Source of the DNA: a virus
Lineage: Duplodnaviria; Caudoviricetes
Virus record (IMG/VR): IMGVR_UViG_3300028903_000004
Location: 32,001 to 96,000 of that record
Length of the DNA stretch: 64,000 bases
Reading direction: 5' to 3' (one strand)
Both the position numbers and the translations under genes were made by a program. The notes under the pieces were generated by a model, which saw only the letters and a list, made by a program, of their open reading frames with translations, was not told where the DNA came from and ran no database searches. Numbering within the stretch: position 1 is the first letter of the stretch; each line of letters starts with the position of its first letter. Below are positions 1 to 64,000 of the stretch, piece after piece.

Positions 1-208
1 ATTTTGTTAAATAAAAATTCTTTGTTTACAAATAAAATAGAATAAAAATTAGATGCTATACAATAAATCTAAACTTACAACTTCTCACCAGTCTCAATAA
101 AATATAAAAATTTTGTTTTGTTTTCAGAAAATGAAAATCTATTCCAATTATTACGATAACTTAATGTCACATATTTGGTTCTTAATAAAATATATTAGAA
201 ACCTCTTC

Positions 209-547
209 TTAAATAATATTAGATTTTAATGACGCTACCTCCTGAATCAATCCATTTAATACATCTTCCTTATACATGGAAAACATTTTAAACGCTTCTA
301 AAGCCTCTTTGTTTTCCAACTGAGATGGAATTATTAGCTGAACTATTTTAAGCTCATCTGATGTACGTAAAGGGGCAAATATCTTATCATATAAATGGGA
401 ATATAACGCCCAATATTTATTAGCTTTATCAGAATGTTCAAGAGACCATCGTTGATATTTGCTCTTTATTGGCATATTATTCATCCAATCTCTATACGAT
501 TGCTTGTTTAAATTCTCTCTTAATAACTTTTTAATTAATTCTCTCAT
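209..547 (-). CDS. hypothetical protein with MRELIKKLLRE N-terminal leader (putative head-packaged protein)
   Basis: ORF; ATATTTAT motif at 554-561 upstream; leader nearly identical to that of 46900..47316. Confidence 0.7.
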   Translation of the reverse strand: MRELIKKLLRENLNKQSYRDWMNNMPIKSKYQRWSLEHSDKANKYWALYSHLYDKIFAPLRTSDELKIVQLIIPSQLENKEALEAFKMFSMYKEDVLNGLIQEVASLKSNII

Positions 548-763
548 ATACCAATAAATATATTTAAAATTACTATAAATTTAAAAAAAAATATAATTTC
601 CCTTAATTAAGTTCATAATTTTTACTTATGTATAATTTTTAAAAATAAAAAACAGCTTAAAATTCTTTATTATTATGTATTTGTATGATTTTATCATACA
701 TATAAACTAGTTATAACCAATACTACATTATTTGTTCTAATTAGCATTTTGTTTCAAAAACTT

Positions 764-1300
764 TCAAAAATTTTCCATCCCTAAATTAATAATTTTAGCG
801 GATTTTCCATTATAATATGGCTCTGGTACAATATATTCAGTATCGTGTTTTCCATAAACTTGGTTTGTAATTACAATTAAATCTAAATCTTTCCATTCTT
901 CAACCAAATTTTCAGCATCTTCTTGTTCCATACCACCATATTCAACCAAATCCTCAATTATATATGAAGTATCACCCCGCAATAAAGCATCAAACGCTTC
1001 TTGTATTCCTAAACTATCAAATCTGCTTTTACTTAAATCAAAAAATGCTGGATTTTGTGAAATTATTTTCACCTTATACACATAATCTCCCCAAGATGTT
1101 TGTGGTATATTACTGAAAAACATACCATCAATTCTTGTTGATGAATTTGGTTTTAACTCAATCTTATCAAAGTCAAAGTTATCAATTTTTGAATTGGTTG
1201 AGTGGTATGCTATAAATTCTTTATTACTACTCACCTGTTCATTTAGAAACTCTCTAATAGTGGTAGTAATAATTTTTCGTAATTTCATATCTTTGTTCAT
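764..1300 (-). CDS. ADP-ribosyltransferase-fold (ART-PolyVal-like) protein with N-terminal leader
   Basis: AYHST..F..F, GMFFS, WG.YVYKVKI...NP and TEYIV motifs; late motif at 1316-1323. Confidence 0.55.
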   Translation of the reverse strand: MNKDMKLRKIITTTIREFLNEQVSSNKEFIAYHSTNSKIDNFDFDKIELKPNSSTRIDGMFFSNIPQTSWGDYVYKVKIISQNPAFFDLSKSRFDSLGIQEAFDALLRGDTSYIIEDLVEYGGMEQEDAENLVEEWKDLDLIVITNQVYGKHDTEYIVPEPYYNGKSAKIINLGMENF

Positions 1301-1343
1301 ATTTTTTATTTATATATAAATATTCAATTTTAAAATTACCAAC

Positions 1344-1691
1344 CTACATTTTTAAAAGTTTTTGTTCAATGAAGTAAATTTTATTTCCTTTTTTAAAACA
1401 TTGGTCAATATTTAAAATATCTCCGTTGACGTTAGTAAATCTTTTCGGAAGGATAGTACACCCTTTTATTTTTAAATATTCTTCAAATACATGTTCAAAT
1501 GCATCGCCAAAACGGATTTCATGGGATTGAAGGAGATTTTGAAGAATCTTAGCTTTTGGTTTAGTGGGCCTAAACAAACCAATATATCTGCTTGGAGAAT
1601 TTGAAATTTTCTCTAATAAATCTGCTTTTGATTTCTCAAAAATAGTTTCATTGAAAATCTGTTTAAACAGATTATAATTCATTATTGCCAT
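1344..1691 (-). pseudogene. C-terminally truncated type II restriction endonuclease (HpyAIV-like, GANTC)
   Basis: RYIGLFRPTKPKAKILQNLLQSHEIRFGDAFE and D...IEQK motifs; only 115 aa, stops 4 codons after ExK; overlaps the methyltransferase stop. Confidence 0.65.
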
Positions 1692-2862
1692 ATATTAAAA
1701 AACTTTCTTCTGGTTCATTAACTGCGCTATTTCTTTCAAATTCCAACTCATTATATTTGTCGGAACTTTTTAAATACTTATTTTCGTAGTCATGCCTTAA
1801 TTGGTCAATACTTATTAAAGTATTGTTTCTCTTTACATACCAAAATGTCCAACCATTATGATTTTCTTTCCTTAAAAAAGAAGCGCTTACTTTATGAATA
1901 GAGCCTACAATTCCATTACCTTCTAATGAAGAATCCGCTAAAACTTGTGCAGAGAATTTACCATCTTTAGAATACAAGTATTCACCGATTTTTACGAAAC
2001 CTTTTTCAATTAAATTTCCAAAAGGCACCTTTGGCTTTCTTTTTTCAATTTTATATTCAAGTAAAGGCTTTTCAATAGGTTTAATTTTTTCGACACGTTC
2101 AGTACCTATTTTCACGTAGAATTCTTCACGGTCAAAGGCAATGAATTTTCTACCGAGTCTTTTGGCAACCGCAGCAGTTGTTCCACTGCCAGAAAAAGGG
2201 TCTAAAACAATGTCGCCCGGATTAGAAGTTGAAATAATTATTCTGTATAGAAGTTCAGCAGGTTTTTGTGTAGAATGGGCTTTTTGTCCATTTACTTTTA
2301 TTCTTTCTTCACCTTGACAAATAGGTATTAACCAATCACTTCTCATTTGTAAATCATCATTCATCACTTTCATTGAGTGATAATGAAAGGTATAGTTAGA
2401 AGATTTTGATTTTGTTGCCCAAATTAATGTTTCGTGTGCATTGTTAAACCTTGTTCCTTTAAAGTTAGGCATTGGGTTAGTCTTTATCCAAATTATATCG
2501 TTAAGCATCCAAAAACCTATATTCTGCAGTATTGCACCAACTCTAAATATGTTGTGATAAGTTCCAATTACCCAAAAGCTACCTGAATTTTTTAAAACTC
2601 TGTGGCATTCCTTCATCCATAAGGTTGTGAATTTATCATACTCTTCCTTTGATTCAAATTTATCCCACGAATCGTTAACAGCATCAACTTTAGTTTGATT
2701 TGGTCTAAATAATTCGCCATTTAATTGCAGGTTATAAGGGGGGTCTGCAAAAATCAAGTCTATTGAATTGTCGGGTATTTTTTTTAAAAGTTCGATACAA
2801 TCGCCTTGGTGTATCTTATTAAGTTTTAATGTTCCTAATTTATCCATTTTATTTTCTGTCAT
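1672..2862 (-). CDS. N6-adenine DNA methyltransferase, beta class (CcrM/M.HinfI-like, GANTC) with C-terminal RAMA-like domain
   Basis: DPPYNLQL, NPMPNFKGTRFNNAHETLIW, HSTQKP, DPFSGSGTT; C-terminal GSIHKV...NGWTFW; start likely 2862 or 2847 rather than the TTG at 2928. Confidence 0.9.
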   Translation of the reverse strand: MTENKMDKLGTLKLNKIHQGDCIELLKKIPDNSIDLIFADPPYNLQLNGELFRPNQTKVDAVNDSWDKFESKEEYDKFTTLWMKECHRVLKNSGSFWVIGTYHNIFRVGAILQNIGFWMLNDIIWIKTNPMPNFKGTRFNNAHETLIWATKSKSSNYTFHYHSMKVMNDDLQMRSDWLIPICQGEERIKVNGQKAHSTQKPAELLYRIIISTSNPGDIVLDPFSGSGTTAAVAKRLGRKFIAFDREEFYVKIGTERVEKIKPIEKPLLEYKIEKRKPKVPFGNLIEKGFVKIGEYLYSKDGKFSAQVLADSSLEGNGIVGSIHKVSASFLRKENHNGWTFWYVKRNNTLISIDQLRHDYENKYLKSSDKYNELEFERNSAVNEPEESFLIYGNNEL

Positions 2863-3060
2863 ATTCTTTGCAAAGATAGTTTTATTATCTAAAGGCATGC
2901 GTTTGTTGTCTTTTAGCATTACCGCCAACGGTCGAGTAGCTCATCACGATAAAAATTCCAAATACTCTTTTCATAGTTTTTTTTTTAATTATTTTATTTA
3001 TTATTATTTTGTTCGCGATTTTATGTCTCGCGAATATGGACATTTTTATTATTTTAATAA

Positions 3061-3432
3061 TTATCTTTCAAAATTTAAAAAATTAATCATCAATTTTTTA
3101 ATAATTTCTTTTCCATTAGGACGTTTAAGTATTTTCTCTAATTCTATTAATTCTTCTTCTGATATATTAAATATTGAGTTATCCTCAAAATATGGTGTAT
3201 TATCTTCTTCTATATTTTTTTTTAATTCGACTAACATTTCTTCCAATTCATTTAAAACAAATATAAGTATTTTACTTAAATTAAGATTTTTTTCTGTTAA
3301 AAGATTTTCTCCGCATTTTGGGCATGATTTATTAAGAAAATCTTCTAAATTATTAAAATTAACTGAATCATTCATATAATCACAATTTGGATTATCACAT
3401 TTAATTGTTAATTGAATAATATTTTTTTCCAT
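3061..3432 (-). CDS. hypothetical protein with zinc-finger (CDNPNC...CPKC)
   Basis: ORF with two Cys pairs. Confidence 0.65.
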   Translation of the reverse strand: MEKNIIQLTIKCDNPNCDYMNDSVNFNNLEDFLNKSCPKCGENLLTEKNLNLSKILIFVLNELEEMLVELKKNIEEDNTPYFEDNSIFNISEEELIELEKILKRPNGKEIIKKLMINFLNFER

Positions 3433-3433
3433 A

Positions 3434-3862
3434 TTACATTTTTTTTATTTTTTCTAAACTTTCTATTTCTAAATTTAATTGATGTTTAAGTTGTTTTATT
3501 TTCATTTCTTTTTTTTCGATTATTATTTTTTTGGCATCATCTTTGGAAAATGATAATTCACTATGGTCGTTAGACTGATAAACAGTTTCATCATTTAATC
3601 TAAACTTGAATGAATAAAAATTCTCAAAGAATCCATGTGATATTGATATAATGATATTATTAAAATGGATGGTTTTAATTTTCATAATATTTGACCCATA
3701 ATTTTTTATAACATATAAGCTAATGGGTTTATTTGGAATAAGTTTAGCCATTTTCTTAGAATGATTTATCCAAGGTATATTTTCTATAAGCCATAATTTA
3801 TCCATGAGATTTTCTTTGGAGCATTCAATTTCTTCTAATTTTATTTTATCTATTGTGGTCAT
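3434..3862 (-). CDS. hypothetical protein
   Basis: ORF in tightly packed operon. Confidence 0.65.
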   Translation of the reverse strand: MTTIDKIKLEEIECSKENLMDKLWLIENIPWINHSKKMAKLIPNKPISLYVIKNYGSNIMKIKTIHFNNIIISISHGFFENFYSFKFRLNDETVYQSNDHSELSFSKDDAKKIIIEKKEMKIKQLKHQLNLEIESLEKIKKM

Positions 3863-3866
3863 AGTT

Positions 3867-4142
3867 TTATGTTGCTGATGGATTTAATTTTTTATTTTGG
3901 AGTTCTTCATAAATTTTATTCATATTTTCTTTAAATTGTTTTCTATTAAATATGAAAAGTATAAATTCGAATGATACGTGCATTATTGCAAAGGCATAAT
4001 GGCAAATACTAATGGTAATAACTAATAAAGGATATGCTATAAGCATTCCACCGATACCAACCATATCCTTAAATAATTCTCTCATTCTTTTCCAATGGAT
4101 AATTTCTTTTTTAATACTTATATTTATTAGTGATGGTTCCAT
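3867..4142 (-). CDS. small membrane protein
   Basis: central hydrophobic stretch; operon packing. Confidence 0.6.
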   Translation of the reverse strand: MEPSLINISIKKEIIHWKRMRELFKDMVGIGGMLIAYPLLVITISICHYAFAIMHVSFEFILFIFNRKQFKENMNKIYEELQNKKLNPSAT

Positions 4143-4149
4143 AATTGTT

Positions 4150-4752
4150 TTATTTTTTTACAGTTAACAATTTAGCAACATCTTTTTCTGGTATAGATAG
4201 CACATAAAAAATTCTTATAAAAGGTAATGAGATAGATGATGTCCAATTATCCCCTATATATTTTTCAATATATTCGTTAATGATATATTTATCCTTTTTA
4301 TTGGGTATAATTATGATATTGCTATCGAGTAATACTGTTCTGTCATTATATTTTATATAAATTTTATTTGTGGAATCAAGAAAAAATTTTGTAGTGGTAT
4401 CATTAGTTTTAATTTTTATTTTTTTAACCAAATCTCTATCAATATTAATGGTTATTTTGTAATTATTAATATAAGATTTGGATATTTTGATAGAATCTTT
4501 GTTAATGATAGTATCAGGTAATACATATGCAGAATCTGGGTTAATTTTAAAATCTTTTAGGGTATAAGACTCATATCGGACGTTTTGTCTTTTTAAATCT
4601 GAAATTCTTATAAGGTTCACAACTGAAGACACTATAATTGCACCAATTATGCAAAATAGTGCGCTTATAACTACATTAGAAAATGCTTTTTCTTTTTTAA
4701 TAATTAAGATTATAATGAAAATTGTTACTATTGATATAAGATAAGTGTACAT
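4150..4752 (-). CDS. membrane-anchored hypothetical protein
   Basis: two N-terminal hydrophobic segments. Confidence 0.65.
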   Translation of the reverse strand: MYTYLISIVTIFIIILIIKKEKAFSNVVISALFCIIGAIIVSSVVNLIRISDLKRQNVRYESYTLKDFKINPDSAYVLPDTIINKDSIKISKSYINNYKITINIDRDLVKKIKIKTNDTTTKFFLDSTNKIYIKYNDRTVLLDSNIIIIPNKKDKYIINEYIEKYIGDNWTSSISLPFIRIFYVLSIPEKDVAKLLTVKK

Positions 4753-4773
4753 TTTTTTATTTTTTTTAAAGGT

Positions 4774-5943
4774 TTAACAATTTTTTTCATCTTCCCATTC
4801 GATACCTGGGCAATAATCCCCTTTTGAACGACCAAAATATTCGCCAAATATACCGCTTACGCTAATAATACCATTCCAGAAGGACTTTAGACTATTCCAT
4901 ATGATGGATATGCATATAGTTTTCCAGACTAATATCACTATAATAAAATATAATGGATAATATATTAATATTTTAGCTGGTTGATAGACTAAATAGGTAG
5001 CTATCCATATAATGGAATCAATTATTAGATAATGTTTATTATTGTATTTATAATTATCAATACCACATACAATAAAATATATAGCTACTAATAATAAAGC
5101 TGAAACAAATAGTATTGCTAGTAAAAATTTTAGTAGTTCATCTAATATATTTAAACTAGCGATAATCATTATAAGATACACAATATATTGAACTAAGTAG
5201 AAAAATAATATGGTTATTCCGATTGTAATTATAGCACCTATTATATGTTTTGAGGTCTTAACAATTTTTGTAGTGGTATTAAAAGTAAAAGCTTTTTTAA
5301 TTGTTTCAAAAAACCAATTAAAAGGTTTAGTAAGTATATTTATAATTTCTTCTTCTTTTTCTTTTCTTTTTTCACGTTTTTTCTCTTTTAAAGAGATTTT
5401 TTCATATTCAACGTTATAAATTTTATTAATACTTTTTTCTCTCTCGTATATAAAATTTTGATAACTATTATTAAATTCTTCTATTCCTTCATAAGTATAA
5501 ATATTAATTTTAAGGTGGTCATTAATCCATTTCTCAAAAATCTCATATTTATTATAACATAAAAATATAAATTTTTTTGGAGTAATTTTTGTTAAATTAG
5601 GATGATTATTAATTGTTAGATTAAACTCATTTAGATTAATATCATAACCATGAAAAATAAACACATCAGCAAATTGTGCTGGGGTTAGATTATTAATCCA
5701 TTTATAAACATTTTTTTCAAAATTTTCATTATTTTTATTAATTATAAATATAATGGGTTTTAAGAAAAGAATTTTAATAGTAGCAACAAATGGCACTATT
5801 ATAATTGCTAAAACAAGCATCCAAAAATATAGGCAAAGATTTTTAATATTAGTATTAATAATTTTACTACCATAAACGTATTGATTTAATTTAAAATGCC
5901 AAGATTTTGTTGACAATTTAATGAGGGATAATTTTTCTTCCAT
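4774..5943 (-). CDS. multi-pass membrane protein
   Basis: 389 aa, several TM segments; TAnnTTTG promoter at 5967-5974. Confidence 0.7.
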   Translation of the reverse strand: MEEKLSLIKLSTKSWHFKLNQYVYGSKIINTNIKNLCLYFWMLVLAIIIVPFVATIKILFLKPIIFIINKNNENFEKNVYKWINNLTPAQFADVFIFHGYDINLNEFNLTINNHPNLTKITPKKFIFLCYNKYEIFEKWINDHLKINIYTYEGIEEFNNSYQNFIYEREKSINKIYNVEYEKISLKEKKREKRKEKEEEIINILTKPFNWFFETIKKAFTFNTTTKIVKTSKHIIGAIITIGITILFFYLVQYIVYLIMIIASLNILDELLKFLLAILFVSALLLVAIYFIVCGIDNYKYNNKHYLIIDSIIWIATYLVYQPAKILIYYPLYFIIVILVWKTICISIIWNSLKSFWNGIISVSGIFGEYFGRSKGDYCPGIEWEDEKNC

Positions 5944-5986
5944 GGTTTAAAAGTTTAATTTTTTTACAAATATATGTAATTTATTT

Positions 5987-6289
5987 TTAAAAAACAAGTT
6001 TTTTTTCGAAATTTTTAAACATTAATTTAGTTATTTCTAAAAATTGGTCTATAAGTTTCCCAAATTCTGTACCCCAATCATGTTTAATATTTTGTGTATA
6101 TGTATCAGCACAACTTTCTAGAGCTTTATTGAAAATTGAAGCAAGCATAAATGCCAAACATCCACACCTATCATTCAATGCTTGAATGAAATGTGTTACA
6201 CTTTGTAATTGTTCTGGAGTTAAATCATCTTCATTATTAATAAAATATTCCACTAATCTTTTTGCTTCAATAAATGCTAATTTTACCAT
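5987..6289 (-). CDS. hypothetical protein
   Basis: ORF. Confidence 0.6.
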   Translation of the reverse strand: MVKLAFIEAKRLVEYFINNEDDLTPEQLQSVTHFIQALNDRCGCLAFMLASIFNKALESCADTYTQNIKHDWGTEFGKLIDQFLEITKLMFKNFEKKLVF

Positions 6290-6312
6290 ATCCGTTTAAT
6301 TTTAGATAGTTA

Positions 6313-7462
6313 TTAAAATATGTTTTCTAAAAAAACATCATTAGAAGTTATTAAGGTATCATTTTCTTTTATCATACGATTAAATTCATTGATTTTATGT
6401 TCGACCTCAATTATTAATTTTTCAGGTGCTAGCTTATTATTGAATCCTCTAAATTGATTAAGTTTTATAATATATCTTGAAGTTTCATCGTCATATACTT
6501 TATTTAATTCAAGAGTATATTCATTAATGGAATATATTCCACTTAAATGTGAATTAACCCTATTAACATATGTTCCAACGCAATGTTTTCTTTTCATACC
6601 TTCATATACTAACTCTTTACTACTCTCTAAAAGTTTATAGCCACTAAATTCGGCAAATTTTTTATAAATAATGTGGTTATTTAATGGCATATTTAGTTCA
6701 GAATAAGTGATATCGGTAATAATTTTTGACATTTTGTCATGTTCTTTCTTTAATCTTTTAATGCTCCAAGATAAATTTATCTTATTATTCAAAGTTTTGG
6801 CCATTGATAACGAATCATATAGAATATTAGTATTATCTATTTCAAAAAAATCAAAATTAAATTTATGTATATTTGTTACATAATCAGTATATTCATTAGA
6901 AATTTTTTTGAAAGTGTGACGATAGGTTATATTTTCATGTATTTTTTTTGCTAATGGATATGTAACTTTATAGGTAAATTGAAGCATTTTTTTAAGAGAT
7001 GTTAATTTGTGTTTACTTATATAATTAAATGATTTGTTTAATAAAAGTTTATGTTTTACCATTATTTCTAATGGTGGAAAGATTTTTATTAAAAAATTAA
7101 TAACATTTTTATTGTTATCTTGCGAATATATATCATTTAATGTTAATGGTTTAATTTTGCCATTAGATTTACAGAAAAATTCATTACTAGTTTTATAAAT
7201 AGAAAATATTTTTTTTTTCTCTGTTATAAATAATGTTATTTTTATTTATACCCCATTTTTTAAAATACCAAGCAATTTCAAAATCACCATTAGTGCTAAA
7301 AAAAACAACAACTTTTTTTTTTATTAATTCAAATGGATTAATTGACCCGTTGTATAATATAACCCTAGCTTTATATTTATCTTTTCGATAAATATCTAGA
7401 AATTTATCTACATTTGGATTTTCTTTTTCAGCTAAAACAATGTAATGACTAAATTCTTTCAT
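6313..7462 (-). CDS. PcfJ-domain protein, split into 7193..7462 and 6313..7062 by a frameshift in an A10 run
   Basis: LVYEGMKRKHCVGTY PcfJ-like motif; removing one A at 7209-7218 gives a continuous 382-aa frame. Confidence 0.65.
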
Positions 7463-7932
7463 ATCTTTATTATTCTATAATTTAATTTTTCTTCGATACA
7501 AAGATATAAAAAAAAATTTAAAAAAGCAAATACAAAAAAGAAGAATAATTAAAAATATCAATTAACTTGATTTTTTAATTAATTTATCATATATTTGTTA
7601 ATACAAATAAGAGAATTACTAAATATAAAATTATGCGGATAATAAGTATCATAGGATTATGATTATTGCAAGCTGTATTACATGCAACATTTAAAACTTT
7701 AATTGAAATTATTTTGTATAAAAAATAGTTTTTATTGTGAATGATACAGGAAAATATATAATCTTATGCTATGACGTTATATATCTAGCATCATTTTCAT
7801 TTTAATTATTAAGATTAAATTAAATTTGGTATAGCTTTTTAAAAACTTCTTACGATATTTATCATTAAAATTTTTTATAATCACCAAAAACCAATAATAA
7901 TACTTAAATTATTTTATGATTCTAAATTTACT

Positions 7933-8187
7933 TTAAATTAATTCGTAAGTTAGTTTATATTTTGAATTAAGAGTTATGAAAATGTAATAATCCCAATCAA
8001 TTTCAATAATATTTTGAACTTTTGAGGTTTTAATTATTATTTCTAATTCTTTATTTACGAGCATAAATGATTCGCCTTCTTCTGGTAATCTAATAAACAT
8101 TCCCTCAAAAGTATTACTAGCAGCGGTATTATTTTGTAATTCTTGATTTTTAATTTTATCGATTTTTTCTAGTTTTCCTTTGTACAT
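7933..8187 (-). CDS. hypothetical protein
   Basis: ORF ending FITLNSKYKL. Confidence 0.6.
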   Translation of the reverse strand: MYKGKLEKIDKIKNQELQNNTAASNTFEGMFIRLPEEGESFMLVNKELEIIIKTSKVQNIIEIDWDYYIFITLNSKYKLTYELI

Positions 8188-8220
8188 AAAACATTATAAT
8201 TTAGTTAAAGTTTATTTAAT

Positions 8221-8490
8221 TTATTTTCTGGAAACTGCTACGAGGCAATCTAATTTAGGTATCATTAATTCTGATTGTGGTGTTAAACAAAATAAAACAG
8301 ATGTTGCTTTATTTACATGTATTTTACCAGTGCTCTCATGTAACAATATTAGATTTTTTTCTGGTATATTAAAGTAAGTTATTTCAAAGTTATCATTTAT
8401 TGGTGTAACCAAACAATAATCGTAATTTTCTTTAAATTGAGGATTTTCTACTCCTTCAAAAAAACTTTTAGGGACAATATTTGTTTCCAT
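8221..8490 (-). CDS. hypothetical protein
   Basis: ORF in operon. Confidence 0.6.
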   Translation of the reverse strand: METNIVPKSFFEGVENPQFKENYDYCLVTPINDNFEITYFNIPEKNLILLHESTGKIHVNKATSVLFCLTPQSELMIPKLDCLVAVSRK

Positions 8491-8512
8491 TTAATATAAT
8501 TTAGTTTTTTTA

Positions 8513-8905
8513 TTATTTATTTAAAATTTCCTTAACAACTTTAGATGCAATTGTTCCATCGTATTGATTATTGTAATTATCTTTCAGATATTTCATTATT
8601 AAACCTATGGATTTTTGGTCTTTTAAGTCATTTTTTTCTATATATGATTTAATTACTTCTTTTATTTCTTCTTCATTCATAATATGTGGTAAGTATTTTT
8701 TTAAGTATTCATTTTCATTTGAACAATTAGTAAGAAGATTATTTTCCATCATTTTTTTAATAACCTTTATAATTTCGTCATCGCTAGGGTTTTTATTTAT
8801 TCTGTCCAATTCTCCTAAGAGTGTGCTTAAAACGGTTTTTCCGAGAGTGTCTTTTGCTTTCATTGCCGTTAATCTGTCAGCTAAAATTTCTTCTTTAATT
8901 CCCAT
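8513..8905 (-). CDS. GatB/YqeY domain protein
   Basis: AMKAKD...LSTLLGEL, YLP..M.EEEI, IG.IMK.LK....DG..ASKVVKEIL. Confidence 0.85.
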   Translation of the reverse strand: MGIKEEILADRLTAMKAKDTLGKTVLSTLLGELDRINKNPSDDEIIKVIKKMMENNLLTNCSNENEYLKKYLPHIMNEEEIKEVIKSYIEKNDLKDQKSIGLIMKYLKDNYNNQYDGTIASKVVKEILNK

Positions 8906-9036
8906 ATATCTTCTAATTAATTGCGATGTTATAATTATAATAATGAATAATTAAAAATTCAAGACAAATATATTACTTTTTTAAGCAAGATGCAATTTTT
9001 TTTGAAAAAAATTTTGTTTATTTGAATTTTTTTTTG

Positions 9037-9044
9037 TATCTTTG
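9037..9044 (+). promoter_or_regulatory. Bacteroidota housekeeping-sigma promoter (-7 TAnnTTTG, -33 TTTG); representative of about 11 copies
   Basis: TTTG 9013-9016, 20 nt, TATCTTTG; same 20-nt spacing at 12874, 15592, 17804, 20279 (+) and 7499, 22511, 25250, 45827 (-); -7 box also at 2871, 5967, 8965 (-). Confidence 0.8.
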
Positions 9045-9080
9045 CTGAAATAATTATTTTTATCTAATAAAATTAATATA

Positions 9081-9629
9081 ATGAGTGAAATAGATTTAAC
9101 TGTCATAAATGGCTGTAAATTAAATAAAAGAAAAAGCCAAGAACAATTGTTTAAATTACTCTACAATCCTATTTTAAGAATATGCATGATATATGCTCAT
9201 AATAGAGAGACTGCAGAAGATTACCTTCAAAATGGTTTTATAAAAATATTTAATAATATTTCCAAATACGATGGAAAAGGTAATTTTGAAGGATGGGCAA
9301 AAAGAGTTGTAAGAAATATGATTTTTGATGAATTAAGAATTAAAAAACAATTCATGTTTATCGATGACTTAGAATTAACTAACATTCCTGAAGATGTACC
9401 CGAAATAAATGAAAAATATTATAACGTAAACATAGAAGATATTATTACTATAGTCCAATCATTACCAACTAAATTAAGAACTGTATTTAATTTAAAAGTC
9501 TTTGAAAATTTAACTCATAAAGAAATTAGTGAATTACTTAGCATTTCGGATGGAACATCTAAGGCTTATTATCATCGTGCAAGAATTAAAATTATAGAAA
9601 AATTAAATAAAATATTAGAAAATAATTAA
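9081..9629 (+). CDS. ECF-type RNA polymerase sigma factor
   Basis: AEDYLQNGFIKIF, FEGWAKRVVRN (region 2); THKEISELLSISDGTSKAYYHRAR (region 4). Confidence 0.9.
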   Translation: MSEIDLTVINGCKLNKRKSQEQLFKLLYNPILRICMIYAHNRETAEDYLQNGFIKIFNNISKYDGKGNFEGWAKRVVRNMIFDELRIKKQFMFIDDLELTNIPEDVPEINEKYYNVNIEDIITIVQSLPTKLRTVFNLKVFENLTHKEISELLSISDGTSKAYYHRARIKIIEKLNKILENN

Positions 9630-9636
9630 TTGAGTT

Positions 9637-10158
9637 ATGAAAAACAGAGAAATTGAAAGAAAATGGTTAGTAGATTATAAAAATATCCCTAAATTACCAA
9701 ATATACCACATATTGAAATTGTACAAGGTTATATACAAGATATTCATGGTGATTATATTTTCCGTTTAAGACAGTGTTTATATTTTTCTTCAAATAACAG
9801 TTATATCGGTGAACAATACTTTCAAACAATTAAAGGTAAAAGTTCAATGATTCGTGAAGAATATGAAATTGAATTATTTAAAACACAATTTAATCAACTT
9901 TGGCCTTTATGTAAAGATATATCTATCCATAAAAAAAGGTATGAAATAATTTTAGAAGAAAATAAAATACATGCATACCTTGATTTTTATAAAAATAAGT
10001 TAGATGGATTATATACTATTGAAGTTGAATTTGATAACGAAATTGATTGTCGATTATTTGTAAAACCTGATTGGTTTGGATTAGAAGTGACTGAAGATTT
10101 ACGGTATACAAATTTTAAATTAGCAATTGATGGCATACCTAAACAATTAACTAACTAG
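9637..10158 (+). CDS. CYTH-domain protein
   Basis: EIERKWLV, QGY, REEYE, K.RY, EVEF, PDWFGLEVTED.RYTN. Confidence 0.9.
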   Translation: MKNREIERKWLVDYKNIPKLPNIPHIEIVQGYIQDIHGDYIFRLRQCLYFSSNNSYIGEQYFQTIKGKSSMIREEYEIELFKTQFNQLWPLCKDISIHKKRYEIILEENKIHAYLDFYKNKLDGLYTIEVEFDNEIDCRLFVKPDWFGLEVTEDLRYTNFKLAIDGIPKQLTN

Positions 10159-10217
10159 TAATAAGATTTAAAAATAATTTCAAGAAATAAATATCAAAAC
10201 TCAAAAGCATAATTAGA

Positions 10218-10637
10218 ATGATTAAAAAAGTAAAACAAGTTATTGTTTGGAGAAATGACCTGAAAGTTCGTAAAGGTAAATTAGCAGCACAAATAGCACA
10301 TGCCTCTACGGCATTATTACTTGATGCTATGAAAATAACCGAAAGAGGTGAACATGTTGGTGTTAAAATATGTCGGCGTTTATTAGAATTTAGGAAAGAT
10401 AGTCCATGGGATAAATGGATTAATGAAGGCTTTACAAAGATTGTTCTTGGCTGTGAAAATGAGAATGAATTGCTTGACTTATATGATAAAGCAAAATCAC
10501 AAAAAATTCCATGTGTTCTTATTACTGATGCTGGTTTAACAGAATTTAATGGGGTTCCAACTAACACTTGTATTGGAATTGGACCTTATTGGTCTGATGA
10601 TATTGATAAAATCACTGGACATTTAAAACTATTATAA
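10218..10637 (+). CDS. pth2: peptidyl-tRNA hydrolase Pth2
   Basis: KQVIVWRNDL..RKGKLAAQIAHA, ITDAGLTE, T..GIGP...IDKITGHLKLL. Confidence 0.92.
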   Translation: MIKKVKQVIVWRNDLKVRKGKLAAQIAHASTALLLDAMKITERGEHVGVKICRRLLEFRKDSPWDKWINEGFTKIVLGCENENELLDLYDKAKSQKIPCVLITDAGLTEFNGVPTNTCIGIGPYWSDDIDKITGHLKLL

Positions 10638-10638
10638 T

Positions 10639-11031
10639 ATGGCGACTAATTTAGATAAAACTGTTACTCGTGAATCAAAAGAAATTATTAAAGGTAGAAA
10701 TATTATAGTATCGATGACTGATGACCAAAAAATTTCAATGAAACTTAAAGGAATGAAATCAGGCACTGTTGATATTAAAATTAAAGATTTATATGAACAA
10801 TTAGCTGAAAGTTCGGATAATATTGAAGAATTGAATGAAAATGATAAAGATATGTTAATTTCAATAGACCATTCGATTAAAGAAAAGAAAAATAGTAATA
10901 ATCCTTTATTTAGTTTACATGATTTTAGGTCTCAGTATTTAATTTCACCAGATATACCCTTAGAAATTAAAGTAAAATTGGAAGGTATTATTGTTAGATT
11001 AATTGAAGAAACTAAAAAAGGTAAATTATGA
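10639..11031 (+). CDS. hypothetical protein
   Basis: ORF coupled to pth2. Confidence 0.65.
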   Translation: MATNLDKTVTRESKEIIKGRNIIVSMTDDQKISMKLKGMKSGTVDIKIKDLYEQLAESSDNIEELNENDKDMLISIDHSIKEKKNSNNPLFSLHDFRSQYLISPDIPLEIKVKLEGIIVRLIEETKKGKL

Positions 11032-11504
11032 TATTATATATTTTTTTTATGTTATTAATCATATTTTGTGTTAGTTTTTTATTTTATCGTTTACATAAAA
11101 TGAAAAATAAAAAACATATGACTTTAGGTATTATAACTCTTAAAATACCTGAAAGCGATAATAGCGATATTTATAATATTTCTAAGTGTGAATGTGTGGC
11201 TAAAATAAGACCTATTGGAATTTATTATGAAAACAACACAATGGAAATAGAAATTGTTGATATTATTAATTTTCGTAATAACACTAATAGAGATAAAGAA
11301 TATGCTAAAAATTACTTGAAAAAGAATTTTAAACTTATTCCGACTAAAATGGTTGTTTGGCAAATATATAGACCATTATTATTAATTGAAGAAAAAGAAC
11401 TTCATGATTTATTAAACAATAAAGAAATCACAATTAAAGATTCTATTATTCGACTATCAAAAAAATACACCCACGATGAATTAGTTAGAGTGATGGTTAA
11501 ATAG
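11028..11504 (+). CDS. membrane-anchored hypothetical protein
   Basis: N-terminal TM; ATGA overlap. Confidence 0.6.
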   Translation: MILYIFFMLLIIFCVSFLFYRLHKMKNKKHMTLGIITLKIPESDNSDIYNISKCECVAKIRPIGIYYENNTMEIEIVDIINFRNNTNRDKEYAKNYLKKNFKLIPTKMVVWQIYRPLLLIEEKELHDLLNNKEITIKDSIIRLSKKYTHDELVRVMVK

Positions 11505-12165
11505 AACTAGATGTTAGGTATTCTTTATATTTAAAATGTGGGTTAATCCATACTTTACCACCAGCTGCAATTTTACTAATATTATCTACTTTTAATAGTC
11601 TAAAGTCAATACCAGAACCACTATTTGCCTTTGGTTCGAAAAAACTTGGTCTAAAAAATTCTCCATATTTTTCTTTAATTTGAGCCATGCTAATTTCTTC
11701 TTTTATGTTCCCATTCTCGTCTAATACTTTTATTACCGATGATATTACTTTAGTTGGAATAATGGGTAATACTAGATTCCCAGATTTATCAAATTCAAGA
11801 ACTTTATAACCTTGAACCTTTTCGAATTCACCTTTTCTTTGTTGTATAATCCATTCAGGATTTTTTAATTCAACAGCTCTATCGTATGTTTGTCCAAATC
11901 TAAATTCATATTTTGTGAATTTTAGAAATTTTCCTAACATTGGATTGGTTTTTGGTTTTGCTAAATATACATCTAATGTAGATGTATAATTAACAGTAGC
12001 TATAGTGTTAAGTCTAGGGTCATTTTCAATGAAATTAAAAAAGTCTAAAATTTCATCTGCTTCTGTTAATAAATTTTCATTAATATAACCTTTTTGAATA
12101 AGAAAAGATTCCTCAAGTCTCTTATTCGCTGCTTCTATGTGTTTTATTTTATCAAATCGTCTCAT
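11497..12165 (-). CDS. late hypothetical protein with N-terminal leader
   Basis: ORF; ATATTTAT at 12181-12188. Confidence 0.7.
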   Translation of the reverse strand: MRRFDKIKHIEAANKRLEESFLIQKGYINENLLTEADEILDFFNFIENDPRLNTIATVNYTSTLDVYLAKPKTNPMLGKFLKFTKYEFRFGQTYDRAVELKNPEWIIQQRKGEFEKVQGYKVLEFDKSGNLVLPIIPTKVISSVIKVLDENGNIKEEISMAQIKEKYGEFFRPSFFEPKANSGSGIDFRLLKVDNISKIAAGGKVWINPHFKYKEYLTSSSI

Positions 12166-12313
12166 ATTTCTTTTTTATTAATAAATATCAAATATAATCT
12201 AAAATTAAATGTATATAAAATTCTATAAATAAATACTGCAATAATGTATAAATAACATGTATAACCAGTTTTTTTAAAAAATAATTAATATTTATTAATA
12301 AACATTTTATTAA

Positions 12314-12817
12314 ATGAGAAAAAGAATTAAAATATCTGAAAGTCAATTGAAATTGCTTCAATCAGTAACAGAAGAAACTCCAGATATGAAAAACTCTGTT
12401 AGTAAGGAAGAATTAACCGCTGAATATGATAAACTAGTTGAATATAAAAAAAATGTCTTTAATAAGATGGATAGGTATTATAATTTAATTACCAGTTATT
12501 CTATCAATGAAATCATTAAAAACAAAGAAGTCATAGCTAAATTAGATTTAATATATAAAGAAATAGAGAAAATCGAAGCAAATTCATATCAATTATCCAG
12601 TAAAATAGAAAATAAAACCGAAACTTTATCAGATGAAGAATTTGATAATTGGGGTAATAAACTTGAAATTAACGCTAACCGTATTAATAATGATATATGG
12701 TGGAAAAAAACAGCATTAGAGGATTTAATAAATATGATTAAAGACATGGTTGATGGGTATAATGAAAAAGAGATTGATAAATATTTTAAGGAAAATAATT
12801 TGGATATAAAAATATAA
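12314..12817 (+). CDS. late coiled-coil protein with MRKRIKISESQL leader
   Basis: ORF; ATATTTAT at 12288-12295. Confidence 0.7.
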   Translation: MRKRIKISESQLKLLQSVTEETPDMKNSVSKEELTAEYDKLVEYKKNVFNKMDRYYNLITSYSINEIIKNKEVIAKLDLIYKEIEKIEANSYQLSSKIENKTETLSDEEFDNWGNKLEINANRINNDIWWKKTALEDLINMIKDMVDGYNEKEIDKYFKENNLDIKI

Positions 12818-12832
12818 TTAAAAAAAATAATA

Positions 12833-12871
12833 AAAAAAATCCCGAATTATTTGGCAATTCGGGATTTTTTT
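12833..12871 (+). terminator. intrinsic terminator overlapping the next promoter
   Basis: atcccgaatt...aattcgggat stem followed by T run. Confidence 0.75.
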
Positions 12872-12898
12872 ATTATCTTTGTAGAAAATTTAGGAATT

Positions 12899-13435
12899 AT
12901 GAAAAACTTTTTTTTAATTTTAGCAGTCCTTTTAATAGGATTATTCAGTTGCAAGAAGAATGAACTGGAAGATTTCAATCAAACAACGATTGATACAACG
13001 AATCAAAATCCTCTTCTTATTTATGGAAGATGGAAACTCATAGACGGAAGAATGTATTTTCGTAATTTGGATTTAGCTGTGTGGTATAGTTGTGCCCATT
13101 TTGGACCAAATAGAACTACATCTTGTTTAAGATATTCTGGCTTTATATATGAAATTGAGTTAATTAAAAAGGATACAACTGTTTGGGAATTCAAGCCGCC
13201 TCAATCAACGCCATATTACGGGAAATTTATATTAAATTATGATTATCAACACCCTTACATGTTTTATGTGTACCATAAAAATTGGTCTATTATCCAGATA
13301 GGTGGTTCTTCAAGACCAATAAAAGTTTATAAGGTTTCAAATAATCAAATTATGATTCAAATTGAACAAGTTTATGAATCAATAAGAGGTTATAATTATA
13401 CATATTTTAGTGAATTACTATTTGAAAAAATATAA
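12899..13435 (+). CDS. lipoprotein (Bacteroidota-type signal peptide II, lipocalin-like)
   Basis: MKNFFLILAVLLIGLFS-C-KKNELED lipobox; GRWKL motif. Confidence 0.7.
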   Translation: MKNFFLILAVLLIGLFSCKKNELEDFNQTTIDTTNQNPLLIYGRWKLIDGRMYFRNLDLAVWYSCAHFGPNRTTSCLRYSGFIYEIELIKKDTTVWEFKPPQSTPYYGKFILNYDYQHPYMFYVYHKNWSIIQIGGSSRPIKVYKVSNNQIMIQIEQVYESIRGYNYTYFSELLFEKI

Positions 13436-13450
13436 ATATGGGATTTTTAA

Positions 13451-13888
13451 GTGAAGGAAAAAAAAGTAGAAAAACGCTTTGCTAAATTATTCAATAATGT
13501 TGAATTTTCTAGCGAATCGGATGATATTAATAAACACTTTGATTTAACTATAAAATATAAAGTGGATGTTAAGAGTTTAAAAAAGGTTTTAAGGAGTGAT
13601 GATGGTCCGAATGAAAATGTCCATTGGGTTGAATTGGTTAATGTTAATGGTGATAAAGGTTGGCTATATGGTGAGGCTGATTTTTTTGCATTTGAATTGG
13701 AAGAATATTGGGTAATTGTATCCAGAGAAAAGCTAATAAAATTAATCGAATCAAAACTTGTTAAGAAAGAAACTATCATTCCGATTAAATACCATTTATA
13801 TTCAAGAAAAAATAGAAAAGATAAATTAACATTAGTTAAAACATTAGATTTAATGTATATTTCTGAATGTATATTGAGGAAGAGATGA
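13451..13888 (+). CDS. PD-(D/E)xK nuclease-like protein
   Basis: HFD...VDVKS; WVEL.NV.G.KGWLYGEAD. Confidence 0.6.
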   Translation: MKEKKVEKRFAKLFNNVEFSSESDDINKHFDLTIKYKVDVKSLKKVLRSDDGPNENVHWVELVNVNGDKGWLYGEADFFAFELEEYWVIVSREKLIKLIESKLVKKETIIPIKYHLYSRKNRKDKLTLVKTLDLMYISECILRKR

Positions 13889-13928
13889 TTTAAAATATTT
13901 GTTAGTATTTATACTTAAATTTGGAGTT

Positions 13929-14927
13929 ATGAAAAAAATGCTATTAGGAATAGCGATAGGAGACGCTTTAGGAGTTCCTTATGAGTTTAAATCTAGGAAT
14001 GAGATGAAAATAAGTCCTTGTGTTGACATGGTTGGTAATGGTTCGCATAATCAACCTGTTGGAACATGGTCAGATGATACGTCACTAACACTTTGTACGG
14101 CTGAAGCAATAGCAGAAGGGTTTGATTTAGAAAAATTGGCAGACAAATTTGTTAATTGGAGATATAATAATTATATGGTTGCAGGCAGTGAAGTTTTTGA
14201 CGTTGGCCATACCAGTTCTTTAGGCATTAAAAATTTATTATATCGTAAAAAGAATAAAATGAAGCCTGAAGATTGCGGTATTTTGGATATGGGTTCTAAT
14301 GGTAATGGTGCTCTTATGAGAATAATGCCATTGGCTTGGTATATTTATCTAGAAAATAAAGAAAATAGGATGTTTAGAACCCATATGGAAAGGTTTAATT
14401 TCGTTTCAAAAGTTGCTAAATTAACACACGGTCATTTTATTTCATCAATGGCTTGTCATATTTTAGTGGAATTTGCAATTCAGTTAATACATAAAGGTCA
14501 TTTAATTGATAAAATACCTGTTGAACGCATGTGGCTTCAGACGGCATCGGTTTATAAAAATTTCATTGATTCTAATAAAGATGTTTTTGATGAAGATTAT
14601 ATTAAGATTTTTAACCGTCTTTTAAGTCCAAATTTTAAAGATTTGCCTATGGATAATATCTATGCTGGTGGATTTGTAATTCACACATTAGAAGCGGCTA
14701 TATGGTGTTTATTAAATACTTCTAATTATAGAGATTGTGTACTTAAAGCAGTAAATCTAGGAGAAGATACTGATACTACAGCAGGAATTGCTGGTGGATT
14801 AGCTGGTATTTTATATGGCGAAGAAGGAATTCCGAGTGAATGGAAAGAAAAACTTTTGAAAAGAGAATTAATTGAAAGTATTGGATATAAAATGTTAAAT
14901 TTTTTAAATGTTGAGGAAGAGTTATGA
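13929..14927 (+). CDS. ADP-ribosylglycohydrolase (DraG/ARH family)
   Basis: GDALGVPYEF, WSDDT, GNGALMR, AVNLGEDTDTTAGIAGGLAG. Confidence 0.92.
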   Translation: MKKMLLGIAIGDALGVPYEFKSRNEMKISPCVDMVGNGSHNQPVGTWSDDTSLTLCTAEAIAEGFDLEKLADKFVNWRYNNYMVAGSEVFDVGHTSSLGIKNLLYRKKNKMKPEDCGILDMGSNGNGALMRIMPLAWYIYLENKENRMFRTHMERFNFVSKVAKLTHGHFISSMACHILVEFAIQLIHKGHLIDKIPVERMWLQTASVYKNFIDSNKDVFDEDYIKIFNRLLSPNFKDLPMDNIYAGGFVIHTLEAAIWCLLNTSNYRDCVLKAVNLGEDTDTTAGIAGGLAGILYGEEGIPSEWKEKLLKRELIESIGYKMLNFLNVEEEL

Positions 14928-15226
14928 ATAAAAAAATAGTTGTTCCAACATATAAACAAATGAAACGAAATAAGTTTTATGCTCATTTAATAATTATTTT
15001 TGGATTTATTGTTCTTGCATGTAACGCCTTTATTTATCATAATTTTTTATTAATGATAATTTGGATGTTAGTTATATTTTTAAATGTTTTAAAGCTTCGT
15101 GTCATTGATGAAAAGATTGAATTAAGGGATTTAGTTAAGAAAAAATATGAAAATGATAATAACATTATATTGACTAGGGAAGAATTTGATGATATAATTA
15201 TGAAAGACCCAGATGTTTTAAAATAA
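14924..15226 (+). CDS. small two-TM membrane protein
   Basis: hydrophobic segments; ATGA overlap. Confidence 0.6.
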   Translation: MNKKIVVPTYKQMKRNKFYAHLIIIFGFIVLACNAFIYHNFLLMIIWMLVIFLNVLKLRVIDEKIELRDLVKKKYENDNNIILTREEFDDIIMKDPDVLK

Positions 15227-15467
15227 CAGGATTTATATTATTAGCATTAGTACCAAATACATTTTCTAAAATATCGAATAGCTCATAATAAAGAAGTTTT
15301 AAATCATTATTATCATTTATATAATATTTTTTATCTTCTTTACCAGTAAAACCGCTAGAAATGTAGATTCCACGCTTAAATCGTCTACTACCATCTTTTT
15401 TTAATTTAGTTATAGGAAAATGACGTTGTAGAAATTTTAACATCATCAATTTTAATTCTTCATCCAT
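15198..15467 (-). CDS. hypothetical protein
   Basis: ORF. Confidence 0.55.
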   Translation of the reverse strand: MDEELKLMMLKFLQRHFPITKLKKDGSRRFKRGIYISSGFTGKEDKKYYINDNNDLKLLYYELFDILENVFGTNANNINPVILKHLGLS

Positions 15468-15604
15468 TAATAAATTTATATTTTAATAAGATATATAGAT
15501 AACTATTTAAACATTGGCTTTTTATAGTAACAAGTATAAATATTTTTATTAATAAAATAAAGAATAATTTGTATATTTTTTAAAAAAGTAGTATATTTGT
15601 GCAT

Positions 15605-15931
15605 ATGGATGAACGTTTAAAAAATATGGTATTTATTAATATCTGTGAGTCTTGTTATGTTCATTATACGAAAAATAATACGTTATCTAATTTTCAAATA
15701 TGGTGTAATTACCATAAAAATTATATCTGTGGTAATATAAGCGGTAAAAATATTCCAAAAGAAATTATTAATCTTGAATTTGAAATTATTAAATATCTCG
15801 ATGAGATATATGGATTTTTAGATGATGAAGCATTAACACTTATTTATGAATTTTTTAAAGAAAATAAATGGGAAGAAGTATATGAAATAGCAAGATATAC
15901 TCTTTATTTGCAACAGCATCCTCATTTATAA
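15605..15931 (+). CDS. hypothetical protein
   Basis: ORF right after TATATTTG promoter. Confidence 0.6.
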   Translation: MDERLKNMVFINICESCYVHYTKNNTLSNFQIWCNYHKNYICGNISGKNIPKEIINLEFEIIKYLDEIYGFLDDEALTLIYEFFKENKWEEVYEIARYTLYLQQHPHL

Positions 15932-15977
15932 TTTTTTTTTTGCATCATTTATTTGATATTTATATCAAAATGGTTAT

Positions 15978-16310
15978 ATGAAAAAGAAGATAATGATAAC
16001 AGAAAAACAATTAAATATAATAATTGAAAATGAAACCATTCAAAACAGAATAGTTAAAACTATTGTTAATTATCTTAGAAATTATTATGAACCGATTATT
16101 GCCATTTTTCCTGATAAAAATGACTATACAACTGGTGGATTAATACATAATAATATTGATGGAACCACTCTTTCTCCTAAAGCATTAAAGGAACGTTTAA
16201 AATACAAATTTGGGGATTTAAGTGATGAATTTTTAGAACAAATCATTTCAGATTGGTTTAACGATAAAATCACTGATGATTATTTATTATCAAAACCAGT
16301 TTCAATGTAA
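15978..16310 (+). CDS. late hypothetical protein with MKKKIMITEKQL leader
   Basis: ATATTTAT at 15956-15963. Confidence 0.7.
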   Translation: MKKKIMITEKQLNIIIENETIQNRIVKTIVNYLRNYYEPIIAIFPDKNDYTTGGLIHNNIDGTTLSPKALKERLKYKFGDLSDEFLEQIISDWFNDKITDDYLLSKPVSM

Positions 16311-16376
16311 CAAAATATAATGAAAGTTTTAAAATATTTTTTTTTCATTTTTTAATTAAAAAAGTTTATTTGTTTT

Positions 16377-17411
16377 ATGCATGGAATTAATTTTAAAGTA
16401 AGTTATGTACCGACATTACCAGTTCAAGGGCATAATCCAAAATTAACAATATTTGGTGACACGATTAAAAATTTTAGTGTAAGATTTATAGATAAAAAAA
16501 CTGGTGCAACTTTTATTGGTAATTGTAAAACGAATGAGACAATAATCGGACAAAGACAATGGTTCACAGAATGGATTATTCAAGTTTTTAATGAAAATGG
16601 TGAATTAGTTTATTTAAATGAATTTGACCCAACATTTAAAACTGTTTTTGTTAAATTAGACGCGTATGCTCTTGGGGATAACATTGCTTGGATGCCGTAT
16701 GTCGAGGAATTTAGAAAAAAATATTATTGTACAATGATTTGTTCAACGTTTTGGAATGATTTATTTGAGGATGAATACCCAGAAATTTTATTCGTCAAAC
16801 CAAATACGGAAATAAAGAACGTTTATACTCAATTTTATATTGGAGCTAATGATAAAGAAAATATAAAATATTCTCCAATAACATCTAATAACAATCCGCT
16901 ACAAAAAATAGCTAGTGAAATTCTTGGACTTCCATTCATTGAAATTAAGCCTAAAATAACAATTCGTAATTCGCGATTTGAGAATTTTGGACCTAAATAT
17001 GTAACATTAAGTGAGTTTGGTAGTTCACCTAAAAAATCTTGGGGGAATTCTTGGCAGCCTATTGTAGATTATTTAAACAGTAAAGGATATAAAGTAGTTG
17101 TTATATCTAAAGAACCAACACAATTACAGAATATCATTGATAAGACGGGGGATGCACCAATTGGTGAAAGATTGTATGACATAAAACATGCAGTATTTCA
17201 TATGGGTGTAAGTTCTGGTTTATCTTGGGCGGCATGGGCTCTTGGTACTCATACATTAATGGTTAGTGATTGTACTCCGCATTATCATGAATTTCAAAGT
17301 AATATTACCAGAATAGGTACTAATATTAATGGTAAAGTTGATTACGAAAATTTTTCTACTACACCTACTGAAATTGTCCTCAAAGCGGTTGAAAAATTGT
17401 TATCTGATTAG
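16377..17411 (+). CDS. autotransporter O-heptosyltransferase-like (Aah/TibC, GT-B) glycosyltransferase
   Basis: ALGDNIAWMPYVEEFRKK and FHMGVSSGLSWAAWALG motifs. Confidence 0.75.
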   Translation: MHGINFKVSYVPTLPVQGHNPKLTIFGDTIKNFSVRFIDKKTGATFIGNCKTNETIIGQRQWFTEWIIQVFNENGELVYLNEFDPTFKTVFVKLDAYALGDNIAWMPYVEEFRKKYYCTMICSTFWNDLFEDEYPEILFVKPNTEIKNVYTQFYIGANDKENIKYSPITSNNNPLQKIASEILGLPFIEIKPKITIRNSRFENFGPKYVTLSEFGSSPKKSWGNSWQPIVDYLNSKGYKVVVISKEPTQLQNIIDKTGDAPIGERLYDIKHAVFHMGVSSGLSWAAWALGTHTLMVSDCTPHYHEFQSNITRIGTNINGKVDYENFSTTPTEIVLKAVEKLLSD

Positions 17412-17452
17412 ATATTTATGGAAAAATAACATCTCTTAAAATAGGGTGGGGT

Positions 17453-17776
17453 ATGAAAATTAATTCTAATCCTCAAATTGTTTATCGTTCTAATTTTCTC
17501 GATAAAATATACAATAAATTTGTATCCACTAACATAATAAAAAATGAATTAGATGAAGAAAAATGGGAGATATATAAATCATTATTTTCTTTATTTAAAA
17601 ATGAATATGCAAATATTGCTGAAGAAATTCAATATAGAATAACTGGTGGTGAAAATCCTAATAAAGTTTTTTTGGACATATTAAATAGAGAAAAAGACTT
17701 ACCGATTGAGATTTCTATGTATAAATCATCTCTTATTGATATTGAAAATAAAGAATGGATTGAAAAATTTTGCTAA
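17453..17776 (+). CDS. hypothetical protein
   Basis: ORF; late motif 17412-17419. Confidence 0.6.
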   Translation: MKINSNPQIVYRSNFLDKIYNKFVSTNIIKNELDEEKWEIYKSLFSLFKNEYANIAEEIQYRITGGENPNKVFLDILNREKDLPIEISMYKSSLIDIENKEWIEKFC

Positions 17777-17828
17777 AAAATTGACCTTTATTAAAAAATA
17801 TCGTATTTTTGTAGAAATAAATCTAATT

Positions 17829-19286
17829 ATGTACGATAACAAAAATAAATCACAAAATCGTCTAATTTTTTTAGCTAAAAAATTTGAAGTGTTTACTGAT
17901 GAAGAATTTGAAACAATTATAGAAAATAATAAGAATAATGAAGAAGTTAAGCTTTTTCCGATTAAAAACCATAATGATGAAATATTAGCAATTAAATGGG
18001 TTTACTTACCTAATAAAGAACGAAAAAGGAGTTCAATTAAAGTTACAATATCTATTCGTTTATTTAAATCAATGATATTTAGCGACCCAACTGAAAACAA
18101 AATGTTTTTGCATTGGATGTTGAATACTTTTGTAAGAATGATTAAAGATGATGAAATTAAATCAGCAATACAATTTGCTGATGAAGATTTAGATAATGCA
18201 AAGATTTATCTTCAATTATTTGAAGCGAACAAACGAAAGAAAAAGTTTAATGATTGGGCATTAAAAAATGAGTATCGTAAATGGAAAGCATATCACGAAA
18301 ATGGTACTATTAATGAATGGAAGGCTTTAAAATACGACCCTGCAGATATTAATCATTATAAATCATTGTCACAATTGTTTGATGCTATCGACCCTTTTAT
18401 TGAAAGAATACCATCAAATTTGGAGAGGGCGATGAATCATTTTGTATCAATTGGAGAAGCAGAAATTCCTTATAGAGATAGGAAATGGACAGTGTTTATT
18501 CCATTAACAAGAGATGCTAATGTTGTATTCGATAAATTTGCAGGTTGGTGTACTTCTAAACCAAATAATGGCATGTTTGAAAGATATACAGCTGGATATA
18601 AAAGACCTGATGGTAAAAACAGCACTATATATATTATAGTAAACAATAAAGTATTTGATGGAGAATCGAATGAATGTTATCAAATTCACTTTGAAAGTAA
18701 ACAAATTAAAGACCAAAGCAATGGTGAAAATGTTAATTTGTATGAATCAGTTTTTTCAACTAATGAGGGTATTAGAGAATATTTTCATTATGAATTGGGT
18801 AATTTAAGTAGAATGTTTAAAGGTGATATTAATGATAATTTTTATTTAGATTATTTAATTTCATTTGGTTATACAGAAGCTTTGTTTGATTGTCTTGATG
18901 AGAATATTCCTATACTTAAAATAAATGGAAGAGAAGTCCCTAAATTACCAGACATTTCTAAATTCAAAAAAGTAGACCAGTTATTACTTATTAAAGTAGG
19001 ATTACATGAACTTCATCCGTCTATTGGTGAATTAAGTAATCTTGAATTACTTTCATTGTCTTATAATAAATTGACGAAAATTCCTAAAGAAATAGGAAAA
19101 CTTAAAAAATTGGATTTTATTAATTTAAAAGGAAATCCGATTAAATATATTCCAGAAGAAATAGCAGAATTAGACCCTAGTAAAGGTGGGCGATTATTTA
19201 GAATCTCAATTGATTTTAATGACATTGGAGAGGCTAATTATAAAAGACTTAAAGAGCTATTACCTAATGTTATAATAGGAACTTAA
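17829..19286 (+). CDS. protein with C-terminal leucine-rich repeats
   Basis: LHELHPSIGELSNLELLSLSYNKLTKIPKEIGKLKKLDFINLKGNPI; N-terminal WCT-motif domain. Confidence 0.8.
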   Translation: MYDNKNKSQNRLIFLAKKFEVFTDEEFETIIENNKNNEEVKLFPIKNHNDEILAIKWVYLPNKERKRSSIKVTISIRLFKSMIFSDPTENKMFLHWMLNTFVRMIKDDEIKSAIQFADEDLDNAKIYLQLFEANKRKKKFNDWALKNEYRKWKAYHENGTINEWKALKYDPADINHYKSLSQLFDAIDPFIERIPSNLERAMNHFVSIGEAEIPYRDRKWTVFIPLTRDANVVFDKFAGWCTSKPNNGMFERYTAGYKRPDGKNSTIYIIVNNKVFDGESNECYQIHFESKQIKDQSNGENVNLYESVFSTNEGIREYFHYELGNLSRMFKGDINDNFYLDYLISFGYTEALFDCLDENIPILKINGREVPKLPDISKFKKVDQLLLIKVGLHELHPSIGELSNLELLSLSYNKLTKIPKEIGKLKKLDFINLKGNPIKYIPEEIAELDPSKGGRLFRISIDFNDIGEANYKRLKELLPNVIIGT

Positions 19287-19311
19287 TATAATAGCTAATA
19301 AAAATTAAATA

Positions 19312-19348
19312 AAAGCCTCTAATATTTATTTTAGAGGCTTTTTTTTTT
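19312..19348 (+). terminator. intrinsic terminator whose loop contains ATATTTAT
   Basis: aaagcctctaa-tatttatt-ttagaggcttt plus T run. Confidence 0.75.
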
Positions 19349-19374
19349 ATAATAATACTTAAAAATGAAGTTAT

Positions 19375-19845
19375 ATGAAATGGAAAAGAGTAAATCACGG
19401 TCCAATTAACGAACCTATAATAGAATACTTAGAAAAGTTGATTACAGAAGAAATTAAAAAAGGTAACAAATTAAAAGTAGCTATTGGAACCGATTCTCAA
19501 AAAAGAGGTAATGGATATAATTACGCTACTGTTATTGTTTTGGTTAGTGAAGGTAAAGGTGGTAAAATTATGGTAACAACTGAATATGATAAGAGAAAAC
19601 CTAGCATAACTGAACGTATGCTTAAAGAAGTATATAAATCAATTGAAGTTGCATATGAAATATGTCCTATATTAGATTTGTATAGAATTCCACTTGAAAT
19701 ACATGCAGATATTAATACAAACCCAAAATATAAATCAAATGTAGCTTTAAAACAAGCTATAGGATGCATTCAAGGCATGGGTTATGAATTTAAAGTAAAA
19801 CCAGATGCTTATGCAAGCACATCTTGTGCTGATAGTCTATGTTAA
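19375..19845 (+). CDS. YkuK-family RNase H-like protein (DUF458)
   Basis: IGTDSQ, RMLKEV.KS, EIHADIN, KPDAYA....AD. Confidence 0.85.
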   Translation: MKWKRVNHGPINEPIIEYLEKLITEEIKKGNKLKVAIGTDSQKRGNGYNYATVIVLVSEGKGGKIMVTTEYDKRKPSITERMLKEVYKSIEVAYEICPILDLYRIPLEIHADINTNPKYKSNVALKQAIGCIQGMGYEFKVKPDAYASTSCADSLC

Positions 19846-19953
19846 TCTTAAAATACTTAATTTTTTTTTTAGCGTTATTTTTTTTTTCTATATTAAGATA
19901 TATTTATAAATACAGACTATAACTATTATTACTTTTTTAAATAACTATTTAAA

Positions 19954-20172
19954 ATGGAAAAAAAAGAAACTAAACAACAATCTAAGGTTGTAAGAATCAA
20001 TGAAAGTGCTTTGGTAGATATAATTGAAAACATCGTAACTGAAGCTATTGCTGAAAAGAAAAAAGAATGGATTGCTGAACAAGCAAAAAAACAGGATGCA
20101 CTTATTGCTGAAAGAGTAGATAAAATATTAGCAGAAAAGCTTAAAAGTTTACTCGGAAGCAATAACAAGTAA
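19954..20172 (+). CDS. small late coiled-coil protein (VVRINESALVDIIENIVTE)
   Basis: ATATTTAT at 19900-19907. Confidence 0.7.
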   Translation: MEKKETKQQSKVVRINESALVDIIENIVTEAIAEKKKEWIAEQAKKQDALIAERVDKILAEKLKSLLGSNNK

Positions 20173-20199
20173 TTTTAAATATACATAAATAGGTTATAA

Positions 20200-20235
20200 A
20201 GCTTGAATGGTTTGCCATTCGAGCTATTCCTTTTT
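20200..20235 (+). terminator. intrinsic terminator
   Basis: agcttgaatgg-tttg-ccattcgagct then T-rich tail. Confidence 0.65.
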
Positions 20236-20290
20236 ATATATTTTTGTTTTTTTAATTGACATTATAGTTAATTTATAGTATATTTGTTGA

Positions 20291-20977
20291 ATGGAAATAT
20301 TAGAAAAATTAACTAAAGAAAACAAGCCATTAGAAGTTATTACAAATATAGATGAATTCACTAAATTTGCTGCCAAAGCTTTTGATTGTGAATTTAACGG
20401 TACTGCGCGATTTTTTCCTTGGGGAACCCCAAAGAAAATTCCACAAATATTTAATATTGGCGTTATTTATGGAGCAAGTGGGTCTGGCAAATCTACGTTA
20501 TTAAAAACATTCGGAAATGAAGAAAAATTTGAATGGGACCCGAAGAAATCAATAGTTTCACATTTTAGTACACCAGCTGATGCTATAGATAAATTAGGGG
20601 CTGTAGGTTTAAATTCTATACCGAGTTGGTATAAACCATATCATGTACTATCAAATGGAGAAAAATTTAGAGCTGAACTGGCGCGTAAAATAAAAGATGG
20701 GGCTGTAATTGATGAATTCACATCAGTTGTTGACCGAAATGTAGCTAAAGCTGTTTCAGTATCTTTATCAAAATATATTAAAAGAAATAACATTAAGAAT
20801 ATTATATTAGCAACTTGCCATGAAGATATTTTAGAATGGCTTGAACCTGATTGGGTTATTAACACGAATTCTGGGGAAGTATATTCTGGAAATTTTTCAA
20901 ACGCCCAGATATCTATCTCAAAATATATCCAGCATCAAGGGATATCTGGGCAATGTTTAAGGACCATCATTATTTAA
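20291..20977 (+). CDS. ABC-type ATPase (N-terminal part of a frameshift fusion)
   Basis: GASGSGKST Walker A, LSNGE signature, IDEFTSVVDR Walker B, CH.DI.EWL.PDW. Confidence 0.85.
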   Translation: MEILEKLTKENKPLEVITNIDEFTKFAAKAFDCEFNGTARFFPWGTPKKIPQIFNIGVIYGASGSGKSTLLKTFGNEEKFEWDPKKSIVSHFSTPADAIDKLGAVGLNSIPSWYKPYHVLSNGEKFRAELARKIKDGAVIDEFTSVVDRNVAKAVSVSLSKYIKRNNIKNIILATCHEDILEWLEPDWVINTNSGEVYSGNFSNAQISISKYIQHQGISGQCLRTIII

Positions 20978-21372
20978 GAGGTGATTTACATAAATCTTCA
21001 AGATGTTTTATTGGTATTTGGAATGAACAAATTGTAGCCTTTGGAGCATCAATTGCAATGCCTAATGGTTATGTAAAAAATGCTTGGCGTGGGCATAGAA
21101 CAGTTGTATTACCAGATTATCAAGGCATGGGAATTGGTGTAAAATTCTCGGATGCTATTGCTCAAATTCATTTAGATGAAGGTAAAAGGTATTTTTCGAG
21201 AACAGCCCATCCAAGAATGATTCATTATAGAGAAAATTCTCCTTTATGGAAAGCAACTTCAAAAAATAAGAAATTAAGAACCGATATTAAGCATTTGAAT
21301 GTTTTTAAAAATTATTATGCCGATAATAAAAGAGTTTGTGGGTCACATGAGTATATTGGCTATCAAAATTAA
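20896..21372 (+). CDS. GNAT/Mom-like acetyltransferase (-1 frame continuation of the ATPase)
   Basis: KRPDIYLKIY...WAMFKDHHYL, HRTVVLPDYQGMGIG acetyl-CoA motif. Confidence 0.8.
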   Translation, partial: FKRPDIYLKIYPASRDIWAMFKDHHYLRGDLHKSSRCFIGIWNEQIVAFGASIAMPNGYVKNAWRGHRTVVLPDYQGMGIGVKFSDAIAQIHLDEGKRYFSRTAHPRMIHYRENSPLWKATSKNKKLRTDIKHLNVFKNYYADNKRVCGSHEYIGYQN

Positions 21373-21434
21373 AAAATCAATAATTAGTTCATTTCATAAA
21401 TATTTATAATAAAAATAATAATTTTAGGTATAAT

Positions 21435-21800
21435 ATGACTAATAGAATGAAAACTGATATAATTAAAACGAACAAACTTTATAATAAAATAAAAGGTGGT
21501 AAATCCGATAAACTTACAATAGAAGATTTAGCTAAAAAACATGGTGTTTCTGTTGATGTTATAAAAAAAGAACTTGAAGCTGGAATTAAAATTGAAATGG
21601 AACACACTAAAGATAAAAATATAGCAATTGAAATTGCTATGGACCACATCGAAGAATTTGTAGATTATTATACAAATAAAGAAGCTGGATTAAAAGCATC
21701 TGAAGATAAGCTTAAAAAAAGTACTTCAGAATCATTTATAAACATTTTCAATGAAATTATAAATGAAAATATATCTAAAATAACTTCGAAAAAGTCTTAA
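21435..21800 (+). CDS. DUF5661-like protein
   Basis: GIKIEMEHT.D...A.EIAMDHI.E...YYT; late motif 21400-21407. Confidence 0.7.
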   Translation: MTNRMKTDIIKTNKLYNKIKGGKSDKLTIEDLAKKHGVSVDVIKKELEAGIKIEMEHTKDKNIAIEIAMDHIEEFVDYYTNKEAGLKASEDKLKKSTSESFINIFNEIINENISKITSKKS

Positions 21801-21803
21801 AAA

Positions 21804-22481
21804 TTAAATTTTGAATTTAGAAAACTTTTTTAAATACGTTTCAATTGATGTATCATTTTTATCTTTAAAATTATATTTTTCGTCAAAATATTTTTTAACA
21901 TTATTACATCCACCCAGATGAGCAGCTGCTAAAATACCTGACTCTGTAATAAATATCCCATTAACAATCTTACCTTTATATTTTTTAATGTAAGATTTGA
22001 GTTTTTTTTTGTTAATTTCTATTAGCTTTATCATAGCACTTTCTTGCTCAATTTCAGACCAATGTAAAACTCTCATATTTTCTGGCATATTAATAAATTT
22101 GTCTCTAAAAGCTTTAGCATCATCAATATTACTGCACACACCAGTGCTCACCAATGCCGTTATTCCAAACTGATATTTTCCAATATATCCATATTTGTTA
22201 AATACAAAATAGTTGTTAGTTGATTCTAAATAACTTATAGCGTTTAAAAAATCACGATATGGAGTAATAGCAGTAACTACTTTATTTATTTTTACATTTA
22301 TAGAGTCCACAATTTTAAATAGACTATCTATCTTCTCATTTTTTTCTATTCTCTCTTTTTTTAATAGAAATTCTACATGAAGTGTATGATAAATTATTAA
22401 ACTAAAAACAATAACAATCATAATTTTAAAAATTAAAAATCTGTTTTTTAATTTTTTAATTAATTTTTCTAATTGTTCCAT
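21804..22481 (-). CDS. membrane-anchored lysozyme-like / lytic transglycosylase
   Basis: N-terminal TM; AISYLES..NY, GYIGKYQFG, LAAAHLGG. Confidence 0.75.
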   Translation of the reverse strand: MEQLEKLIKKLKNRFLIFKIMIVIVFSLIIYHTLHVEFLLKKERIEKNEKIDSLFKIVDSINVKINKVVTAITPYRDFLNAISYLESTNNYFVFNKYGYIGKYQFGITALVSTGVCSNIDDAKAFRDKFINMPENMRVLHWSEIEQESAMIKLIEINKKKLKSYIKKYKGKIVNGIFITESGILAAAHLGGCNNVKKYFDEKYNFKDKNDTSIETYLKKFSKFKI

Positions 22482-22723
22482 TTTTTGGCATTTTTTATGG
22501 TTTGATAATTCAAAGTTACAAAAAAAAATTCTAATTACCAAATTTTTTTTAAACTTTTTATCTCTTATTCGAGTAATTATTTAATTTTCAAATATATACA
22601 TTTAATGTAATTTTAACTTATATAATTAAATATCTGAAAATAAATTATGTTTATATATATAAAAAACGCTTATATAAAAATAGATAAGCGTTTTATGTTT
22701 AAAATTTATTCTATTTTATTATT

Positions 22724-25225
22724 TCATTTTTTTAGCTTTTTACCAATTAAAATCATCTTATCTGTATCTTTATTATAACTAATATTAATACAATCACCTT
22801 CTTTGATATTTCCGTTAAGAATTTCTTCACATATATTATCCTCAATATGTTTTTGAATTGCTCTAGCTAACGGTCTGGCACCATACTCATCATTATATCC
22901 AACATCACAGAGATAATCTATTGCAGTTTTATCAACAATCATATCATACCCCATTTCATTAATTCTAGTATTGAGTTTTTTAAGTTCGAGTTCAATAATT
23001 TTAGTTATATCTTCCTTAGTTAAAGTTTTAAATATAATAATATCATCAAGTCGATTCAAAAATTCAGGTCTGAATGTTTTCTTTAAAGTTTTTTCGATGA
23101 TGTCATTAATTCTTTCTTGTGTTTTATCAATATTTTTTATACCAAAACCAATTCCTCTTCCAAAATCCAATGATTCTTTAACACCTACGTTTGATGTCAT
23201 AATAATTAATGTATTCTTGAAATTAACTTTACGACCGAGCCCATCAGTCAAATGACCTTCATCAAGTAACTGAAGAAGAACGTTAAATACATCAGGATGC
23301 GCCTTTTCTATTTCATCAAAAAGTATTACTGAATATGGTTTTCTTCTAATTCTTTCGGTGAGTTGACCACCTTGTTCATACCCGACATAACCTGGAGGAG
23401 CCCCAATAAGTTTTGATACAGTATGTTTTTCCATATATTCAGACATATCAATTCTTACCATGGCATCAGCATCGCCAAAAATATATTCAGCTAGTACTTT
23501 CGCCATATAGGTTTTACCTACACCAGTTGAACCTAAAAATATGAATGAACCTATAGGTTTATTTTTATCTTTAATCCCAAGCCTGTTTCGTTTAATTGCT
23601 TTTGAAATTTTAGTTACAACTTCATCTTGACCGATAACAATTCCATTAAGTTCTTTTTCCATATCAAGTAAATGTTTGTTTTCTTTTATGGAAATCTTAC
23701 TTATTGGAATACCAGTCATTGTTGAAATCACATCAGCAATAACTCCAACATCAATAACAGTACGTTTTTTATCTAAACTATTTAACCATTCTTTTTTTGC
23801 TTCAGCCAATTCATTTTCTAATTTTTTTTCTTTATCGCGAAGTTTAGCTGCTTTTTCATATAATTGTTTTTGAACTACTTCAAGTTTTTCTGCAATAATA
23901 GCTTCTTTTTGACGTTCTAATTCTTTAATATTTTCTGGAACATCAAACGAAACATTTGTTGATGCGCCAGCTTCATCCATCACATCGATAGCTTTGTCTG
24001 GCATTGACCTATCAGTGATATAACGGTCGGCGAGTTTTACACATTCATGAATTGCCTCATCAGTATATCGAACTTTATGATGGTCTTCATAATGCGATTT
24101 AATATTATGTAAGATGATTTCAGTTTCATCTAATGTTGGTTCTTCAACTAAAACTTGCTGAAATCTTCTAACAAGTGCTCCGTCTTTTTCAATGTTTTCG
24201 CGATATTCGTCAAGAGTAGTTGCACCGATGCATTGAAGTTCACCACGTGCCAAAGCTGGTTTAAATATATTTGAAGCATCCAATGAACCAGATGAATTAC
24301 CAGCACCAACAATAGTATGTAACTCATCAATAAAAATAATAATTTCTGGGTGACTTTGAAGTTCATTAAGCATTGCTTTCATACGTTCTTCAAACTGTCC
24401 TCTGTATTTAGTTCCTGCGACAACAGATGCCAAGTCTAGTGCTAATATTCTTTTGTTAAGCAAGATTCTTGGTGCTTTACCTTCAAGTATTAATTGAGCA
24501 AGACCTTCGATGATTGCAGTTTTACCTACACCTGGTTCACCTATCAAAACTGGGTTATTTTTCTTTCTTCTTGAAAGAATTTGAGAAACTCGTTTAATTT
24601 CTTTTTCTCGTCCAACTATCGGGTCTAGAGCCTTTTCTTTTGCAAGTTTAGTTATATCTCTGCAAAAGTTATCTAATACAGGCGTATCTTTATTATTTGA
24701 TTTTGACTCCTTTTGATTATCATTCTTATAGCTATTATTTTCATCATAATCATTTAGATAAGCATCTTTAACTCTAAAATTTCCTAATTCTGCATAAAAA
24801 TTAATATAGTTAATATTGTTTTCATTTAATATTGTAGTTATATGATTTTTAGGTAACAATAATACTCCAAGGATAAAATGATAATCTCTAATATTATTAT
24901 CTCCAAGTCTTTCTGCTTCATTGTCAGCAAAATCAAATGCCATTTTTGTATCTTCACTTGGAGGAATTTTGCCTTTATATTTAATTTCAACATTATTAAT
25001 ATTTAAATGTTTACTATTTAGGTCTTGAGTTATTGTTTCAATAAGCTCATCAATATCAACACCTAATGACTTAAATATTTGAATAACGATATTATTACCA
25101 TTTTCAAGAATAGCCAAAATAATATGCTCTGGTTTCAAATAACTCGAATTAAAATTATTTGCGATAATAAACGCCTCATTAACAATACTTTTAAAGTTCG
25201 GTAATATATCTTTTTTCATTTTCAT
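22724..25225 (-). CDS. clpC: ATP-dependent Clp protease ATPase subunit ClpC
   Basis: Clp-N repeats, [11 protein letters not shown] coiled coil, [24 protein letters not shown]. Confidence 0.93.
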
Positions 25226-25355
25226 AAAGTAATATTTATTATTTTCAGACAAAAATACATCTTTTTTTTGATAAAAACAAAATTATTGTTGATTTTTTAC
25301 AAAAAAAAACGTAAATTTAAGTATCTATAAGTTATTTTAAAAATTAAAAAAGTAA

Positions 25356-25610
25356 ATGTTTGATAATAAAGTTCCGAAATATTCTATGGTTGAGGTTAAA
25401 ATTAGAATTGAAAAAGATAAAGAAATCAGTAAAAATCCTTCGACCCCTAATGCTACCCAAGTTTTAAAGTTTGATGATGCTGGATTAGTTATAACTGGAA
25501 ATTACTTAATAGTAGTATTAGATGAAACAAATGTTAATAATACTCTAAGTAGTACTGGAAAAATTTTTAATTTAGAAAACGTCATCTCATATAAAACGCA
25601 TAATAAATAA
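25356..25610 (+). CDS. hypothetical protein
   Basis: ORF. Confidence 0.65.
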   Translation: MFDNKVPKYSMVEVKIRIEKDKEISKNPSTPNATQVLKFDDAGLVITGNYLIVVLDETNVNNTLSSTGKIFNLENVISYKTHNK

Positions 25611-25629
25611 TAAAAAATAATTTAAAAGT

Positions 25630-26076
25630 ATGTTAATTAAACGTAATGACAATGGAAATAAAGTGGATGTATTATATGAATCATCCAATATTCTAGCTTC
25701 TAGCTGGGACAAAAATACAAATGATTTAATTATAACATTTAAAAGAGGTGAACAATATGTTTTTCATAATGTTAAACCTACTGATTATGCTCGTTTTGAA
25801 CTAGCAGAAAGTCAGGGGCAAGAATTTAATAAACGTATCAAAAATGTCTATAAATTTGAAAAACTTAGGTTAATTGACATTGCTGACTTGTTAAAAGAAA
25901 TAAATGAATTTAAAACAAAAGAAATATTAATAGCTGAAAAAAATCTTATAACCGCTATGACAGTTTTAATAAATTCTTATGGAAAGAAAAATTCTATCGA
26001 TATTAAAGAACTTGAAAATATAGAATTATTCATTAATAAATTAAAAGAGATTAAAGAAAAAACTAACAATGAGTAA
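25630..26076 (+). CDS. KTSC-domain protein
   Basis: SSNI....D.....L.I.F..G..Y....V....Y..F..AES.G..FN..IK. Confidence 0.8.
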   Translation: MLIKRNDNGNKVDVLYESSNILASSWDKNTNDLIITFKRGEQYVFHNVKPTDYARFELAESQGQEFNKRIKNVYKFEKLRLIDIADLLKEINEFKTKEILIAEKNLITAMTVLINSYGKKNSIDIKELENIELFINKLKEIKEKTNNE

Positions 26077-26623
26077 TATCACTAAAAATTTTAAATTTAG
26101 AGGAGATTTAAATTTTATTAAACCTTCAAATCCTTTTTATGATTTTAATTTACTCGATAAATTAGCAAAGGATTTTATTAAGAATAACCCATATGAAATG
26201 GTTTATGATGGTAATGATTATTTTCTTAGGGCAGCATTACTTTTTCATAATCATGTTATGAATTTAATAGAATCTGAAAAATCTGAAGATGATTTAAATT
26301 TGTTATTACCATTAATGAAAATAATCGTAGATTATAACTTACCAATAGCATTAATGCCAGTATTAGAATATAAAGGTAATACATTTTATACCGTAACAGC
26401 AAAAATGAGATGTTGTATTCAAGAGGATGAACGGAATATACCTAAATTTGAAAAAACTTTCAAAAAAAATCTTGATGTTATGATTATTAATGGAAGAGAA
26501 AATAATCCACCATATGCTTTAGGCGTTTATAATTTGATGTTTACGCCTATAATGTATAATCCAACAAATTTTGAACGAATTAGAAATGTAATGATAAGAT
26601 ACTTTACATATGGAATAAACTAA
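26069..26623 (+). CDS. hypothetical protein resembling N- and C-terminal segments of the major capsid protein
   Basis: FTPIMYNPTNFERIRNVMIRY vs MCP LTPTMYNPFNFAPVKGIMTRY. Confidence 0.6.
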   Translation: MSNITKNFKFRGDLNFIKPSNPFYDFNLLDKLAKDFIKNNPYEMVYDGNDYFLRAALLFHNHVMNLIESEKSEDDLNLLLPLMKIIVDYNLPIALMPVLEYKGNTFYTVTAKMRCCIQEDERNIPKFEKTFKKNLDVMIINGRENNPPYALGVYNLMFTPIMYNPTNFERIRNVMIRYFTYGIN

Positions 26624-26653
26624 TAAAAAAAAATTAAATGAAAGGTTTTTAAA

Positions 26654-27601
26654 ATGAATAATGTTGATTTAACATATCATGAGTTATTAAAAGATATCAT
26701 TAATAACGGAATAGATAAAATAGATAGAACGAATGTGGGCACCAAATCAGTTTTTGGGAGAATGATTAGATTTGATATGCGTGAAGGATTTCCACTTCTA
26801 ACTACAAAAAAAATTCATGTTAAATCAGTAATTCATGAATTATTATGGTTTTTAAAAGGTGATACTAATATCAAATATCTTAATGATAATGGTGTAACTA
26901 TTTGGGATGAATGGGCAGATGAAGATGGTAATCTAGGTCCTATTTATGGAAAACAATGGGTTGATTGGGGTGGTTATATGAAAAACATAGATGGTGAAAA
27001 AGTATATTTTAAAGGTATTAATCAAATACAATATATAATTGACCGTTTAATTAAATTTCCAGATTGCCGTAGAATTATGGTGAATGCATGGAATGTAAGT
27101 GATTTAGATGAAATGAGACTTATGCCGTGTCATTATGGATTTCAGTTTTGGACAAGAGAATTGACGAGAGAAGAGCGTATGGGAATATATATTAAGCGAT
27201 ATATGAATAGTTTTAGTGAATCTGATGATTCTATTGATATTAAGTTAACTACTAATAATATTCCAACTCGCGGAATATCATTATCTTGGAACCAAAGAAG
27301 TTGTGATGTTGGATTAGGAATCCCGTTTAATATAGCATCATATGCTTTATTATTACATATGGTTGGACAACAAGTTAATATGATACCATTAGAATTAATT
27401 GGTATGTTAGGTGATTGCCATATTTATTCTAATCATATTGAACAGCTTAGAGAACAATTAACTAGAGACCCACACAAATACCCTCTTCCTAAAATATGGT
27501 TAAATCCTGAAGTAAATAGTATTTTTAATTATAAATATGAAGACATAAAAATATTAGATTACCAATCATATCCAACCATTAAGATGCCAATTGCTGTTTA
27601 A
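26654..27601 (+). CDS. thyA: thymidylate synthase
   Basis: DRTNVGT, FPLLTTKK, ELLWFL, MPCH, QRSCDVGLGIPFNIASY. Confidence 0.96.
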   Translation: MNNVDLTYHELLKDIINNGIDKIDRTNVGTKSVFGRMIRFDMREGFPLLTTKKIHVKSVIHELLWFLKGDTNIKYLNDNGVTIWDEWADEDGNLGPIYGKQWVDWGGYMKNIDGEKVYFKGINQIQYIIDRLIKFPDCRRIMVNAWNVSDLDEMRLMPCHYGFQFWTRELTREERMGIYIKRYMNSFSESDDSIDIKLTTNNIPTRGISLSWNQRSCDVGLGIPFNIASYALLLHMVGQQVNMIPLELIGMLGDCHIYSNHIEQLREQLTRDPHKYPLPKIWLNPEVNSIFNYKYEDIKILDYQSYPTIKMPIAV

Positions 27602-27623
27602 TCTTCATAATTTTATAAAAAAA

Positions 27624-27656
27624 ATAAGCCCTTGGTGTTGAATCAGGGCTTTTTTT
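27624..27656 (+). terminator. intrinsic terminator
   Basis: aagccct...agggctt plus T run. Confidence 0.7.
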
Positions 27657-27694
27657 ATTTATCGTCTGAATATTTATATTAAAAGTAATTTAGT

Positions 27695-28471
27695 ATGGCA
27701 TCATTAAAAAACATCATAATTGAAGAGCTTAGAGGTGTTTCCGAAATAGTAAAACCAGAAGAAGTAGATTTAAGTTCTTTTGTAATGCGAAATACATTAA
27801 ACTCGAAAATATGGAAATCTGAAGATAAAATTGACCCTAAAATTAGAAAACAATTATTGAAAATTGCTGATGATTTTGTTGAATTTTTAGATATTCCATG
27901 GGTTGAAGTTATAGATGTAACGTTAACTGGAAGTTTAGCAAATTATAATTGGTCAGAATACTCAGATATTGATTTACATATTATTTTTAATTTTCAGGAC
28001 ATTAATGAAAATGAAGAACTGGTTAAAGATTTTTTAGATTCAAAAAGAAAAATATGGAATGATACTCATAATATAACAATTTACGGTTTTGAGGTTGAAA
28101 TTTATGCTCAAGATATAAATGAACCGCATACATCTACTGGTGTTTATTCGCTAGAATATAATAAATGGGTTATAAAACCAAATAAATTGAAGCCAAGATT
28201 TGATAAAATTTTAATCAAGAAAAAAGCATCTGAATTAATGACCAAAATTGATGATATTATTGAAATGTATCATGAAGGTAAGTATGAAAGAGTTGTGAAT
28301 GAATCTGAAAAATTATGGGAAAAAATAAAAAAAATGCGTAAAGCGGGTCTTGAAAAAGAAGGTGAATTTTCATATGAAAATATTGTTTTTAAAGTATTAA
28401 GAAGAAGTGGTTATATTAATAAATTTATGAAAATTAAAGACCAAGCTTATGATATTTTAAATTCTATATGA
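27695..28471 (+). CDS. Pol-beta superfamily nucleotidyltransferase with N-terminal leader
   Basis: TGSLANYNWSEYSDIDLH (GS..DxD), VEIYAQD; late motif 27670-27677. Confidence 0.8.
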   Translation: MASLKNIIIEELRGVSEIVKPEEVDLSSFVMRNTLNSKIWKSEDKIDPKIRKQLLKIADDFVEFLDIPWVEVIDVTLTGSLANYNWSEYSDIDLHIIFNFQDINENEELVKDFLDSKRKIWNDTHNITIYGFEVEIYAQDINEPHTSTGVYSLEYNKWVIKPNKLKPRFDKILIKKKASELMTKIDDIIEMYHEGKYERVVNESEKLWEKIKKMRKAGLEKEGEFSYENIVFKVLRRSGYINKFMKIKDQAYDILNSI

Positions 28472-28510
28472 TATTTATTAATAAATAACAATTTAATTAA
28501 ATAGAAATTT

Positions 28511-28858
28511 ATGTCACTTCATAACGAAGTTCCAACAATAATACATTCAGCCGCTGATGCTGATTTTAGTAAATATACTTATTTTCAAGTTTTGGCTACT
28601 GCTAATACTAGTGCTGTAATTAATGGGACATACGTTTACATGAATGCAGGGCTTCTTATTACAATTTTAGTGAAAAGTATTTCAGGTAATGATGTTTATG
28701 TTTTGGGCTCACCAATTAATACGACAACAGGTGTATCATATGCTGGAACTGAAGATATGCCTCAATTAGGTGGTAGTGCATTTTTAGAAGGAAATGATAG
28801 TTATTACTTAATTAATGTGGGAAAAGAACTGCCTACTCCACCTCCGACTAAAATCTAA
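28511..28858 (+). CDS. late hypothetical (probable virion) protein
   Basis: late motif 28471-28478. Confidence 0.65.
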   Translation: MSLHNEVPTIIHSAADADFSKYTYFQVLATANTSAVINGTYVYMNAGLLITILVKSISGNDVYVLGSPINTTTGVSYAGTEDMPQLGGSAFLEGNDSYYLINVGKELPTPPPTKI

Positions 28859-28924
28859 ATAATGTAATTTATTAAAATTACTACATATTTATAGACAAAT
28901 AATTTTATTTTAAAAGAAATTGTA

Positions 28925-30588
28925 ATGAAAAAAGATATGATTAATCCTATAAGTCTTAAAGGGCAAGATAAATTAAATAGAATACATGAATTAATGGGGA
29001 AAATTAATCCCGTTATTAACGAAAATGTTTCTAATTCTGTATTAGAAATTTATCATAAAGGTGCAGATGGTAAAAATTATGGTATTGTTAGAGAAAATTA
29101 TAAATATTACATTAAAATTGCAGAAGATAAAAATAATTTAACTGTAAAAGATTTTCAATATATTGGTGGGCTTAAAAATAAAAATGATTATGTCTTTGAA
29201 TCATATGCCAAAGCTGTTAAACATTTAAAACTTAAATTAATGAGTTTAGATGAAGCTTATGGTATTGAACATGATTACGATAATAATGTATTGATGAAAG
29301 AAGGCGCATTTTCTTATGGTTTTAAAACTGAAGAAGAAACCAACGAAATGTTAGAAAATGAATATGTTGAAGAAGACGATTCAGATAAAATAGTTGACAA
29401 AGCTGACTATACAAAACATAAAAAAGAATCTGATACAGATGATTTTGATGATACAATAAAGCTTAATGATGCTCAAAAGTCAAAAATAAAAGATAAACTT
29501 CAAAAAAAATTTGATTTAACTGAAGAAGAAGCTAATTATCTTGTTGATGAAATTTTATCTTGCGAAACTTGTTATAATTCAGTTAAAGAAGGCTATGATG
29601 ATGAAGAATATGGTGATGAGGATTATGAACGTGCATCTAGAGAACAACAATATTATGGAAGAAGTCCTGAAGCTGGTGCTTTAGACGAAAAAAAAAAACT
29701 GTAAGCGAAACTGAAATAGACGAAGTTAAATATAAACTTAAAATAAAAGACCCAACATCAGAACCACCTCAAGAGCCAGCATTTTCTGATTCTAAAGGTG
29801 GTTCTGATTTTAACAATACTGATAATAATAGCAAATCATTTGATAATAAATCAGACAATGAAATGGCTGATGATTCGGATAAGCCATTTAATGATAAACC
29901 ATTCGATGCTGGAGTTGAAGTTTCAGAAGAAGATGACCCTAAAAAGTTCATTCAGCAATTAACAGGAAAATTAGGTACTTCCTTAAGAAAATATAATAAA
30001 GAACAAGGTAATCCAGATTTTGAATTAGAAAAATTTGTAATTAATTCTATAATTTCTGCAACACATAGCGGTATTATGGATGAAGAAGACCAGAAAAAAA
30101 TTATTAAGAAAGTTAAAACTGCTGGTAAAGATGATAATAATGTAAGTGTCGATACAAACAATAATAAAGATGATAATGAAAATGACGATAAATCAAAACC
30201 AACAGATAACAAAAAAAATAAAAAAGAACCTGTAAAATCATCTGATGAAGAAAATGATGAAAATACTGAAAATAGTGAAGATTGGTCGCCGACTGAAGAA
30301 TCATATAAAAAAAATAATGAAAAGTTGAAAAATTCTAAAAAAAGTGGTATATTTGAAGATGAATTAAATAATATTATTATGAATAGAATTAATGAAACGT
30401 TTAATATTGATAATATGATTGAAGAAATATTAGGCAATATAACCACAAATCCTCAAAAACCAGATGAAGAAACTATAAAAAAACCTAGGACTGATGAACC
30501 AGTAAAAAATCCAAGACCAAGACGTGAAAGAATTTGGAGACCAGAACCAGGTGAATCACCAAACCCAAAAGCTAGAAAAAATGGATAA
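28925..30588 (+). CDS. acidic head-region protein; 259-aa ORF plus -1 frame extension via A11 run (about 554 aa)
   Basis: ORF 28925..29704 ends DEKKKL*; -1 frame open 29671-30588. Confidence 0.65.
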
Positions 30589-31000
30589 AAAAAAATTATA
30601 TTTAATTTTTATTAATGAAATAGGTAAGAATTGGAAAGGTGAATTTATATATGAATTCCTTTTTTCAAATTCTACCGAAGGAGTGGATGGTGAAGCATGG
30701 GATGAATACCCCGCATCAGGTAAACCAGAACCGCCGAGCCAACAATTCATTAAAGCGGTAGGTTTATTAACTTCTGAAATAAAATTTGATATTATTCAGA
30801 AGAGTGATACTTTTAGTGTTTGGGATGCAGTGGATGGAGTAATTGCATTGGCTTGGGAAAACATAGATGATTATGATGAATATCCAGAGTCTAGAATATT
30901 TTTTAAGTTTGGAGATACACTTGAAGATGTTGAAGATAAACTTTATGAAAGGGATATAAGATTAATTCTAACAAAAGTTCAGGAACATGAAAAAATCTAA
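30581..31000 (+). CDS. hypothetical protein
   Basis: ORF, ATG at 30581. Confidence 0.7.
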   Translation: MDKKKLYLIFINEIGKNWKGEFIYEFLFSNSTEGVDGEAWDEYPASGKPEPPSQQFIKAVGLLTSEIKFDIIQKSDTFSVWDAVDGVIALAWENIDDYDEYPESRIFFKFGDTLEDVEDKLYERDIRLILTKVQEHEKI

Positions 31001-31748
31001 AAATAAAATTAATGAATCGGAAATTTATATAACCGATATTAAGGATATGCAAGTAGTTAAAAATAATATGAAACCTGATGATAAATTATATGTTATTGGG
31101 AATTCAGAAACGTCTAAAGTTAATGAAGAAAAAGAAATTAATAATAATACCCTTATGATTGTTGAATATTATAAAGATATGGAAGGAGAAACTCCTTTTA
31201 TAGTTAATGGTATTAAATGGATGTATGTATGGGGAAAATATCCTAATGGTAAAATTGATATAGCTGTTTATCGTTTTGACCATAATTTGACTTATGGTTA
31301 TGATTGGTTTAAAAGTTTTATTTTAAATAAACAAACTAATTTGTCACCAAAAAAAGAAATAGGTGAAGATATTAATTCACCGACTAGTACAACTAATAAT
31401 AATCAAAATGGAATTACTCATAAATTTCAAAAGGATGTTGATGATTTATTTCAAAAAATAGCAGATAATGGAAATATTAAATCTGCATTATCTAAAATCA
31501 GTACACCTGTTGAAAAGTATGAATCTATTGTTAGATTCGCTGACTTAATTGGCGTACCTAATGATAAGTTAGGAATGTTAATAAATGACATTAAAAATAT
31601 TTCTACTTCAAATTCAAATCAAACAGAGTCAGTAAAAGAAGAATCAATTAATTCAGGTAACATAAACAATTTAAATGAAAATAAAAATCCTAGAATGACT
31701 AAAGCCGCATTAGCAAATTATATCATAAAATTAAATAAAAACGTTTAA
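30987..31748 (+). CDS. hypothetical protein
   Basis: ORF in late operon. Confidence 0.7.
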   Translation: MKKSKNKINESEIYITDIKDMQVVKNNMKPDDKLYVIGNSETSKVNEEKEINNNTLMIVEYYKDMEGETPFIVNGIKWMYVWGKYPNGKIDIAVYRFDHNLTYGYDWFKSFILNKQTNLSPKKEIGEDINSPTSTTNNNQNGITHKFQKDVDDLFQKIADNGNIKSALSKISTPVEKYESIVRFADLIGVPNDKLGMLINDIKNISTSNSNQTESVKEESINSGNINNLNENKNPRMTKAALANYIIKLNKNV

Positions 31749-31760
31749 AAATAGCATAAA

Positions 31761-33014
31761 ATGGAAAAAGAAGAAAAATATAAAAAACTTATTCAGGACA
31801 TACTCAGTAAAACAAAAACTGATAAAGCCCTCAATGAGAGTCGTGTACGCTATGATGAAGCTCATTCAGAAAGAATGTTACCTAAATTAGAAAGGGATTT
31901 AAGAGAACGTAAACATTCTTTAGGTGACCATCCAATTTTTCCTGAAAGTGATGAACTGCATTTTGAAGAAAAAATTATAGGTGAAAGATTCGGTGAAGTT
32001 ATTCGTGAAGTAAAACGTTATTTTAATACGAATGATATTGATAACGTTAAAATCATGCAAGAAATGTATCCAATGATTAAAGAATGCATGAAAATTGAAG
32101 AGAAAAACAAAAAAGAGTTGGAAGAATTGGCTATTAAAATGATTCGCGATGAATATAATATACCAGAAGACATGGTTGAAATCGAAGCAGAATTGACGCC
32201 AAATATAAATATGGAAGGTACTAAATTAAATGCCATTCCTATTAGAGTTGATGAAGTTGATTTTGATTCTCATGAAGATATTGCAAAAGCTAATTCTGAA
32301 GTTTATAAAAGAAGATTTATAAATGCGATGAATCAAGGTGCGGCCATGAAGACAAATCATATGTTTCATATGGTTGATGAAGATTTAACTAAAATTGACC
32401 CTACACTACCAACAAAATATGGAAAAATCATGTCAGCTGCTGATTATATGTATTATATTGTAGATAATATTGATAACAGTCCAGCTATAACTGGTGGTAT
32501 TGTGAAACTTGAACTCCCTACTAACGAAGATGGAATACCTAAAATCAAAGCACAGGCGATGATATTTCCTGTATTAATACATGAATTAGTTAAAGGAGTG
32601 ATGGAATTATTAGCTGCTCATGGTTTACCGAAAAATCCTAAAATAAGAAATTATGTTTTAGGTAAAGCTGATTATTTAAAAGCTGAAACATGGGATATGC
32701 GATTAGGACCTGCATTATGGAGTAAATTAACTAAACTAATACCACCTGAAGATTTTCATCTTAAACACTATTTATACGCTGATTTGTGTTCATTACCAGT
32801 AGAAAAATTCAATAGTGATATGCGTGAAATTATGGCTGGAACAAAGCTTGGTAAGGATATTGTTAATAAAATGTTAACCAAAATTAAAATCGATTTACAA
32901 AAAGAAGAATTTAATAGGGTTATGGATGAAAGACGACAAGAATCCGAACGAAGCTCTAATATTATTGACAATACTGATGATTTAGAAGACTATTGGAACC
33001 AAATAGGATTTTAA
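31761..33014 (+). CDS. hypothetical protein upstream of terminase (HELxxG motif)
   Basis: 417-aa ORF, PVLIHELVKGVME. Confidence 0.75.
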   Translation: MEKEEKYKKLIQDILSKTKTDKALNESRVRYDEAHSERMLPKLERDLRERKHSLGDHPIFPESDELHFEEKIIGERFGEVIREVKRYFNTNDIDNVKIMQEMYPMIKECMKIEEKNKKELEELAIKMIRDEYNIPEDMVEIEAELTPNINMEGTKLNAIPIRVDEVDFDSHEDIAKANSEVYKRRFINAMNQGAAMKTNHMFHMVDEDLTKIDPTLPTKYGKIMSAADYMYYIVDNIDNSPAITGGIVKLELPTNEDGIPKIKAQAMIFPVLIHELVKGVMELLAAHGLPKNPKIRNYVLGKADYLKAETWDMRLGPALWSKLTKLIPPEDFHLKHYLYADLCSLPVEKFNSDMREIMAGTKLGKDIVNKMLTKIKIDLQKEEFNRVMDERRQESERSSNIIDNTDDLEDYWNQIGF

Positions 33015-33047
33015 AAATGCCTTGAATATCCAAGGCATTTTTTTTTT
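33013..33047 (+). terminator. intrinsic terminator
   Basis: aaaatgccttg...caaggcatttt plus T run. Confidence 0.75.
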
Positions 33048-33200
33048 ATAATAATCAATTAATTTTATTTAATTTTTTAATGATTACTAGAAGCACAATG
33101 AATATTTAAATACTCTTAGACTGAAATACTTGAAATAATAGCTAAATTATGGCTTAATATAGCTATAACCGTACAAAAAATAATATTTTATATAATCAGC

Positions 33201-33208
33201 ATATTTAT
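33201..33208 (+). promoter_or_regulatory. phage late promoter motif ATATTTAT (representative of about 22 copies)
   Basis: same octamer on the sense strand just upstream of terminase, protease, scaffold, baseplate and many small genes. Confidence 0.8.
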
Positions 33209-33221
33209 TATAAAACTAAAT

Positions 33222-35000
33222 ATGTTGACTAATAATGAAATATTAGAAGAATTTGCAAAGGGTCTGGTTAATCCAATATATATTATTGAAAATTATTTAA
33301 AAACATTTGATAAAACTCAAGAAGGTTTTGTACCATTTAAATTATTTCCCAGACAACGTGAAATAATTGAAAGTTACATGAACCACAGATTTTCTATCGT
33401 TGCAAAGCCTAGACAGGCTGGTGTGTCAACGACTACGGCAGCATTTGCCGCCGTTAAAGTGGCTTGGGCTGACCCAGATAATCCCGAAAAAATATTAATT
33501 CTTGCCAATAAACAAGACATGGCACAAGAATTTTTAGCTAAAATTAAAGATTTTTTATCTCAATTACCAAGGTGGGTTTGGGGTTCAAATTATTATGGAA
33601 CTGTAGAAAAAGAGAGTAAAGAAATTTTTTTAACTAATTCTAAAAAGCATTTAGTTTTACCTAATGGTTCGCAAGTTAAAGCTCTTGCTACATCTAAAGA
33701 TGCTCTTCGTGGTTATACACCTACATTCCTTATAATGGACGAGGCAGCATTTATTGATAATGGTGCTGAAGTATTTGGTGCAGCCCTTACAGCACTTGGT
33801 ACTGGTGGTAAAGCTACTTTAATTTCCACACCAAATGGATATGATGAATTATATTGGAAAACATTTGATGGTGCCAGAAATAAAACCAACGATTTTCACA
33901 TCGTTGAAATGCATTGGTATGAAGATTTAAGATATAACAAAGATTTAGTATGGTTAAAATCAAGCCCGAATGGTGATGATATTATTCGCGAAGAAGAAAA
34001 AACTTTTACACTTGAATCTTTTAGGAAACGAATTGATGAAGGATGGAAACCAACATCAAGTTGGTATGAAGAAATGTGTCGTGGTATGAATAATGACAAG
34101 CGAATGATTGCTCAAGAGCTTGATGTTTCATTTGTAGGTTCTGGTGGTAATGTAATTGATGAAGAATTTATTGAATTTCAGGAAAAAAATAATTGTATGG
34201 ACCCAAAATGGGTTAGTGGTAAAAATAAGGAATTTTGGATTTGGGAACAACCGATTGAAGGTCATCAATATATCATGGGTGTTGATGTTGCCCGTGGTGA
34301 TGGTGAAGATAGTTCAACTATTGTTATAGTGGATTTCACAACAATGGAACAAGTGATGGAATACAAAGGAAAGGTCCCGCCAGATTTGTTAGCACAGATA
34401 GTTGAAGAGTATGGGAATTTATATAATGCTTATACTGTGGTTGACGTTATTGGTGTAGGGGTTTCAACTATTTTAAAGTTATTAGAAGTTGGTTATAAGC
34501 GTTTGCATTATGATGAACCACGTAGCAACGTGCTTAAAAATCGTAGAGATTTGAATCAATACACTAAGAATGGTAAAATACCTGGCTTCAATGCGCAATC
34601 GGTTCGTTTACCTATGATTGCAAATCTTGAATATGCTATTAGAACAAATACCATTAAAGTTAGGTCAGTTAGAATGACCTCTGAAATGAGAACATTTGTT
34701 TATAAGAATGGGAAACCAGACCATATGCATGGATGTCATGATGATTTATTGATGTCATTGGCAATGTGTTTATGGGTATTGGAACAAAATTTTAAGAAAT
34801 TGGAAAAATTGGAAAATCAAACAAAAGCCATGTTAAAAAGTTGGGTTTCTAGTAGCTCTTTAAATGAAAAAGAAAAAAGTGGATTTGTGCCAAAAGGTAC
34901 TAAAGAGAGTACTGGACTACCAAATTTTACTCCAAGTATAGCTAAAAATATGCAAGACCCTAAAGGTGAATTTTTGTGGCTATTTAGTGGTATGCGTTAA
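33222..35000 (+). CDS. terminase large subunit (T4 gp17-like)
   Basis: PRQAGVST, LIMDEAAF, ISTPNG, GVDVARGDGED.S, HDDLLMS. Confidence 0.95.
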   Translation: MLTNNEILEEFAKGLVNPIYIIENYLKTFDKTQEGFVPFKLFPRQREIIESYMNHRFSIVAKPRQAGVSTTTAAFAAVKVAWADPDNPEKILILANKQDMAQEFLAKIKDFLSQLPRWVWGSNYYGTVEKESKEIFLTNSKKHLVLPNGSQVKALATSKDALRGYTPTFLIMDEAAFIDNGAEVFGAALTALGTGGKATLISTPNGYDELYWKTFDGARNKTNDFHIVEMHWYEDLRYNKDLVWLKSSPNGDDIIREEEKTFTLESFRKRIDEGWKPTSSWYEEMCRGMNNDKRMIAQELDVSFVGSGGNVIDEEFIEFQEKNNCMDPKWVSGKNKEFWIWEQPIEGHQYIMGVDVARGDGEDSSTIVIVDFTTMEQVMEYKGKVPPDLLAQIVEEYGNLYNAYTVVDVIGVGVSTILKLLEVGYKRLHYDEPRSNVLKNRRDLNQYTKNGKIPGFNAQSVRLPMIANLEYAIRTNTIKVRSVRMTSEMRTFVYKNGKPDHMHGCHDDLLMSLAMCLWVLEQNFKKLEKLENQTKAMLKSWVSSSSLNEKEKSGFVPKGTKESTGLPNFTPSIAKNMQDPKGEFLWLFSGMR

Positions 35001-35021
35001 TATTTATTTAAAAACAAATTT

Positions 35022-35252
35022 ATGGGATTAAAAAATAAAAATGTGTTTATTAGGAAAGTAAATCCTAAAATGGTTTATAGGTGGTCGCCTATGGATGCCA
35101 ATCAAAAGGTAATTAAATCAAAAGGGAAAATCAAAGGTGAATCATGTACCGCTATTCCAAATTCTCAAGGTTATGACAATAAAACTGGTTATGTATATAA
35201 AATAATTAACGATAACCACAACGCGTACATGGAATGTGATTACGTTAAATAA
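35022..35252 (+). CDS. small hypothetical protein
   Basis: late motif 35000-35007. Confidence 0.6.
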   Translation: MGLKNKNVFIRKVNPKMVYRWSPMDANQKVIKSKGKIKGESCTAIPNSQGYDNKTGYVYKIINDNHNAYMECDYVK

Positions 35253-35301
35253 ACTTTATATTTTTAAAAAAATGATTATAATAAACTAAAAAAATCACTA
35301 T

Positions 35302-37371
35302 ATGGCTCAAAAACTAACAATATTTCAAGGATTAACAAGATTATTTGGACCTGATGGTTATGATAAAAATAGACCACTGGATAGTAGTAATAAATATAAT
35401 ATTGGGAATGAGATTTTACTTAAAACCAAAGATAAAGCAGAATATGAAACAGCTAAATTACAAGCTCAGCAGGCAAAATATTTAGGGCAATTATGGCGTA
35501 AGGTTGATGGAGAAATGTTTCAACAATCAATTCATTATGAAGTTACGAGAATTGGTTCGTATGCGGATTTTGAATCTATGGAATTTTATCCTGAAATCGG
35601 AGCTGCATTGGATATTTTTATGGAAGAATCTACGACCGTAAATAATAAAGGTAAAATTCTTAACATTTATTCTGAAAGTAAACGTGTAAAACGTGTGTTA
35701 GAAGATTTATTTTTTAATAGATTAGATATTCACACAAATTTACCGATGTGGGCTCGTAATTTATGTAAATATGGCGATAATTTTGTTTACTTAAATACTG
35801 ATGATAAAAACGGTATTATTGGTTGTAGACAGATGCCTAATTTTGAGATGGAGAGGAGAGAAGGTGATATTTTAAATTCAATGAACGCAAGTAGAGATGT
35901 CTTAACTAATGATAATCAAAGTAATTATAATAGAGTTAAATTTCATTGGAAAACTAAAAATATAGTATTTAACTCATGGCAAATAGCTCATTTTAGATTA
36001 TTAGGTGATGATAGAAAGCTTCCGTATGGTACTTCGTTATTAGAGAAAGCTAGGAGAATTTGGAAACAATTATTGCTTTCTGAAGATGCTATGTTGATAT
36101 ATCGCGTAACTAGAGCACCTGAGCGTAGAATTTATAAAGTTTTTGTTGGTAATATTGATGATAAGGATGTTGAACCTTATATAAATGAGATTGCTAATCG
36201 TTTTAAACGTAAACCAGTTATAGACCCACAAACAGGACAGATGGATTTACGTTATAATCAATTAGCACAAGACCAAGACTTATTTATTCCAGTTCGTGAT
36301 GAAAACGCTGCAACCCCAATTGATACCTTACCAGGTGCAAGTAATCTTTCTGAGATTGCTGATATTCAATATTTGCAAAGGAAATTATTTACTGCTTTAC
36401 GTGTTCCTAAAGCATTTTTAAATTATGAAGATGCTTATGGAGACGGTAAAAATTTAGCTTTACAGGATATTAGATTTTCCAGAACCATTAATCGTATTCA
36501 ACAGGCATTAATTATGGAATTAAATAAAATTGCTATTATTCATTTATATATTCTAGGATTTACAGATGAATTAGATAATTTTATCATTACATTAAATAAT
36601 CCATCTACTCAAGCTGAAATGCTTAAAATTGAATATTTGCAATCTAAAATTACATTATATAATGAAGCTGTAAGAGATTCTGGTAATGGTTTTGCTGCTA
36701 TGTCAATGACAAGAGCTAAACGTGATATTCTTGGATGGTCTGATGAAGAAATTAAACAAGATTTACTTGAACAAAGAATGGAAAGAGCAGCTGCAGCTGA
36801 GCTTGAAAAAACCGCTAAGATTATTAAGCATACGGGTATTTTTGATAAAGTTGATAAAATTTATGGTGACCCTAACTATGACCCATATACTGATACTGAA
36901 GAAGGTGATATTGGTAGTACTAGTAAAAAAAGTGGGGGTAGTGGATTTGGTGGTGGATTTGGTGGCGGATTAGGTGGCGGATTAGGTTCTGAAATAGGCG
37001 GAGCTGGTGAAAAAGAACTAGAATTCGGCGGTGAGGAAGGTGAAGAAGCTGCTGGTGATGAAGAACCTGAAGCTGGATTAGATTTAGGTTCTGAAGAAGC
37101 AGTTTCACCTGAAGAAGCAACACCGACTAAAGAAACTATTAAAAGAGCGGGAAAAATATTAACTGAAAAAAAACACATTTTAAGTAAAAAATTAGAATAT
37201 CGTCAAAAAAAATATCAAGAAAATTTTCTTGATAAATTAACAGGTTCATTAAATAAAGAAGACCATTTAAAGGATGAAATTACTAAGATTTATGATAAAA
37301 GTATAAAAATTAATGAAGGTATTAATAATATTATTGGTGATATTGATGAATTACTTAAAGGAAGTGATTAA
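35302..37371 (+). CDS. portal protein (T4 gp20-like)
   Basis: EDAMLIYRVTRAPERRIYKVFVGN, IDTLPG, LFTALRVP. Confidence 0.95.
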   Translation: MAQKLTIFQGLTRLFGPDGYDKNRPLDSSNKYNIGNEILLKTKDKAEYETAKLQAQQAKYLGQLWRKVDGEMFQQSIHYEVTRIGSYADFESMEFYPEIGAALDIFMEESTTVNNKGKILNIYSESKRVKRVLEDLFFNRLDIHTNLPMWARNLCKYGDNFVYLNTDDKNGIIGCRQMPNFEMERREGDILNSMNASRDVLTNDNQSNYNRVKFHWKTKNIVFNSWQIAHFRLLGDDRKLPYGTSLLEKARRIWKQLLLSEDAMLIYRVTRAPERRIYKVFVGNIDDKDVEPYINEIANRFKRKPVIDPQTGQMDLRYNQLAQDQDLFIPVRDENAATPIDTLPGASNLSEIADIQYLQRKLFTALRVPKAFLNYEDAYGDGKNLALQDIRFSRTINRIQQALIMELNKIAIIHLYILGFTDELDNFIITLNNPSTQAEMLKIEYLQSKITLYNEAVRDSGNGFAAMSMTRAKRDILGWSDEEIKQDLLEQRMERAAAAELEKTAKIIKHTGIFDKVDKIYGDPNYDPYTDTEEGDIGSTSKKSGGSGFGGGFGGGLGGGLGSEIGGAGEKELEFGGEEGEEAAGDEEPEAGLDLGSEEAVSPEEATPTKETIKRAGKILTEKKHILSKKLEYRQKKYQENFLDKLTGSLNKEDHLKDEITKIYDKSIKINEGINNIIGDIDELLKGSD

Positions 37372-37412
37372 CTTTCTATAGAAATATTATATTTATTAGA
37401 AAAGATTTAGTT

Positions 37413-38186
37413 ATGCAAAATTTCGGTAAAATAAAAAATGCTTTCAATGAAGTTCTAATTGAAGGAATTTTAAAAAAGTCTGATAAAAATAAAAAAATTT
37501 TTCAGTCTTATATTAAGGCATTAAAAGAAGATAAAATTTTAAAGACTCAATATTTAGTTTATAAAAATTTAGAATCTAAAGTTGAGCCAGATTTAAATAT
37601 GGCGATAGATTATGTAAATGAAAACATTTCCTTACTAAAAAGTTTTTCTCCGAAACAAATTATTGAAGCTAATAAAAAATTAGTTAAGCTATTAGGTGAA
37701 TTTAAAAAAATGTTAGATGAAAAATATGATGAAAAATTAGAAAAACTTCATGAAAATATTTCATATTTAGTTACACATAAAAATACTAACATTAATGCTA
37801 CATTTAATCGTAAAAAACAAATTGCAGAATATATTATCATACCAAAATCAAAAGAACCGATTTCTGAAAACATAGTACCTACTAAAGTCTTATGTGATAT
37901 AGCTATTAGAAGATTTAATGAAAAATATTCTGACCTAACTGAAAATGAAAAATCTTTAGTTAAGGTTATTATTGAATCGGATAGTGAAAATCAAACAATT
38001 TTTTTTAAGAATATTAAAAATACGTGTATTAAATTAATTGACGAAAATCTTAAAAATGCAGATATAGAAACTAAAGAAAAATTGTTAACTGTTAAAGATA
38101 AATTATTAAATTTGGAATTTAACCAAGAAACATTTTCGGAAAGTGCTATAAAATTAATAAATTTAGCTAATGATTTGAGTGAATAG
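37413..38186 (+). CDS. head-region hypothetical protein
   Basis: late motif 37389-37396; between portal and protease. Confidence 0.7.
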   Translation: MQNFGKIKNAFNEVLIEGILKKSDKNKKIFQSYIKALKEDKILKTQYLVYKNLESKVEPDLNMAIDYVNENISLLKSFSPKQIIEANKKLVKLLGEFKKMLDEKYDEKLEKLHENISYLVTHKNTNINATFNRKKQIAEYIIIPKSKEPISENIVPTKVLCDIAIRRFNEKYSDLTENEKSLVKVIIESDSENQTIFFKNIKNTCIKLIDENLKNADIETKEKLLTVKDKLLNLEFNQETFSESAIKLINLANDLSE

Positions 38187-38559
38187 AGTTATGATGGAAC
38201 AAGCAAACTGGGAACTAATTGTTCATAGGCTAGATACAATAGCTAAAAATCAGGAAGTCACTACTGATAAATTGAATAATATTGAGGAAAAACTTACAAA
38301 ATTTGAAAGTATTAAAGATTCAGTTAATGACCTTAAAAGTTGGAAAAGTTCATTACAACAAGTCATATCAACGAATGAATTAAAAGAATTAAGGTATTGG
38401 AAACTGAAAATGGATGAGATTACATCACCGAAATTATTAGATGAAACACTAAAAGATATCGATAAACTCAAAACATTTAGGACCCAAGCTTTAATGATAT
38501 GGGTGGTTGTTCAAGCTATAATGGTTGTATTAATTTTTTTAAAAGATATTTTATCTTAA
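38179..38559 (+). CDS. coiled-coil protein with C-terminal TM (possible holin-like)
   Basis: heptad repeats then ALMIWVVVQAIMVVLIFL. Confidence 0.5.
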   Translation: MNRVMMEQANWELIVHRLDTIAKNQEVTTDKLNNIEEKLTKFESIKDSVNDLKSWKSSLQQVISTNELKELRYWKLKMDEITSPKLLDETLKDIDKLKTFRTQALMIWVVVQAIMVVLIFLKDILS

Positions 38560-38629
38560 GATTTTTATAAAAACATCCTATTGACAAATCCTGATTTCAT
38601 ATTATATTTATGATATCAGGATTTTTTAT

Positions 38630-39064
38630 ATGAAACGTGGTAAAGAATTTAAAGTAGATGTAATTCCGAATTTAAATGTTGTATTTGGTACAACGGACAA
38701 TAAAAAGCCAAAATCAGTATACATTAATATATCTGGATGGGCAGACCCTATAGTTGATGATAATTTTAATTACAACAGAATTATACAAAATATTCATAAA
38801 CAAATTAAACAAAATATATATAATTATGGTAATCATTCTATCTTTAATTTAAATAGAACTATTGTGGATTTTGATATGCGTCAATCTGGAATTATATTTG
38901 GAAAACGAAGTTATATGAATTGTGAAATTGTATTATATCAAAATAGTGAATATGCTCTAATGTCAGATGAATTAAATGAAGCTTTAATGAATATTTTAAA
39001 TGTTGTAGTTAATAAAAATTTAAATGATAATAAGTATTTTAAATTTCATAGAAAGAAAGAGTGA
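38630..39064 (+). CDS. hypothetical protein
   Basis: ORF. Confidence 0.7.
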   Translation: MKRGKEFKVDVIPNLNVVFGTTDNKKPKSVYINISGWADPIVDDNFNYNRIIQNIHKQIKQNIYNYGNHSIFNLNRTIVDFDMRQSGIIFGKRSYMNCEIVLYQNSEYALMSDELNEALMNILNVVVNKNLNDNKYFKFHRKKE

Positions 39065-39153
39065 TGATAAAATATTATAATAAATTTAACCCCTAATCAA
39101 TTTGGTTAGGGGTTTTTTATTTATATACATATATTTATTATGAAAATGGTAAT

Positions 39154-40899
39154 ATGTATAGTGATGAGTTAAAAATATTAAAACCAGGTCAAACTGGGTT
39201 TGGAATTATGATTGAACAAGACGCAGGTTATATTTCTCCTAATGATATTAGGAATAAACCATTCTTAAATGAAATGCAAAAATTGGGTGAAGGTAAGGGT
39301 ATAATGATTGAACCGTTAATAGTTTATGCAGTTCTACAAAAATATGGTGTTGAAAATAGAAATGGGCGTATTTATCCAGAAGCTATTCTTAAGAGAGAAG
39401 TAGAAAAATATCAGCAATTAATTCGTGAAAAACGTGCAATAGGTGAATGCGTTCCAATTGGAACCGAAATATTTACTAAAAATGGCTGGAAACGAATTGA
39501 AGAAACAATTATTGGAGAAGAAATATTAACATTGAATATTAATTCAGACCAATTAGAATTTCAAAAAATTACTAATACTACTAAAAAAATGTATAATGAT
39601 GATATGATTCATATATACAATAATAGTAGTTTTGATATAATGGTTACTAAAAAACATAAAATTGTTTTATGGGATAGAAATAATAAACCATATATTTTAA
39701 CAGGTGAAGAGTTATATAATAAATTAATAAATAATGATTCAAAAATTAGTCATTCATATATTAAACATTCCGCCAATTGGATTGGAAAGGAACCTGAGTA
39801 TTTTAACATTCCCAACTCAGATATAAAAATTAAAACAGAACATTGGGCTGCATTTTTAGGAATATTTTTGAGCGAAGGACATTGTAGCGGAAGTAAAGGT
39901 GGTAAAAAAAAGAATTTAGTTTGTATTACGCAAAAAAAAGAAGAAACAAAAGAAAAAATTATTAATCTTCTTAATAAACTTCCTTTTAAATATTCTATAT
40001 CTGGTAATAGGCAATTTAATATTTATGATGATAAACTATATGAATATTTATTTGAGTTAGGAAATTCTCACGAAAAGCACATTCCAAGTTACGCTAAAGA
40101 ATGGTCTAAAAATTTATTAAATATTTTACTTGATTGGTTATTAATTGGGGATGGTAAAAATAGGAAAAATAGGAAAAATAGTTTGTTAAAAGAATATTTC
40201 ACAACATCAAATAAATTAGCTGAAGATGTTTTTGAGATAATGTTAAAATTGGGGAATGGTGCTACGATGAATGTTATTTCTCCTGTTGACCGAGAAATTG
40301 AAGGGCGAATTATTTTAGGTGAAAATAGTAAACCATTACATTTAATTCATGAAAGAACATCTAAAGGAATTTATATGGATACTAGATATATAAAAACAGA
40401 ATTAGTACCTTTTAATGAAAATGTGTATTGTGTAACTGTACCAAATGGTACCTGGTTAATGCGATATAATGGGAAAATATCTTGGACACATAATAGTGAC
40501 CATCCAGAAACTTCAATTATATCTAACGATAGAATTTCACACAATATTTTAGAAACATGGTGGGAAGGTAAAACATTGTTAGGTAAATTAGAAATTATAA
40601 TGTCTCCAGGTTTCATCAATCAAGGAATTATTTCTTGTCAAGGTGACCAAATTGCAAATCTTCTTAGAAAAGGAATCATGGTAGGTGTTTCATCTAGAGG
40701 TGTTGGTTCATTAGAAGAAGTTGCAGGTAAACATATCGTACAAGATGATTTTGAATTAATTTGTTGGGATATTGTTACAAGTCCAAGTACACCAGGTTCA
40801 TGGATTTTTAATAAAAAAGAAGATATGAGGGGATTTTCTGAAAGCAAAATAAATAAAAAGCCTATTTTAATTGATAAATTAAATAAATTTTTATCATGA
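39154..40899 (+). CDS. prohead protease (T4 gp21-like) containing an intein
   Basis: NRNGRIYP, AIGE|intein|SDHP, SH, GVSSRGVGS, DIVTSPST. Confidence 0.93.
   Translation: MYSDELKILKPGQTGFGIMIEQDAGYISPNDIRNKPFLNEMQKLGEGKGIMIEPLIVYAVLQKYGVENRNGRIYPEAILKREVEKYQQLIREKRAIGECVPIGTEIFTKNGWKRIEETIIGEEILTLNINSDQLEFQKITNTTKKMYNDDMIHIYNNSSFDIMVTKKHKIVLWDRNNKPYILTGEELYNKLINNDSKISHSYIKHSANWIGKEPEYFNIPNSDIKIKTEHWAAFLGIFLSEGHCSGSKGGKKKNLVCITQKKEETKEKIINLLNKLPFKYSISGNRQFNIYDDKLYEYLFELGNSHEKHIPSYAKEWSKNLLNILLDWLLIGDGKNRKNRKNSLLKEYFTTSNKLAEDVFEIMLKLGNGATMNVISPVDREIEGRIILGENSKPLHLIHERTSKGIYMDTRYIKTELVPFNENVYCVTVPNGTWLMRYNGKISWTHNSDHPETSIISNDRISHNILETWWEGKTLLGKLEIIMSPGFINQGIISCQGDQIANLLRKGIMVGVSSRGVGSLEEVAGKHIVQDDFELICWDIVTSPSTPGSWIFNKKEDMRGFSESKINKKPILIDKLNKFLS
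39448..40494 (+). mobile_element. intein with LAGLIDADG homing endonuclease (349 aa)
   Basis: starts CVPIGTEIFT, block B VT..H, FLGIFLSEG and LDWLLIGDG, ends VYCVTV...WTHN with Ser at +1. Confidence 0.92.
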
Positions 40900-41054
40900 T
40901 ACAATCCGCGTTTTTTTAGCATTTAAATAAGATTTAATAAAAAAAATGTAAAAATAAGCTTAAAATGTAAAACATTTTTTATCAGATAATTAATTTTTTC
41001 ATTTTAAGCATATATTTATTAACAAAGAATAATCTTTTATTGAACTATTTGACA

Positions 41055-42434
41055 ATGGCAGATAAAGAAAAAAAATCAATCGTGGAAGAAGCTTTACTTG
41101 ATATTAATGTGATTCAAGAAGCTTTAAAGAAAAACACAAAAGAAATACTTCGTTCTACAATGAAGGAAGAAATTGAAGAACTTATAAAAGAACATGTAAT
41201 AAACGAACAGGGTTACGAAGAAGAAGACATTACGTCTAATGATGCTGATGATAATGACACTGAAAAAATTGAAACTGGAGAACTAGACAGTGAAGAAGAA
41301 ATTGAAAAAGACAATCCTGCTACACTTCCAGTAAGTGATGATGAAGAAGAAACAGAAGCAGAAATGGATTATGATGAGTTAGATTTAACAGCAGCATCAG
41401 ATGAAGAAGTAATTAAAGTTTTCAAAAAACTTTCAGCTGACGATGAAATCGAGGTAGTATCAGACAAAGAAGTTAACGTCAAAGACCCAGATAGCGGTAA
41501 TGAATATATCGTTAAGGTTAATGATGGCAAAGTAAGAAGAGAAGACGATACTCTTGATGAACCAGAAATGGATACTGAAGATGATTTAGAAATTGAAATT
41601 GAAGATGAACCAGAAATGGATGATGAAGATGAACCAGAAACTGATATCGAAGATGAAAGCGTAGAACCTGTTTATGAAATTACATTGGATGAAGACATCG
41701 TAAGAGGTCAAGGCCATGATACAGAAGCTAAAGAAACCACTACTCCTAATAAAGGTAAAATTGATGGTCAAAAAGCTCCTGTTGATTCCAAAACATCTGG
41801 TGATAATTTAAAAGGTGGATTTGATGAAGATAATCCAAATGACGGAAAAGATGGCCACGCTGAACATGTAATGGAAAGCGAAGAAGATGAAAATTCAGAA
41901 GATGAAGAAATTGAAGAAAATAAATCTCGTGCATTAGCTGATTTACATGCGAATCGTATTAGACCTGAAGGAAAGAAAGAGTATCATACCGCTCCTATCG
42001 GTAGAGCTGATGAATCTGTTTCCAAACAAAAGTTTAACGAACTGTTAAATGTAGCTAAAAAACTTCAAACTGAAAACAAGGAAATCAAAAATGCCCTTAG
42101 TCAGTTTAAGAAAATGTTAGCTGAATCAGTAGTTTACAATACTAACTTAACTTATATGGTTAAAATAATCACTGAACATTCAACCTCTAAGGAAGAAAAG
42201 AAGATGATTATGCAACGATTTGATGAAGTAAAAACATTAAAAGAATCAAAAGCACTTTACAAAACCATAATTAGTGAGTTAGCTAATAAAAAATCGATTA
42301 CTGAATCCATAGAAAATAAAATTGAAAAATCAAAAACAAGCGGTGCAAGTAATCAGTTGACTGAAACAACAGCATATGTTGATGAATCAACAAAAAGAAT
42401 AAAAGACTTAATAAAAAGAGTCGAAAATAGATAA
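41055..42434 (+). CDS. prohead core/scaffold protein
   Basis: very acidic, coiled-coil C-terminus, directly upstream of MCP; late motif 41012-41019. Confidence 0.8.
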   Translation: MADKEKKSIVEEALLDINVIQEALKKNTKEILRSTMKEEIEELIKEHVINEQGYEEEDITSNDADDNDTEKIETGELDSEEEIEKDNPATLPVSDDEEETEAEMDYDELDLTAASDEEVIKVFKKLSADDEIEVVSDKEVNVKDPDSGNEYIVKVNDGKVRREDDTLDEPEMDTEDDLEIEIEDEPEMDDEDEPETDIEDESVEPVYEITLDEDIVRGQGHDTEAKETTTPNKGKIDGQKAPVDSKTSGDNLKGGFDEDNPNDGKDGHAEHVMESEEDENSEDEEIEENKSRALADLHANRIRPEGKKEYHTAPIGRADESVSKQKFNELLNVAKKLQTENKEIKNALSQFKKMLAESVVYNTNLTYMVKIITEHSTSKEEKKMIMQRFDEVKTLKESKALYKTIISELANKKSITESIENKIEKSKTSGASNQLTETTAYVDESTKRIKDLIKRVENR

Positions 42435-42448
42435 TTAAATTGAAAATT

Positions 42449-44233
42449 ATGTCACACTTATTAACATCAGGACAAGTTGGTAATATTGGTATTAATCACC
42501 TTAAAGCTATTCGTCAACAAACCCAAGAAAGATGGGAAGCTTTAGGATTTCTTGACGGACTTAAAGGTCATATAAAAGAAAACATTGCTATGCTATATGA
42601 AAATCAAGCTAAAGCATTGTTAACTGAAACTACAGACGCTGGTTCTAGCGGTTCATTTGAAACTGTAGTATTCCCTATCGTTCGTAGAGTTTTCTCAAAA
42701 CTTTTAGCAAACGATATTGTATCAGTACAAGCATTGAACATGCCAATTGGTAAATTGTTCTATTTTGTACCTCAAACTTCTAATAGAATTGATAAAGCTA
42801 CTGGACAAGCAGGAGACCCATGGCAAGATAACCCTCGTTACTCTGCTCATACAAGTATGGCTACAGACCATCTTCCATCATGTATCGGTACTACTGGCTG
42901 TACAGCAACAACTTTCAAAACTAGAAATCTTTATGATTTATATTACAATGATGGTTTATTCGATAATTCAAAAGGTGAAATTACTATTGTTTACACTAGC
43001 GGTAACGAAGTAATCCCAGGTCGTATTCTTCCTAATGGTAATTTCTCTGCAACTACTACATTTGTAGCAGCTACTGATGGAACCGTTAGAAATGTTATTT
43101 TACAAATTTCAGGTTTCTCAGAAGTAAATAAAGGTAGATTGACTGGTCCAGATGGAAATGAAATGGATACTGAAGCATTCTTAGCATCACTAAAAATTGT
43201 TAATAATTCAGGTTCTAATATTTCTGACCCAGATGGAAAAGTTATAATTGCTGCTAATGCTGAAATTCCTTTCAGATTAGTTACTCAAAAATATGGTAAA
43301 GGCATCGTTCAATATGGTGATATTTGTGATGCTGGTGGCAATCTTTATGTTGAACTTGACCTTACACACCCAGCCATTTCGTCAAGAGAAACTTACGATG
43401 GTTATATTGGTTGTTCAGGGTTCACTGCAAATAGTATGACATTCCAAGCTTCTTGGGCTCGTTATGCATCTCTTGAACTTGAAACTGAACTTGGTGAAGT
43501 TTCTTTCAAACTTGATGAAGTTGTTGTTTCTGTTGAAGAAAGAAAATTACGTGCAACTTGGTCACCAGAATTAGCACAAGACGTTGCTGCATTCCATAAC
43601 ATTGATGCTGAAGCTGAACTTACAGCTATGTTATCAGAACAAATAGCATCTGAAATTGACCGTGAAATTCTTCGTGACCTTCGTAAAGCAGCTGCATGTC
43701 AATTCCGTTGGGATTATGCTGGTTGGAGAAAAGCAAGTAATGCTGCTAATCCTTATACTCAAAAAGAATGGAACCAAACTCTTATTACAAGAATTAACCA
43801 AATCTCAGCTCAAATTCATAAATCAACGCTTCGTGGCGGTGCTAACTTTATTGTAGTAAGTTCTGAAATCAGTGCAATATTCGATGACCTTGAATACTTC
43901 CACGCATCAGATGCTTCACCAGAACAAGACCAATATAATATGGGTATTGAAAGAATCGGTTCATTAAGTGGACGTTATCAAGTATATCGTGACCCTTATG
44001 CACCTCCATACTCTATGATTATTGGACATAAAGGTAAATCATTACTTGACACTGGTTATATCTACGCACCATATGTACCTCTACAATTAACTCCAACAAT
44101 GTACAATCCGTTTAACTTTGCTCCAGTTAAAGGTATTATGACTCGTTATGCTAAAAAAGTCGTAAACAACCGCTTCTATGGACATATTAGAGTTGACGGA
44201 ATCCCAACATTTAATATTAACGAATTACGTTAG
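42449..44233 (+). CDS. major capsid protein (T4 gp23-like)
   Basis: FPIVRRVF..L.ANDIVSVQ, RKLRATWSPELAQD..AFH.IDAEAEL, YAPYVPL, GIMTRY. Confidence 0.96.
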   Translation: MSHLLTSGQVGNIGINHLKAIRQQTQERWEALGFLDGLKGHIKENIAMLYENQAKALLTETTDAGSSGSFETVVFPIVRRVFSKLLANDIVSVQALNMPIGKLFYFVPQTSNRIDKATGQAGDPWQDNPRYSAHTSMATDHLPSCIGTTGCTATTFKTRNLYDLYYNDGLFDNSKGEITIVYTSGNEVIPGRILPNGNFSATTTFVAATDGTVRNVILQISGFSEVNKGRLTGPDGNEMDTEAFLASLKIVNNSGSNISDPDGKVIIAANAEIPFRLVTQKYGKGIVQYGDICDAGGNLYVELDLTHPAISSRETYDGYIGCSGFTANSMTFQASWARYASLELETELGEVSFKLDEVVVSVEERKLRATWSPELAQDVAAFHNIDAEAELTAMLSEQIASEIDREILRDLRKAAACQFRWDYAGWRKASNAANPYTQKEWNQTLITRINQISAQIHKSTLRGGANFIVVSSEISAIFDDLEYFHASDASPEQDQYNMGIERIGSLSGRYQVYRDPYAPPYSMIIGHKGKSLLDTGYIYAPYVPLQLTPTMYNPFNFAPVKGIMTRYAKKVVNNRFYGHIRVDGIPTFNINELR

Positions 44234-44255
44234 TATTAATTCTAAATATATTATA

Positions 44256-44282
44256 AAAAGGCTGTCGAAAGATAGCCTTTTT
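44256..44282 (+). terminator. intrinsic terminator after MCP
   Basis: aaaggctgtc-gaaa-gatagccttt plus T run. Confidence 0.85.
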
Positions 44283-44305
44283 ATTTTAAATGAATATTTA
44301 TAAGT

Positions 44306-45067
44306 ATGAAACAGTTTATTAAACAAAAATTATACGAAAGATTGGTTACTGAAAAATTAACCGATATTGATGATGATGTTGATTTAATTTATAACATGTA
44401 TTTTAAAAACGACATCGAAGAAATTCAAAATACTGGAGTTGCAAGAACAACTATGTTTAAGTCTGATAAAACAAATACCAGTATTTTAAAATCTAAAGAA
44501 TGTGTTGAAGCAGATTCTAAAAATAGATGTGAAATATTAATTAATCATGGAATAAATTATTATAATCCTTTTAAAAAAATAATTAGTATTTCGATTAATA
44601 AAAATGCTTTAAATGTTATTTTCAATAATAATGGTAATTTAATAGATGCAATTAATTATCTTCCAGATGAACAAAAAAAAATGTTTAAAACTGAGTTTAC
44701 TGAAGAAAAAATTAAAGGTAGCATTCATCATGAATTAACACATTGGATTGACGACACAATGCATAATGAACATATTAAAAATAAAATTTCAAAAGCTAAT
44801 GAATTTGGAAATTATAATCCAGATTCAGATTCAATGATTACTTCAAAAATCGAAATACAAGGACAGATACATAACATTAAACAATTATATAATAAATATA
44901 AAGATATTTGGGATAAACTAACATTCAAAGAAATGATTGAACTATCATCATCATTAACTAGTATTTACAATAAGTTAGATTACGATATGAAAAAACAATG
45001 GTTACGAGACATTAAAATTAGAATGGACCGAGAAGGATTATTAGGGAAAAATATGGCAAATACATAA
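44306..45067 (+). CDS. HExxH zinc-metallopeptidase-like protein with N-terminal leader
   Basis: IHHELTHWID...E; late motif 44294-44301. Confidence 0.65.
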   Translation: MKQFIKQKLYERLVTEKLTDIDDDVDLIYNMYFKNDIEEIQNTGVARTTMFKSDKTNTSILKSKECVEADSKNRCEILINHGINYYNPFKKIISISINKNALNVIFNNNGNLIDAINYLPDEQKKMFKTEFTEEKIKGSIHHELTHWIDDTMHNEHIKNKISKANEFGNYNPDSDSMITSKIEIQGQIHNIKQLYNKYKDIWDKLTFKEMIELSSSLTSIYNKLDYDMKKQWLRDIKIRMDREGLLGKNMANT

Positions 45068-45099
45068 AAAAAAACTCGATAAAAATCGAGTTTTTTTTT
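45066..45099. terminator. bidirectional intrinsic terminator
   Basis: A-run ctcgat..atcgag T-run between convergent genes. Confidence 0.8.
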
Positions 45100-45211
45100 A
45101 TGTTTATGCTATAAAACATAATATTATTCATTTTTATAGGTTAAATGGTAACATTTATTCAACTAATGGTTAAGTGTAACAAATTGATTTATATTAAGTT
45201 TATTTAGCTTT

Positions 45212-45805
45212 TTATTTATTTTTTTTATTTAAATTATCAAACAAATTTGAATGATTTTTTTGTTTGAAGATATTATACGGTGTAAATTTACCATCCTCAG
45301 AATAATTTTCCCAAAAAGATGAGATAAGTGAACTACACATAGTTACACCAATACAATTTTCATCTTCCTTTAGTTTTTTAAGTGTATCTGAAAATTCTCG
45401 TAAACCGCTGAAATCATATTCCTCAAAAAACTTTTTTAATAATTTTGAAGTCATATGTTTAATAAAATTTTCATAGGCTAAAATTACTTTACTAAAATCT
45501 TCTTTCATAATAATAACCCTATCGAAAGTTGAGGCGAAAACTATTCGATGGTCAAATAATACTTCTTCATTATGAATCATATCCCAAAACGGCTTCATAT
45601 CACCAGTTATTTGTAAGTCAGAAAAATTCATAGGATAGTCATCCGACATCCATTCTGGACGTTCAATCTCATTTATGAATAAATCATTATATAACTCATA
45701 TATTATACTCCAAATAATCACATACATTCTATTAATGTCATCAATTTCAGAGAATTTAATTACATACCCATCTTTATTGATTCTATAGATTATTGTCTTA
45801 CTCAT
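45212..45805 (-). CDS. hypothetical protein (early promoter)
   Basis: TAnnTTTG at 45827-45834. Confidence 0.7.
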   Translation of the reverse strand: MSKTIIYRINKDGYVIKFSEIDDINRMYVIIWSIIYELYNDLFINEIERPEWMSDDYPMNFSDLQITGDMKPFWDMIHNEEVLFDHRIVFASTFDRVIIMKEDFSKVILAYENFIKHMTSKLLKKFFEEYDFSGLREFSDTLKKLKEDENCIGVTMCSSLISSFWENYSEDGKFTPYNIFKQKNHSNLFDNLNKKNK

Positions 45806-45881
45806 TTTAAAAAAATAATTTATTTACAAATATAATTAAAAAAAAGGGAAAAAACAAATTTTTCCCTTTTTATTTTTTTTT

Positions 45882-46855
45882 TTGTATGATTAACATTTTT
45901 TTGATTAATTAGGCTCTATTACCACAGTTAGAACAGTATTTATCTTTTTTGTGTAACTTGGAGCCACAAGCAGTACAATACCTTTTAATTTGAATATCAT
46001 TAACGGTATTAATTTTCTGCGAAATAGGGAGAAGTTTTGCTGAAACTGTCCAGAATGGTAATATCCCCCAATTCTTATGAACAGTTTTCATTTCTTGGGC
46101 AGAATATGACCCTTCTTCTACACGACCTGTTTCAATCTTTCTTTTAATTATTTTACTATAAGATGTTTTGTTCGTTGAAATGTCATTGTTGTAAAATCCT
46201 AAATTTGATGATGTTGATAGTATGGAATTATAAGCTGTGTTTGGTGAATTTATTGTAGTTGATATATTACTACACTCTCCATCAGTAGTAGATATAATAA
46301 TTGGATGACCATCATAATTAAAAGGATTAGTATCTAACGTAGTCACAAACCAAATATTTGCTGAATAACTTAGATTTGGAATAATAACTTGTTCACGATA
46401 AAATTCAACTTTTAAGTCGCCATTATCTTCAATAGCTTTACGAACTTCATCAGTATTAGATACCTCATAAGTTTCAAATTTAAATTTTTTTGGAACATCC
46501 AAATAACGGTCAAGAAATACACGTTCACCTGGTCTAAGTACTAAACCACCTTGTGAAATTTTATTACCATTTAAACTAATAACAGCTAATATATTGCTAT
46601 TAGTTGGATTAAATAATTCTAATTGAAATTCTTGTCCTTTTTGGAGATAATAAGTTGGGGTTGAATTTTTCCCATAACATTTAATCCTACTTTTATTGAT
46701 TGCGATGTTGGCAGTAGGCATACCATTTGAATTAGTTAAGTTCATTTTAATTAACTTTTAATAAATTGTTATTATTAACATGCTAATCTTTTTGTGACCG
46801 CAATCACTTAAAGCCCAAATTTGACTCAAGACTAACACTAATGTTAATCATACAA
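45882..46855. repeat. 16-bp perfect inverted repeat (45882-45897 and 46840-46855) flanking one gene
   Basis: TTGTATGATTAACATT ... AATGTTAATCATACAA. Confidence 0.85.
45909..46745 (-). CDS. hypothetical protein with C-terminal zinc ribbon
   Basis: YCTACG...KYCSNCG; beta-rich N-terminus. Confidence 0.8.
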   Translation of the reverse strand: MNLTNSNGMPTANIAINKSRIKCYGKNSTPTYYLQKGQEFQLELFNPTNSNILAVISLNGNKISQGGLVLRPGERVFLDRYLDVPKKFKFETYEVSNTDEVRKAIEDNGDLKVEFYREQVIIPNLSYSANIWFVTTLDTNPFNYDGHPIIISTTDGECSNISTTINSPNTAYNSILSTSSNLGFYNNDISTNKTSYSKIIKRKIETGRVEEGSYSAQEMKTVHKNWGILPFWTVSAKLLPISQKINTVNDIQIKRYCTACGSKLHKKDKYCSNCGNRA

Positions 46856-46899
46856 TAATAAATATAATAAATTATAAAAAAATGTAAATAAAAACTTTA

Positions 46900-47316
46900 T
46901 TAGTTATTAATTTTAATTGGTTCTATTGAAATAACTTTAGTACCTTTACCTTTATTTTTTAAAGTAATTTCTTTTTCCATTGGGTATTCGATATTATTTT
47001 TTAATGTTTTTTTTATATCAATTAATTTTTTATCTGCTTTAACTGTTAAAATAACATAATATTTTCCTTTTCGAAAATTTCTAGTTTTTATTAAATTATT
47101 TTTATCCATTGAATAATGTGAACCTGGTTCAATTTTATTAATATTTTTTATATCATCTGGAGAATCAAGTTCTAATATACAATAAAGTGTTATAATATTT
47201 GGTAATGAATTATAATCAAATGATGGTCCTTCATTAAAATCAATTAAATTAAAGTCATCATATTCATCGAAATTATTATAATATTCTCGCAATATTTTTT
47301 TAATTAATTCCTTCAT
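46900..47316 (-). CDS. protein with MKELIKKILRE leader, possible degenerate ADP-ribosyltransferase fold
   Basis: ITLYC..., GSHYS, EKEITL (R-S-ExE-like with R replaced by C). Confidence 0.5.
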   Translation of the reverse strand: MKELIKKILREYYNNFDEYDDFNLIDFNEGPSFDYNSLPNIITLYCILELDSPDDIKNINKIEPGSHYSMDKNNLIKTRNFRKGKYYVILTVKADKKLIDIKKTLKNNIEYPMEKEITLKNKGKGTKVISIEPIKINN

Positions 47317-47318
47317 AA

Positions 47319-48728
47319 CTAATAATTATTTCTTAATTCTACTTGATTAATTATATCAAAATTAACAATATCTTTTATTGTTCTAACTTCTCTGTTAGTT
47401 GAGAGTTCGATGTCTAACCAATAAGTATTTGGTAGTAAACTAGATGTATCTAATAAAAAATAATTCTGGTCAAATGCCATTTCTACAGGTTGATAATCGA
47501 TTACTGTATATTCCGCAGGTCCTTCCTTTATGTATAATCTATATCTAAGTGTATCTAAAATATCGCGTTGGTTAATTGTAAACGGAATTCTAGCTGAAAC
47601 AATGACTTTGCGAATATCACCCCTAACAATTTTCTCATCACGTTTGATACCAGTAATATTAAATCCATAAACTTTAGGTATTTCTTCATTTGTCCCAATA
47701 TTATAATACCCATTTCTGTTTATAACAAATTCAAGTTCAACATCAGATAAATTTACCCCATTAATACTTAATGAAGACCAAACATCTCTAAACATTGTAC
47801 AATTCCCATAATTTGCATTAATTGGAACATTAATATCAATAGAATAAACACCAGTTGTTACGTGAGTTACATCTGTAGGTGTATATGTACTAAAAACAAC
47901 ATCATTATTATCATAAATAGTAACAGTTGGATTAGAATCTAAATTAGTCGGTAATCCACCAGCATTAACATATAGATATAATTTATTGTTTTTATTCATA
48001 TAAAAACGATATCTATCATCTCTAATTACCTCAGTATAAGTTGTTTCAATAAATGGTTCATAAAAAGTTTGAGTGTGTCTAGTGAAGAATCCAACATATT
48101 GTAATTCTTGGGTTGGAGTATTTTCTAGTGCATATGAATAAGCAAGAGCCAAACCATAATTTGTTTCACCAGAAATAATAGCATTTACATAATTTGTAAT
48201 ATCAATTTCAATATTTTCATTACCTCTTTCAAAATGTTGTGAACCGATTGTTACGGCACTAGTGTTTCCACTATATGCACCACTTCCACTAGGCCAACTT
48301 ACACCTGTTCTTGCATAAACCCAATTAGAAGGGGTATTACTTATTGAAGCATCACCTGCTAGATACGTACATGAGTTATAATCATAACCATTACCTTCAT
48401 CAAAATGTTCATCCAATGGAAATAGGATTAAATCAAAAGAGCATGCCCTTTCTTTACCATCACATGTTTCACCATTTAATAATCCTAAATCAAAACAACT
48501 TGTATTTGTCATTCTAAGTGTGTGCTTCATTTTATTTAAATCTGGAAAAGTACCACCTGTATATAGACTTCTTAATCTTGTTTCATCAAAATGAAAAATA
48601 AATCTAGAATATTCTAAATCATATACATTACCACCATAAAATAATTCAGCAATAGGGCTTCTACCCGTATTTGTTGTATTATTACGAATAATTGTATTAT
48701 TTTTATCAAAGTAAGTTCTAACAACCAT
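47319..48728 (-). CDS. virion structural protein (baseplate/tail region)
   Basis: beta-rich T/N/G composition, late motif 48744-48751. Confidence 0.6.
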   Translation of the reverse strand: MVVRTYFDKNNTIIRNNTTNTGRSPIAELFYGGNVYDLEYSRFIFHFDETRLRSLYTGGTFPDLNKMKHTLRMTNTSCFDLGLLNGETCDGKERACSFDLILFPLDEHFDEGNGYDYNSCTYLAGDASISNTPSNWVYARTGVSWPSGSGAYSGNTSAVTIGSQHFERGNENIEIDITNYVNAIISGETNYGLALAYSYALENTPTQELQYVGFFTRHTQTFYEPFIETTYTEVIRDDRYRFYMNKNNKLYLYVNAGGLPTNLDSNPTVTIYDNNDVVFSTYTPTDVTHVTTGVYSIDINVPINANYGNCTMFRDVWSSLSINGVNLSDVELEFVINRNGYYNIGTNEEIPKVYGFNITGIKRDEKIVRGDIRKVIVSARIPFTINQRDILDTLRYRLYIKEGPAEYTVIDYQPVEMAFDQNYFLLDTSSLLPNTYWLDIELSTNREVRTIKDIVNFDIINQVELRNNY

Positions 48729-48759
48729 AATATTAATTTTTATATAAATATCATGATGA

Positions 48760-49692
48760 TTAGTCTAATTTAATGTTTTTAGAGTTAACACTTGATAAAT
48801 CAAAATTAGCTAAATCATTATAAATAGGTTGTGGAGCACTTGCTTTTAAACCTGAATAAGGATGAAAATGATTTATCATAAATTTAATAGAAGCTTCCAT
48901 AAATTTTACAATGACATCTCCATAAGGAAGTGGGTGGGCTTCATTTGCAATTCTAGACATTTCATCGATTGTTATTAAATCTGACGGGTCAGTAAGTTTG
49001 AAATTTTTTGTTCCTCCGTGTGTAATTAAATGAATTTTATCTGCAACAATGTTTGCAACAGTATATTTTTTTCCTTGCGTAGTTTCTTTGGTTAAATTCA
49101 ATGGTACATCAAATTTAAGTTGAAAATAACCAATATTCTCATTATTAAACTCTAGTATATTTTTAGATTTATGTTGACCAGCTCTAATTAATACCTCTCC
49201 GTTTTTAAAAATAATATCTGAATTATCTCGACCTTGTATAGAAATATAAGATTTATCTGGAAATACGCCACGAGCTTCTGGTTTAAAACTTGGAGCCTCT
49301 TCTACTTCAACTGACCCAGTTGCTAATGCAGATTTCGCTGTAAAGAAAAACGGGTCCATTTTAAGTTTTTGTGGTTGAGATATAATAGGACCAATATAAT
49401 ATCTGTCAATATAATTAGTATCTTTAAGATTTAATTTTAGGACGAATACAGCTTCACCGACTTTAGGAGTTACTTGAAGATGTTTTGGTAATAATGGAAA
49501 AGCCATAGTTAGCTTTTTTTCTTCATCAGTTTTTTTATCATCAATACCCTTAATACTGACAATAATTCTACCAGCATCACTCTCGTCATCAATAGCTTCA
49601 ACTCTACCTATTGATATTACATCTAATTTTGCTGAATTATCATAAATGCTTTTAAGGTTAAAAGCATGTTTTTTTAAAATACTACTACTCAT
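48760..49692 (-). CDS. baseplate hub/spike protein (gp5 N-terminal OB-fold-like)
   Basis: G.V...DD....GRI.V, PLLP.....PKVGE.V.V, IQGR.NSDI, H.H near C-terminus. Confidence 0.65.
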   Translation of the reverse strand: MSSSILKKHAFNLKSIYDNSAKLDVISIGRVEAIDDESDAGRIIVSIKGIDDKKTDEEKKLTMAFPLLPKHLQVTPKVGEAVFVLKLNLKDTNYIDRYYIGPIISQPQKLKMDPFFFTAKSALATGSVEVEEAPSFKPEARGVFPDKSYISIQGRDNSDIIFKNGEVLIRAGQHKSKNILEFNNENIGYFQLKFDVPLNLTKETTQGKKYTVANIVADKIHLITHGGTKNFKLTDPSDLITIDEMSRIANEAHPLPYGDVIVKFMEASIKFMINHFHPYSGLKASAPQPIYNDLANFDLSSVNSKNIKLD

Positions 49693-49870
49693 CCCTATTT
49701 CCGTTTAATCTGTTTTTTAATTCTTTATTAGCCTCTTGAAATAATTTTTCAATGCGTACCATTTCATCATAATCTTTAAGCATTCTTTGTTTAATGGCTT
49801 CATGCTCTTGCATCATATTTTTAATTTCCATTAAAATTTGATTGCTTGTCATTTCAGAAAATTTACTCAT
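49685..49870 (-). CDS. small coiled-coil protein
   Basis: ORF in operon. Confidence 0.6.
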   Translation of the reverse strand: MSKFSEMTSNQILMEIKNMMQEHEAIKQRMLKDYDEMVRIEKLFQEANKELKNRLNGNRDE

Positions 49871-49883
49871 AATTCACATTTTT

Positions 49884-50306
49884 TTAATATAAAACTCCTT
49901 GTCCACTTGCAAAATTTGTAGTAGCACCTTGAACGACTACAGTACCAATACCACCACCAGCTGCCGTAACGGGTATTCCAGGTGGAATTACCACATCAAT
50001 TTTAGCTTGTGTTATTAATGCATTAAATATTTCCTCAACTCTTATCTTTTCCATTTTTTCGGCAATATTTTCACTACCATCATCAAGTACTCCAACTGGT
50101 GCACCAGCTTCTCGTTGTCTACTTATAATATATGATGCTGTTTGTGACGCACTAAGACCTTGCCTCATAGATGCACCAGTATATAAAAGTTGTGGAGGAA
50201 CGGGTGGCTGTGGTTTAAATTTAAGCTTAAACGCGGCAATAATAATTGCTAATACCGCTCCAATACTAGCTATTTTTTTATAATCATTTTTATCAAAAGT
50301 TCCCAT
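49884..50306 (-). CDS. putative virion protein
   Basis: ORF in late operon, Gly/Pro-rich C-terminus. Confidence 0.6.
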   Translation of the reverse strand: MGTFDKNDYKKIASIGAVLAIIIAAFKLKFKPQPPVPPQLLYTGASMRQGLSASQTASYIISRQREAGAPVGVLDDGSENIAEKMEKIRVEEIFNALITQAKIDVVIPPGIPVTAAGGGIGTVVVQGATTNFASGQGVLY

Positions 50307-50308
50307 AT

Positions 50309-51757
50309 CTAAAATTTATTAATCGTTCTTATGATATCTTGCGGAACACCAAGTAAACTCATAGTTAATTTCTTTTTATTACTAATTAATTCTGATTGAA
50401 TTTTATCCTTAACTTGAGATTGAAGATTTTTAATTTCTTTCAAAACTTTTTCAAGTAATATTTTAATAACTAAAGCTTTAACTATATCAATAACTTCTTT
50501 GATTAAAACTTTTAAGTTTTTAATCAATTCATCAATTCCATTAAATGTGGCATTTGTTCCTTGAACTATTCTAAAATTAACCATAAAAAGTAAGATTAAT
50601 TTAGGTGAGAATATCATTCCAATTATACTCTTAACAAGCGCCTTTATTAATTTAACAAAAAAATTTAATTTCACATTATATCTATCTTTTGGGTCACTAT
50701 TTTTTGATGCTTCATCCGCGATATCATTAATCGATTTATTAATAGCAATTGTTTTACTTTCAATAGAATTAGCAGTAATTATCGTGTTAACTGAATCATT
50801 TAAGATTGTTGTATTAATTTTTGTAGCATATGTATCACATGTTTCTAATTTAGATATACCTAAAGTTTTCATTTTAGCTTTTTCACTAATATCAAGTAAT
50901 TCTACATTTGTAAACGTGAAAAAACTATCATCAATAATATCATCTGGTTCTGTTTCTAAAAGTTTATCAATAATGTTATTTAATTTTTCTTCCATTTCAG
51001 ATTGAACTGTAGTTTTTTCTATGATATTACTGAATATATTAAATATGTTATCTATCATTTTAGCAAAAAATTGAGCATCTGGAAATAATTTAATACTATC
51101 AACATAATCATTATTCCAGTCGGATAATTTTTTATTATTGCTATAATAATCACTAGCTTTAATAGTAATTATATTTGTTTCTGTGCCGTATTGTTCATCA
51201 AATTTTACAGCAACTATATCATTCACAAATCCGACTTGATGACCCCAATATTGTTCAACGCCACTATTTTGTATTGTATAAAATAAAAAAGTATTAGCAT
51301 CAGTACTGTTTATTTGTGGAGTAATATCACTATAAATAAAATTACCGTATTCAGATGCTGGGTCTAGTTTAAATATATTACAATAATCGATTTTATTTAC
51401 ATTAAATTGATAACCACTGCCATTATATTTAAGTTCATTTGGAATAGAAGGATTAACTCCACAACTAGTTAATTCTTTTAAGTTAAGTTTAATTGCAAAT
51501 TTAATTTTATCTTCTAAATCACCTAAACTATTAATTAATGCATCTGAAACTGAATCTCTGATGGCTTCATATCCAGCTAATTCTTTAATTAAATCAAGTA
51601 AAAAGTTAATTGGGTCCTTTTTAATAGTTTGAAGACTTTGCCACAATTGATTAGCCTGCGACTTATATTTAATGTGTTGGTTATGGGTATCATCTACCAA
51701 TACTTTTAGTGCAGCCACTTGTGCAAATACTTCGGATTTTTGTTTTTGAATTTCCAT
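50309..51757 (-). CDS. putative virion protein
   Basis: 482-aa ORF in late operon. Confidence 0.6.
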   Translation of the reverse strand: MEIQKQKSEVFAQVAALKVLVDDTHNQHIKYKSQANQLWQSLQTIKKDPINFLLDLIKELAGYEAIRDSVSDALINSLGDLEDKIKFAIKLNLKELTSCGVNPSIPNELKYNGSGYQFNVNKIDYCNIFKLDPASEYGNFIYSDITPQINSTDANTFLFYTIQNSGVEQYWGHQVGFVNDIVAVKFDEQYGTETNIITIKASDYYSNNKKLSDWNNDYVDSIKLFPDAQFFAKMIDNIFNIFSNIIEKTTVQSEMEEKLNNIIDKLLETEPDDIIDDSFFTFTNVELLDISEKAKMKTLGISKLETCDTYATKINTTILNDSVNTIITANSIESKTIAINKSINDIADEASKNSDPKDRYNVKLNFFVKLIKALVKSIIGMIFSPKLILLFMVNFRIVQGTNATFNGIDELIKNLKVLIKEVIDIVKALVIKILLEKVLKEIKNLQSQVKDKIQSELISNKKKLTMSLLGVPQDIIRTINKF

Positions 51758-51762
51758 TTATA

Positions 51763-52146
51763 TTAAACATCATATTCTTCGTTATCATTATCCGACCAAT
51801 TTTTTAATTTATCCCTTAGTGTTTTAAAATCTTCAAGGGTTACTGAATTAGTATTTGTGGAAGATTCTTCTGGAATACCATTTTGTTTAATAATTTCGGA
51901 TTTAAGTTTACTTAATTCCAATTTGATTTTAATGGCAGAATCTTTTATTTTTAACAAATTAGCCTTTTCTCTGGCAATACTTGTAATGTCAGCAACATCT
52001 TCAGGTTGTGCTGCATGTACCATTTCATTAATAGCTCTTTGAGCATCAATTTGTTGATTGCAAGCATCATTATATGTTTCTTGCATTAAATAAGTTAAAC
52101 TATCAATATCGTTTAATTTTAGTTTGGTTTTCTTACGTCTAGGCAC
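51763..52146 (-). CDS. hypothetical coiled-coil protein
   Basis: GTG start; late motif 52217-52224. Confidence 0.65.
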   Translation of the reverse strand: MPRRKKTKLKLNDIDSLTYLMQETYNDACNQQIDAQRAINEMVHAAQPEDVADITSIAREKANLLKIKDSAIKIKLELSKLKSEIIKQNGIPEESSTNTNSVTLEDFKTLRDKLKNWSDNDNEEYDV

Positions 52147-52240
52147 GGCTTTAATATTTATTATATTTGTTATACTAATTTATATCATCAATCATCACTA
52201 ATTCCGCTCTATATATATAAATATGCAGCAGCCTTAATTT

Positions 52241-53005
52241 CTACAAAATACCATTTTCTAAAAATTCGTTTTTAATCGATTCATATAATTTTTTATAGCG
52301 TTTTAAGGCACATCTTATATCTTTAGTGGTAAGGTTTGTATTTTCACGGATACTAGCTAATATAGATATTTTATTATATTTTTTACCACCTTCCATATCC
52401 TTAAAAATGCTTTCCCAATTATCTAGAATATCGACTAAAGCAAACCCTAGTTTACGTTCATTTTCATTCATGATTTTATGTTCATGAACTTCATCCTTTT
52501 TTAGTTCATTTTTTATTTCATTTGAAATTCGTTGAATTAATGATGATAGGTTATACATTGATTCTGTAGTACTTTCACTATCAACCAAATCAAAATTCTT
52601 TTCAGAATCTTCATCATCATCATTAAGATATATGTCTTCGAAAGATGTAAGTTGTTTAAGTTTCTTATCATCTTTGATTAAAAGCCCCAAAATATAGTTT
52701 TTACATATTGTACCATAGTAAGAATAAGCCTTTTTTCCTTTCCCTTCCTCAAATTTATTTGCTTTTGTCATCAAAAATGAGAGTGTATCAGCATGTAATT
52801 CCTCAAATGATACACTCTTTCTATATAGTTTATAGCGTCTGATGATTGATTCAATCATCTTATTTAACGGCTCTTTCAAAAACGTATTATAAATTTGATT
52901 ACGTTCAGCTTGGTCGTCAGATTCTAAGAACCTAAACACGGCATTTTCTTCTAAGGGACCGAAATATAAATCACTAGTTCGTTTACGACCTCTACCTTTA
53001 GCCAT
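52241..53005 (-). CDS. phage sigma-like factor (region 2 only, gp55-like)
   Basis: FEELHADTLSFL....KF....GKKAYSYYGTICKNY. Confidence 0.7.
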   Translation of the reverse strand: MAKGRGRKRTSDLYFGPLEENAVFRFLESDDQAERNQIYNTFLKEPLNKMIESIIRRYKLYRKSVSFEELHADTLSFLMTKANKFEEGKGKKAYSYYGTICKNYILGLLIKDDKKLKQLTSFEDIYLNDDDEDSEKNFDLVDSESTTESMYNLSSLIQRISNEIKNELKKDEVHEHKIMNENERKLGFALVDILDNWESIFKDMEGGKKYNKISILASIRENTNLTTKDIRCALKRYKKLYESIKNEFLENGIL

Positions 53006-53013
53006 CTTATTTA

Positions 53014-53796
53014 TTATTTCTGATATGTTATTTCTCTTTCATAATTATAAAAATACTCATGTTTAGCTGTTTCTAGCCAGAATTGAGATTCTTTTGCATC
53101 CATTTCTTTAGCATACATATCAAACAATGAGTTATTTCTTTGATTTACGTGTTTATAGCCAAGTTTTGGGATTACCATAATAGGAACTGATTTTTGAGTT
53201 AATCTTAATAAGAATTCATATATGAAATACAATTTAATATTTGTTTTCATTCCACCATTTTCTTCAAAGGTAGATTTACGCATAACAATTCCATCAATAT
53301 TAAAATTTTGATATCTTAATAGTGCATCGTTATCTAATACGCCCATTTCATCACAAAATTCGTGAGCCCATACGGCTTCATTCATGAAGCCCATGAATTT
53401 ACCTTCTTTGTTAACATCAACAATTATTGGCATATAAACATCGAAATTGTAATGATTCCTATACTCAACAACGTTTTTAAACCATATTCTTGAGTATTCA
53501 TCGTCAAATTCTAAGAAACTAAACCATTCAGTCTTAACTTGGCTAACGCCTAAATTAATTTGACTGCAGACATCTGAATTCCCAGTATTTTCGATTATTC
53601 TTACATTATTACCGATTTCACCATAATTAAAATCACTTAAAAATTTTAATAATGTTTCATCGGATTTAGCAATAATTAACACCTCATCTGGTTTAACTAT
53701 TTGAGCATTAATGCTATTTATGGCATTAGTGAAGTATTTTTCGTTAATTTCATTTATTTCATGTATTGGTAATATTACTGTGATATCTGATTTCAT
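53014..53796 (-). CDS. glycosyltransferase family 2
   Basis: ITVILP, INLGV, FLEFDDEY. Confidence 0.8.
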   Translation of the reverse strand: MKSDITVILPIHEINEINEKYFTNAINSINAQIVKPDEVLIIAKSDETLLKFLSDFNYGEIGNNVRIIENTGNSDVCSQINLGVSQVKTEWFSFLEFDDEYSRIWFKNVVEYRNHYNFDVYMPIIVDVNKEGKFMGFMNEAVWAHEFCDEMGVLDNDALLRYQNFNIDGIVMRKSTFEENGGMKTNIKLYFIYEFLLRLTQKSVPIMVIPKLGYKHVNQRNNSLFDMYAKEMDAKESQFWLETAKHEYFYNYEREITYQK

Positions 53797-53797
53797 T

Positions 53798-54916
53798 TTA
53801 ATTTGATTTTTGTTCTTCATTATTCATTTTACTAGTTATGTTTACTAGTTTAGCTTCAATTTCAGCTATTCTGGTATTAAAGAAATGTGTATATACTTCT
53901 TTAATTTTAGCTCTTTCTTCATCTTCAGTATAAAGTTTATTAGTTTTTTCCATTTCATCAAAAAGCTCCTGTGGGACATTATCTTCTAACCACAATTTAA
54001 TGAATTCAGCAACTAAATTAGGAATATGAAGAATATTGTTAGTCCAAACACCATTGTTTTTTATATCTATCTTATCTCCTTCAACATTTTCCATCCATTC
54101 TGGTATCATATTCGGAATAGTACCAATTACTGGAACATTACATCTCATTGATTCTAATGGAAATGTACCAAAACTTGAAATTTGGTCAACCCAAACTGAT
54201 AAACAACATTCACTTAAAGTATCAGCAAAAGCTTCCCTTGGCATTCCTCTCATATCTTTAAAAGTTATCCATTTATATATTGGATTTTGCAAATAGAAAC
54301 TTTTAACTATCTTTAGAGCATCTTTTTGGTCTCTGGTATGAATAGCAATCATAGGTTTTTTTGGCTTACCATTGTCTTTGAAATATGTTGGAATAGCCAC
54401 AGGAATTTCCCATGTTCTTAGATTAGGGAATAATGATTTTACATATGAACTAATTTTTGGGGATGTTGTAATAACATCTTCTATTCCATAGAATACCCAA
54501 CTCATACCAATATTCATTAATTCAAGAATATAATCATATGATTGGCATAAAACTATACGTTTACATGGGAATTTACTTGTTTGTTGCATAACATTACTAA
54601 AGATTTCTGGTATTACTATGAAATCTGAAGCACTGATATTTAAATCTTTATTTTCTATGGATTTATGCGGTAATTTAGCGTATTCGGCTCCTAACCAACT
54701 TTCTACCCCATGATAATCATTCTTTTCATGTAAAATACAGGCATTATAACCTAATTCATTTAAAATTTTCACATGCTCATAAATGTTAGCTATACCTGCT
54801 GTTGGATTTCCTTTAGTATCCAAAGTAAAAAAATAGATTGTAAAATCTTTATTCATGATTTTATCAATCGCCGTATGAGCTAGTTCCTTTGCTTTTTGAA
54901 TTTGTTCTTCAGTCAT
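53798..54916 (-). CDS. glycosyltransferase (GT-B, GT4-like)
   Basis: DFIVIPE, SFGTFPLESMRCNVPVIG. Confidence 0.75.
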   Translation of the reverse strand: MTEEQIQKAKELAHTAIDKIMNKDFTIYFFTLDTKGNPTAGIANIYEHVKILNELGYNACILHEKNDYHGVESWLGAEYAKLPHKSIENKDLNISASDFIVIPEIFSNVMQQTSKFPCKRIVLCQSYDYILELMNIGMSWVFYGIEDVITTSPKISSYVKSLFPNLRTWEIPVAIPTYFKDNGKPKKPMIAIHTRDQKDALKIVKSFYLQNPIYKWITFKDMRGMPREAFADTLSECCLSVWVDQISSFGTFPLESMRCNVPVIGTIPNMIPEWMENVEGDKIDIKNNGVWTNNILHIPNLVAEFIKLWLEDNVPQELFDEMEKTNKLYTEDEERAKIKEVYTHFFNTRIAEIEAKLVNITSKMNNEEQKSN

Positions 54917-54939
54917 TTTAAAACTTTTTTTATTTTTAA

Positions 54940-55314
54940 TTATATATCAATTTTTTTAAGTATTCTATAATATTTCAAAGTATTAAATGCAAGTTTAAAA
55001 GATATAGGCATATTTCCTATGGCTCTTTCAAAACCTAATGCATCATCAACTTCATCATTGTTAGATATAAGAATATCAATTAAAGTTTTAACTAATTCAT
55101 ATTTAGTTAAATCAATTTCTTTACCTTTTTTAAATTTTTTAATTGTTTCTTGTTTTTGAACTAATTTTTCTTTTTTAGCTTCAATCTGGTAATAAAAAAC
55201 AGTTTCAGATTCTTCTTGAAAGTCTTCTTTAAATTCAGGCTCACCGCCAATTAATTTATCGATAGCTTCAAAATCTATTATATAAACTTCATTCCCTATT
55301 TTAAGTAAACTCAT
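54940..55314 (-). CDS. hypothetical protein
   Basis: ORF. Confidence 0.7.
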   Translation of the reverse strand: MSLLKIGNEVYIIDFEAIDKLIGGEPEFKEDFQEESETVFYYQIEAKKEKLVQKQETIKKFKKGKEIDLTKYELVKTLIDILISNNDEVDDALGFERAIGNMPISFKLAFNTLKYYRILKKIDI

Positions 55315-55327
55315 GATTACTTATAAT

Positions 55328-55918
55328 TTATTTAATGTTATTAATTTTATTCAAAATTTCATTATCATCCATAAAATCAAATAATGAGTCAAATTCATAA
55401 TCGCATTTAACGTTTTGATTATATACTGATTTTATTTTAATTACTACTTTATTTGATGGTTTATTTTCAATTAATAATGGATTAGCTGTTATTAAAACAT
55501 CAACATCATTCCATAATTCTTCATATTTGGTTTTAAATCTAATATTTGATATTCGGCAACCAGTTTTAGATAAGAAAAAATAAGTAGCTGGAATACTATT
55601 AACCGCTTCTTTACTTACTAGCCACAATTCATGTTCTTCATCATCAATTATTTCCATGTTATACAAATTCAGTCTATTAATCAAATTATCATATAATTCA
55701 TCGGCATGACCGAATATTTCAAGAGCGGCTTCCTCATACATAAATTTATTCATTTCATCAATACCACCAGCAAATGGAAAATGTTTAAGTAAGTCAAATG
55801 AATCTACTGGTGTTTGTTCAACATCAGCATTTTCTGGAATTTTGTACTTACTATATACATAGTCAAATTGACCTATGAAATCACGTAAAACTTCGTTAAT
55901 ATCAATACCTATTTTCAT
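55328..55918 (-). CDS. HAD-superfamily 5'(3')-deoxyribonucleotidase-like protein
   Basis: MKIGIDINEVLRD (DxD read as DxN), YN motif. Confidence 0.65.
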   Translation of the reverse strand: MKIGIDINEVLRDFIGQFDYVYSKYKIPENADVEQTPVDSFDLLKHFPFAGGIDEMNKFMYEEAALEIFGHADELYDNLINRLNLYNMEIIDDEEHELWLVSKEAVNSIPATYFFLSKTGCRISNIRFKTKYEELWNDVDVLITANPLLIENKPSNKVVIKIKSVYNQNVKCDYEFDSLFDFMDDNEILNKINNIK

Positions 55919-55956
55919 AAAATTAAAAATAAAAAATATTTTTCAAATGTAAATAT

Positions 55957-56808
55957 TTACCAACGAATATATTTAGGAATATACTCCCACCACATTTTTT
56001 TATTGGTAATTTTTTTATTTTTTTGCTCCGTAGATTCATTTAAAATTACACGTTCTTTATTTACTGGTGAAGAGATTGTATTTTTATTTTTATCGTTTCT
56101 AGAAGAGTCATAAAGATTTAATATCTTCGATATAATTGGATTTCTTACGATATCATTAGCGGTAAATTCAAAAAAACCAATTTCTTCAATGCTCCTTAAT
56201 CTATTCATTGCATCGTATAAACCAGATTGTTTGATATTGGTATATCTATCAGATTGGTCCATATCACCAGAAATGATAAATTTACTATTTATACCAATTC
56301 TAGTTAATAAAGTTTTCATTTGATTTGGTGACATATTCTGGGCTTCTTCCATAATAACAATAGCATTGTCAATATTAGCACCTCGAATATATGCTAATGC
56401 TTTTATTTCAATAATTCCATCCATAATCATACGGTCTCTAGCTGCTTTGCCAATAAGTTTTTCTATAATTCCAAGACTAGATTCAGCATAAGGCATGATT
56501 TTTTCCATAATATCACCTGGTAAAAAACCATGTTTTTCTTCTACTTCCACTGCTGGTTTGAAAATGATAATTTTTTCAAAATTATTTTCTTTTGATTGTA
56601 ATAATTCTATTGCCCTAGCAATAGATACATAACTTTTTCCTGTACCAGCTGGACCGCTGCAAATTACAATTTCTTTGTCAGTTATAAGTTTCACAAATTC
56701 TTTTTGTGCTTCATTTTTAGCTTTGAATTTAAGTTTTTGCCCTACAATATTATTTACTGTATCAGAAACAGTAAATTCGTAATTTTCATTATTTTTTCTT
56801 CTTCCCAT
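55957..56808 (-). CDS. phoH: PhoH-family ATPase
   Basis: GPAGTGKS, GFLPGD, YIRG, EEAQN, LTRIG, GD..QSD, DIVRNP. Confidence 0.92.
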   Translation of the reverse strand: MGRRKNNENYEFTVSDTVNNIVGQKLKFKAKNEAQKEFVKLITDKEIVICSGPAGTGKSYVSIARAIELLQSKENNFEKIIIFKPAVEVEEKHGFLPGDIMEKIMPYAESSLGIIEKLIGKAARDRMIMDGIIEIKALAYIRGANIDNAIVIMEEAQNMSPNQMKTLLTRIGINSKFIISGDMDQSDRYTNIKQSGLYDAMNRLRSIEEIGFFEFTANDIVRNPIISKILNLYDSSRNDKNKNTISSPVNKERVILNESTEQKNKKITNKKMWWEYIPKYIRW

Positions 56809-56809
56809 T

Positions 56810-57679
56810 TTACAATTTTCCTTTAAACTCTTTATTTTTATATTTTTCATCTAGTTTATGGCTTCGGTATTTTTCAAAGATATTTTCTCCTTCGACCATA
56901 GGTGTAGCAAAAAATTTTATTATGTAATTCCCATCATATTCAACAATTTTATCAAATTCTGTTATCATATATTGAAATTCAAGAAAATCTTTTACTCCCG
57001 CATCACCGTTTGTGACAAACCCTACCGATTTAATATCAAGTAAGTCTGAATTTTTTGGAGCACTTTGAGCTTTACGAATTGAACTAATTAAAAAAACTGT
57101 CTTTTTATCATATTCATCATAATATTTTGGAATGTAAAATTCTAGTAATCTTTTAGATTCTGATATTTTTCTAATTAAAAGTTTTTTAGTATATTTTTCT
57201 ATCTCTAGTCTTGGGTGAATTTCGCGATTAATAATGATAGAAAACTCATTAATAATTCCATAATTACCTATTCTTTCAAGTGATTCTAAAACGCTTGCAG
57301 TAATTGGTCTATTATTAATTTCCATTAAAACTTTATAATCATCAAATGGGTCCCCCTTAATTTTTCTATATAAAGGCTTTTTAGATGACTTAACCGAGAT
57401 ATCGTAATTGATAATCTCACCATTTTCATTTAAAATCGGTTTAATATTATTTCTAAGCTCTTGAGTCGCTTCAATTACTTTATATAATCTAGCTCTCAGT
57501 AACGTTACTTCTTCAGTTAAACGCCCCTGTAAAAGGTCATCTGCTAATGTACCTTGCATGTGTCTTTGAACCGCATTTGTATCATCACTAAGGTTATTAC
57601 CGATTTGACCTAAAGCATTTTTCTCAACCTTAGATAAAGCAATTGATATGTGAAATATAGCCCTTTTAAACCAGTTCAT
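56810..57679 (-). CDS. hypothetical protein
   Basis: ORF in operon. Confidence 0.7.
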   Translation of the reverse strand: MNWFKRAIFHISIALSKVEKNALGQIGNNLSDDTNAVQRHMQGTLADDLLQGRLTEEVTLLRARLYKVIEATQELRNNIKPILNENGEIINYDISVKSSKKPLYRKIKGDPFDDYKVLMEINNRPITASVLESLERIGNYGIINEFSIIINREIHPRLEIEKYTKKLLIRKISESKRLLEFYIPKYYDEYDKKTVFLISSIRKAQSAPKNSDLLDIKSVGFVTNGDAGVKDFLEFQYMITEFDKIVEYDGNYIIKFFATPMVEGENIFEKYRSHKLDEKYKNKEFKGKL

Positions 57680-58664
57680 TTTGTAAAATATTACAAATTT
57701 TTATTGATGATGTTCCGTCACCGAATGGTGAATTAATATTAACTTTATAGTTATTAATATGTGATAAAAATACAATGCTTAAATCAGATGGTTCTGGAAC
57801 CATAAAACTAGTTAATCCTACTGATTCAGGTCTTTCTGTTACTTTTCTACAAACCAAACATTTTTTGTTAAAAAAACTACATTCTTCTTGTATTCCACCA
57901 CTATCAGTTATTACCATTCTGGATTTAACTAATAATTTTATTAAATCTTCGTGACTCAATGAATTAATAATTCTTACGTGTGTTAATAAATGTCTATGCT
58001 TTTGAACATTTGGATTTGGATGTAATGGAATGACAAAATCTAAATTTTTAAATGTTTTCGCTATTTCATTAATTTCAGTAAACCATTTAGCCATATTATC
58101 ATGATTTTCACGTCTATGCAAAGTAACTAATATTGTATTTCCATATTCACATTCGGATTTATATTGAATAAGATTATCCAGTGATGTATTCCCTACAATA
58201 TATTTTTTCCCTTCAACTTTTTCAGCAATTAAATTATCGTAGCTTAATCGGGTTGGACAAAAATGAATATCGGCAATGCTTGAAACAATTCTTCTATTAG
58301 TTTCTTCTGGATATGGATTATTTTTATCATAAGTTCTAAGTCCAGCTTCAAGATGAATTACCTTAATCTTTCTATTAAAAGCTGCTAAAGCAAGAGCAAC
58401 AACAGATGTGGTGTCACCTTGAACTAAAATATATTCAATACCTTCAAACCATTTATCTGGTAAATTCATGCACGATTCAATTATTGAATCTAATCGGTTT
58501 TGCCCAGATTTCATTGTTAAAATAAAATCTGCATTTTTAGGTGCGATATCTACATGTTGTCCAGTGAATAAAGTTTTGTACTTTATTCCTCTTTGTTCCA
58601 TTTCAAGTATTAAGGGTTTAATTTTAATATATTCTGGTCTTGTACCATATACTAATAAAATCAT
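57666..58664 (-). CDS. wecB: UDP-N-acetylglucosamine 2-epimerase (non-hydrolysing)
   Basis: GTRPEYIK, TGQH, VQGDT, HLEAGLR, PEE.NR, TLHRREN, TDSGGIQEE, PFGDG. Confidence 0.93.
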   Translation of the reverse strand: MILLVYGTRPEYIKIKPLILEMEQRGIKYKTLFTGQHVDIAPKNADFILTMKSGQNRLDSIIESCMNLPDKWFEGIEYILVQGDTTSVVALALAAFNRKIKVIHLEAGLRTYDKNNPYPEETNRRIVSSIADIHFCPTRLSYDNLIAEKVEGKKYIVGNTSLDNLIQYKSECEYGNTILVTLHRRENHDNMAKWFTEINEIAKTFKNLDFVIPLHPNPNVQKHRHLLTHVRIINSLSHEDLIKLLVKSRMVITDSGGIQEECSFFNKKCLVCRKVTERPESVGLTSFMVPEPSDLSIVFLSHINNYKVNINSPFGDGTSSIKICNILQNELV

Positions 58665-59239
58665 TTTTCGTTAAATAATAAAAACATTACATTATACTTA
58701 GTGAACGGCTTTTTATCAACCAATTCAAATTTTGGATAATTTTCTTTGACAAATTCCTCAACATCTCTATGCTTTATGTGTGGAACAGCACTGGCAAGAC
58801 TACCCGAATTTGTTGTATATAAACAAACATTTTTTGATACTGAGAATAAGGTATCCATATGTTCTTTAAAAACACTATCTTCTACTAAATGATAAATAAC
58901 GTCTAAACTGAGTGCTAAATCATATTTGTTTTTCTTAATCTCGTTTATGTCTGTCACAAATTCTTTTGATTTATCACTTTTAAATTTATTCGAGCAAACA
59001 CCAATAATCGTTTCACTAATATCGTATCCAGTATATTTTTCATAGCTAACCAATTTTTGTAATTCATTACCATCGCCACATCCGAGCTCTACGATAGTTT
59101 TAAAATTGTTAATTGTAATCAATCTGTTTATGTAATCAGATTTGAATTTAACTGATTCTGGGTCATGACTACCAAGACCAGAATCACCACCAGCTTTATA
59201 TCTGGATTCCCAATAATTTTTTACAAAATCATTATCCAT
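58661..59239 (-). CDS. class I SAM-dependent methyltransferase
   Basis: YWESRY..GG.SG.GS, ELGCGDG, SLDVIYHL. Confidence 0.85.
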   Translation of the reverse strand: MDNDFVKNYWESRYKAGGDSGLGSHDPESVKFKSDYINRLITINNFKTIVELGCGDGNELQKLVSYEKYTGYDISETIIGVCSNKFKSDKSKEFVTDINEIKKNKYDLALSLDVIYHLVEDSVFKEHMDTLFSVSKNVCLYTTNSGSLASAVPHIKHRDVEEFVKENYPKFELVDKKPFTKYNVMFLLFNEK

Positions 59240-59831
59240 TTTTTTGCAGTGTTAAATAAACAATATTCAAATTTTTATATATCTCGTTTGGGTATTTTGA
59301 GTTTTCTCCATTAAGTCTAAGCTTAACATCATCTTCAACTAATTTAATCCCAAGAAAATTTTCAATTTCTTCAATACTCACTCTCGGATAATCAAATGTT
59401 AAAACAAAATATCCACCAATTTTAACTTGTTTGAATAAGTTCTCTATAGCTAATAGACGTTCTTCTTTGGTTTTTAGATGTTCAATTGTTGAGATATTGA
59501 CAACGAAATCGAATTTATTTTCAAATTCTTTTTTTTCAGTTGTGATGTTATATTCATAGGTTTCCCTGAATTCAGACTTACAAATATCCGAATGTAGGCA
59601 TTCACCAATTTTATCCAGTTCATCTCTAAAAATTACATGAACTCCTTCATAACCCCATGAAGAGTTATGAATTTTGGGAATACTAAAATCTTTTAGTTTG
59701 CGACTATTTATGAAGTCGGTAACAAATTTATATTCATAAATCCTAGACCAAGCTCCAGATTGCATATATTTCAAATCGTAACTATCATTTGCCTTGGCAA
59801 ATTTAAAATCTATTACTTTAAAATTATTCAT
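59232..59831 (-). CDS. methyltransferase-like protein
   Basis: SRIYEY, FDFVVNISTIEH, GG.FVLTFD. Confidence 0.7.
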   Translation of the reverse strand: MNNFKVIDFKFAKANDSYDLKYMQSGAWSRIYEYKFVTDFINSRKLKDFSIPKIHNSSWGYEGVHVIFRDELDKIGECLHSDICKSEFRETYEYNITTEKKEFENKFDFVVNISTIEHLKTKEERLLAIENLFKQVKIGGYFVLTFDYPRVSIEEIENFLGIKLVEDDVKLRLNGENSKYPNEIYKNLNIVYLTLQKNG

Positions 59832-60388
59832 TTTTTTAATATTTTAAAAGCTGTTATATGTGGATATAATTCATTATCAAAGACAAACTCAACCGTGTAA
59901 CTTAAAATTTTCCAATCATCATAATTCCATGCTGATAAATGCTTTTCATGCTCATTACCATATATTTCATCTTGTGGTTGTTCGCCAAATGGAGTACCAA
60001 AAACTAAAATCGCGTATTTAGCCTCTAATTTTGGCGATAATTGAATGAATTCATCTTTTTCAATATGTTCTGAACCATGCCAGAAAAAGATGCACTCGGC
60101 TTCTGATAATACATCAATATTTCTTATATTCCCAAGAATTATTTTATTGGGGTTACATCCATTAGCAATAGAATCAATAACATTTTGCTGGAAAATTTCC
60201 ACAATTTTCCAATCAATATTATTTGCCTTACAAATTTTAATCCACCACTGAGTTCTTGGGTCCAACCAATTGCGAAAACCAATATTTAAAAAAGAATTAA
60301 TTTTATTACCAAACAATTTGAATAAATTAACAACTGTTAATTCTCTTTTTGAATATTCTAAATCAGGTATAACAAATTCATTTACCAT
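59828..60388 (-). CDS. methyltransferase-like protein
   Basis: FLNIG, VEIF, EHIEK, TP.G...Q...YGN.HE.HLSAW. Confidence 0.6.
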   Translation of the reverse strand: MVNEFVIPDLEYSKRELTVVNLFKLFGNKINSFLNIGFRNWLDPRTQWWIKICKANNIDWKIVEIFQQNVIDSIANGCNPNKIILGNIRNIDVLSEAECIFFWHGSEHIEKDEFIQLSPKLEAKYAILVFGTPFGEQPQDEIYGNEHEKHLSAWNYDDWKILSYTVEFVFDNELYPHITAFKILKK

Positions 60389-61092
60389 ATGCAAATTTTT
60401 TTAATTGTTGGTGCTCCCCTTAAATATCCTCGATTATTTCCTACTAACCAAGTGTTAAGAGTTGAACCTATATCAATATAAGTATTCTTTTTATTTAAAG
60501 ACCAGAATTTAGCCGCTAGCATATTACCGAGTGGACCAGCACAGAATAGAAATAATTTACCTTCATAGTCTTCAATTGGAAAATTATCGAGTAAATAAAA
60601 ATTATCTTTCAAAGCTGTATTTGTTATTGGTACAAAAGCTTCAATCTCAAATGGTAAATTCTCAACCTTGGCATCCGCATTGGCAAATAAAATAATGTCA
60701 TGGTTTTGGAATTCTGGGATAAAATTATCCTTAAAGAAATTGTAATTTCCGTTAACGAAAATATTGACCCATGTTAAATTGGTTGGTGCGACTTTAACGG
60801 TATCTCGCATCCATTTAACATCATCCCAGCTGACGCAACAAGGGCATGATATGCCAACAAAATATCCTTCCTCATTATAAGTAAAAGATTTCAATAACTC
60901 TTGTTGTTCTTTAGAATCCCTTTCAGGATTAAAAGTCCAATTATCACAATTTGTGATAGGTTGATTTTTTAATATTGCAAATTCGCCATCCGCATATTTG
61001 GAGAATGTAAAATGTTCACCTCTTCGCAATGCTTCGAAAATAATCTTAATATCTTCAACAAAGCTTTTGTCTTCATTAACCGTGAATTCCAT
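60382..61092 (-). CDS. GT-D-fold-like glycosyltransferase
   Basis: FSKYADGE, LFCAGP, YIDIGS. Confidence 0.65.
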   Translation of the reverse strand: MEFTVNEDKSFVEDIKIIFEALRRGEHFTFSKYADGEFAILKNQPITNCDNWTFNPERDSKEQQELLKSFTYNEEGYFVGISCPCCVSWDDVKWMRDTVKVAPTNLTWVNIFVNGNYNFFKDNFIPEFQNHDIILFANADAKVENLPFEIEAFVPITNTALKDNFYLLDNFPIEDYEGKLFLFCAGPLGNMLAAKFWSLNKKNTYIDIGSTLNTWLVGNNRGYLRGAPTIKKICIW

Positions 61093-61825
61093 TTATTGTT
61101 TTCCATCCGTTACGTTTGCAATATTGGCAAATTTCACTTCTTAAATTTAAGTGATTTCCTTTTCGCCAAGATGCATTATTATCACTACCAACAGAACGAG
61201 CAATTGTAGGTTCTGTACACCAAATATCTTTTCTTGTAGCTGGGTGTGGTGGAACAAAAGTCTTGATATTTCCATATTTTTGAGCTAGATATGAAAACAT
61301 AATATCTTCACCGTTATCAAATGTAGGGAATTTTTCATACCATAAATATTTTCCCCATTCTTGTTTAAAAAACCAAGCATGACCTACTAAATCTACTTCA
61401 ATTGTCTTATCGCTTTGAACGCCATTCCAACCTACTTTGACATGAGGAAAGTAATCACCATTTTGATTTATCAAAATCCCGCTACCACCCAATATTCCGC
61501 AAGTTTCTGGTTTGTTAATAGTATCTAAACAATTTTTAAACCAGTTTGGTTGTGGGAGTATATCATCATCAAAAACTGCAACATATTCAGTTGTAAGTAT
61601 TGGAATAATTGTAAAACGTCCCCAAAATTTGGTATTCCAATTGCATTTATATGTTTTAATTTTTTTATTTTCTGGTGAAAATTGTTCAATTTCTACATCA
61701 TCTGGGGTATTATACCATACATGAATATTTTCAGGTTTTATTGTTACTGTTTGCTTTAAAACAGAATTTATTTGTTTTTCAAGCATTTCTGGTCGTTTAT
61801 AAACATTTAAAATAACACTTATCAT
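61076..61825 (-). CDS. glycosyltransferase family 2
   Basis: ISVILNVYKR, VFDDDILP, VDLVGH, GEDI. Confidence 0.85.
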   Translation of the reverse strand: MISVILNVYKRPEMLEKQINSVLKQTVTIKPENIHVWYNTPDDVEIEQFSPENKKIKTYKCNWNTKFWGRFTIIPILTTEYVAVFDDDILPQPNWFKNCLDTINKPETCGILGGSGILINQNGDYFPHVKVGWNGVQSDKTIEVDLVGHAWFFKQEWGKYLWYEKFPTFDNGEDIMFSYLAQKYGNIKTFVPPHPATRKDIWCTEPTIARSVGSDNNASWRKGNHLNLRSEICQYCKRNGWKTINGIHG

Positions 61826-63396
61826 ATTTTAGGATTATAATCAATTAAATAATTTCTTATTTTAGTAAAATCTAATCCATAGATTTCATTGTTTTCAATA
61901 TCAATTATATTTGAAAACTTAAAACTATTGATATCTGATATTCCAAAATCAGATTTTAAATCAATACAAACTCCGTTGACGTCAAAACACGACACATTTA
62001 ATTCTTTTAAATTAAAATTCTGAATTGATTGAATATTCTTTGTTAAATTTTTATCCAATCGACTATTGATTTCTAAAGAACCCCATGGTTTCCAATCTAG
62101 TAAACCCAGTAATTTTTTTGACATAAATCTACCAACGCCAGTCGGTTCACCCACTCTACCAGTTTCATAACCAGCCCAATAGCAGAGATATTTTTTAGTT
62201 AAAAAATAGATATCAGTTATCCCACCATAATCATAATCATTATTAATTAAATAATCATAATGGTAGAAAAACTCCACTGATAATATACTATCAGAATCAA
62301 TTTTAATACATGCATCTGGATTAAAAAGTTTGGCTTTTTGATATAAAAAATTTTGTTTTTGGGATAAAGGGGTGTTTGGATATTCATAATAAATAAACCC
62401 ATTTTTTTCAGCTATTTTTTTTGATTCTTCTCCTTCGGAACCACAGCATAATAATATGACTTCGATTTTATCTTTCAGTTCATTTCTTAATTGATTATAA
62501 TGACCTAAAACAAAATCGCTAATTTCATGTCGTTTATATATCGGTATACAAACAGCAATTTTATTCATAGCGATTATTTTTTGAACTTTTCTAAAACTAT
62601 AATTCATTTGAGAATCATGTTCACCATGTATTACCAATGTTTTTTTTACGTGAAACATCGAATACCCCATGTTATGTAATCGTTTTGAAATATTATTCCC
62701 AACACCAGAGCTAGCATTTTTATTTCTTTCCCATAAATTTGGATTTATGGCATCAATCCTAAATTCTAGTGCTTCAAAAAAATTTCTTTCAGCTATAAAA
62801 CACAAATCATTAAATTGAGTTTTATACACATCTTCTAGTTCCACAATCTCAAATCCAGTCCAACTAGCAAATTTTGTGGTTTTAGTTGAATTTGCTATTA
62901 ATAGATTTAGGCATATTTTCTTATTATCATTGATATTATTAAATTTTGTTATTGCTTTGTTAAAGAAATCATCTATAAGTCTAACATCATCTGGTAAATA
63001 GATAAAATATTTTGAATTTATATTTTTGCAAAAATTCATAGTATCAGAAATCAATTTCCAATATTGTTTTTTACCATGATTTTTTGAGTATCTATTATAA
63101 ACAATATTCAATCTATTTTCATATTCTGTTAAATCCAATATGTTATCACTGCAATCGTCAAATATTCCAATAATAATCTTAAGGTCTGAAGAATTTTTAA
63201 TAATATCATCCAGCAATTTTTTTAACATTATTTCCCTGTTGAAGGTAGTAATAACAATACATATATCATAAGTAGAATCATTAGGTGTTAAAGGCGTGAC
63301 AGTATTTAATATTTCTTTTAATTCAATTGGTCCTGCCTCCTTTTTATTAGCAAATCGGCTCCATTTATTTCTAATATAGCCATCTTTTTTAGACAT
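61822..63396 (-). CDS. tandem two-domain GT-A glycosyltransferase
   Basis: IVITTFNR...FDDCS...YLPDD, then IAVCIPIYKR...KIDSD. Confidence 0.8.
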   Translation of the reverse strand: MSKKDGYIRNKWSRFANKKEAGPIELKEILNTVTPLTPNDSTYDICIVITTFNREIMLKKLLDDIIKNSSDLKIIIGIFDDCSDNILDLTEYENRLNIVYNRYSKNHGKKQYWKLISDTMNFCKNINSKYFIYLPDDVRLIDDFFNKAITKFNNINDNKKICLNLLIANSTKTTKFASWTGFEIVELEDVYKTQFNDLCFIAERNFFEALEFRIDAINPNLWERNKNASSGVGNNISKRLHNMGYSMFHVKKTLVIHGEHDSQMNYSFRKVQKIIAMNKIAVCIPIYKRHEISDFVLGHYNQLRNELKDKIEVILLCCGSEGEESKKIAEKNGFIYYEYPNTPLSQKQNFLYQKAKLFNPDACIKIDSDSILSVEFFYHYDYLINNDYDYGGITDIYFLTKKYLCYWAGYETGRVGEPTGVGRFMSKKLLGLLDWKPWGSLEINSRLDKNLTKNIQSIQNFNLKELNVSCFDVNGVCIDLKSDFGISDINSFKFSNIIDIENNEIYGLDFTKIRNYLIDYNPKI

Positions 63397-63502
63397 ATCA
63401 ACATTTTTTGTTTTTATTTTTTTTATTTTTAATAGTAAAAGTTAATTTTCTATCATTTTTACCAGTACCACCTTTCATTGGTTTAGCTACCATAAAAATA
63501 AA

Positions 63503-64000
63503 TTATAAAGTATTATATGCTAATATATAAGTATCAATTGTTTTTTTAATATGACTATCTAAATCAAAAATTGATAGGTCTTCTGGTACTGGATGAAATT
63601 CAGAACTAATTATTTCACCTAATTTATCTACGATATAAATGATTGCAGGTTTACCACATAGAAATCCTTCAATAGTTGTTCTACCTAAAAAAATACCAGC
63701 TGTTTCATCACATTTATAATAAAATTCTTCTATCTTTTCTGTAGGAGGAAAATATTTTACGTGTTCATTAGCTCTACTTAATGCATTACCATATCCATCA
63801 GTATCTTTTCCAACTAACCATAATTCTTTATTTGATTCTTGACATTTAATTACTAAATCTTCTATCGCTTTACGTCTTAAATAATCCATAGTCCCAACAA
63901 ATAAAGTAACTTTTCTATTTGTTCCACTAGGTAATGTTTTTTTCTTGAATCTATTCATATCAAAAGCATTATAGATAATATCAATCTTATCTTCTGGTAT
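63503..64000 (-). CDS. glycosyltransferase (GT4-like), 5' end outside window
   Basis: LFVG, GRTTIEG.LCGKP; frame runs off the window edge. Confidence 0.75.
   Translation of the reverse strand: MPEDKIDIIYNAFDMNRFKKKTLPSGTNRKVTLFVGTMDYLRRKAIEDLVIKCQESNKELWLVGKDTDGYGNALSRANEHVKYFPPTEKIEEFYYKCDETAGIFLGRTTIEGFLCGKPAIIYIVDKLGEIISSEFHPVPEDLSIFDLDSHIKKTIDTYILAYNTL

Follow-up and report, generated by a model that had tools for sequence, protein, structure and literature searches.

In an uncultured jumbo T4-like phage, a dozen small proteins that are unrelated to each other bear short N-terminal leaders of three classes, and these leaders are probably capsid-targeting propeptides of the T4 type, which would be packaged in the head and cut by the homologue of gp21. 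Since the tags end in the cutting motif of the phage's own head protease, the tagged proteins are probably packed and delivered with the DNA. The 64,000-nucleotide stretch analysed (the window) belongs to a fragment of 123 kb, which covers only about 36% of a genome. The host is probably a member of the Bacteroidota, and the capsid protein is only 40% identical to that of the nearest named phage.

The leaders are about 10-21 residues in length. Class A1, with the consensus M(KD/E)LRKFIATTIREYLNE and the end YLNE, is carried by the 764-1300 protein and by the products of four genes immediately to the left of the window; class A2 (MKxLIKKLLRE, ending LLRE) by those of 209-547, 44306-45067 and 46900-47316; and class B has the consensus MxKIxI(T/S)ExQL…(I/V)xE. 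A sequence-only reading of the window had described two classes, A and B. All N-termini that it quoted were found in the sequence at the positions given, and its class A leader was indeed recurrent by HMM but fell into two classes, A1 and A2. That reading had also proposed an HMM scan of the leaders and of their co-occurrence with a late motif. With HMMs trained only on leaders of other phages, the scan selected 11 proteins genome-wide, seven of them inside the window, all well above the whole set of 749 internal segments of this genome used as control, and the co-occurrence was also found (below). Five N-termini scored 19-53 bits with the A1 HMM (best internal segment, 6.3), three scored 11.6-22.2 bits with A2 (5.5), and three scored 13.9-17.9 bits with B (9.5), which upholds class B. 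The twelfth leader gene, outside these 11, encodes a GNAT protein with a divergent A1 variant.

Pairwise comparison of N-terminal 25-mers gave 10 pairs with a score of at least 40, whereas only 0-1 such pairs came from internal, C-terminal or shuffled segments; by pair score alone (35) class B was chance-like, and only the relatives rescued it. None of the 12 leader genes had an early promoter; leaders equally common in early-promoter genes and shuffled N-termini, the outcome that the reading had set against itself, were not observed. In 3657 ORFs of related loci the B-type regular expression was enriched 11-fold at N-termini; full A1 matches were N-terminal in 39 of 39 cases, and A2 matches in 15, with no internal one. 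Searching 1.84 billion proteins with the A1 profile yielded at least 400 clusters at E <= 0.001, and about 145 of the best 150 matches started at residues 1-12. All 18 residues of the A1 leader are almost invariant. Conservation of leader codons was lower at the third position (0.70) than at the first two (0.88 and 0.92), indicating that the leader peptide is under selection. The hydrophobic-x-E pattern is itself a weak motif, common in these Glu/Lys-rich proteins.

Table 1. Tagged genes, head genes and a nucleotidyltransferase gene in the window (nucleotide positions)
Position	Strand	Feature	Evidence
209..547	-	A2-leader protein (MRELIKKLLRE), 112 aa	A2 HMM 22.2 bits; ATATTTAT at 554-561
764..1300	-	A1 leader (…MKLRKIITTTIREFLNE, Glu21) and predicted ART-fold domain (residues 27-178), 178 aa	A1 HMM 39.9 bits
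12314..12817	+	Class B leader (MRKRIKISESQLKLLQSVTE), 167 aa	B HMM 15.2 bits; ATATTTAT at 12288-12295
15978..16310	+	Class B leader (MKKKIMITEKQLNIIIE), 110 aa	B HMM 13.9 bits; ATATTTAT at 15956-15963
19954..20172	+	Class B-like leader after 11-residue extension (…KVVRINESALVDIIENIVTE), 72 aa	B HMM 17.9 bits
27695..28471	+	Pol-beta-type nucleotidyltransferase, 258 aa	PF01909 (NTP_transf_2) 24.8 bits, cut-off 21; ATATTTAT at 27670-27677
35302..37371	+	T4 gp20-type portal protein	PF07230 2e-77; phrog_213
37413..38186	+	Candidate prohead-core protein, 257 aa, gp67/gp68 position	Role suggested solely by place in the gene order
39154..40899	+	gp21-type prohead serine protease (Peptidase_S77), intein-split	PF03420 8e-19, in two pieces
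41055..42434	+	Scaffold candidate, 459 aa, very acidic, gp22 position	Encoded after the protease and before the capsid protein
42449..44233	+	gp23-type major capsid protein, 594 aa	PF07068 5e-71
44306..45067	+	A2 leader (MKQFIKQKLYERLVTE) and HExxH motif (HHELTHW), 253 aa	A2 HMM 11.6 bits; ATATTTAT at 44294-44301
46900..47316	-	A2 leader (MKELIKKILRE) and predicted R-S-ExE-type ART-fold domain, 138 aa	A2 HMM 22.2 bits

The window holds 52 copies of ATATTTAT against 33.8 expected, a number reached in none of 100 shuffles. Across the genome, about 31 copies have their end 4-35 nt upstream of the ATG of a same-strand gene, among them terminase, protease, scaffold and tail genes; the label 'late' is taken only from this occurrence upstream of structural genes. 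The motif was detected upstream of 11 of the 12 leader genes but of only 22 of the 148 others (p = 6e-8). A late motif before the leader genes, claimed from the sequence alone, thus held for 11 of them, with 46900-47316 served through its neighbour: it is without its own ATATTTAT and stands second behind 47319-48728, whose late motif lies at 48744-48751. For 19954, ATATTTAT (19900-19907) ends 46 nt upstream of the ATG. The 764-1300 gene has ATATTTATATATAAA at 1316-1323, preceded by AATTTTAA. An additional conserved upstream element, GGTGGAAATTTTAA, is present in A1 genes and absent from structural genes, and A1 genes may therefore form a separate expression class.

The head genes lie in T4-type order: portal, three small genes, a gp21-type protease with an intein, an acidic scaffold and a gp23-type capsid protein. 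No sequence homology of the three small genes or of the acidic 459-aa protein to gp67/68 or gp22 was detected, and their assignment is by position. The intein of the protease contains a LAGLIDADG endonuclease and occupies about residues 99-447 (nt 39448-40494; PF14528, PF14890). Besides the intein match, the protein matched the T4 gp21 structure 5jbl at 1.9e-10 and phrog_207 at 9e-33, and its catalytic-Ser motif GVSSRGVGS aligns with that of T4. Near its own N-terminus, LIE (residues 19-21) and F-(I/L)-N-E (37-40) are both conserved, with E21 in 100% and E40 in 97% of 39 orthologues.

The residues of the capsid protein from 69 to 106 align to residues 25-62 of mature T4 gp23, and we infer that its propeptide is cleaved at LLTE (residues 57-60, nt 42617-42628). 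Among 71 distinct orthologues this site has L57 in 96%, L or I at 58, N (58%) or T (28%) at 59 and E60 in 100%, followed by A, S or T. The presumed maturation site, L-(L/I)-(N/T)-E, thus has the motif in which the leaders also end. ALLTE (residues 56-60), which the earlier reading had picked out in the capsid protein, is present there, as is ELIKEHVINE in the 41055-42434 protein. This scaffold candidate, with 79 orthologues in related loci and no family match, contains (L/I)-x-E in many places, HVINE at 47-51 among them. The candidate core protein of 37413-38186, also without a match in family searches and preceded by a late motif at 37389-37396, carries a conserved L-x-E|(S/G/A) at residues 15-17; in 36 distinct orthologues L15 is kept in 83% and E17 in 83% (D in 14%), with S, G or A next. 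Peptidase_S77 was encoded by all four leader-bearing relatives of 79-100% completeness and was not seen in four of five fragmentary contigs; co-occurrence of leader and protease is a lineage trait and proves no functional link. All predictions of the T4-style reading that computation could reach were borne out: a gp21-family protease in T4 gene order, a motif shared with the capsid site, N-terminal leaders on late-motif genes and, as described next, unrelated cargo and exchange of leader types among orthologues.

The cargo behind the leaders is diverse. By BLASTP, the cargo formed 23 groups among 26 proteins and 43 groups among 65 database proteins, which bears out the claim of unrelated cargo; it includes ART-fold and GNAT proteins and more than 35 groups without an assigned kind, the largest group being ART-like (16 of 65). 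Pfam matches comprised ART-PolyVal, DUF3990, PARP, Tpt1-like and GNAT. One leader type, MSKE(M/I)RQMIDKVKNFKQFVNE, stands on a GNAT here and on an ART in two other records (P0042 and P0044), and leader types differ among orthologues of one ART cargo. More distant orthologues have leaders of 9-12 residues, such as MITKYKDFLLE and MKLLNILNE, with the length and pattern of the T4 capsid-targeting sequence (CTS). The leader Glu is kept even when leader type and length change.

Of the cargo kinds proposed from the sequence, the ART-like calls for 764 and 46900, as predicted folds, and the nucleotidyltransferase at 27695 held, while the HExxH peptidase at 44306 came down to the motif alone. The AF2 model of 764-1300 (pLDDT 86) has a low-confidence leader helix at residues 3-23, with 19-23 below 50, and a domain from residue 27. 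Its top Foldseek match was 6kyf, and every VIA-align match listed was an ART-fold protein (Z 6.9 for ParT, 6.4 for MbcT and 6.1-6.3 for tankyrase/PARP, all below 8). In its family of 33 orthologues Y32, H33, S34 and E155 are invariant, within the signature YHS … STR … E155. For 46900-47316 (pLDDT 82; helix 2-13, disordered 12-30), unbiased VIA-align gave a best Z of 6.6, below 8, and most of the top 50 were ART-fold proteins, with ART toxins dominant. Its family alignment has R46 in at least 90%, GSHYS, and an invariant E114-x-E116; the window copy has Cys in place of the nearly invariant Arg46. The two ART classes as judged from these signatures, H-Y-E-like (764) and R-S-ExE (46900), bear different leaders. 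Related A1 cargos match ART-PolyVal at 4e-23, and the ART cargo had no match in cultured phages.

For the 44306-45067 protein, whose orthologues begin MKPLIKKLLRENLLNE and MKQLIKRILREGLLTE, no peptidase family was matched in Pfam or PHROG; the nearest Atlas leads, LPD23 (0.86) and SprT-like (0.83), are below trust level. The 209-547 protein had no match in Pfam or PHROG, and only its LRE could serve as a cutting site because it has LNK where A1 has LNE. No Pfam match was obtained for 12314-12817. The predicted 42-aa mature part of the 19954-20172 product is basic (pI 9.5), and in relatives class B leaders stand on poly-Lys proteins of 79-104 aa near the capsid gene. The nucleotidyltransferase of 27695-28471 (phrog_36119, 1e-52; GS…DxD motif) had been counted in class A for its start, MASLKNIIIEE. 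Although hydrophobic-x-E sites occur in its N-terminus (MASLKNIIIEELRGVSE), it reached 3.4 bits or less with the leader HMMs and fits no class, and that membership was dropped.

These data suggest the following pathway. A tagged gene would be transcribed from a late-type promoter, with ATATTTAT ending 12-18 nt upstream of the ATG, and the amphipathic N-terminal helix (10-21 residues) of its product would bind the prohead scaffolding core and so bring the product into the head as it is assembled. Once its intein is spliced out, the gp21-type protease would become active and cut hydrophobic-x-E on the C-terminal side of the Glu (YLNE|N, LLRE|, (I/V)xE|), the same rule by which the capsid propeptide would be removed (L-L/I-N-E|A). 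In the AF2 models of 764 and 46900 the leader helix is detached from the domain, and the Glu lies in or beside a low-confidence stretch. Once freed, the enzymes and small basic proteins would remain inside the head and pass into the host together with the DNA; their probable role there is takeover or counter-defence.

The leader could instead be a docking or regulatory helix that binds one host target or phage partner, serves in oligomerisation or is recognised by a modifying enzyme, with the proteins acting in the cell unpackaged. The near-invariance of A1 over its whole length exceeds what a cleavage motif needs and implies a specific binding partner, and A1 genes have their own extended promoter element; the scaffold core, however, is itself a specific partner that would explain the conservation of A1. 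The leader ends share the motif of the capsid protein's conserved maturation site, the short variants are like the T4 CTS in length and pattern, no constant gene neighbours the tagged genes in this genome, and their expression signal is common to head and tail genes. We consider such a docking role rather unlikely.

Some A1 genes lie in repeat-flanked cassettes. Genes 23693 and 29425 differ in cargo but share their flanks, over 107 nt on the 5' side and 68 nt on the 3' side, and these flanks are inverted copies of one another (17 nt exact). In other phages (L020, L039 and L050) this 17-nt inverted repeat again stands on both sides of A1 genes whose cargo differs. Flanking inverted repeats of at least 14 nt were detected for 5 of the 24 A1 genes compared, but also for 5 of the 274 genes that served as control. 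No flank alone folds better than its shuffles, and no PF00589 recombinase match was obtained in the 123-kb record. The portable unit of promoter and leader envisaged from the sequence agrees with the unrelated cargo and the late motif, but these flanks suggest that, in some genes at least, what moves is the whole cassette of flank, promoter, leader, cargo and flank. Such cassettes could account for part of the conservation of A1 DNA. That the leader is mainly their by-product, a functionless peptide whose first 54 nt are kept with flank and promoter for recombination, would fit these shared repeats, and yet is improbable: third codon positions vary while residues are kept, most A1 genes are without such flanks, A2 and B leaders stand on fixed genes adjoining the capsid gene, and the Glu outlasts changes of leader; mobility and a working tag are, moreover, mutually compatible. 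That the tagged proteins are one diverged paralogous ART-like family with the leader as its first helix is very improbable, for although ART-like proteins are the largest cargo group, many cargos begin with a YHG(T/S) motif, and 18263 and 29425 are weakly similar over their full length, GNAT acetyltransferases clearly bear the same leader, the BLAST groups are numerous, the modelled helix is detached from the fold, orthologues of one ART swap leader types, and the two ART classes differ in leader.

Capsid targeting with cleavage by the gp21 homologue is thus best compared with T4, whose gp21 cleaves after L/I-x-E and where the first 10 residues of IPIII are enough for packaging (PMC9026906); the T4 CTS is MKTYQEFIAE (PMC8442874). 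The idea that a CTS lets T4-like phages load various proteins is not new, having been proposed in the T4 literature (PMC9026906, PMC3012670). As for T4 IPI, IPII, IPIII and Alt (PMC9026906, PMC3012670, PMC8442874), we find a gp21-family protease, T4 head-gene order, late-type promoters and proteins that are unrelated apart from a short N-terminal leader with hydrophobic-x-E at its end; the predicted R-S-ExE ART-fold cargo resembles Alt, and the small basic proteins resemble the IPs. Unlike T4, this phage has three leader classes, mostly longer (11-21 residues against 10). Compared by eye only, A1 (18 residues), A2 and B do not align with MKTYQEFIAE, and MITKYKDFLLE and MKLLNILNE resemble it in length and in the aromatic/hydrophobic-x-E pattern. 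The cargo set is far larger and consists mostly of enzymes (H-Y-E-like and R-S-E ART folds, GNAT, nucleotidyltransferase): this fragment has about 12 members, and public data contain at least 400 A1 clusters. Some tagged genes lie in repeat-flanked cassettes, and the host is probably of another kind, the Bacteroidota. The present system is predicted from sequence.

In phiKZ, 201phi2-1 and SPN3US, a diverged gp21 homologue cuts ejection or inner-body proteins after S/A-x-E (PMC9026906, PMC5694885). These too are jumbo phages in which a gp21-related protease cuts many head-internal proteins on the C-terminal side of Glu, as presumed here, but their propeptides are long and heterogeneous, without a single portable leader, and the site differs (L/I/V-x-E here); the capsid and portal of our phage are T4-type. 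For polyvalent proteins of phages and conjugative elements, entry into the host along with the DNA has been proposed (Iyer, Burroughs, Anand, de Souza, Aravind 2017, PMC5512222), and they share the domain repertoire of ART-PolyVal, GNAT-type and zincin-like modules. In our phage most modules are encoded singly, by genes with a promoter and a leader of their own, and delivery would go through the head core and protease instead of one giant protein. Relatives of this phage nevertheless string such modules, joined at the same motifs that end the leaders, into proteins of 529 and 1248 residues, in which the nucleotidyltransferase domain is the last module, after FTLNE and IISE.

The sequence-only reading had proposed that unrelated proteins of this virus begin with short leaders of common type. 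When the N-terminal 25-mers of 155 proteins were compared all-against-all, 10 pairs scored at least 40, versus 0-1 pairs for each control (internal segments, C-terminal segments, and five shuffles), and nine of these 10 N-terminal pairs were leader pairs, indicating that the leaders are real. Three classes, A1, A2, and B, each ending in hydrophobic-x-E, were distinguished (see table), and BLASTP similarity between leader proteins ends after about 20 residues. Among 3657 ORFs from 148 loci, the 39 full-length A1 matches were without exception located at the extreme N-terminus, the A2 pattern was found 15 times at the N-terminus and never internally, and the B pattern was 11-fold enriched at N-termini. 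By HMMs trained on other phages only, 5 A1, 3 A2, and 3 B proteins were recovered here, each with a score well clear of the highest among 749 internal segments. By pair score alone, class B is not separated from chance (35, with 3-7 such pairs in shuffles); it was accepted because relatives gave an independent model. The nucleotidyltransferase (NTase) gene 27695, previously counted among the leader genes, was placed in no class by the leader HMMs. Search of 1.84 billion representative proteins with a 32-residue N-terminal profile gave 400 clusters at E <= 0.001; of the 150 top matches, about 145 begin at residues 1-12. IREYLNEN, searched as a degenerate DNA pattern, gave 55 loci from IMG/VR: at 27 it stands 10-11 residues after Met, behind the remaining leader and AATTTTAA…ATATTTATATATAAA, and at the other 28 it is internal to unrelated proteins without the remaining leader. 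The strict degenerate DNA pattern detects just 1-3 A1 genes per genome.

Features of the head module, leaders, and leader-gene surroundings (window coordinates unless a locus, L001 or L002, or the genome is named)
Feature	Location	Remark
Large terminase, T4-type	33222-35000	
Portal, gp20-type	35302-37371	PF07230, 2e-77
Three small genes	between portal and protease	257, 122, and 144 aa
Prohead protease, gp21-type	39154-40899	Peptidase_S77
Very acidic protein	between protease and capsid gene	459 aa
Capsid protein, gp23-type	42449-44233	PF07068, 5e-71
A1 leader		M(KD/E)LRKFIATTIREYLNE
A2 leader		MKxLIKKLLRE
B leader		MxKIxI(T/S)ExQL…(I/V)xE
Extended upstream element, examples	1324-1345 (minus strand); L002:5638-5677	GGTGGAAATTTTAA-N5-6-AATATTTATATATAAAAGAAAA
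A1-gene island, anti-restriction-type	1672-2919; L002:4001-5281, 6995-7873; L001:4945-5730	
23693/29425 cassette regions	L002:5545-6300, L002:11284-12040	genome 23545-24300, 29284-30040
Repeated element, copies	~690-760; L002:9558-9630, 3308-3346, 12046-12084	GTAGTATTGGT…AACTAGTTTATAT…ATGATAAAATCAT…

The virus record (123,436 bp, 27.6% G+C, the window being its bases 32001-96000) is a fragment of a jumbo phage, because its completeness is about 36% of a genome (CheckV) and its relatives are far larger, those with 56-77% capsid-protein identity reaching up to 296-363 kb and additional leader-bearing ones up to 372 kb. Among cultured phages, the highest capsid identity was 40%, for Flavobacterium phage immuto, with Microcystis Mel-JY01 and Rhodothermus RM378 next; a 20 kb megablast against cultured phages and tblastn of the 764-1300 protein against them each gave zero matches. 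The promoters of genes at the record's left end are Bacteroidota-style (…TATCTTTGTATCGTTAA…), which makes a host within that phylum probable.

The sequence ATATTTAT is present in 52 copies in the window versus 33.8 expected. Across the genome, about 31 copies are followed, 4-35 nt later (12-18 nt in most cases), by the ATG of a gene on the same strand. From the structural genes among those that it precedes (terminase, protease, scaffold, the 257-aa and 144-aa head genes, and tail genes), we infer that ATATTTAT is a late motif. It was found within 62 nt upstream of 11 of the 12 leader genes versus 22 of 148 other genes (Fisher p = 6e-8), the 12 including the GNAT gene at genome 27060, the leader of which is a divergent A1 variant; an early-type promoter was found on none of the 12. 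The twelfth gene, 46900-47316, is second behind 47319-48728, which has ATATTTAT. The A1 genes share an extended upstream element absent from structural late genes, which could denote either a class of genes with its own timing or the site of a regulator.

The head genes are arranged in the T4 order 17…20-67-68-21-22-23. The protease gene is split by an intein with a LAGLIDADG homing endonuclease (window 39448-40494), extending from Cys99 to Asn447 and followed by Ser (junctions AIGE / Cys…His-Asn / SDHPE). The intein sits within the conserved AIGE/SDHPE stretch, which we take to be the site of the catalytic His, and the Ser motif GVSSRGVGS aligns with T4 gp21. In a 325-kb relative (G002), the protease match is likewise split, within a 615-aa frame. 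The capsid protein has 594 aa versus 521 aa in T4. As its residues ~110-330 are without counterpart in the T4 gp23 matches and are retained across the clade (>590 IMG/VR contigs), they make up a putative lineage-specific insertion domain.

Among 71 distinct orthologues, the capsid protein carries L57 (96%), L/I58, N/T59, and E60 (100%), then A/S/T, just before the region aligned with mature T4 gp23. The motif of this site, L-(L/I)-(N/T)-E, matches the A1 leader end, YLNE followed by N. The protease conserves LIE at 19-21 and F(I/L)NE at 37-40, the 257-aa head protein conserves L-x-E at 15-17 followed by S/G/A, and the acidic scaffold candidate is rich in sites of hydrophobic-x-E type. Peptidase_S77 is encoded in all four leader-bearing relatives of 79-100% completeness, and this co-occurrence of leader and protease is a lineage trait. 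The 39% GC contig L015, carrying one A1 gene, has only an HNH endonuclease and an endolysin as neighbours and was set aside as uninformative on head type. In T4, the prohead protease gp21, which has LIE-9, cleaves after L/I-x-E, the first 10 residues of IPIII are enough to load foreign proteins into the head, and Alt is a packaged ADP-ribosyltransferase (PMC9026906). The T4 capsid-targeting sequence (CTS) is MKTYQEFIAE (PMC8442874), and use of CTSs by T4-like phages to load various proteins was already suggested in a review (PMC9026906). N-terminal propeptides of 7-65 residues are removed from T4 virion proteins. By analogy with this system, the leaders are best read as capsid tags of T4 type. 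The CTS principle itself is that of T4 and has been in print for decades; to our knowledge, it has been shown to date in T-even phages of enterobacteria only. Four points are new: the leader sequences of the three classes; a tagged set that, in a jumbo clade of Bacteroidota type, is so large and so enzymatic; identical motifs at the leader end and at the presumed capsid maturation site; and a possible coupling to mobile cassettes.

Different leaders were found on the same cargo. Some orthologues of the 764-1300 ADP-ribosyltransferase (ART)-like protein, with cargo 49-90% identical, carry A1; two proteins of this family, P0042 and P0044, carry MSKEIRQMIDKVKNFKQFVNE, the leader that here heads the GNAT protein of genome 27060; and remoter members have leaders of 9-12 residues, for example MITKYKDFLLE. 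The 46900 family likewise alternates A2 with MKLLNILNE. The leader Glu persists through the swaps, being nearly invariant in the 46900 family and kept by most of the 33 members of the 764 family (alignment judged by eye). Both AF2 models show the leader as a helix of low confidence apart from the domain, the Glu being within a low-confidence linker for 764 and at the helix end, directly before a disordered stretch, for 46900. A rival reading, in which the leader helix docks to some other partner, we regard as rather unlikely; a T4-type capsid tag is the preferred reading. Majority frequencies at codon positions 1, 2, and 3 were 0.88, 0.92, and 0.70 in the leader, and 0.53, 0.57, and 0.49 just downstream. 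Because the third position varies more than the first two, the leader peptide itself is conserved, and beside this codon pattern an origin of the leaders as a by-product of cassette DNA is quite improbable, even with the flanks shared by some A1 genes (see below).

The 26 distinct A1 proteins make 23 BLASTP groups, and the 65 database representatives of at least 100 aa make 43, the largest with 16 members; plain paralogy of the tagged proteins is hardly credible at such a spread, and the idea that the leader is just the initial helix of a single family of ART paralogues was rejected. Most of the 65 gave zero Pfam matches, the others including ART-PolyVal (12, best 4e-23), DUF3990 (4), PARP (2), Tpt1-like (1), and GNAT (5). 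For the 764 and 46900 proteins, previously called ART-like, family alignments and AF2 models concur with the call at the fold level. The listed structural neighbours of the 764-1300 model (pLDDT 86) were all ART proteins (ParT, Z 6.9; MbcT, 6.4; tankyrases/PARPs, ~6), its top Foldseek match was 6kyf, an anti-CRISPR known as the ADP-ribosyltransferase AcrIF11, and YHS…STR…E is invariant in the family. When 48,161 chains were searched without bias with the 46900-47316 model (pLDDT 82), the matches were almost exclusively ART toxins (TreX, 6.6; EcPltA, 5.8; TreTu, Scabin, LT, PT, and DT), and the family has R46, GSHYS, and ExE. With Z values that are middling, membership of both modelled proteins in the ART fold is likely. 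In the window copy of this R-S-ExE ART-like family, Cys replaces Arg46 (LYCI versus LYRI), the first-motif Arg being present in at least 90% of relatives; the copy may be inactive or altered in activity.

The Pol-beta NTase assignment of 27695 held above the Pfam cut-off. For 44306, proposed as an HExxH peptidase, the motif is present, and an Atlas search for the assignment itself yielded sub-threshold leads only. In two related IMG/VR contigs (L118:140-3886 and L120:960-2549), the 27695 NTase is the last module of proteins of 1248 and 529 residues, which include zincin-like HExxH, Zn ribbon, and ART-like modules. The module joints are FTLNE, HILNE, and IISE; at one of them, an entire class-B-like leader precedes an ART start, YHFTS. 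In relatives, class B leaders are also carried by tiny poly-Lys proteins resembling the basic internal proteins of T4. A 222-aa late-motif gene (window 11497-12165, minus strand), outside all leader classes, starts with MRRFDKIKHIEAANKRLEE…, then YINENLLTEA; combining leader-end and capsid-site motifs, its product is possibly a further head-core or cargo protein.

If the tags act as in T4, they would provide a sequence rule for cataloguing the injected arsenal of an abundant, large, uncultured jumbo-phage clade, including at least 400 A1-tagged protein clusters mostly of unknown function, and the CTS principle would extend to a remote branch whose leaders differ in sequence. Anti-CRISPR enzymes include the ADP-ribosylating AcrIF11 and the acetylating AcrVA5; given these precedents and that of Alt, the tagged set would be a promising place in which to search for first-minute counter-defence enzymes. 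The leaders could also be used as packaging tags when engineering Bacteroidota phages.

To the left of the window, the tagged genes are scattered through an island, part of it inside the window (see table), encoding an N6/N4 methylase with RAMA domain, a second N6/N4 methylase, a C5 cytosine methylase matched over its first half only, a Mom-like protein, a metallophosphoesterase, and a LAGLIDADG homing endonuclease. Two of the genes, 23693 (weak GNAT-like match) and 29425 (ART), have 107 nt of 5' flank and 68 nt of 3' flank in common; the flanks are mutually inverted copies, and the exact 17-mer AAAACAAAAAGAATTTT stands on either side of 23693. Around A1 genes of three other contigs (L020, L039, and L050), this 17-mer, or a 16-mer nearly identical to it, again stands on both sides; two of these contigs have other cargo and one has an orthologue of 23693. 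An inverted repeat of at least 14 nt in the flanks was detected for 5 of 24 A1 genes versus 5 of 274 control genes. Folded as single strands, the cassette flanks gave z of -0.65 to +0.6, with no hairpins alone, and a search of the record for a tyrosine recombinase found none. Judged from their flanks, the 23693 and 29425 units look like mobile single-gene cassettes. We consider it conceivable, if doubtful, that the clade couples virion loading to gene exchange, the late promoter and the invariant 18-residue A1 address travelling on mobile cassettes such that any arriving enzyme would automatically be late-expressed, head-packed, trimmed, and injected. Such coupling, if real, would give the clade a stock of ready-made effectors (ART, GNAT, and dozens of unknown folds), traded horizontally in plug-and-play fashion, and would account for arsenal turnover.

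Two further repeats were observed near leader genes. Downstream of several of them, on either strand, is a repeated element with a small palindrome (see table). Just before the first A1 gene, a 65-nt unit is present twice in tandem, 88% identical, at L002:61-190 (genome 18061-18190).

Follow-up and report, generated by a model that had tools for sequence, protein, structure and literature searches.

By analogy, the closest working counterpart of the gene examined here is dnaX, in which a single P-loop ATPase gene is expressed as both a short and a long protein, the tau/gamma pair, in a set ratio (reviewed in PMC5009743). In E. coli, dnaX undergoes a −1 frameshift at A_AAA_AAG, with a 5′ Shine-Dalgarno (SD)-like element and a 3′ hairpin. 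Thermus dnaX relies on transcriptional slippage on an A run, and other bacteria recode for the long form. Further −1 shifts are known for gpG/gpGT of phage lambda (at G_GGA_AAG) and for the orfA-orfB transposases of the IS3 family (for a review, see PMC5009743). Tail-chaperone sites generally function without a strong hairpin. A shift in the opposite direction occurs in prfB, the gene for release factor 2, on the +1 cassette AGG GGG UAU CUU UGA C.

Proteins in which a GNAT acetyltransferase is coupled to an ABC ATPase are predicted phage enzymes for acylation of DNA bases (PMC7824862, citing Iyer et al. 2013). The corresponding protein family, phrog_11143, carries the JGI label 'ABC-type ATPase with predicted acetyltransferase domain'; in the literature searched, its published descriptions are confined to a plain fusion, without reference to recoding. 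No report on recoding of an ABC-ATPase/GNAT gene was found in the open-access literature searched, in PMC7824862, or in the examined sections of the Atkins 2016 review; Iyer et al. 2013 (PMC3763556) was outside the scope of this survey.

The phage ATPase-GNAT gene described below resembles dnaX in that its relatives differ in the route taken, namely, a heptamer with a hairpin, a homopolymer run, or an arrangement in which the default and the recoded products are swapped. The two differ in that dnaX encodes a clamp-loader subunit, whereas here an ABC ATPase is combined with GNAT and the frameshift would add a whole catalytic domain. Also, the swapped form here appears to rely on a prfB-like +1 cassette, which is absent from dnaX. 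With lambda gpG/gpGT and the IS3 family the gene shares a −1 shift that extends a short protein into a fusion, and one of its relatives (L113) has the lambda motif, plus a hairpin. In contrast to these systems, the ATPase-GNAT gene belongs neither to the structural nor to the transposition genes, and many members of its family are unbroken.

Gene layout and the putative frameshift signal

The window, i.e., the whole stretch of 64,000 nucleotides of DNA analysed here, is part of a single 123,436-bp contig with genes for terminase, thymidylate synthase, and other phage proteins. The phage is present in sludge, wastewater, digester, and hot-spring metagenomes from ten studies; none of the runs recorded as RNA contains the stretch. 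The features of the locus are listed in Table 1.

Table 1. Features of the ATPase-GNAT locus, with positions in the window
Feature	Positions	Strand	Remarks
Terminator-like hairpin and T run, end of the upstream gene	20200-20225	+	11-pair stem with 5 G-C pairs, then ATTCCTTTTT
Sigma-70-like promoter match, TTGACA-17-TATATT	20256-20284	+	11/12 consensus positions; consensus match only, function not shown
0-frame ORF, ABC-type ATPase	20291-20977	+	228 aa; residues 1-202, ATPase; residues 203-228, tail
GGGGAA, possible SD-like 5′ stimulator	20873-20878	+	11 nt upstream of the heptamer; inference only
Slippery heptamer A_AAT_TTT	20890-20896	+	In phase with ATPase codons GGA AAT TTT (20888-20896)
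−1 frame after the putative slip: linker strand FKRPDIYLKIY and GNAT acetyltransferase domain	20896-21372	+	158 aa; stop at 21370-21372
Spacer TCAAAC	20897-20902	+	6 nt
5′ arm of the stem, GCCCAGAUAUCU	20903-20914	+	
Loop	20915-20939	+	25 nt
3′ arm of the stem, GGAUAUCUGGGC	20940-20951	+	
Internal Met codon ATG of the GNAT frame	20953-20955	+	1 nt after the 3′ arm; sole possible independent start
TAA stop of the ATPase ORF		+	Overlaps the HHYL codons of the GNAT frame

The ATPase ORF was assigned to PF00005 in the Pfam scan (E 2.6e-5) and contains the Walker A, signature, Walker B, and H-loop motifs (GASGSGKST, LSNGEKF, VIDEFTS, and CHED, respectively). In the structure model of the 228-aa protein the ATPase fold is confident; the 26-residue tail has a pLDDT of <50 and is predicted to be disordered. 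The GNAT ORF matched PF00583 (25.1 bits against a curated cut-off of 20.7) and possesses the acetyl-CoA loop Q/R-x-x-G-x-G/A in the form YQGMGIG. The fold search made with a fused homologue retrieved the ABC nucleotide-binding domain (MalK, Wzt, MJ0796), followed by GNAT (2ae6, 1y9k). The tRNA(Met) cytidine acetyltransferase TmcA (PDB 2zpa; rank 47 in this search) also combines an ATPase with GNAT and acetylates a nucleic-acid base, but its ATPase is helicase-like, its domain order and size are different, and sequence similarity is absent. TmcA is a distant analogue that illustrates how the enzyme might work, and not a relative.

The two ORFs together cover the phrog_11143 profile (357 positions) end to end. 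Residues 49-201 of the ATPase correspond to profile positions 39-195, and positions 198-351 are matched by the −1 ORF beginning with codon 12 (first nucleotide, 20896). Homology therefore switches frame exactly at A_AAT_TTT. The −1 frame is closed by TAA at 20860-20862, is then open from 20863 to 21372, and reads ...WKFFKRPDIYLKIYPASRDIWAMFKDHHYL into GNAT. A slip on the heptamer would yield a protein of 202 + 158 = 360 aa with the computed junction GEVYSGNF/FKRPDIYLK (the slash marks the slip). This predicted product aligns without gaps with that of the in-frame relative L038 (73% identity), GEVYSGNF/FKRPDIYLKIYP being matched by GELLVGRCLQRPQINIKIYP.

The stem downstream of the heptamer consists of 11 Watson-Crick pairs and one closing U-G pair. 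The hairpin has a minimum free energy (MFE) of −19.6 kcal/mol, which corresponds to z = −2.6 relative to dinucleotide shuffles (1 of 200 as stable) and to z = −3.6 relative to 1000 synonymous shuffles that preserved the −1-frame protein and the codon usage of the gene (3 of 1000 as stable). Part of the complementarity between the arms is forced by the protein, since Pro CCA faces Trp TGG and Asp-Ile is encoded in both arms; a 6-bp match of the arms persists in one in-frame relative. The Rfam search of the hairpin region revealed no matching family. Cognate re-pairing in the A site is the main rule for efficient bacterial −1 motifs (PMC4066793), and re-pairing at the heptamer of the window (UUU to UUU) is cognate. 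A term search of PMC4066793 for A_AAU_UUU gave no match; the published efficiency tables were outside its scope. The GGGGAA hexamer, represented in relatives by GGTGAA, GGAGAA, or GGAGAG, may act as a 5′ stimulator. It also encodes a conserved Gly-Glu pair, and this role cannot be separated from the constraint on the protein.

A preliminary description of the locus, made from the sequence alone, had proposed most of these elements. Its heptamer in the ATPase frame, its 6-nt spacer, the opening of the −1 frame just before the heptamer after a stop at 20860, and its products of 228 aa and approximately 360 aa were all confirmed. The proposed stem of 11 bp with a 27-nt loop held only in part: the 11 pairs are present and are joined by the U-G pair to make 12 bp. 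The loop is 25 and not 27 nt long because this closing pair extends the stem. The statement that ABC-ATPase/GNAT fusions are predicted DNA-modifying enzymes of phages is right (PMC7824862), while the term 'Mom-like' is valid at the level of the GNAT superfamily only. Pfam and PHROG scans revealed no specific similarity to Mom; only general GNAT models and phrog_11143 were matched. Acylation of a DNA base by this enzyme is inferred and remains a prediction, with no substrate shown.

The terminator-like hairpin listed in Table 1 ends the upstream gene; the ATPase-GNAT gene thus starts its own transcription unit. The best sigma-70-like match ends 6 nt upstream of the ATG, and the mRNA would be leaderless or nearly so. 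An 842-aa ClpB/ClpA-like AAA+ protein (phrog_4871, E 2.6e-257) is encoded on the minus strand at 22724-25252, 1.3 kb downstream. At 29688-29698, at the end of a 259-aa ORF and between two other ORFs of the window, an A11 run (GACGAAAAAAAAAAACTGTAA) is located.

In our view, programmed recoding of the ATPase-GNAT gene is very likely, albeit in the absence of protein, RNA, or reporter data. The mechanism operating in the window is likely to be −1 ribosomal frameshifting; its occurrence and efficiency are inferred, and the tRNA set of the host is unknown. The two ORFs would then represent one recoded gene of a 123-kb phage. Ordinary decoding would produce a soluble 228-aa ABC-type ATPase with a short tail. 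The 12-bp hairpin, located 6 nt past A_AAU_UUU, would make some ribosomes pause, and the Asn and Phe tRNAs would slip back by one base (AAU to AAA and UUU to UUU, respectively). Translation in the −1 frame would then result in a 360-aa ATPase-GNAT fusion with a layout identical to that of the single-ORF homologues.

Homologous loci and the start of the GNAT domain

Homologous loci were drawn from phage records, IMG/VR, and metagenomes, and the frames of the two halves were compared by tblastn. The 138 distinct loci comprised 93 single in-frame ORFs, 38 loci with GNAT in the −1 frame, 2 with GNAT in the +1 frame, and 5 interrupted by an in-frame stop. In relatives, the tblastn segments of the two halves overlap by exactly 1 nt. 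Random breakage was rejected as an explanation for the +1-frame homologues: L054 and L120, like L132 and L133, are two-gene forms in which GNAT has its own start. These four are the only true two-gene forms, with GNAT starting at TTG in L054 and L120 (+1 frame) and at ATG in L132 and L133 (in-frame stop), in each case directly before the conserved element RPxIxLxIY. The in-frame stops of L009 and L010 are upstream of the real gene start and represent an artefact of the alignment window. In L002 (Tenacibaculum phage pT24, LC168164.1), the in-frame TGA (1648-1650) is located inside the GNAT domain (…FTWNGVPV-stop-INVISPLP…) and not at the linker, so that two 'ABC transporter' genes are annotated in the record. 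This stop may reflect a pseudogene, an error in sequencing, or readthrough.

The −1 form is annotated as two genes in the GenBank records of Streptococcus phage Javan141, Oenococcus phage Vinitor-27, and Thomasclavelia phage TR-TP1, where the annotated GNAT starts cut into conserved sequence.

One rival explanation is that the locus of the window is a decaying pseudogene or an assembly artefact, that is, a once-fused gene that has lost one base. In its favour, fused homologues form the majority (93 of 138), and deletion of one base in the T run would yield the same layout. We consider this rival practically excluded. Contigs from four independent runs (two from sludge, one each from a hot spring and a digester) span positions 20500-21300 without an insertion or deletion; each has 2-5 substitutions, which leave the heptamer and the stem untouched. 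Of the 5452 relatives of the ATPase ORF in the protein collection, the best 120 (63-82% identity) range in length from 225 to 258 aa, and most have 228-230 aa. The same break thus occurs in 120 of 120 best relatives, down to 63% identity. These lengths and the four indel-free assemblies rule out a sequencing error or a pseudogene. In addition, both halves remain under purifying selection, the break invariably sits on a slippery motif, and the hairpin covaries.

Another rival holds that ATPase and GNAT are two separate genes, with no fusion made and GNAT translated from ATG 20953, perhaps coupled to translation of the ATPase, which would open the stem. It is supported by the presence of this ATG in 24 of 25 near relatives, by a weak AAGGG 11 nt upstream of it, and by the existence of real two-gene forms (L054, L120, L132, and L133). 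Several observations make it unlikely. The genuine two-gene forms start GNAT before the RPxIxLxIY strand, not after it. In the model of the fused homologue L094 (pLDDT 91.3, pTM 0.86), this element is a beta strand (residues 212-216) of the GNAT domain, i.e., a structured part of it. The strand is conserved in the −1 frame without an upstream start codon: in 24 of 25 clade members, neither ATG nor GTG nor TTG occurs between the last −1 stop and the strand. The first −1-frame ATG corresponds to 20953 of the window and is replaced by ATC in L103; other −1 lineages have Leu or Lys at this position, and Met is also common there in in-frame fusions. Met 20953 is therefore regarded as a structural residue. 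The two-gene rival would also leave unexplained the slippery motifs at one codon and the covarying stem.

Variability by codon position changes from a 0-frame pattern upstream to a −1-frame pattern downstream. The region of overlap keeps the −1 pattern, with suppressed synonymous change (0.73 versus 1.23 bits). ATG 20953 is thus an improbable main start; the Met codon is conserved in the near clade, and some independent initiation is not excluded.

Slippery motifs and hairpins across lineages

The clade to which the window belongs includes 28 loci of 58-100% identity that align without gaps, with the shift at the same codon in every member. The slip codon is contained in GGA AAT TTT in the window, L084, L007, and L088, in GAT TTT TTT (T7) in L037, and in GGT TTT TTT TTR (a T9 run) in about 24 loci. 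In more distant −1 lineages the break falls in the same linker, where CAA AAA AAA AAG (A10) was found in L017 and L056 and G_GGA_AAG in L113. The motifs are less clear in L127, L004 (T5), and L003 (A_AAG_GGC). In the Thomasclavelia phage TR-TP1 group (L001, L136, L143, and L148), the junction lacks a canonical heptamer and contains a conserved TGGGGGA, where slippage in the P site alone, on G_GGG, is conceivable. In a tree of 133 proteins, the −1 state requires at least 8 changes, at least 4 of which are forced by well-supported branches.

Two members nested in the T9 group, L094 (1495-2580) and L102 (1495-2583), have a T10 run, are in frame, and read GFFF(V/K)RP, the product expected from a −1 shift or from addition of one base. 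Frequent switching between T9 and T10 or mixed populations may account for them.

In all six sequences with a short heptamer the stem begins exactly 6 nt downstream of the heptamer, and the MFE ranges from −16 to −25.5 kcal/mol. Relative to synonymous shuffles, the z values are −3.6 (window), −2.4 (L084), −5.1 (L007), −2.9 (L088), −2.1 (L037), and −2.1 (L113). No excess of hairpin stability over synonymous shuffles was detected in the T9 and A10 forms (z of −0.7 to +1.3) or in forty in-frame relatives (mean z of 0.01; 1 of 40 below −2). Pairing is kept in 91.7% of cells in the six short-heptamer sequences, compared to 22-44% in controls with the partner slid. Compensatory double changes occur at 4 of 12 stem pairs, as exemplified by the window and L007 (C-G to G-C and U-A to C-G), and the covariation score of 0.383, against 0.196, was reached by none of 500 shuffles. 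L084 differs from the window in the loop and has an identical stem. Across all 26 aligned clade members the register of the stem is only partly kept, with 67.6% of cells paired.

The presence of homopolymers raises the possibility of a transcriptional route, in which RNA polymerase stutters on the A3T5 tract of the window and the added base gives a minority of in-frame fusion transcripts. A homopolymer run without a hairpin is the typical layout for transcriptional slippage. In support of this rival, close relatives carry T9 (about 24 loci) or A10 at the same codon and lack a hairpin, two T10 members are in frame, and the A11 run elsewhere in the window lies between two ORFs. The known cases of transcriptional slippage, however, require about 7-9 or more identical bases in a row; the longest run is only T5 in the window and only T4 in L007 and L088. 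Moreover, the forms with short runs are those with a strong covarying hairpin at the spacing at which such structures act on ribosomes. For the window, therefore, we regard this rival as very unlikely. The split between short heptamers and long runs is what would be expected if short heptamers need a structure that stalls the ribosome and long runs operate by polymerase stuttering or are slippery on their own.

The −1 frameshift proposed in the preliminary description is, overall, supported, and every comparative check it had suggested came out in favour. Homologues either conserve the slippery site, which in the clade lies at the same codon, or are in-frame fusions, and the short-heptamer forms retain the hairpin and show compensatory changes in it. 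An extra base that would make a single ORF, named there as a refutation, was looked for in four independent assemblies and not found. ATG 20953, initiation at which was also named as a refutation, is not a general start codon; it is located downstream of a conserved beta strand of GNAT. The suggested purpose of recoding, i.e., setting the ratio of the products or limiting toxicity, is still an inference, with no protein, RNA, or reporter data behind it.

In-frame relatives and a possible two-product reading of the family

The survey of in-frame relatives revealed a cassette composed of NGG-RGG (or AAG-GAG), 3 nt, and CTT in 52 of 82 distinct in-frame junctions. It is positioned at the codon homologous to the slip codon of the window (20894-20898 in the window; loci L008-L165), and elsewhere in these genes, among 28,998 codons, the pattern was encountered only twice. 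Examples are AGG GGG TAT CTT CGG (L118) and GGG AGG TGT CTT CAA (L038). Leu at the cassette codon is always encoded by CTT, which accounts for 17% of Leu codons elsewhere, and Arg inside the hexamer by AGG or CGG but never by AGA (33% elsewhere). The base following CTT is C in 45 of 52 cases.

These in-frame relatives, not the window itself, resemble prfB in the SD-like hexamer, the 3-nt spacer, and CTT at the homologous codon. They differ from prfB in that CTT is followed by a sense codon (often CGG or CGA) and not by a stop, and in that the autoregulatory logic of prfB is absent; the function of the cassette is untested. The match to the prfB +1 layout suggests that fusions make the short form by a forward slip.

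The frame encoding the ATPase tail is stop-free for 26 codons, from the recoding codon to HHYL, and usually stops on HHYL. It is open in 36 of 37 −1 forms and in 92 of 93 in-frame fusions, while the expected fractions are 0.31 and 0.48 in synonymous shuffles and 0.18 and 0.24 in other 26-codon windows of the same genes, respectively. Multiplied over 15 in-frame clusters with <50% identity, the chance probabilities give 5e-6. The tail is predicted to be disordered (pLDDT <50), yet its frame is kept stop-free across nearly the whole family; the reason for this is unexplained.

Taken together, the −1 forms and the in-frame relatives with a +1 cassette and an open +1 frame give the impression of a whole family built for two products. 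In this bolder reading, one fixed recoding codon would serve for two proteins throughout the ABC-ATPase/GNAT family, with the direction of recoding flipping repeatedly. About a quarter of the lineages would read into GNAT by −1 slippage or by polymerase stuttering on T9/A10, and most of the seemingly intact fusions would exit GNAT via the +1 cassette (a GGAGG-like hexamer, 3 nt, CUU, C). The alternative frame is stop-free in nearly every member, from which this reading infers a function for both the short isoform and its tail. We see as much reason to doubt this reading as to accept it.

For the −1 forms, programmed recoding remains our preferred reading, and the gene would be a large and well-conserved addition to the short list of non-structural phage genes with programmed frameshifting. 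In the samples analysed here, the family is represented by 38 distinct −1 loci and 120 protein clusters. Annotation pipelines treat the two ORFs of the −1 genes as unrelated and often misplace the start of GNAT. The signal at one and the same codon depends on the lineage: a heptamer with a hairpin in some, a homopolymer run in others, and a prfB-like +1 cassette in still others. The family is therefore well suited to studies on the replacement of one recoding signal by another. A fixed two-product output also constrains ideas on how this predicted DNA-modifying enzyme works. By analogy to tau/gamma of dnaX, the two products may act together, for example as a mixed ABC dimer with fewer catalytic heads, in which, possibly, not every subunit would carry one.
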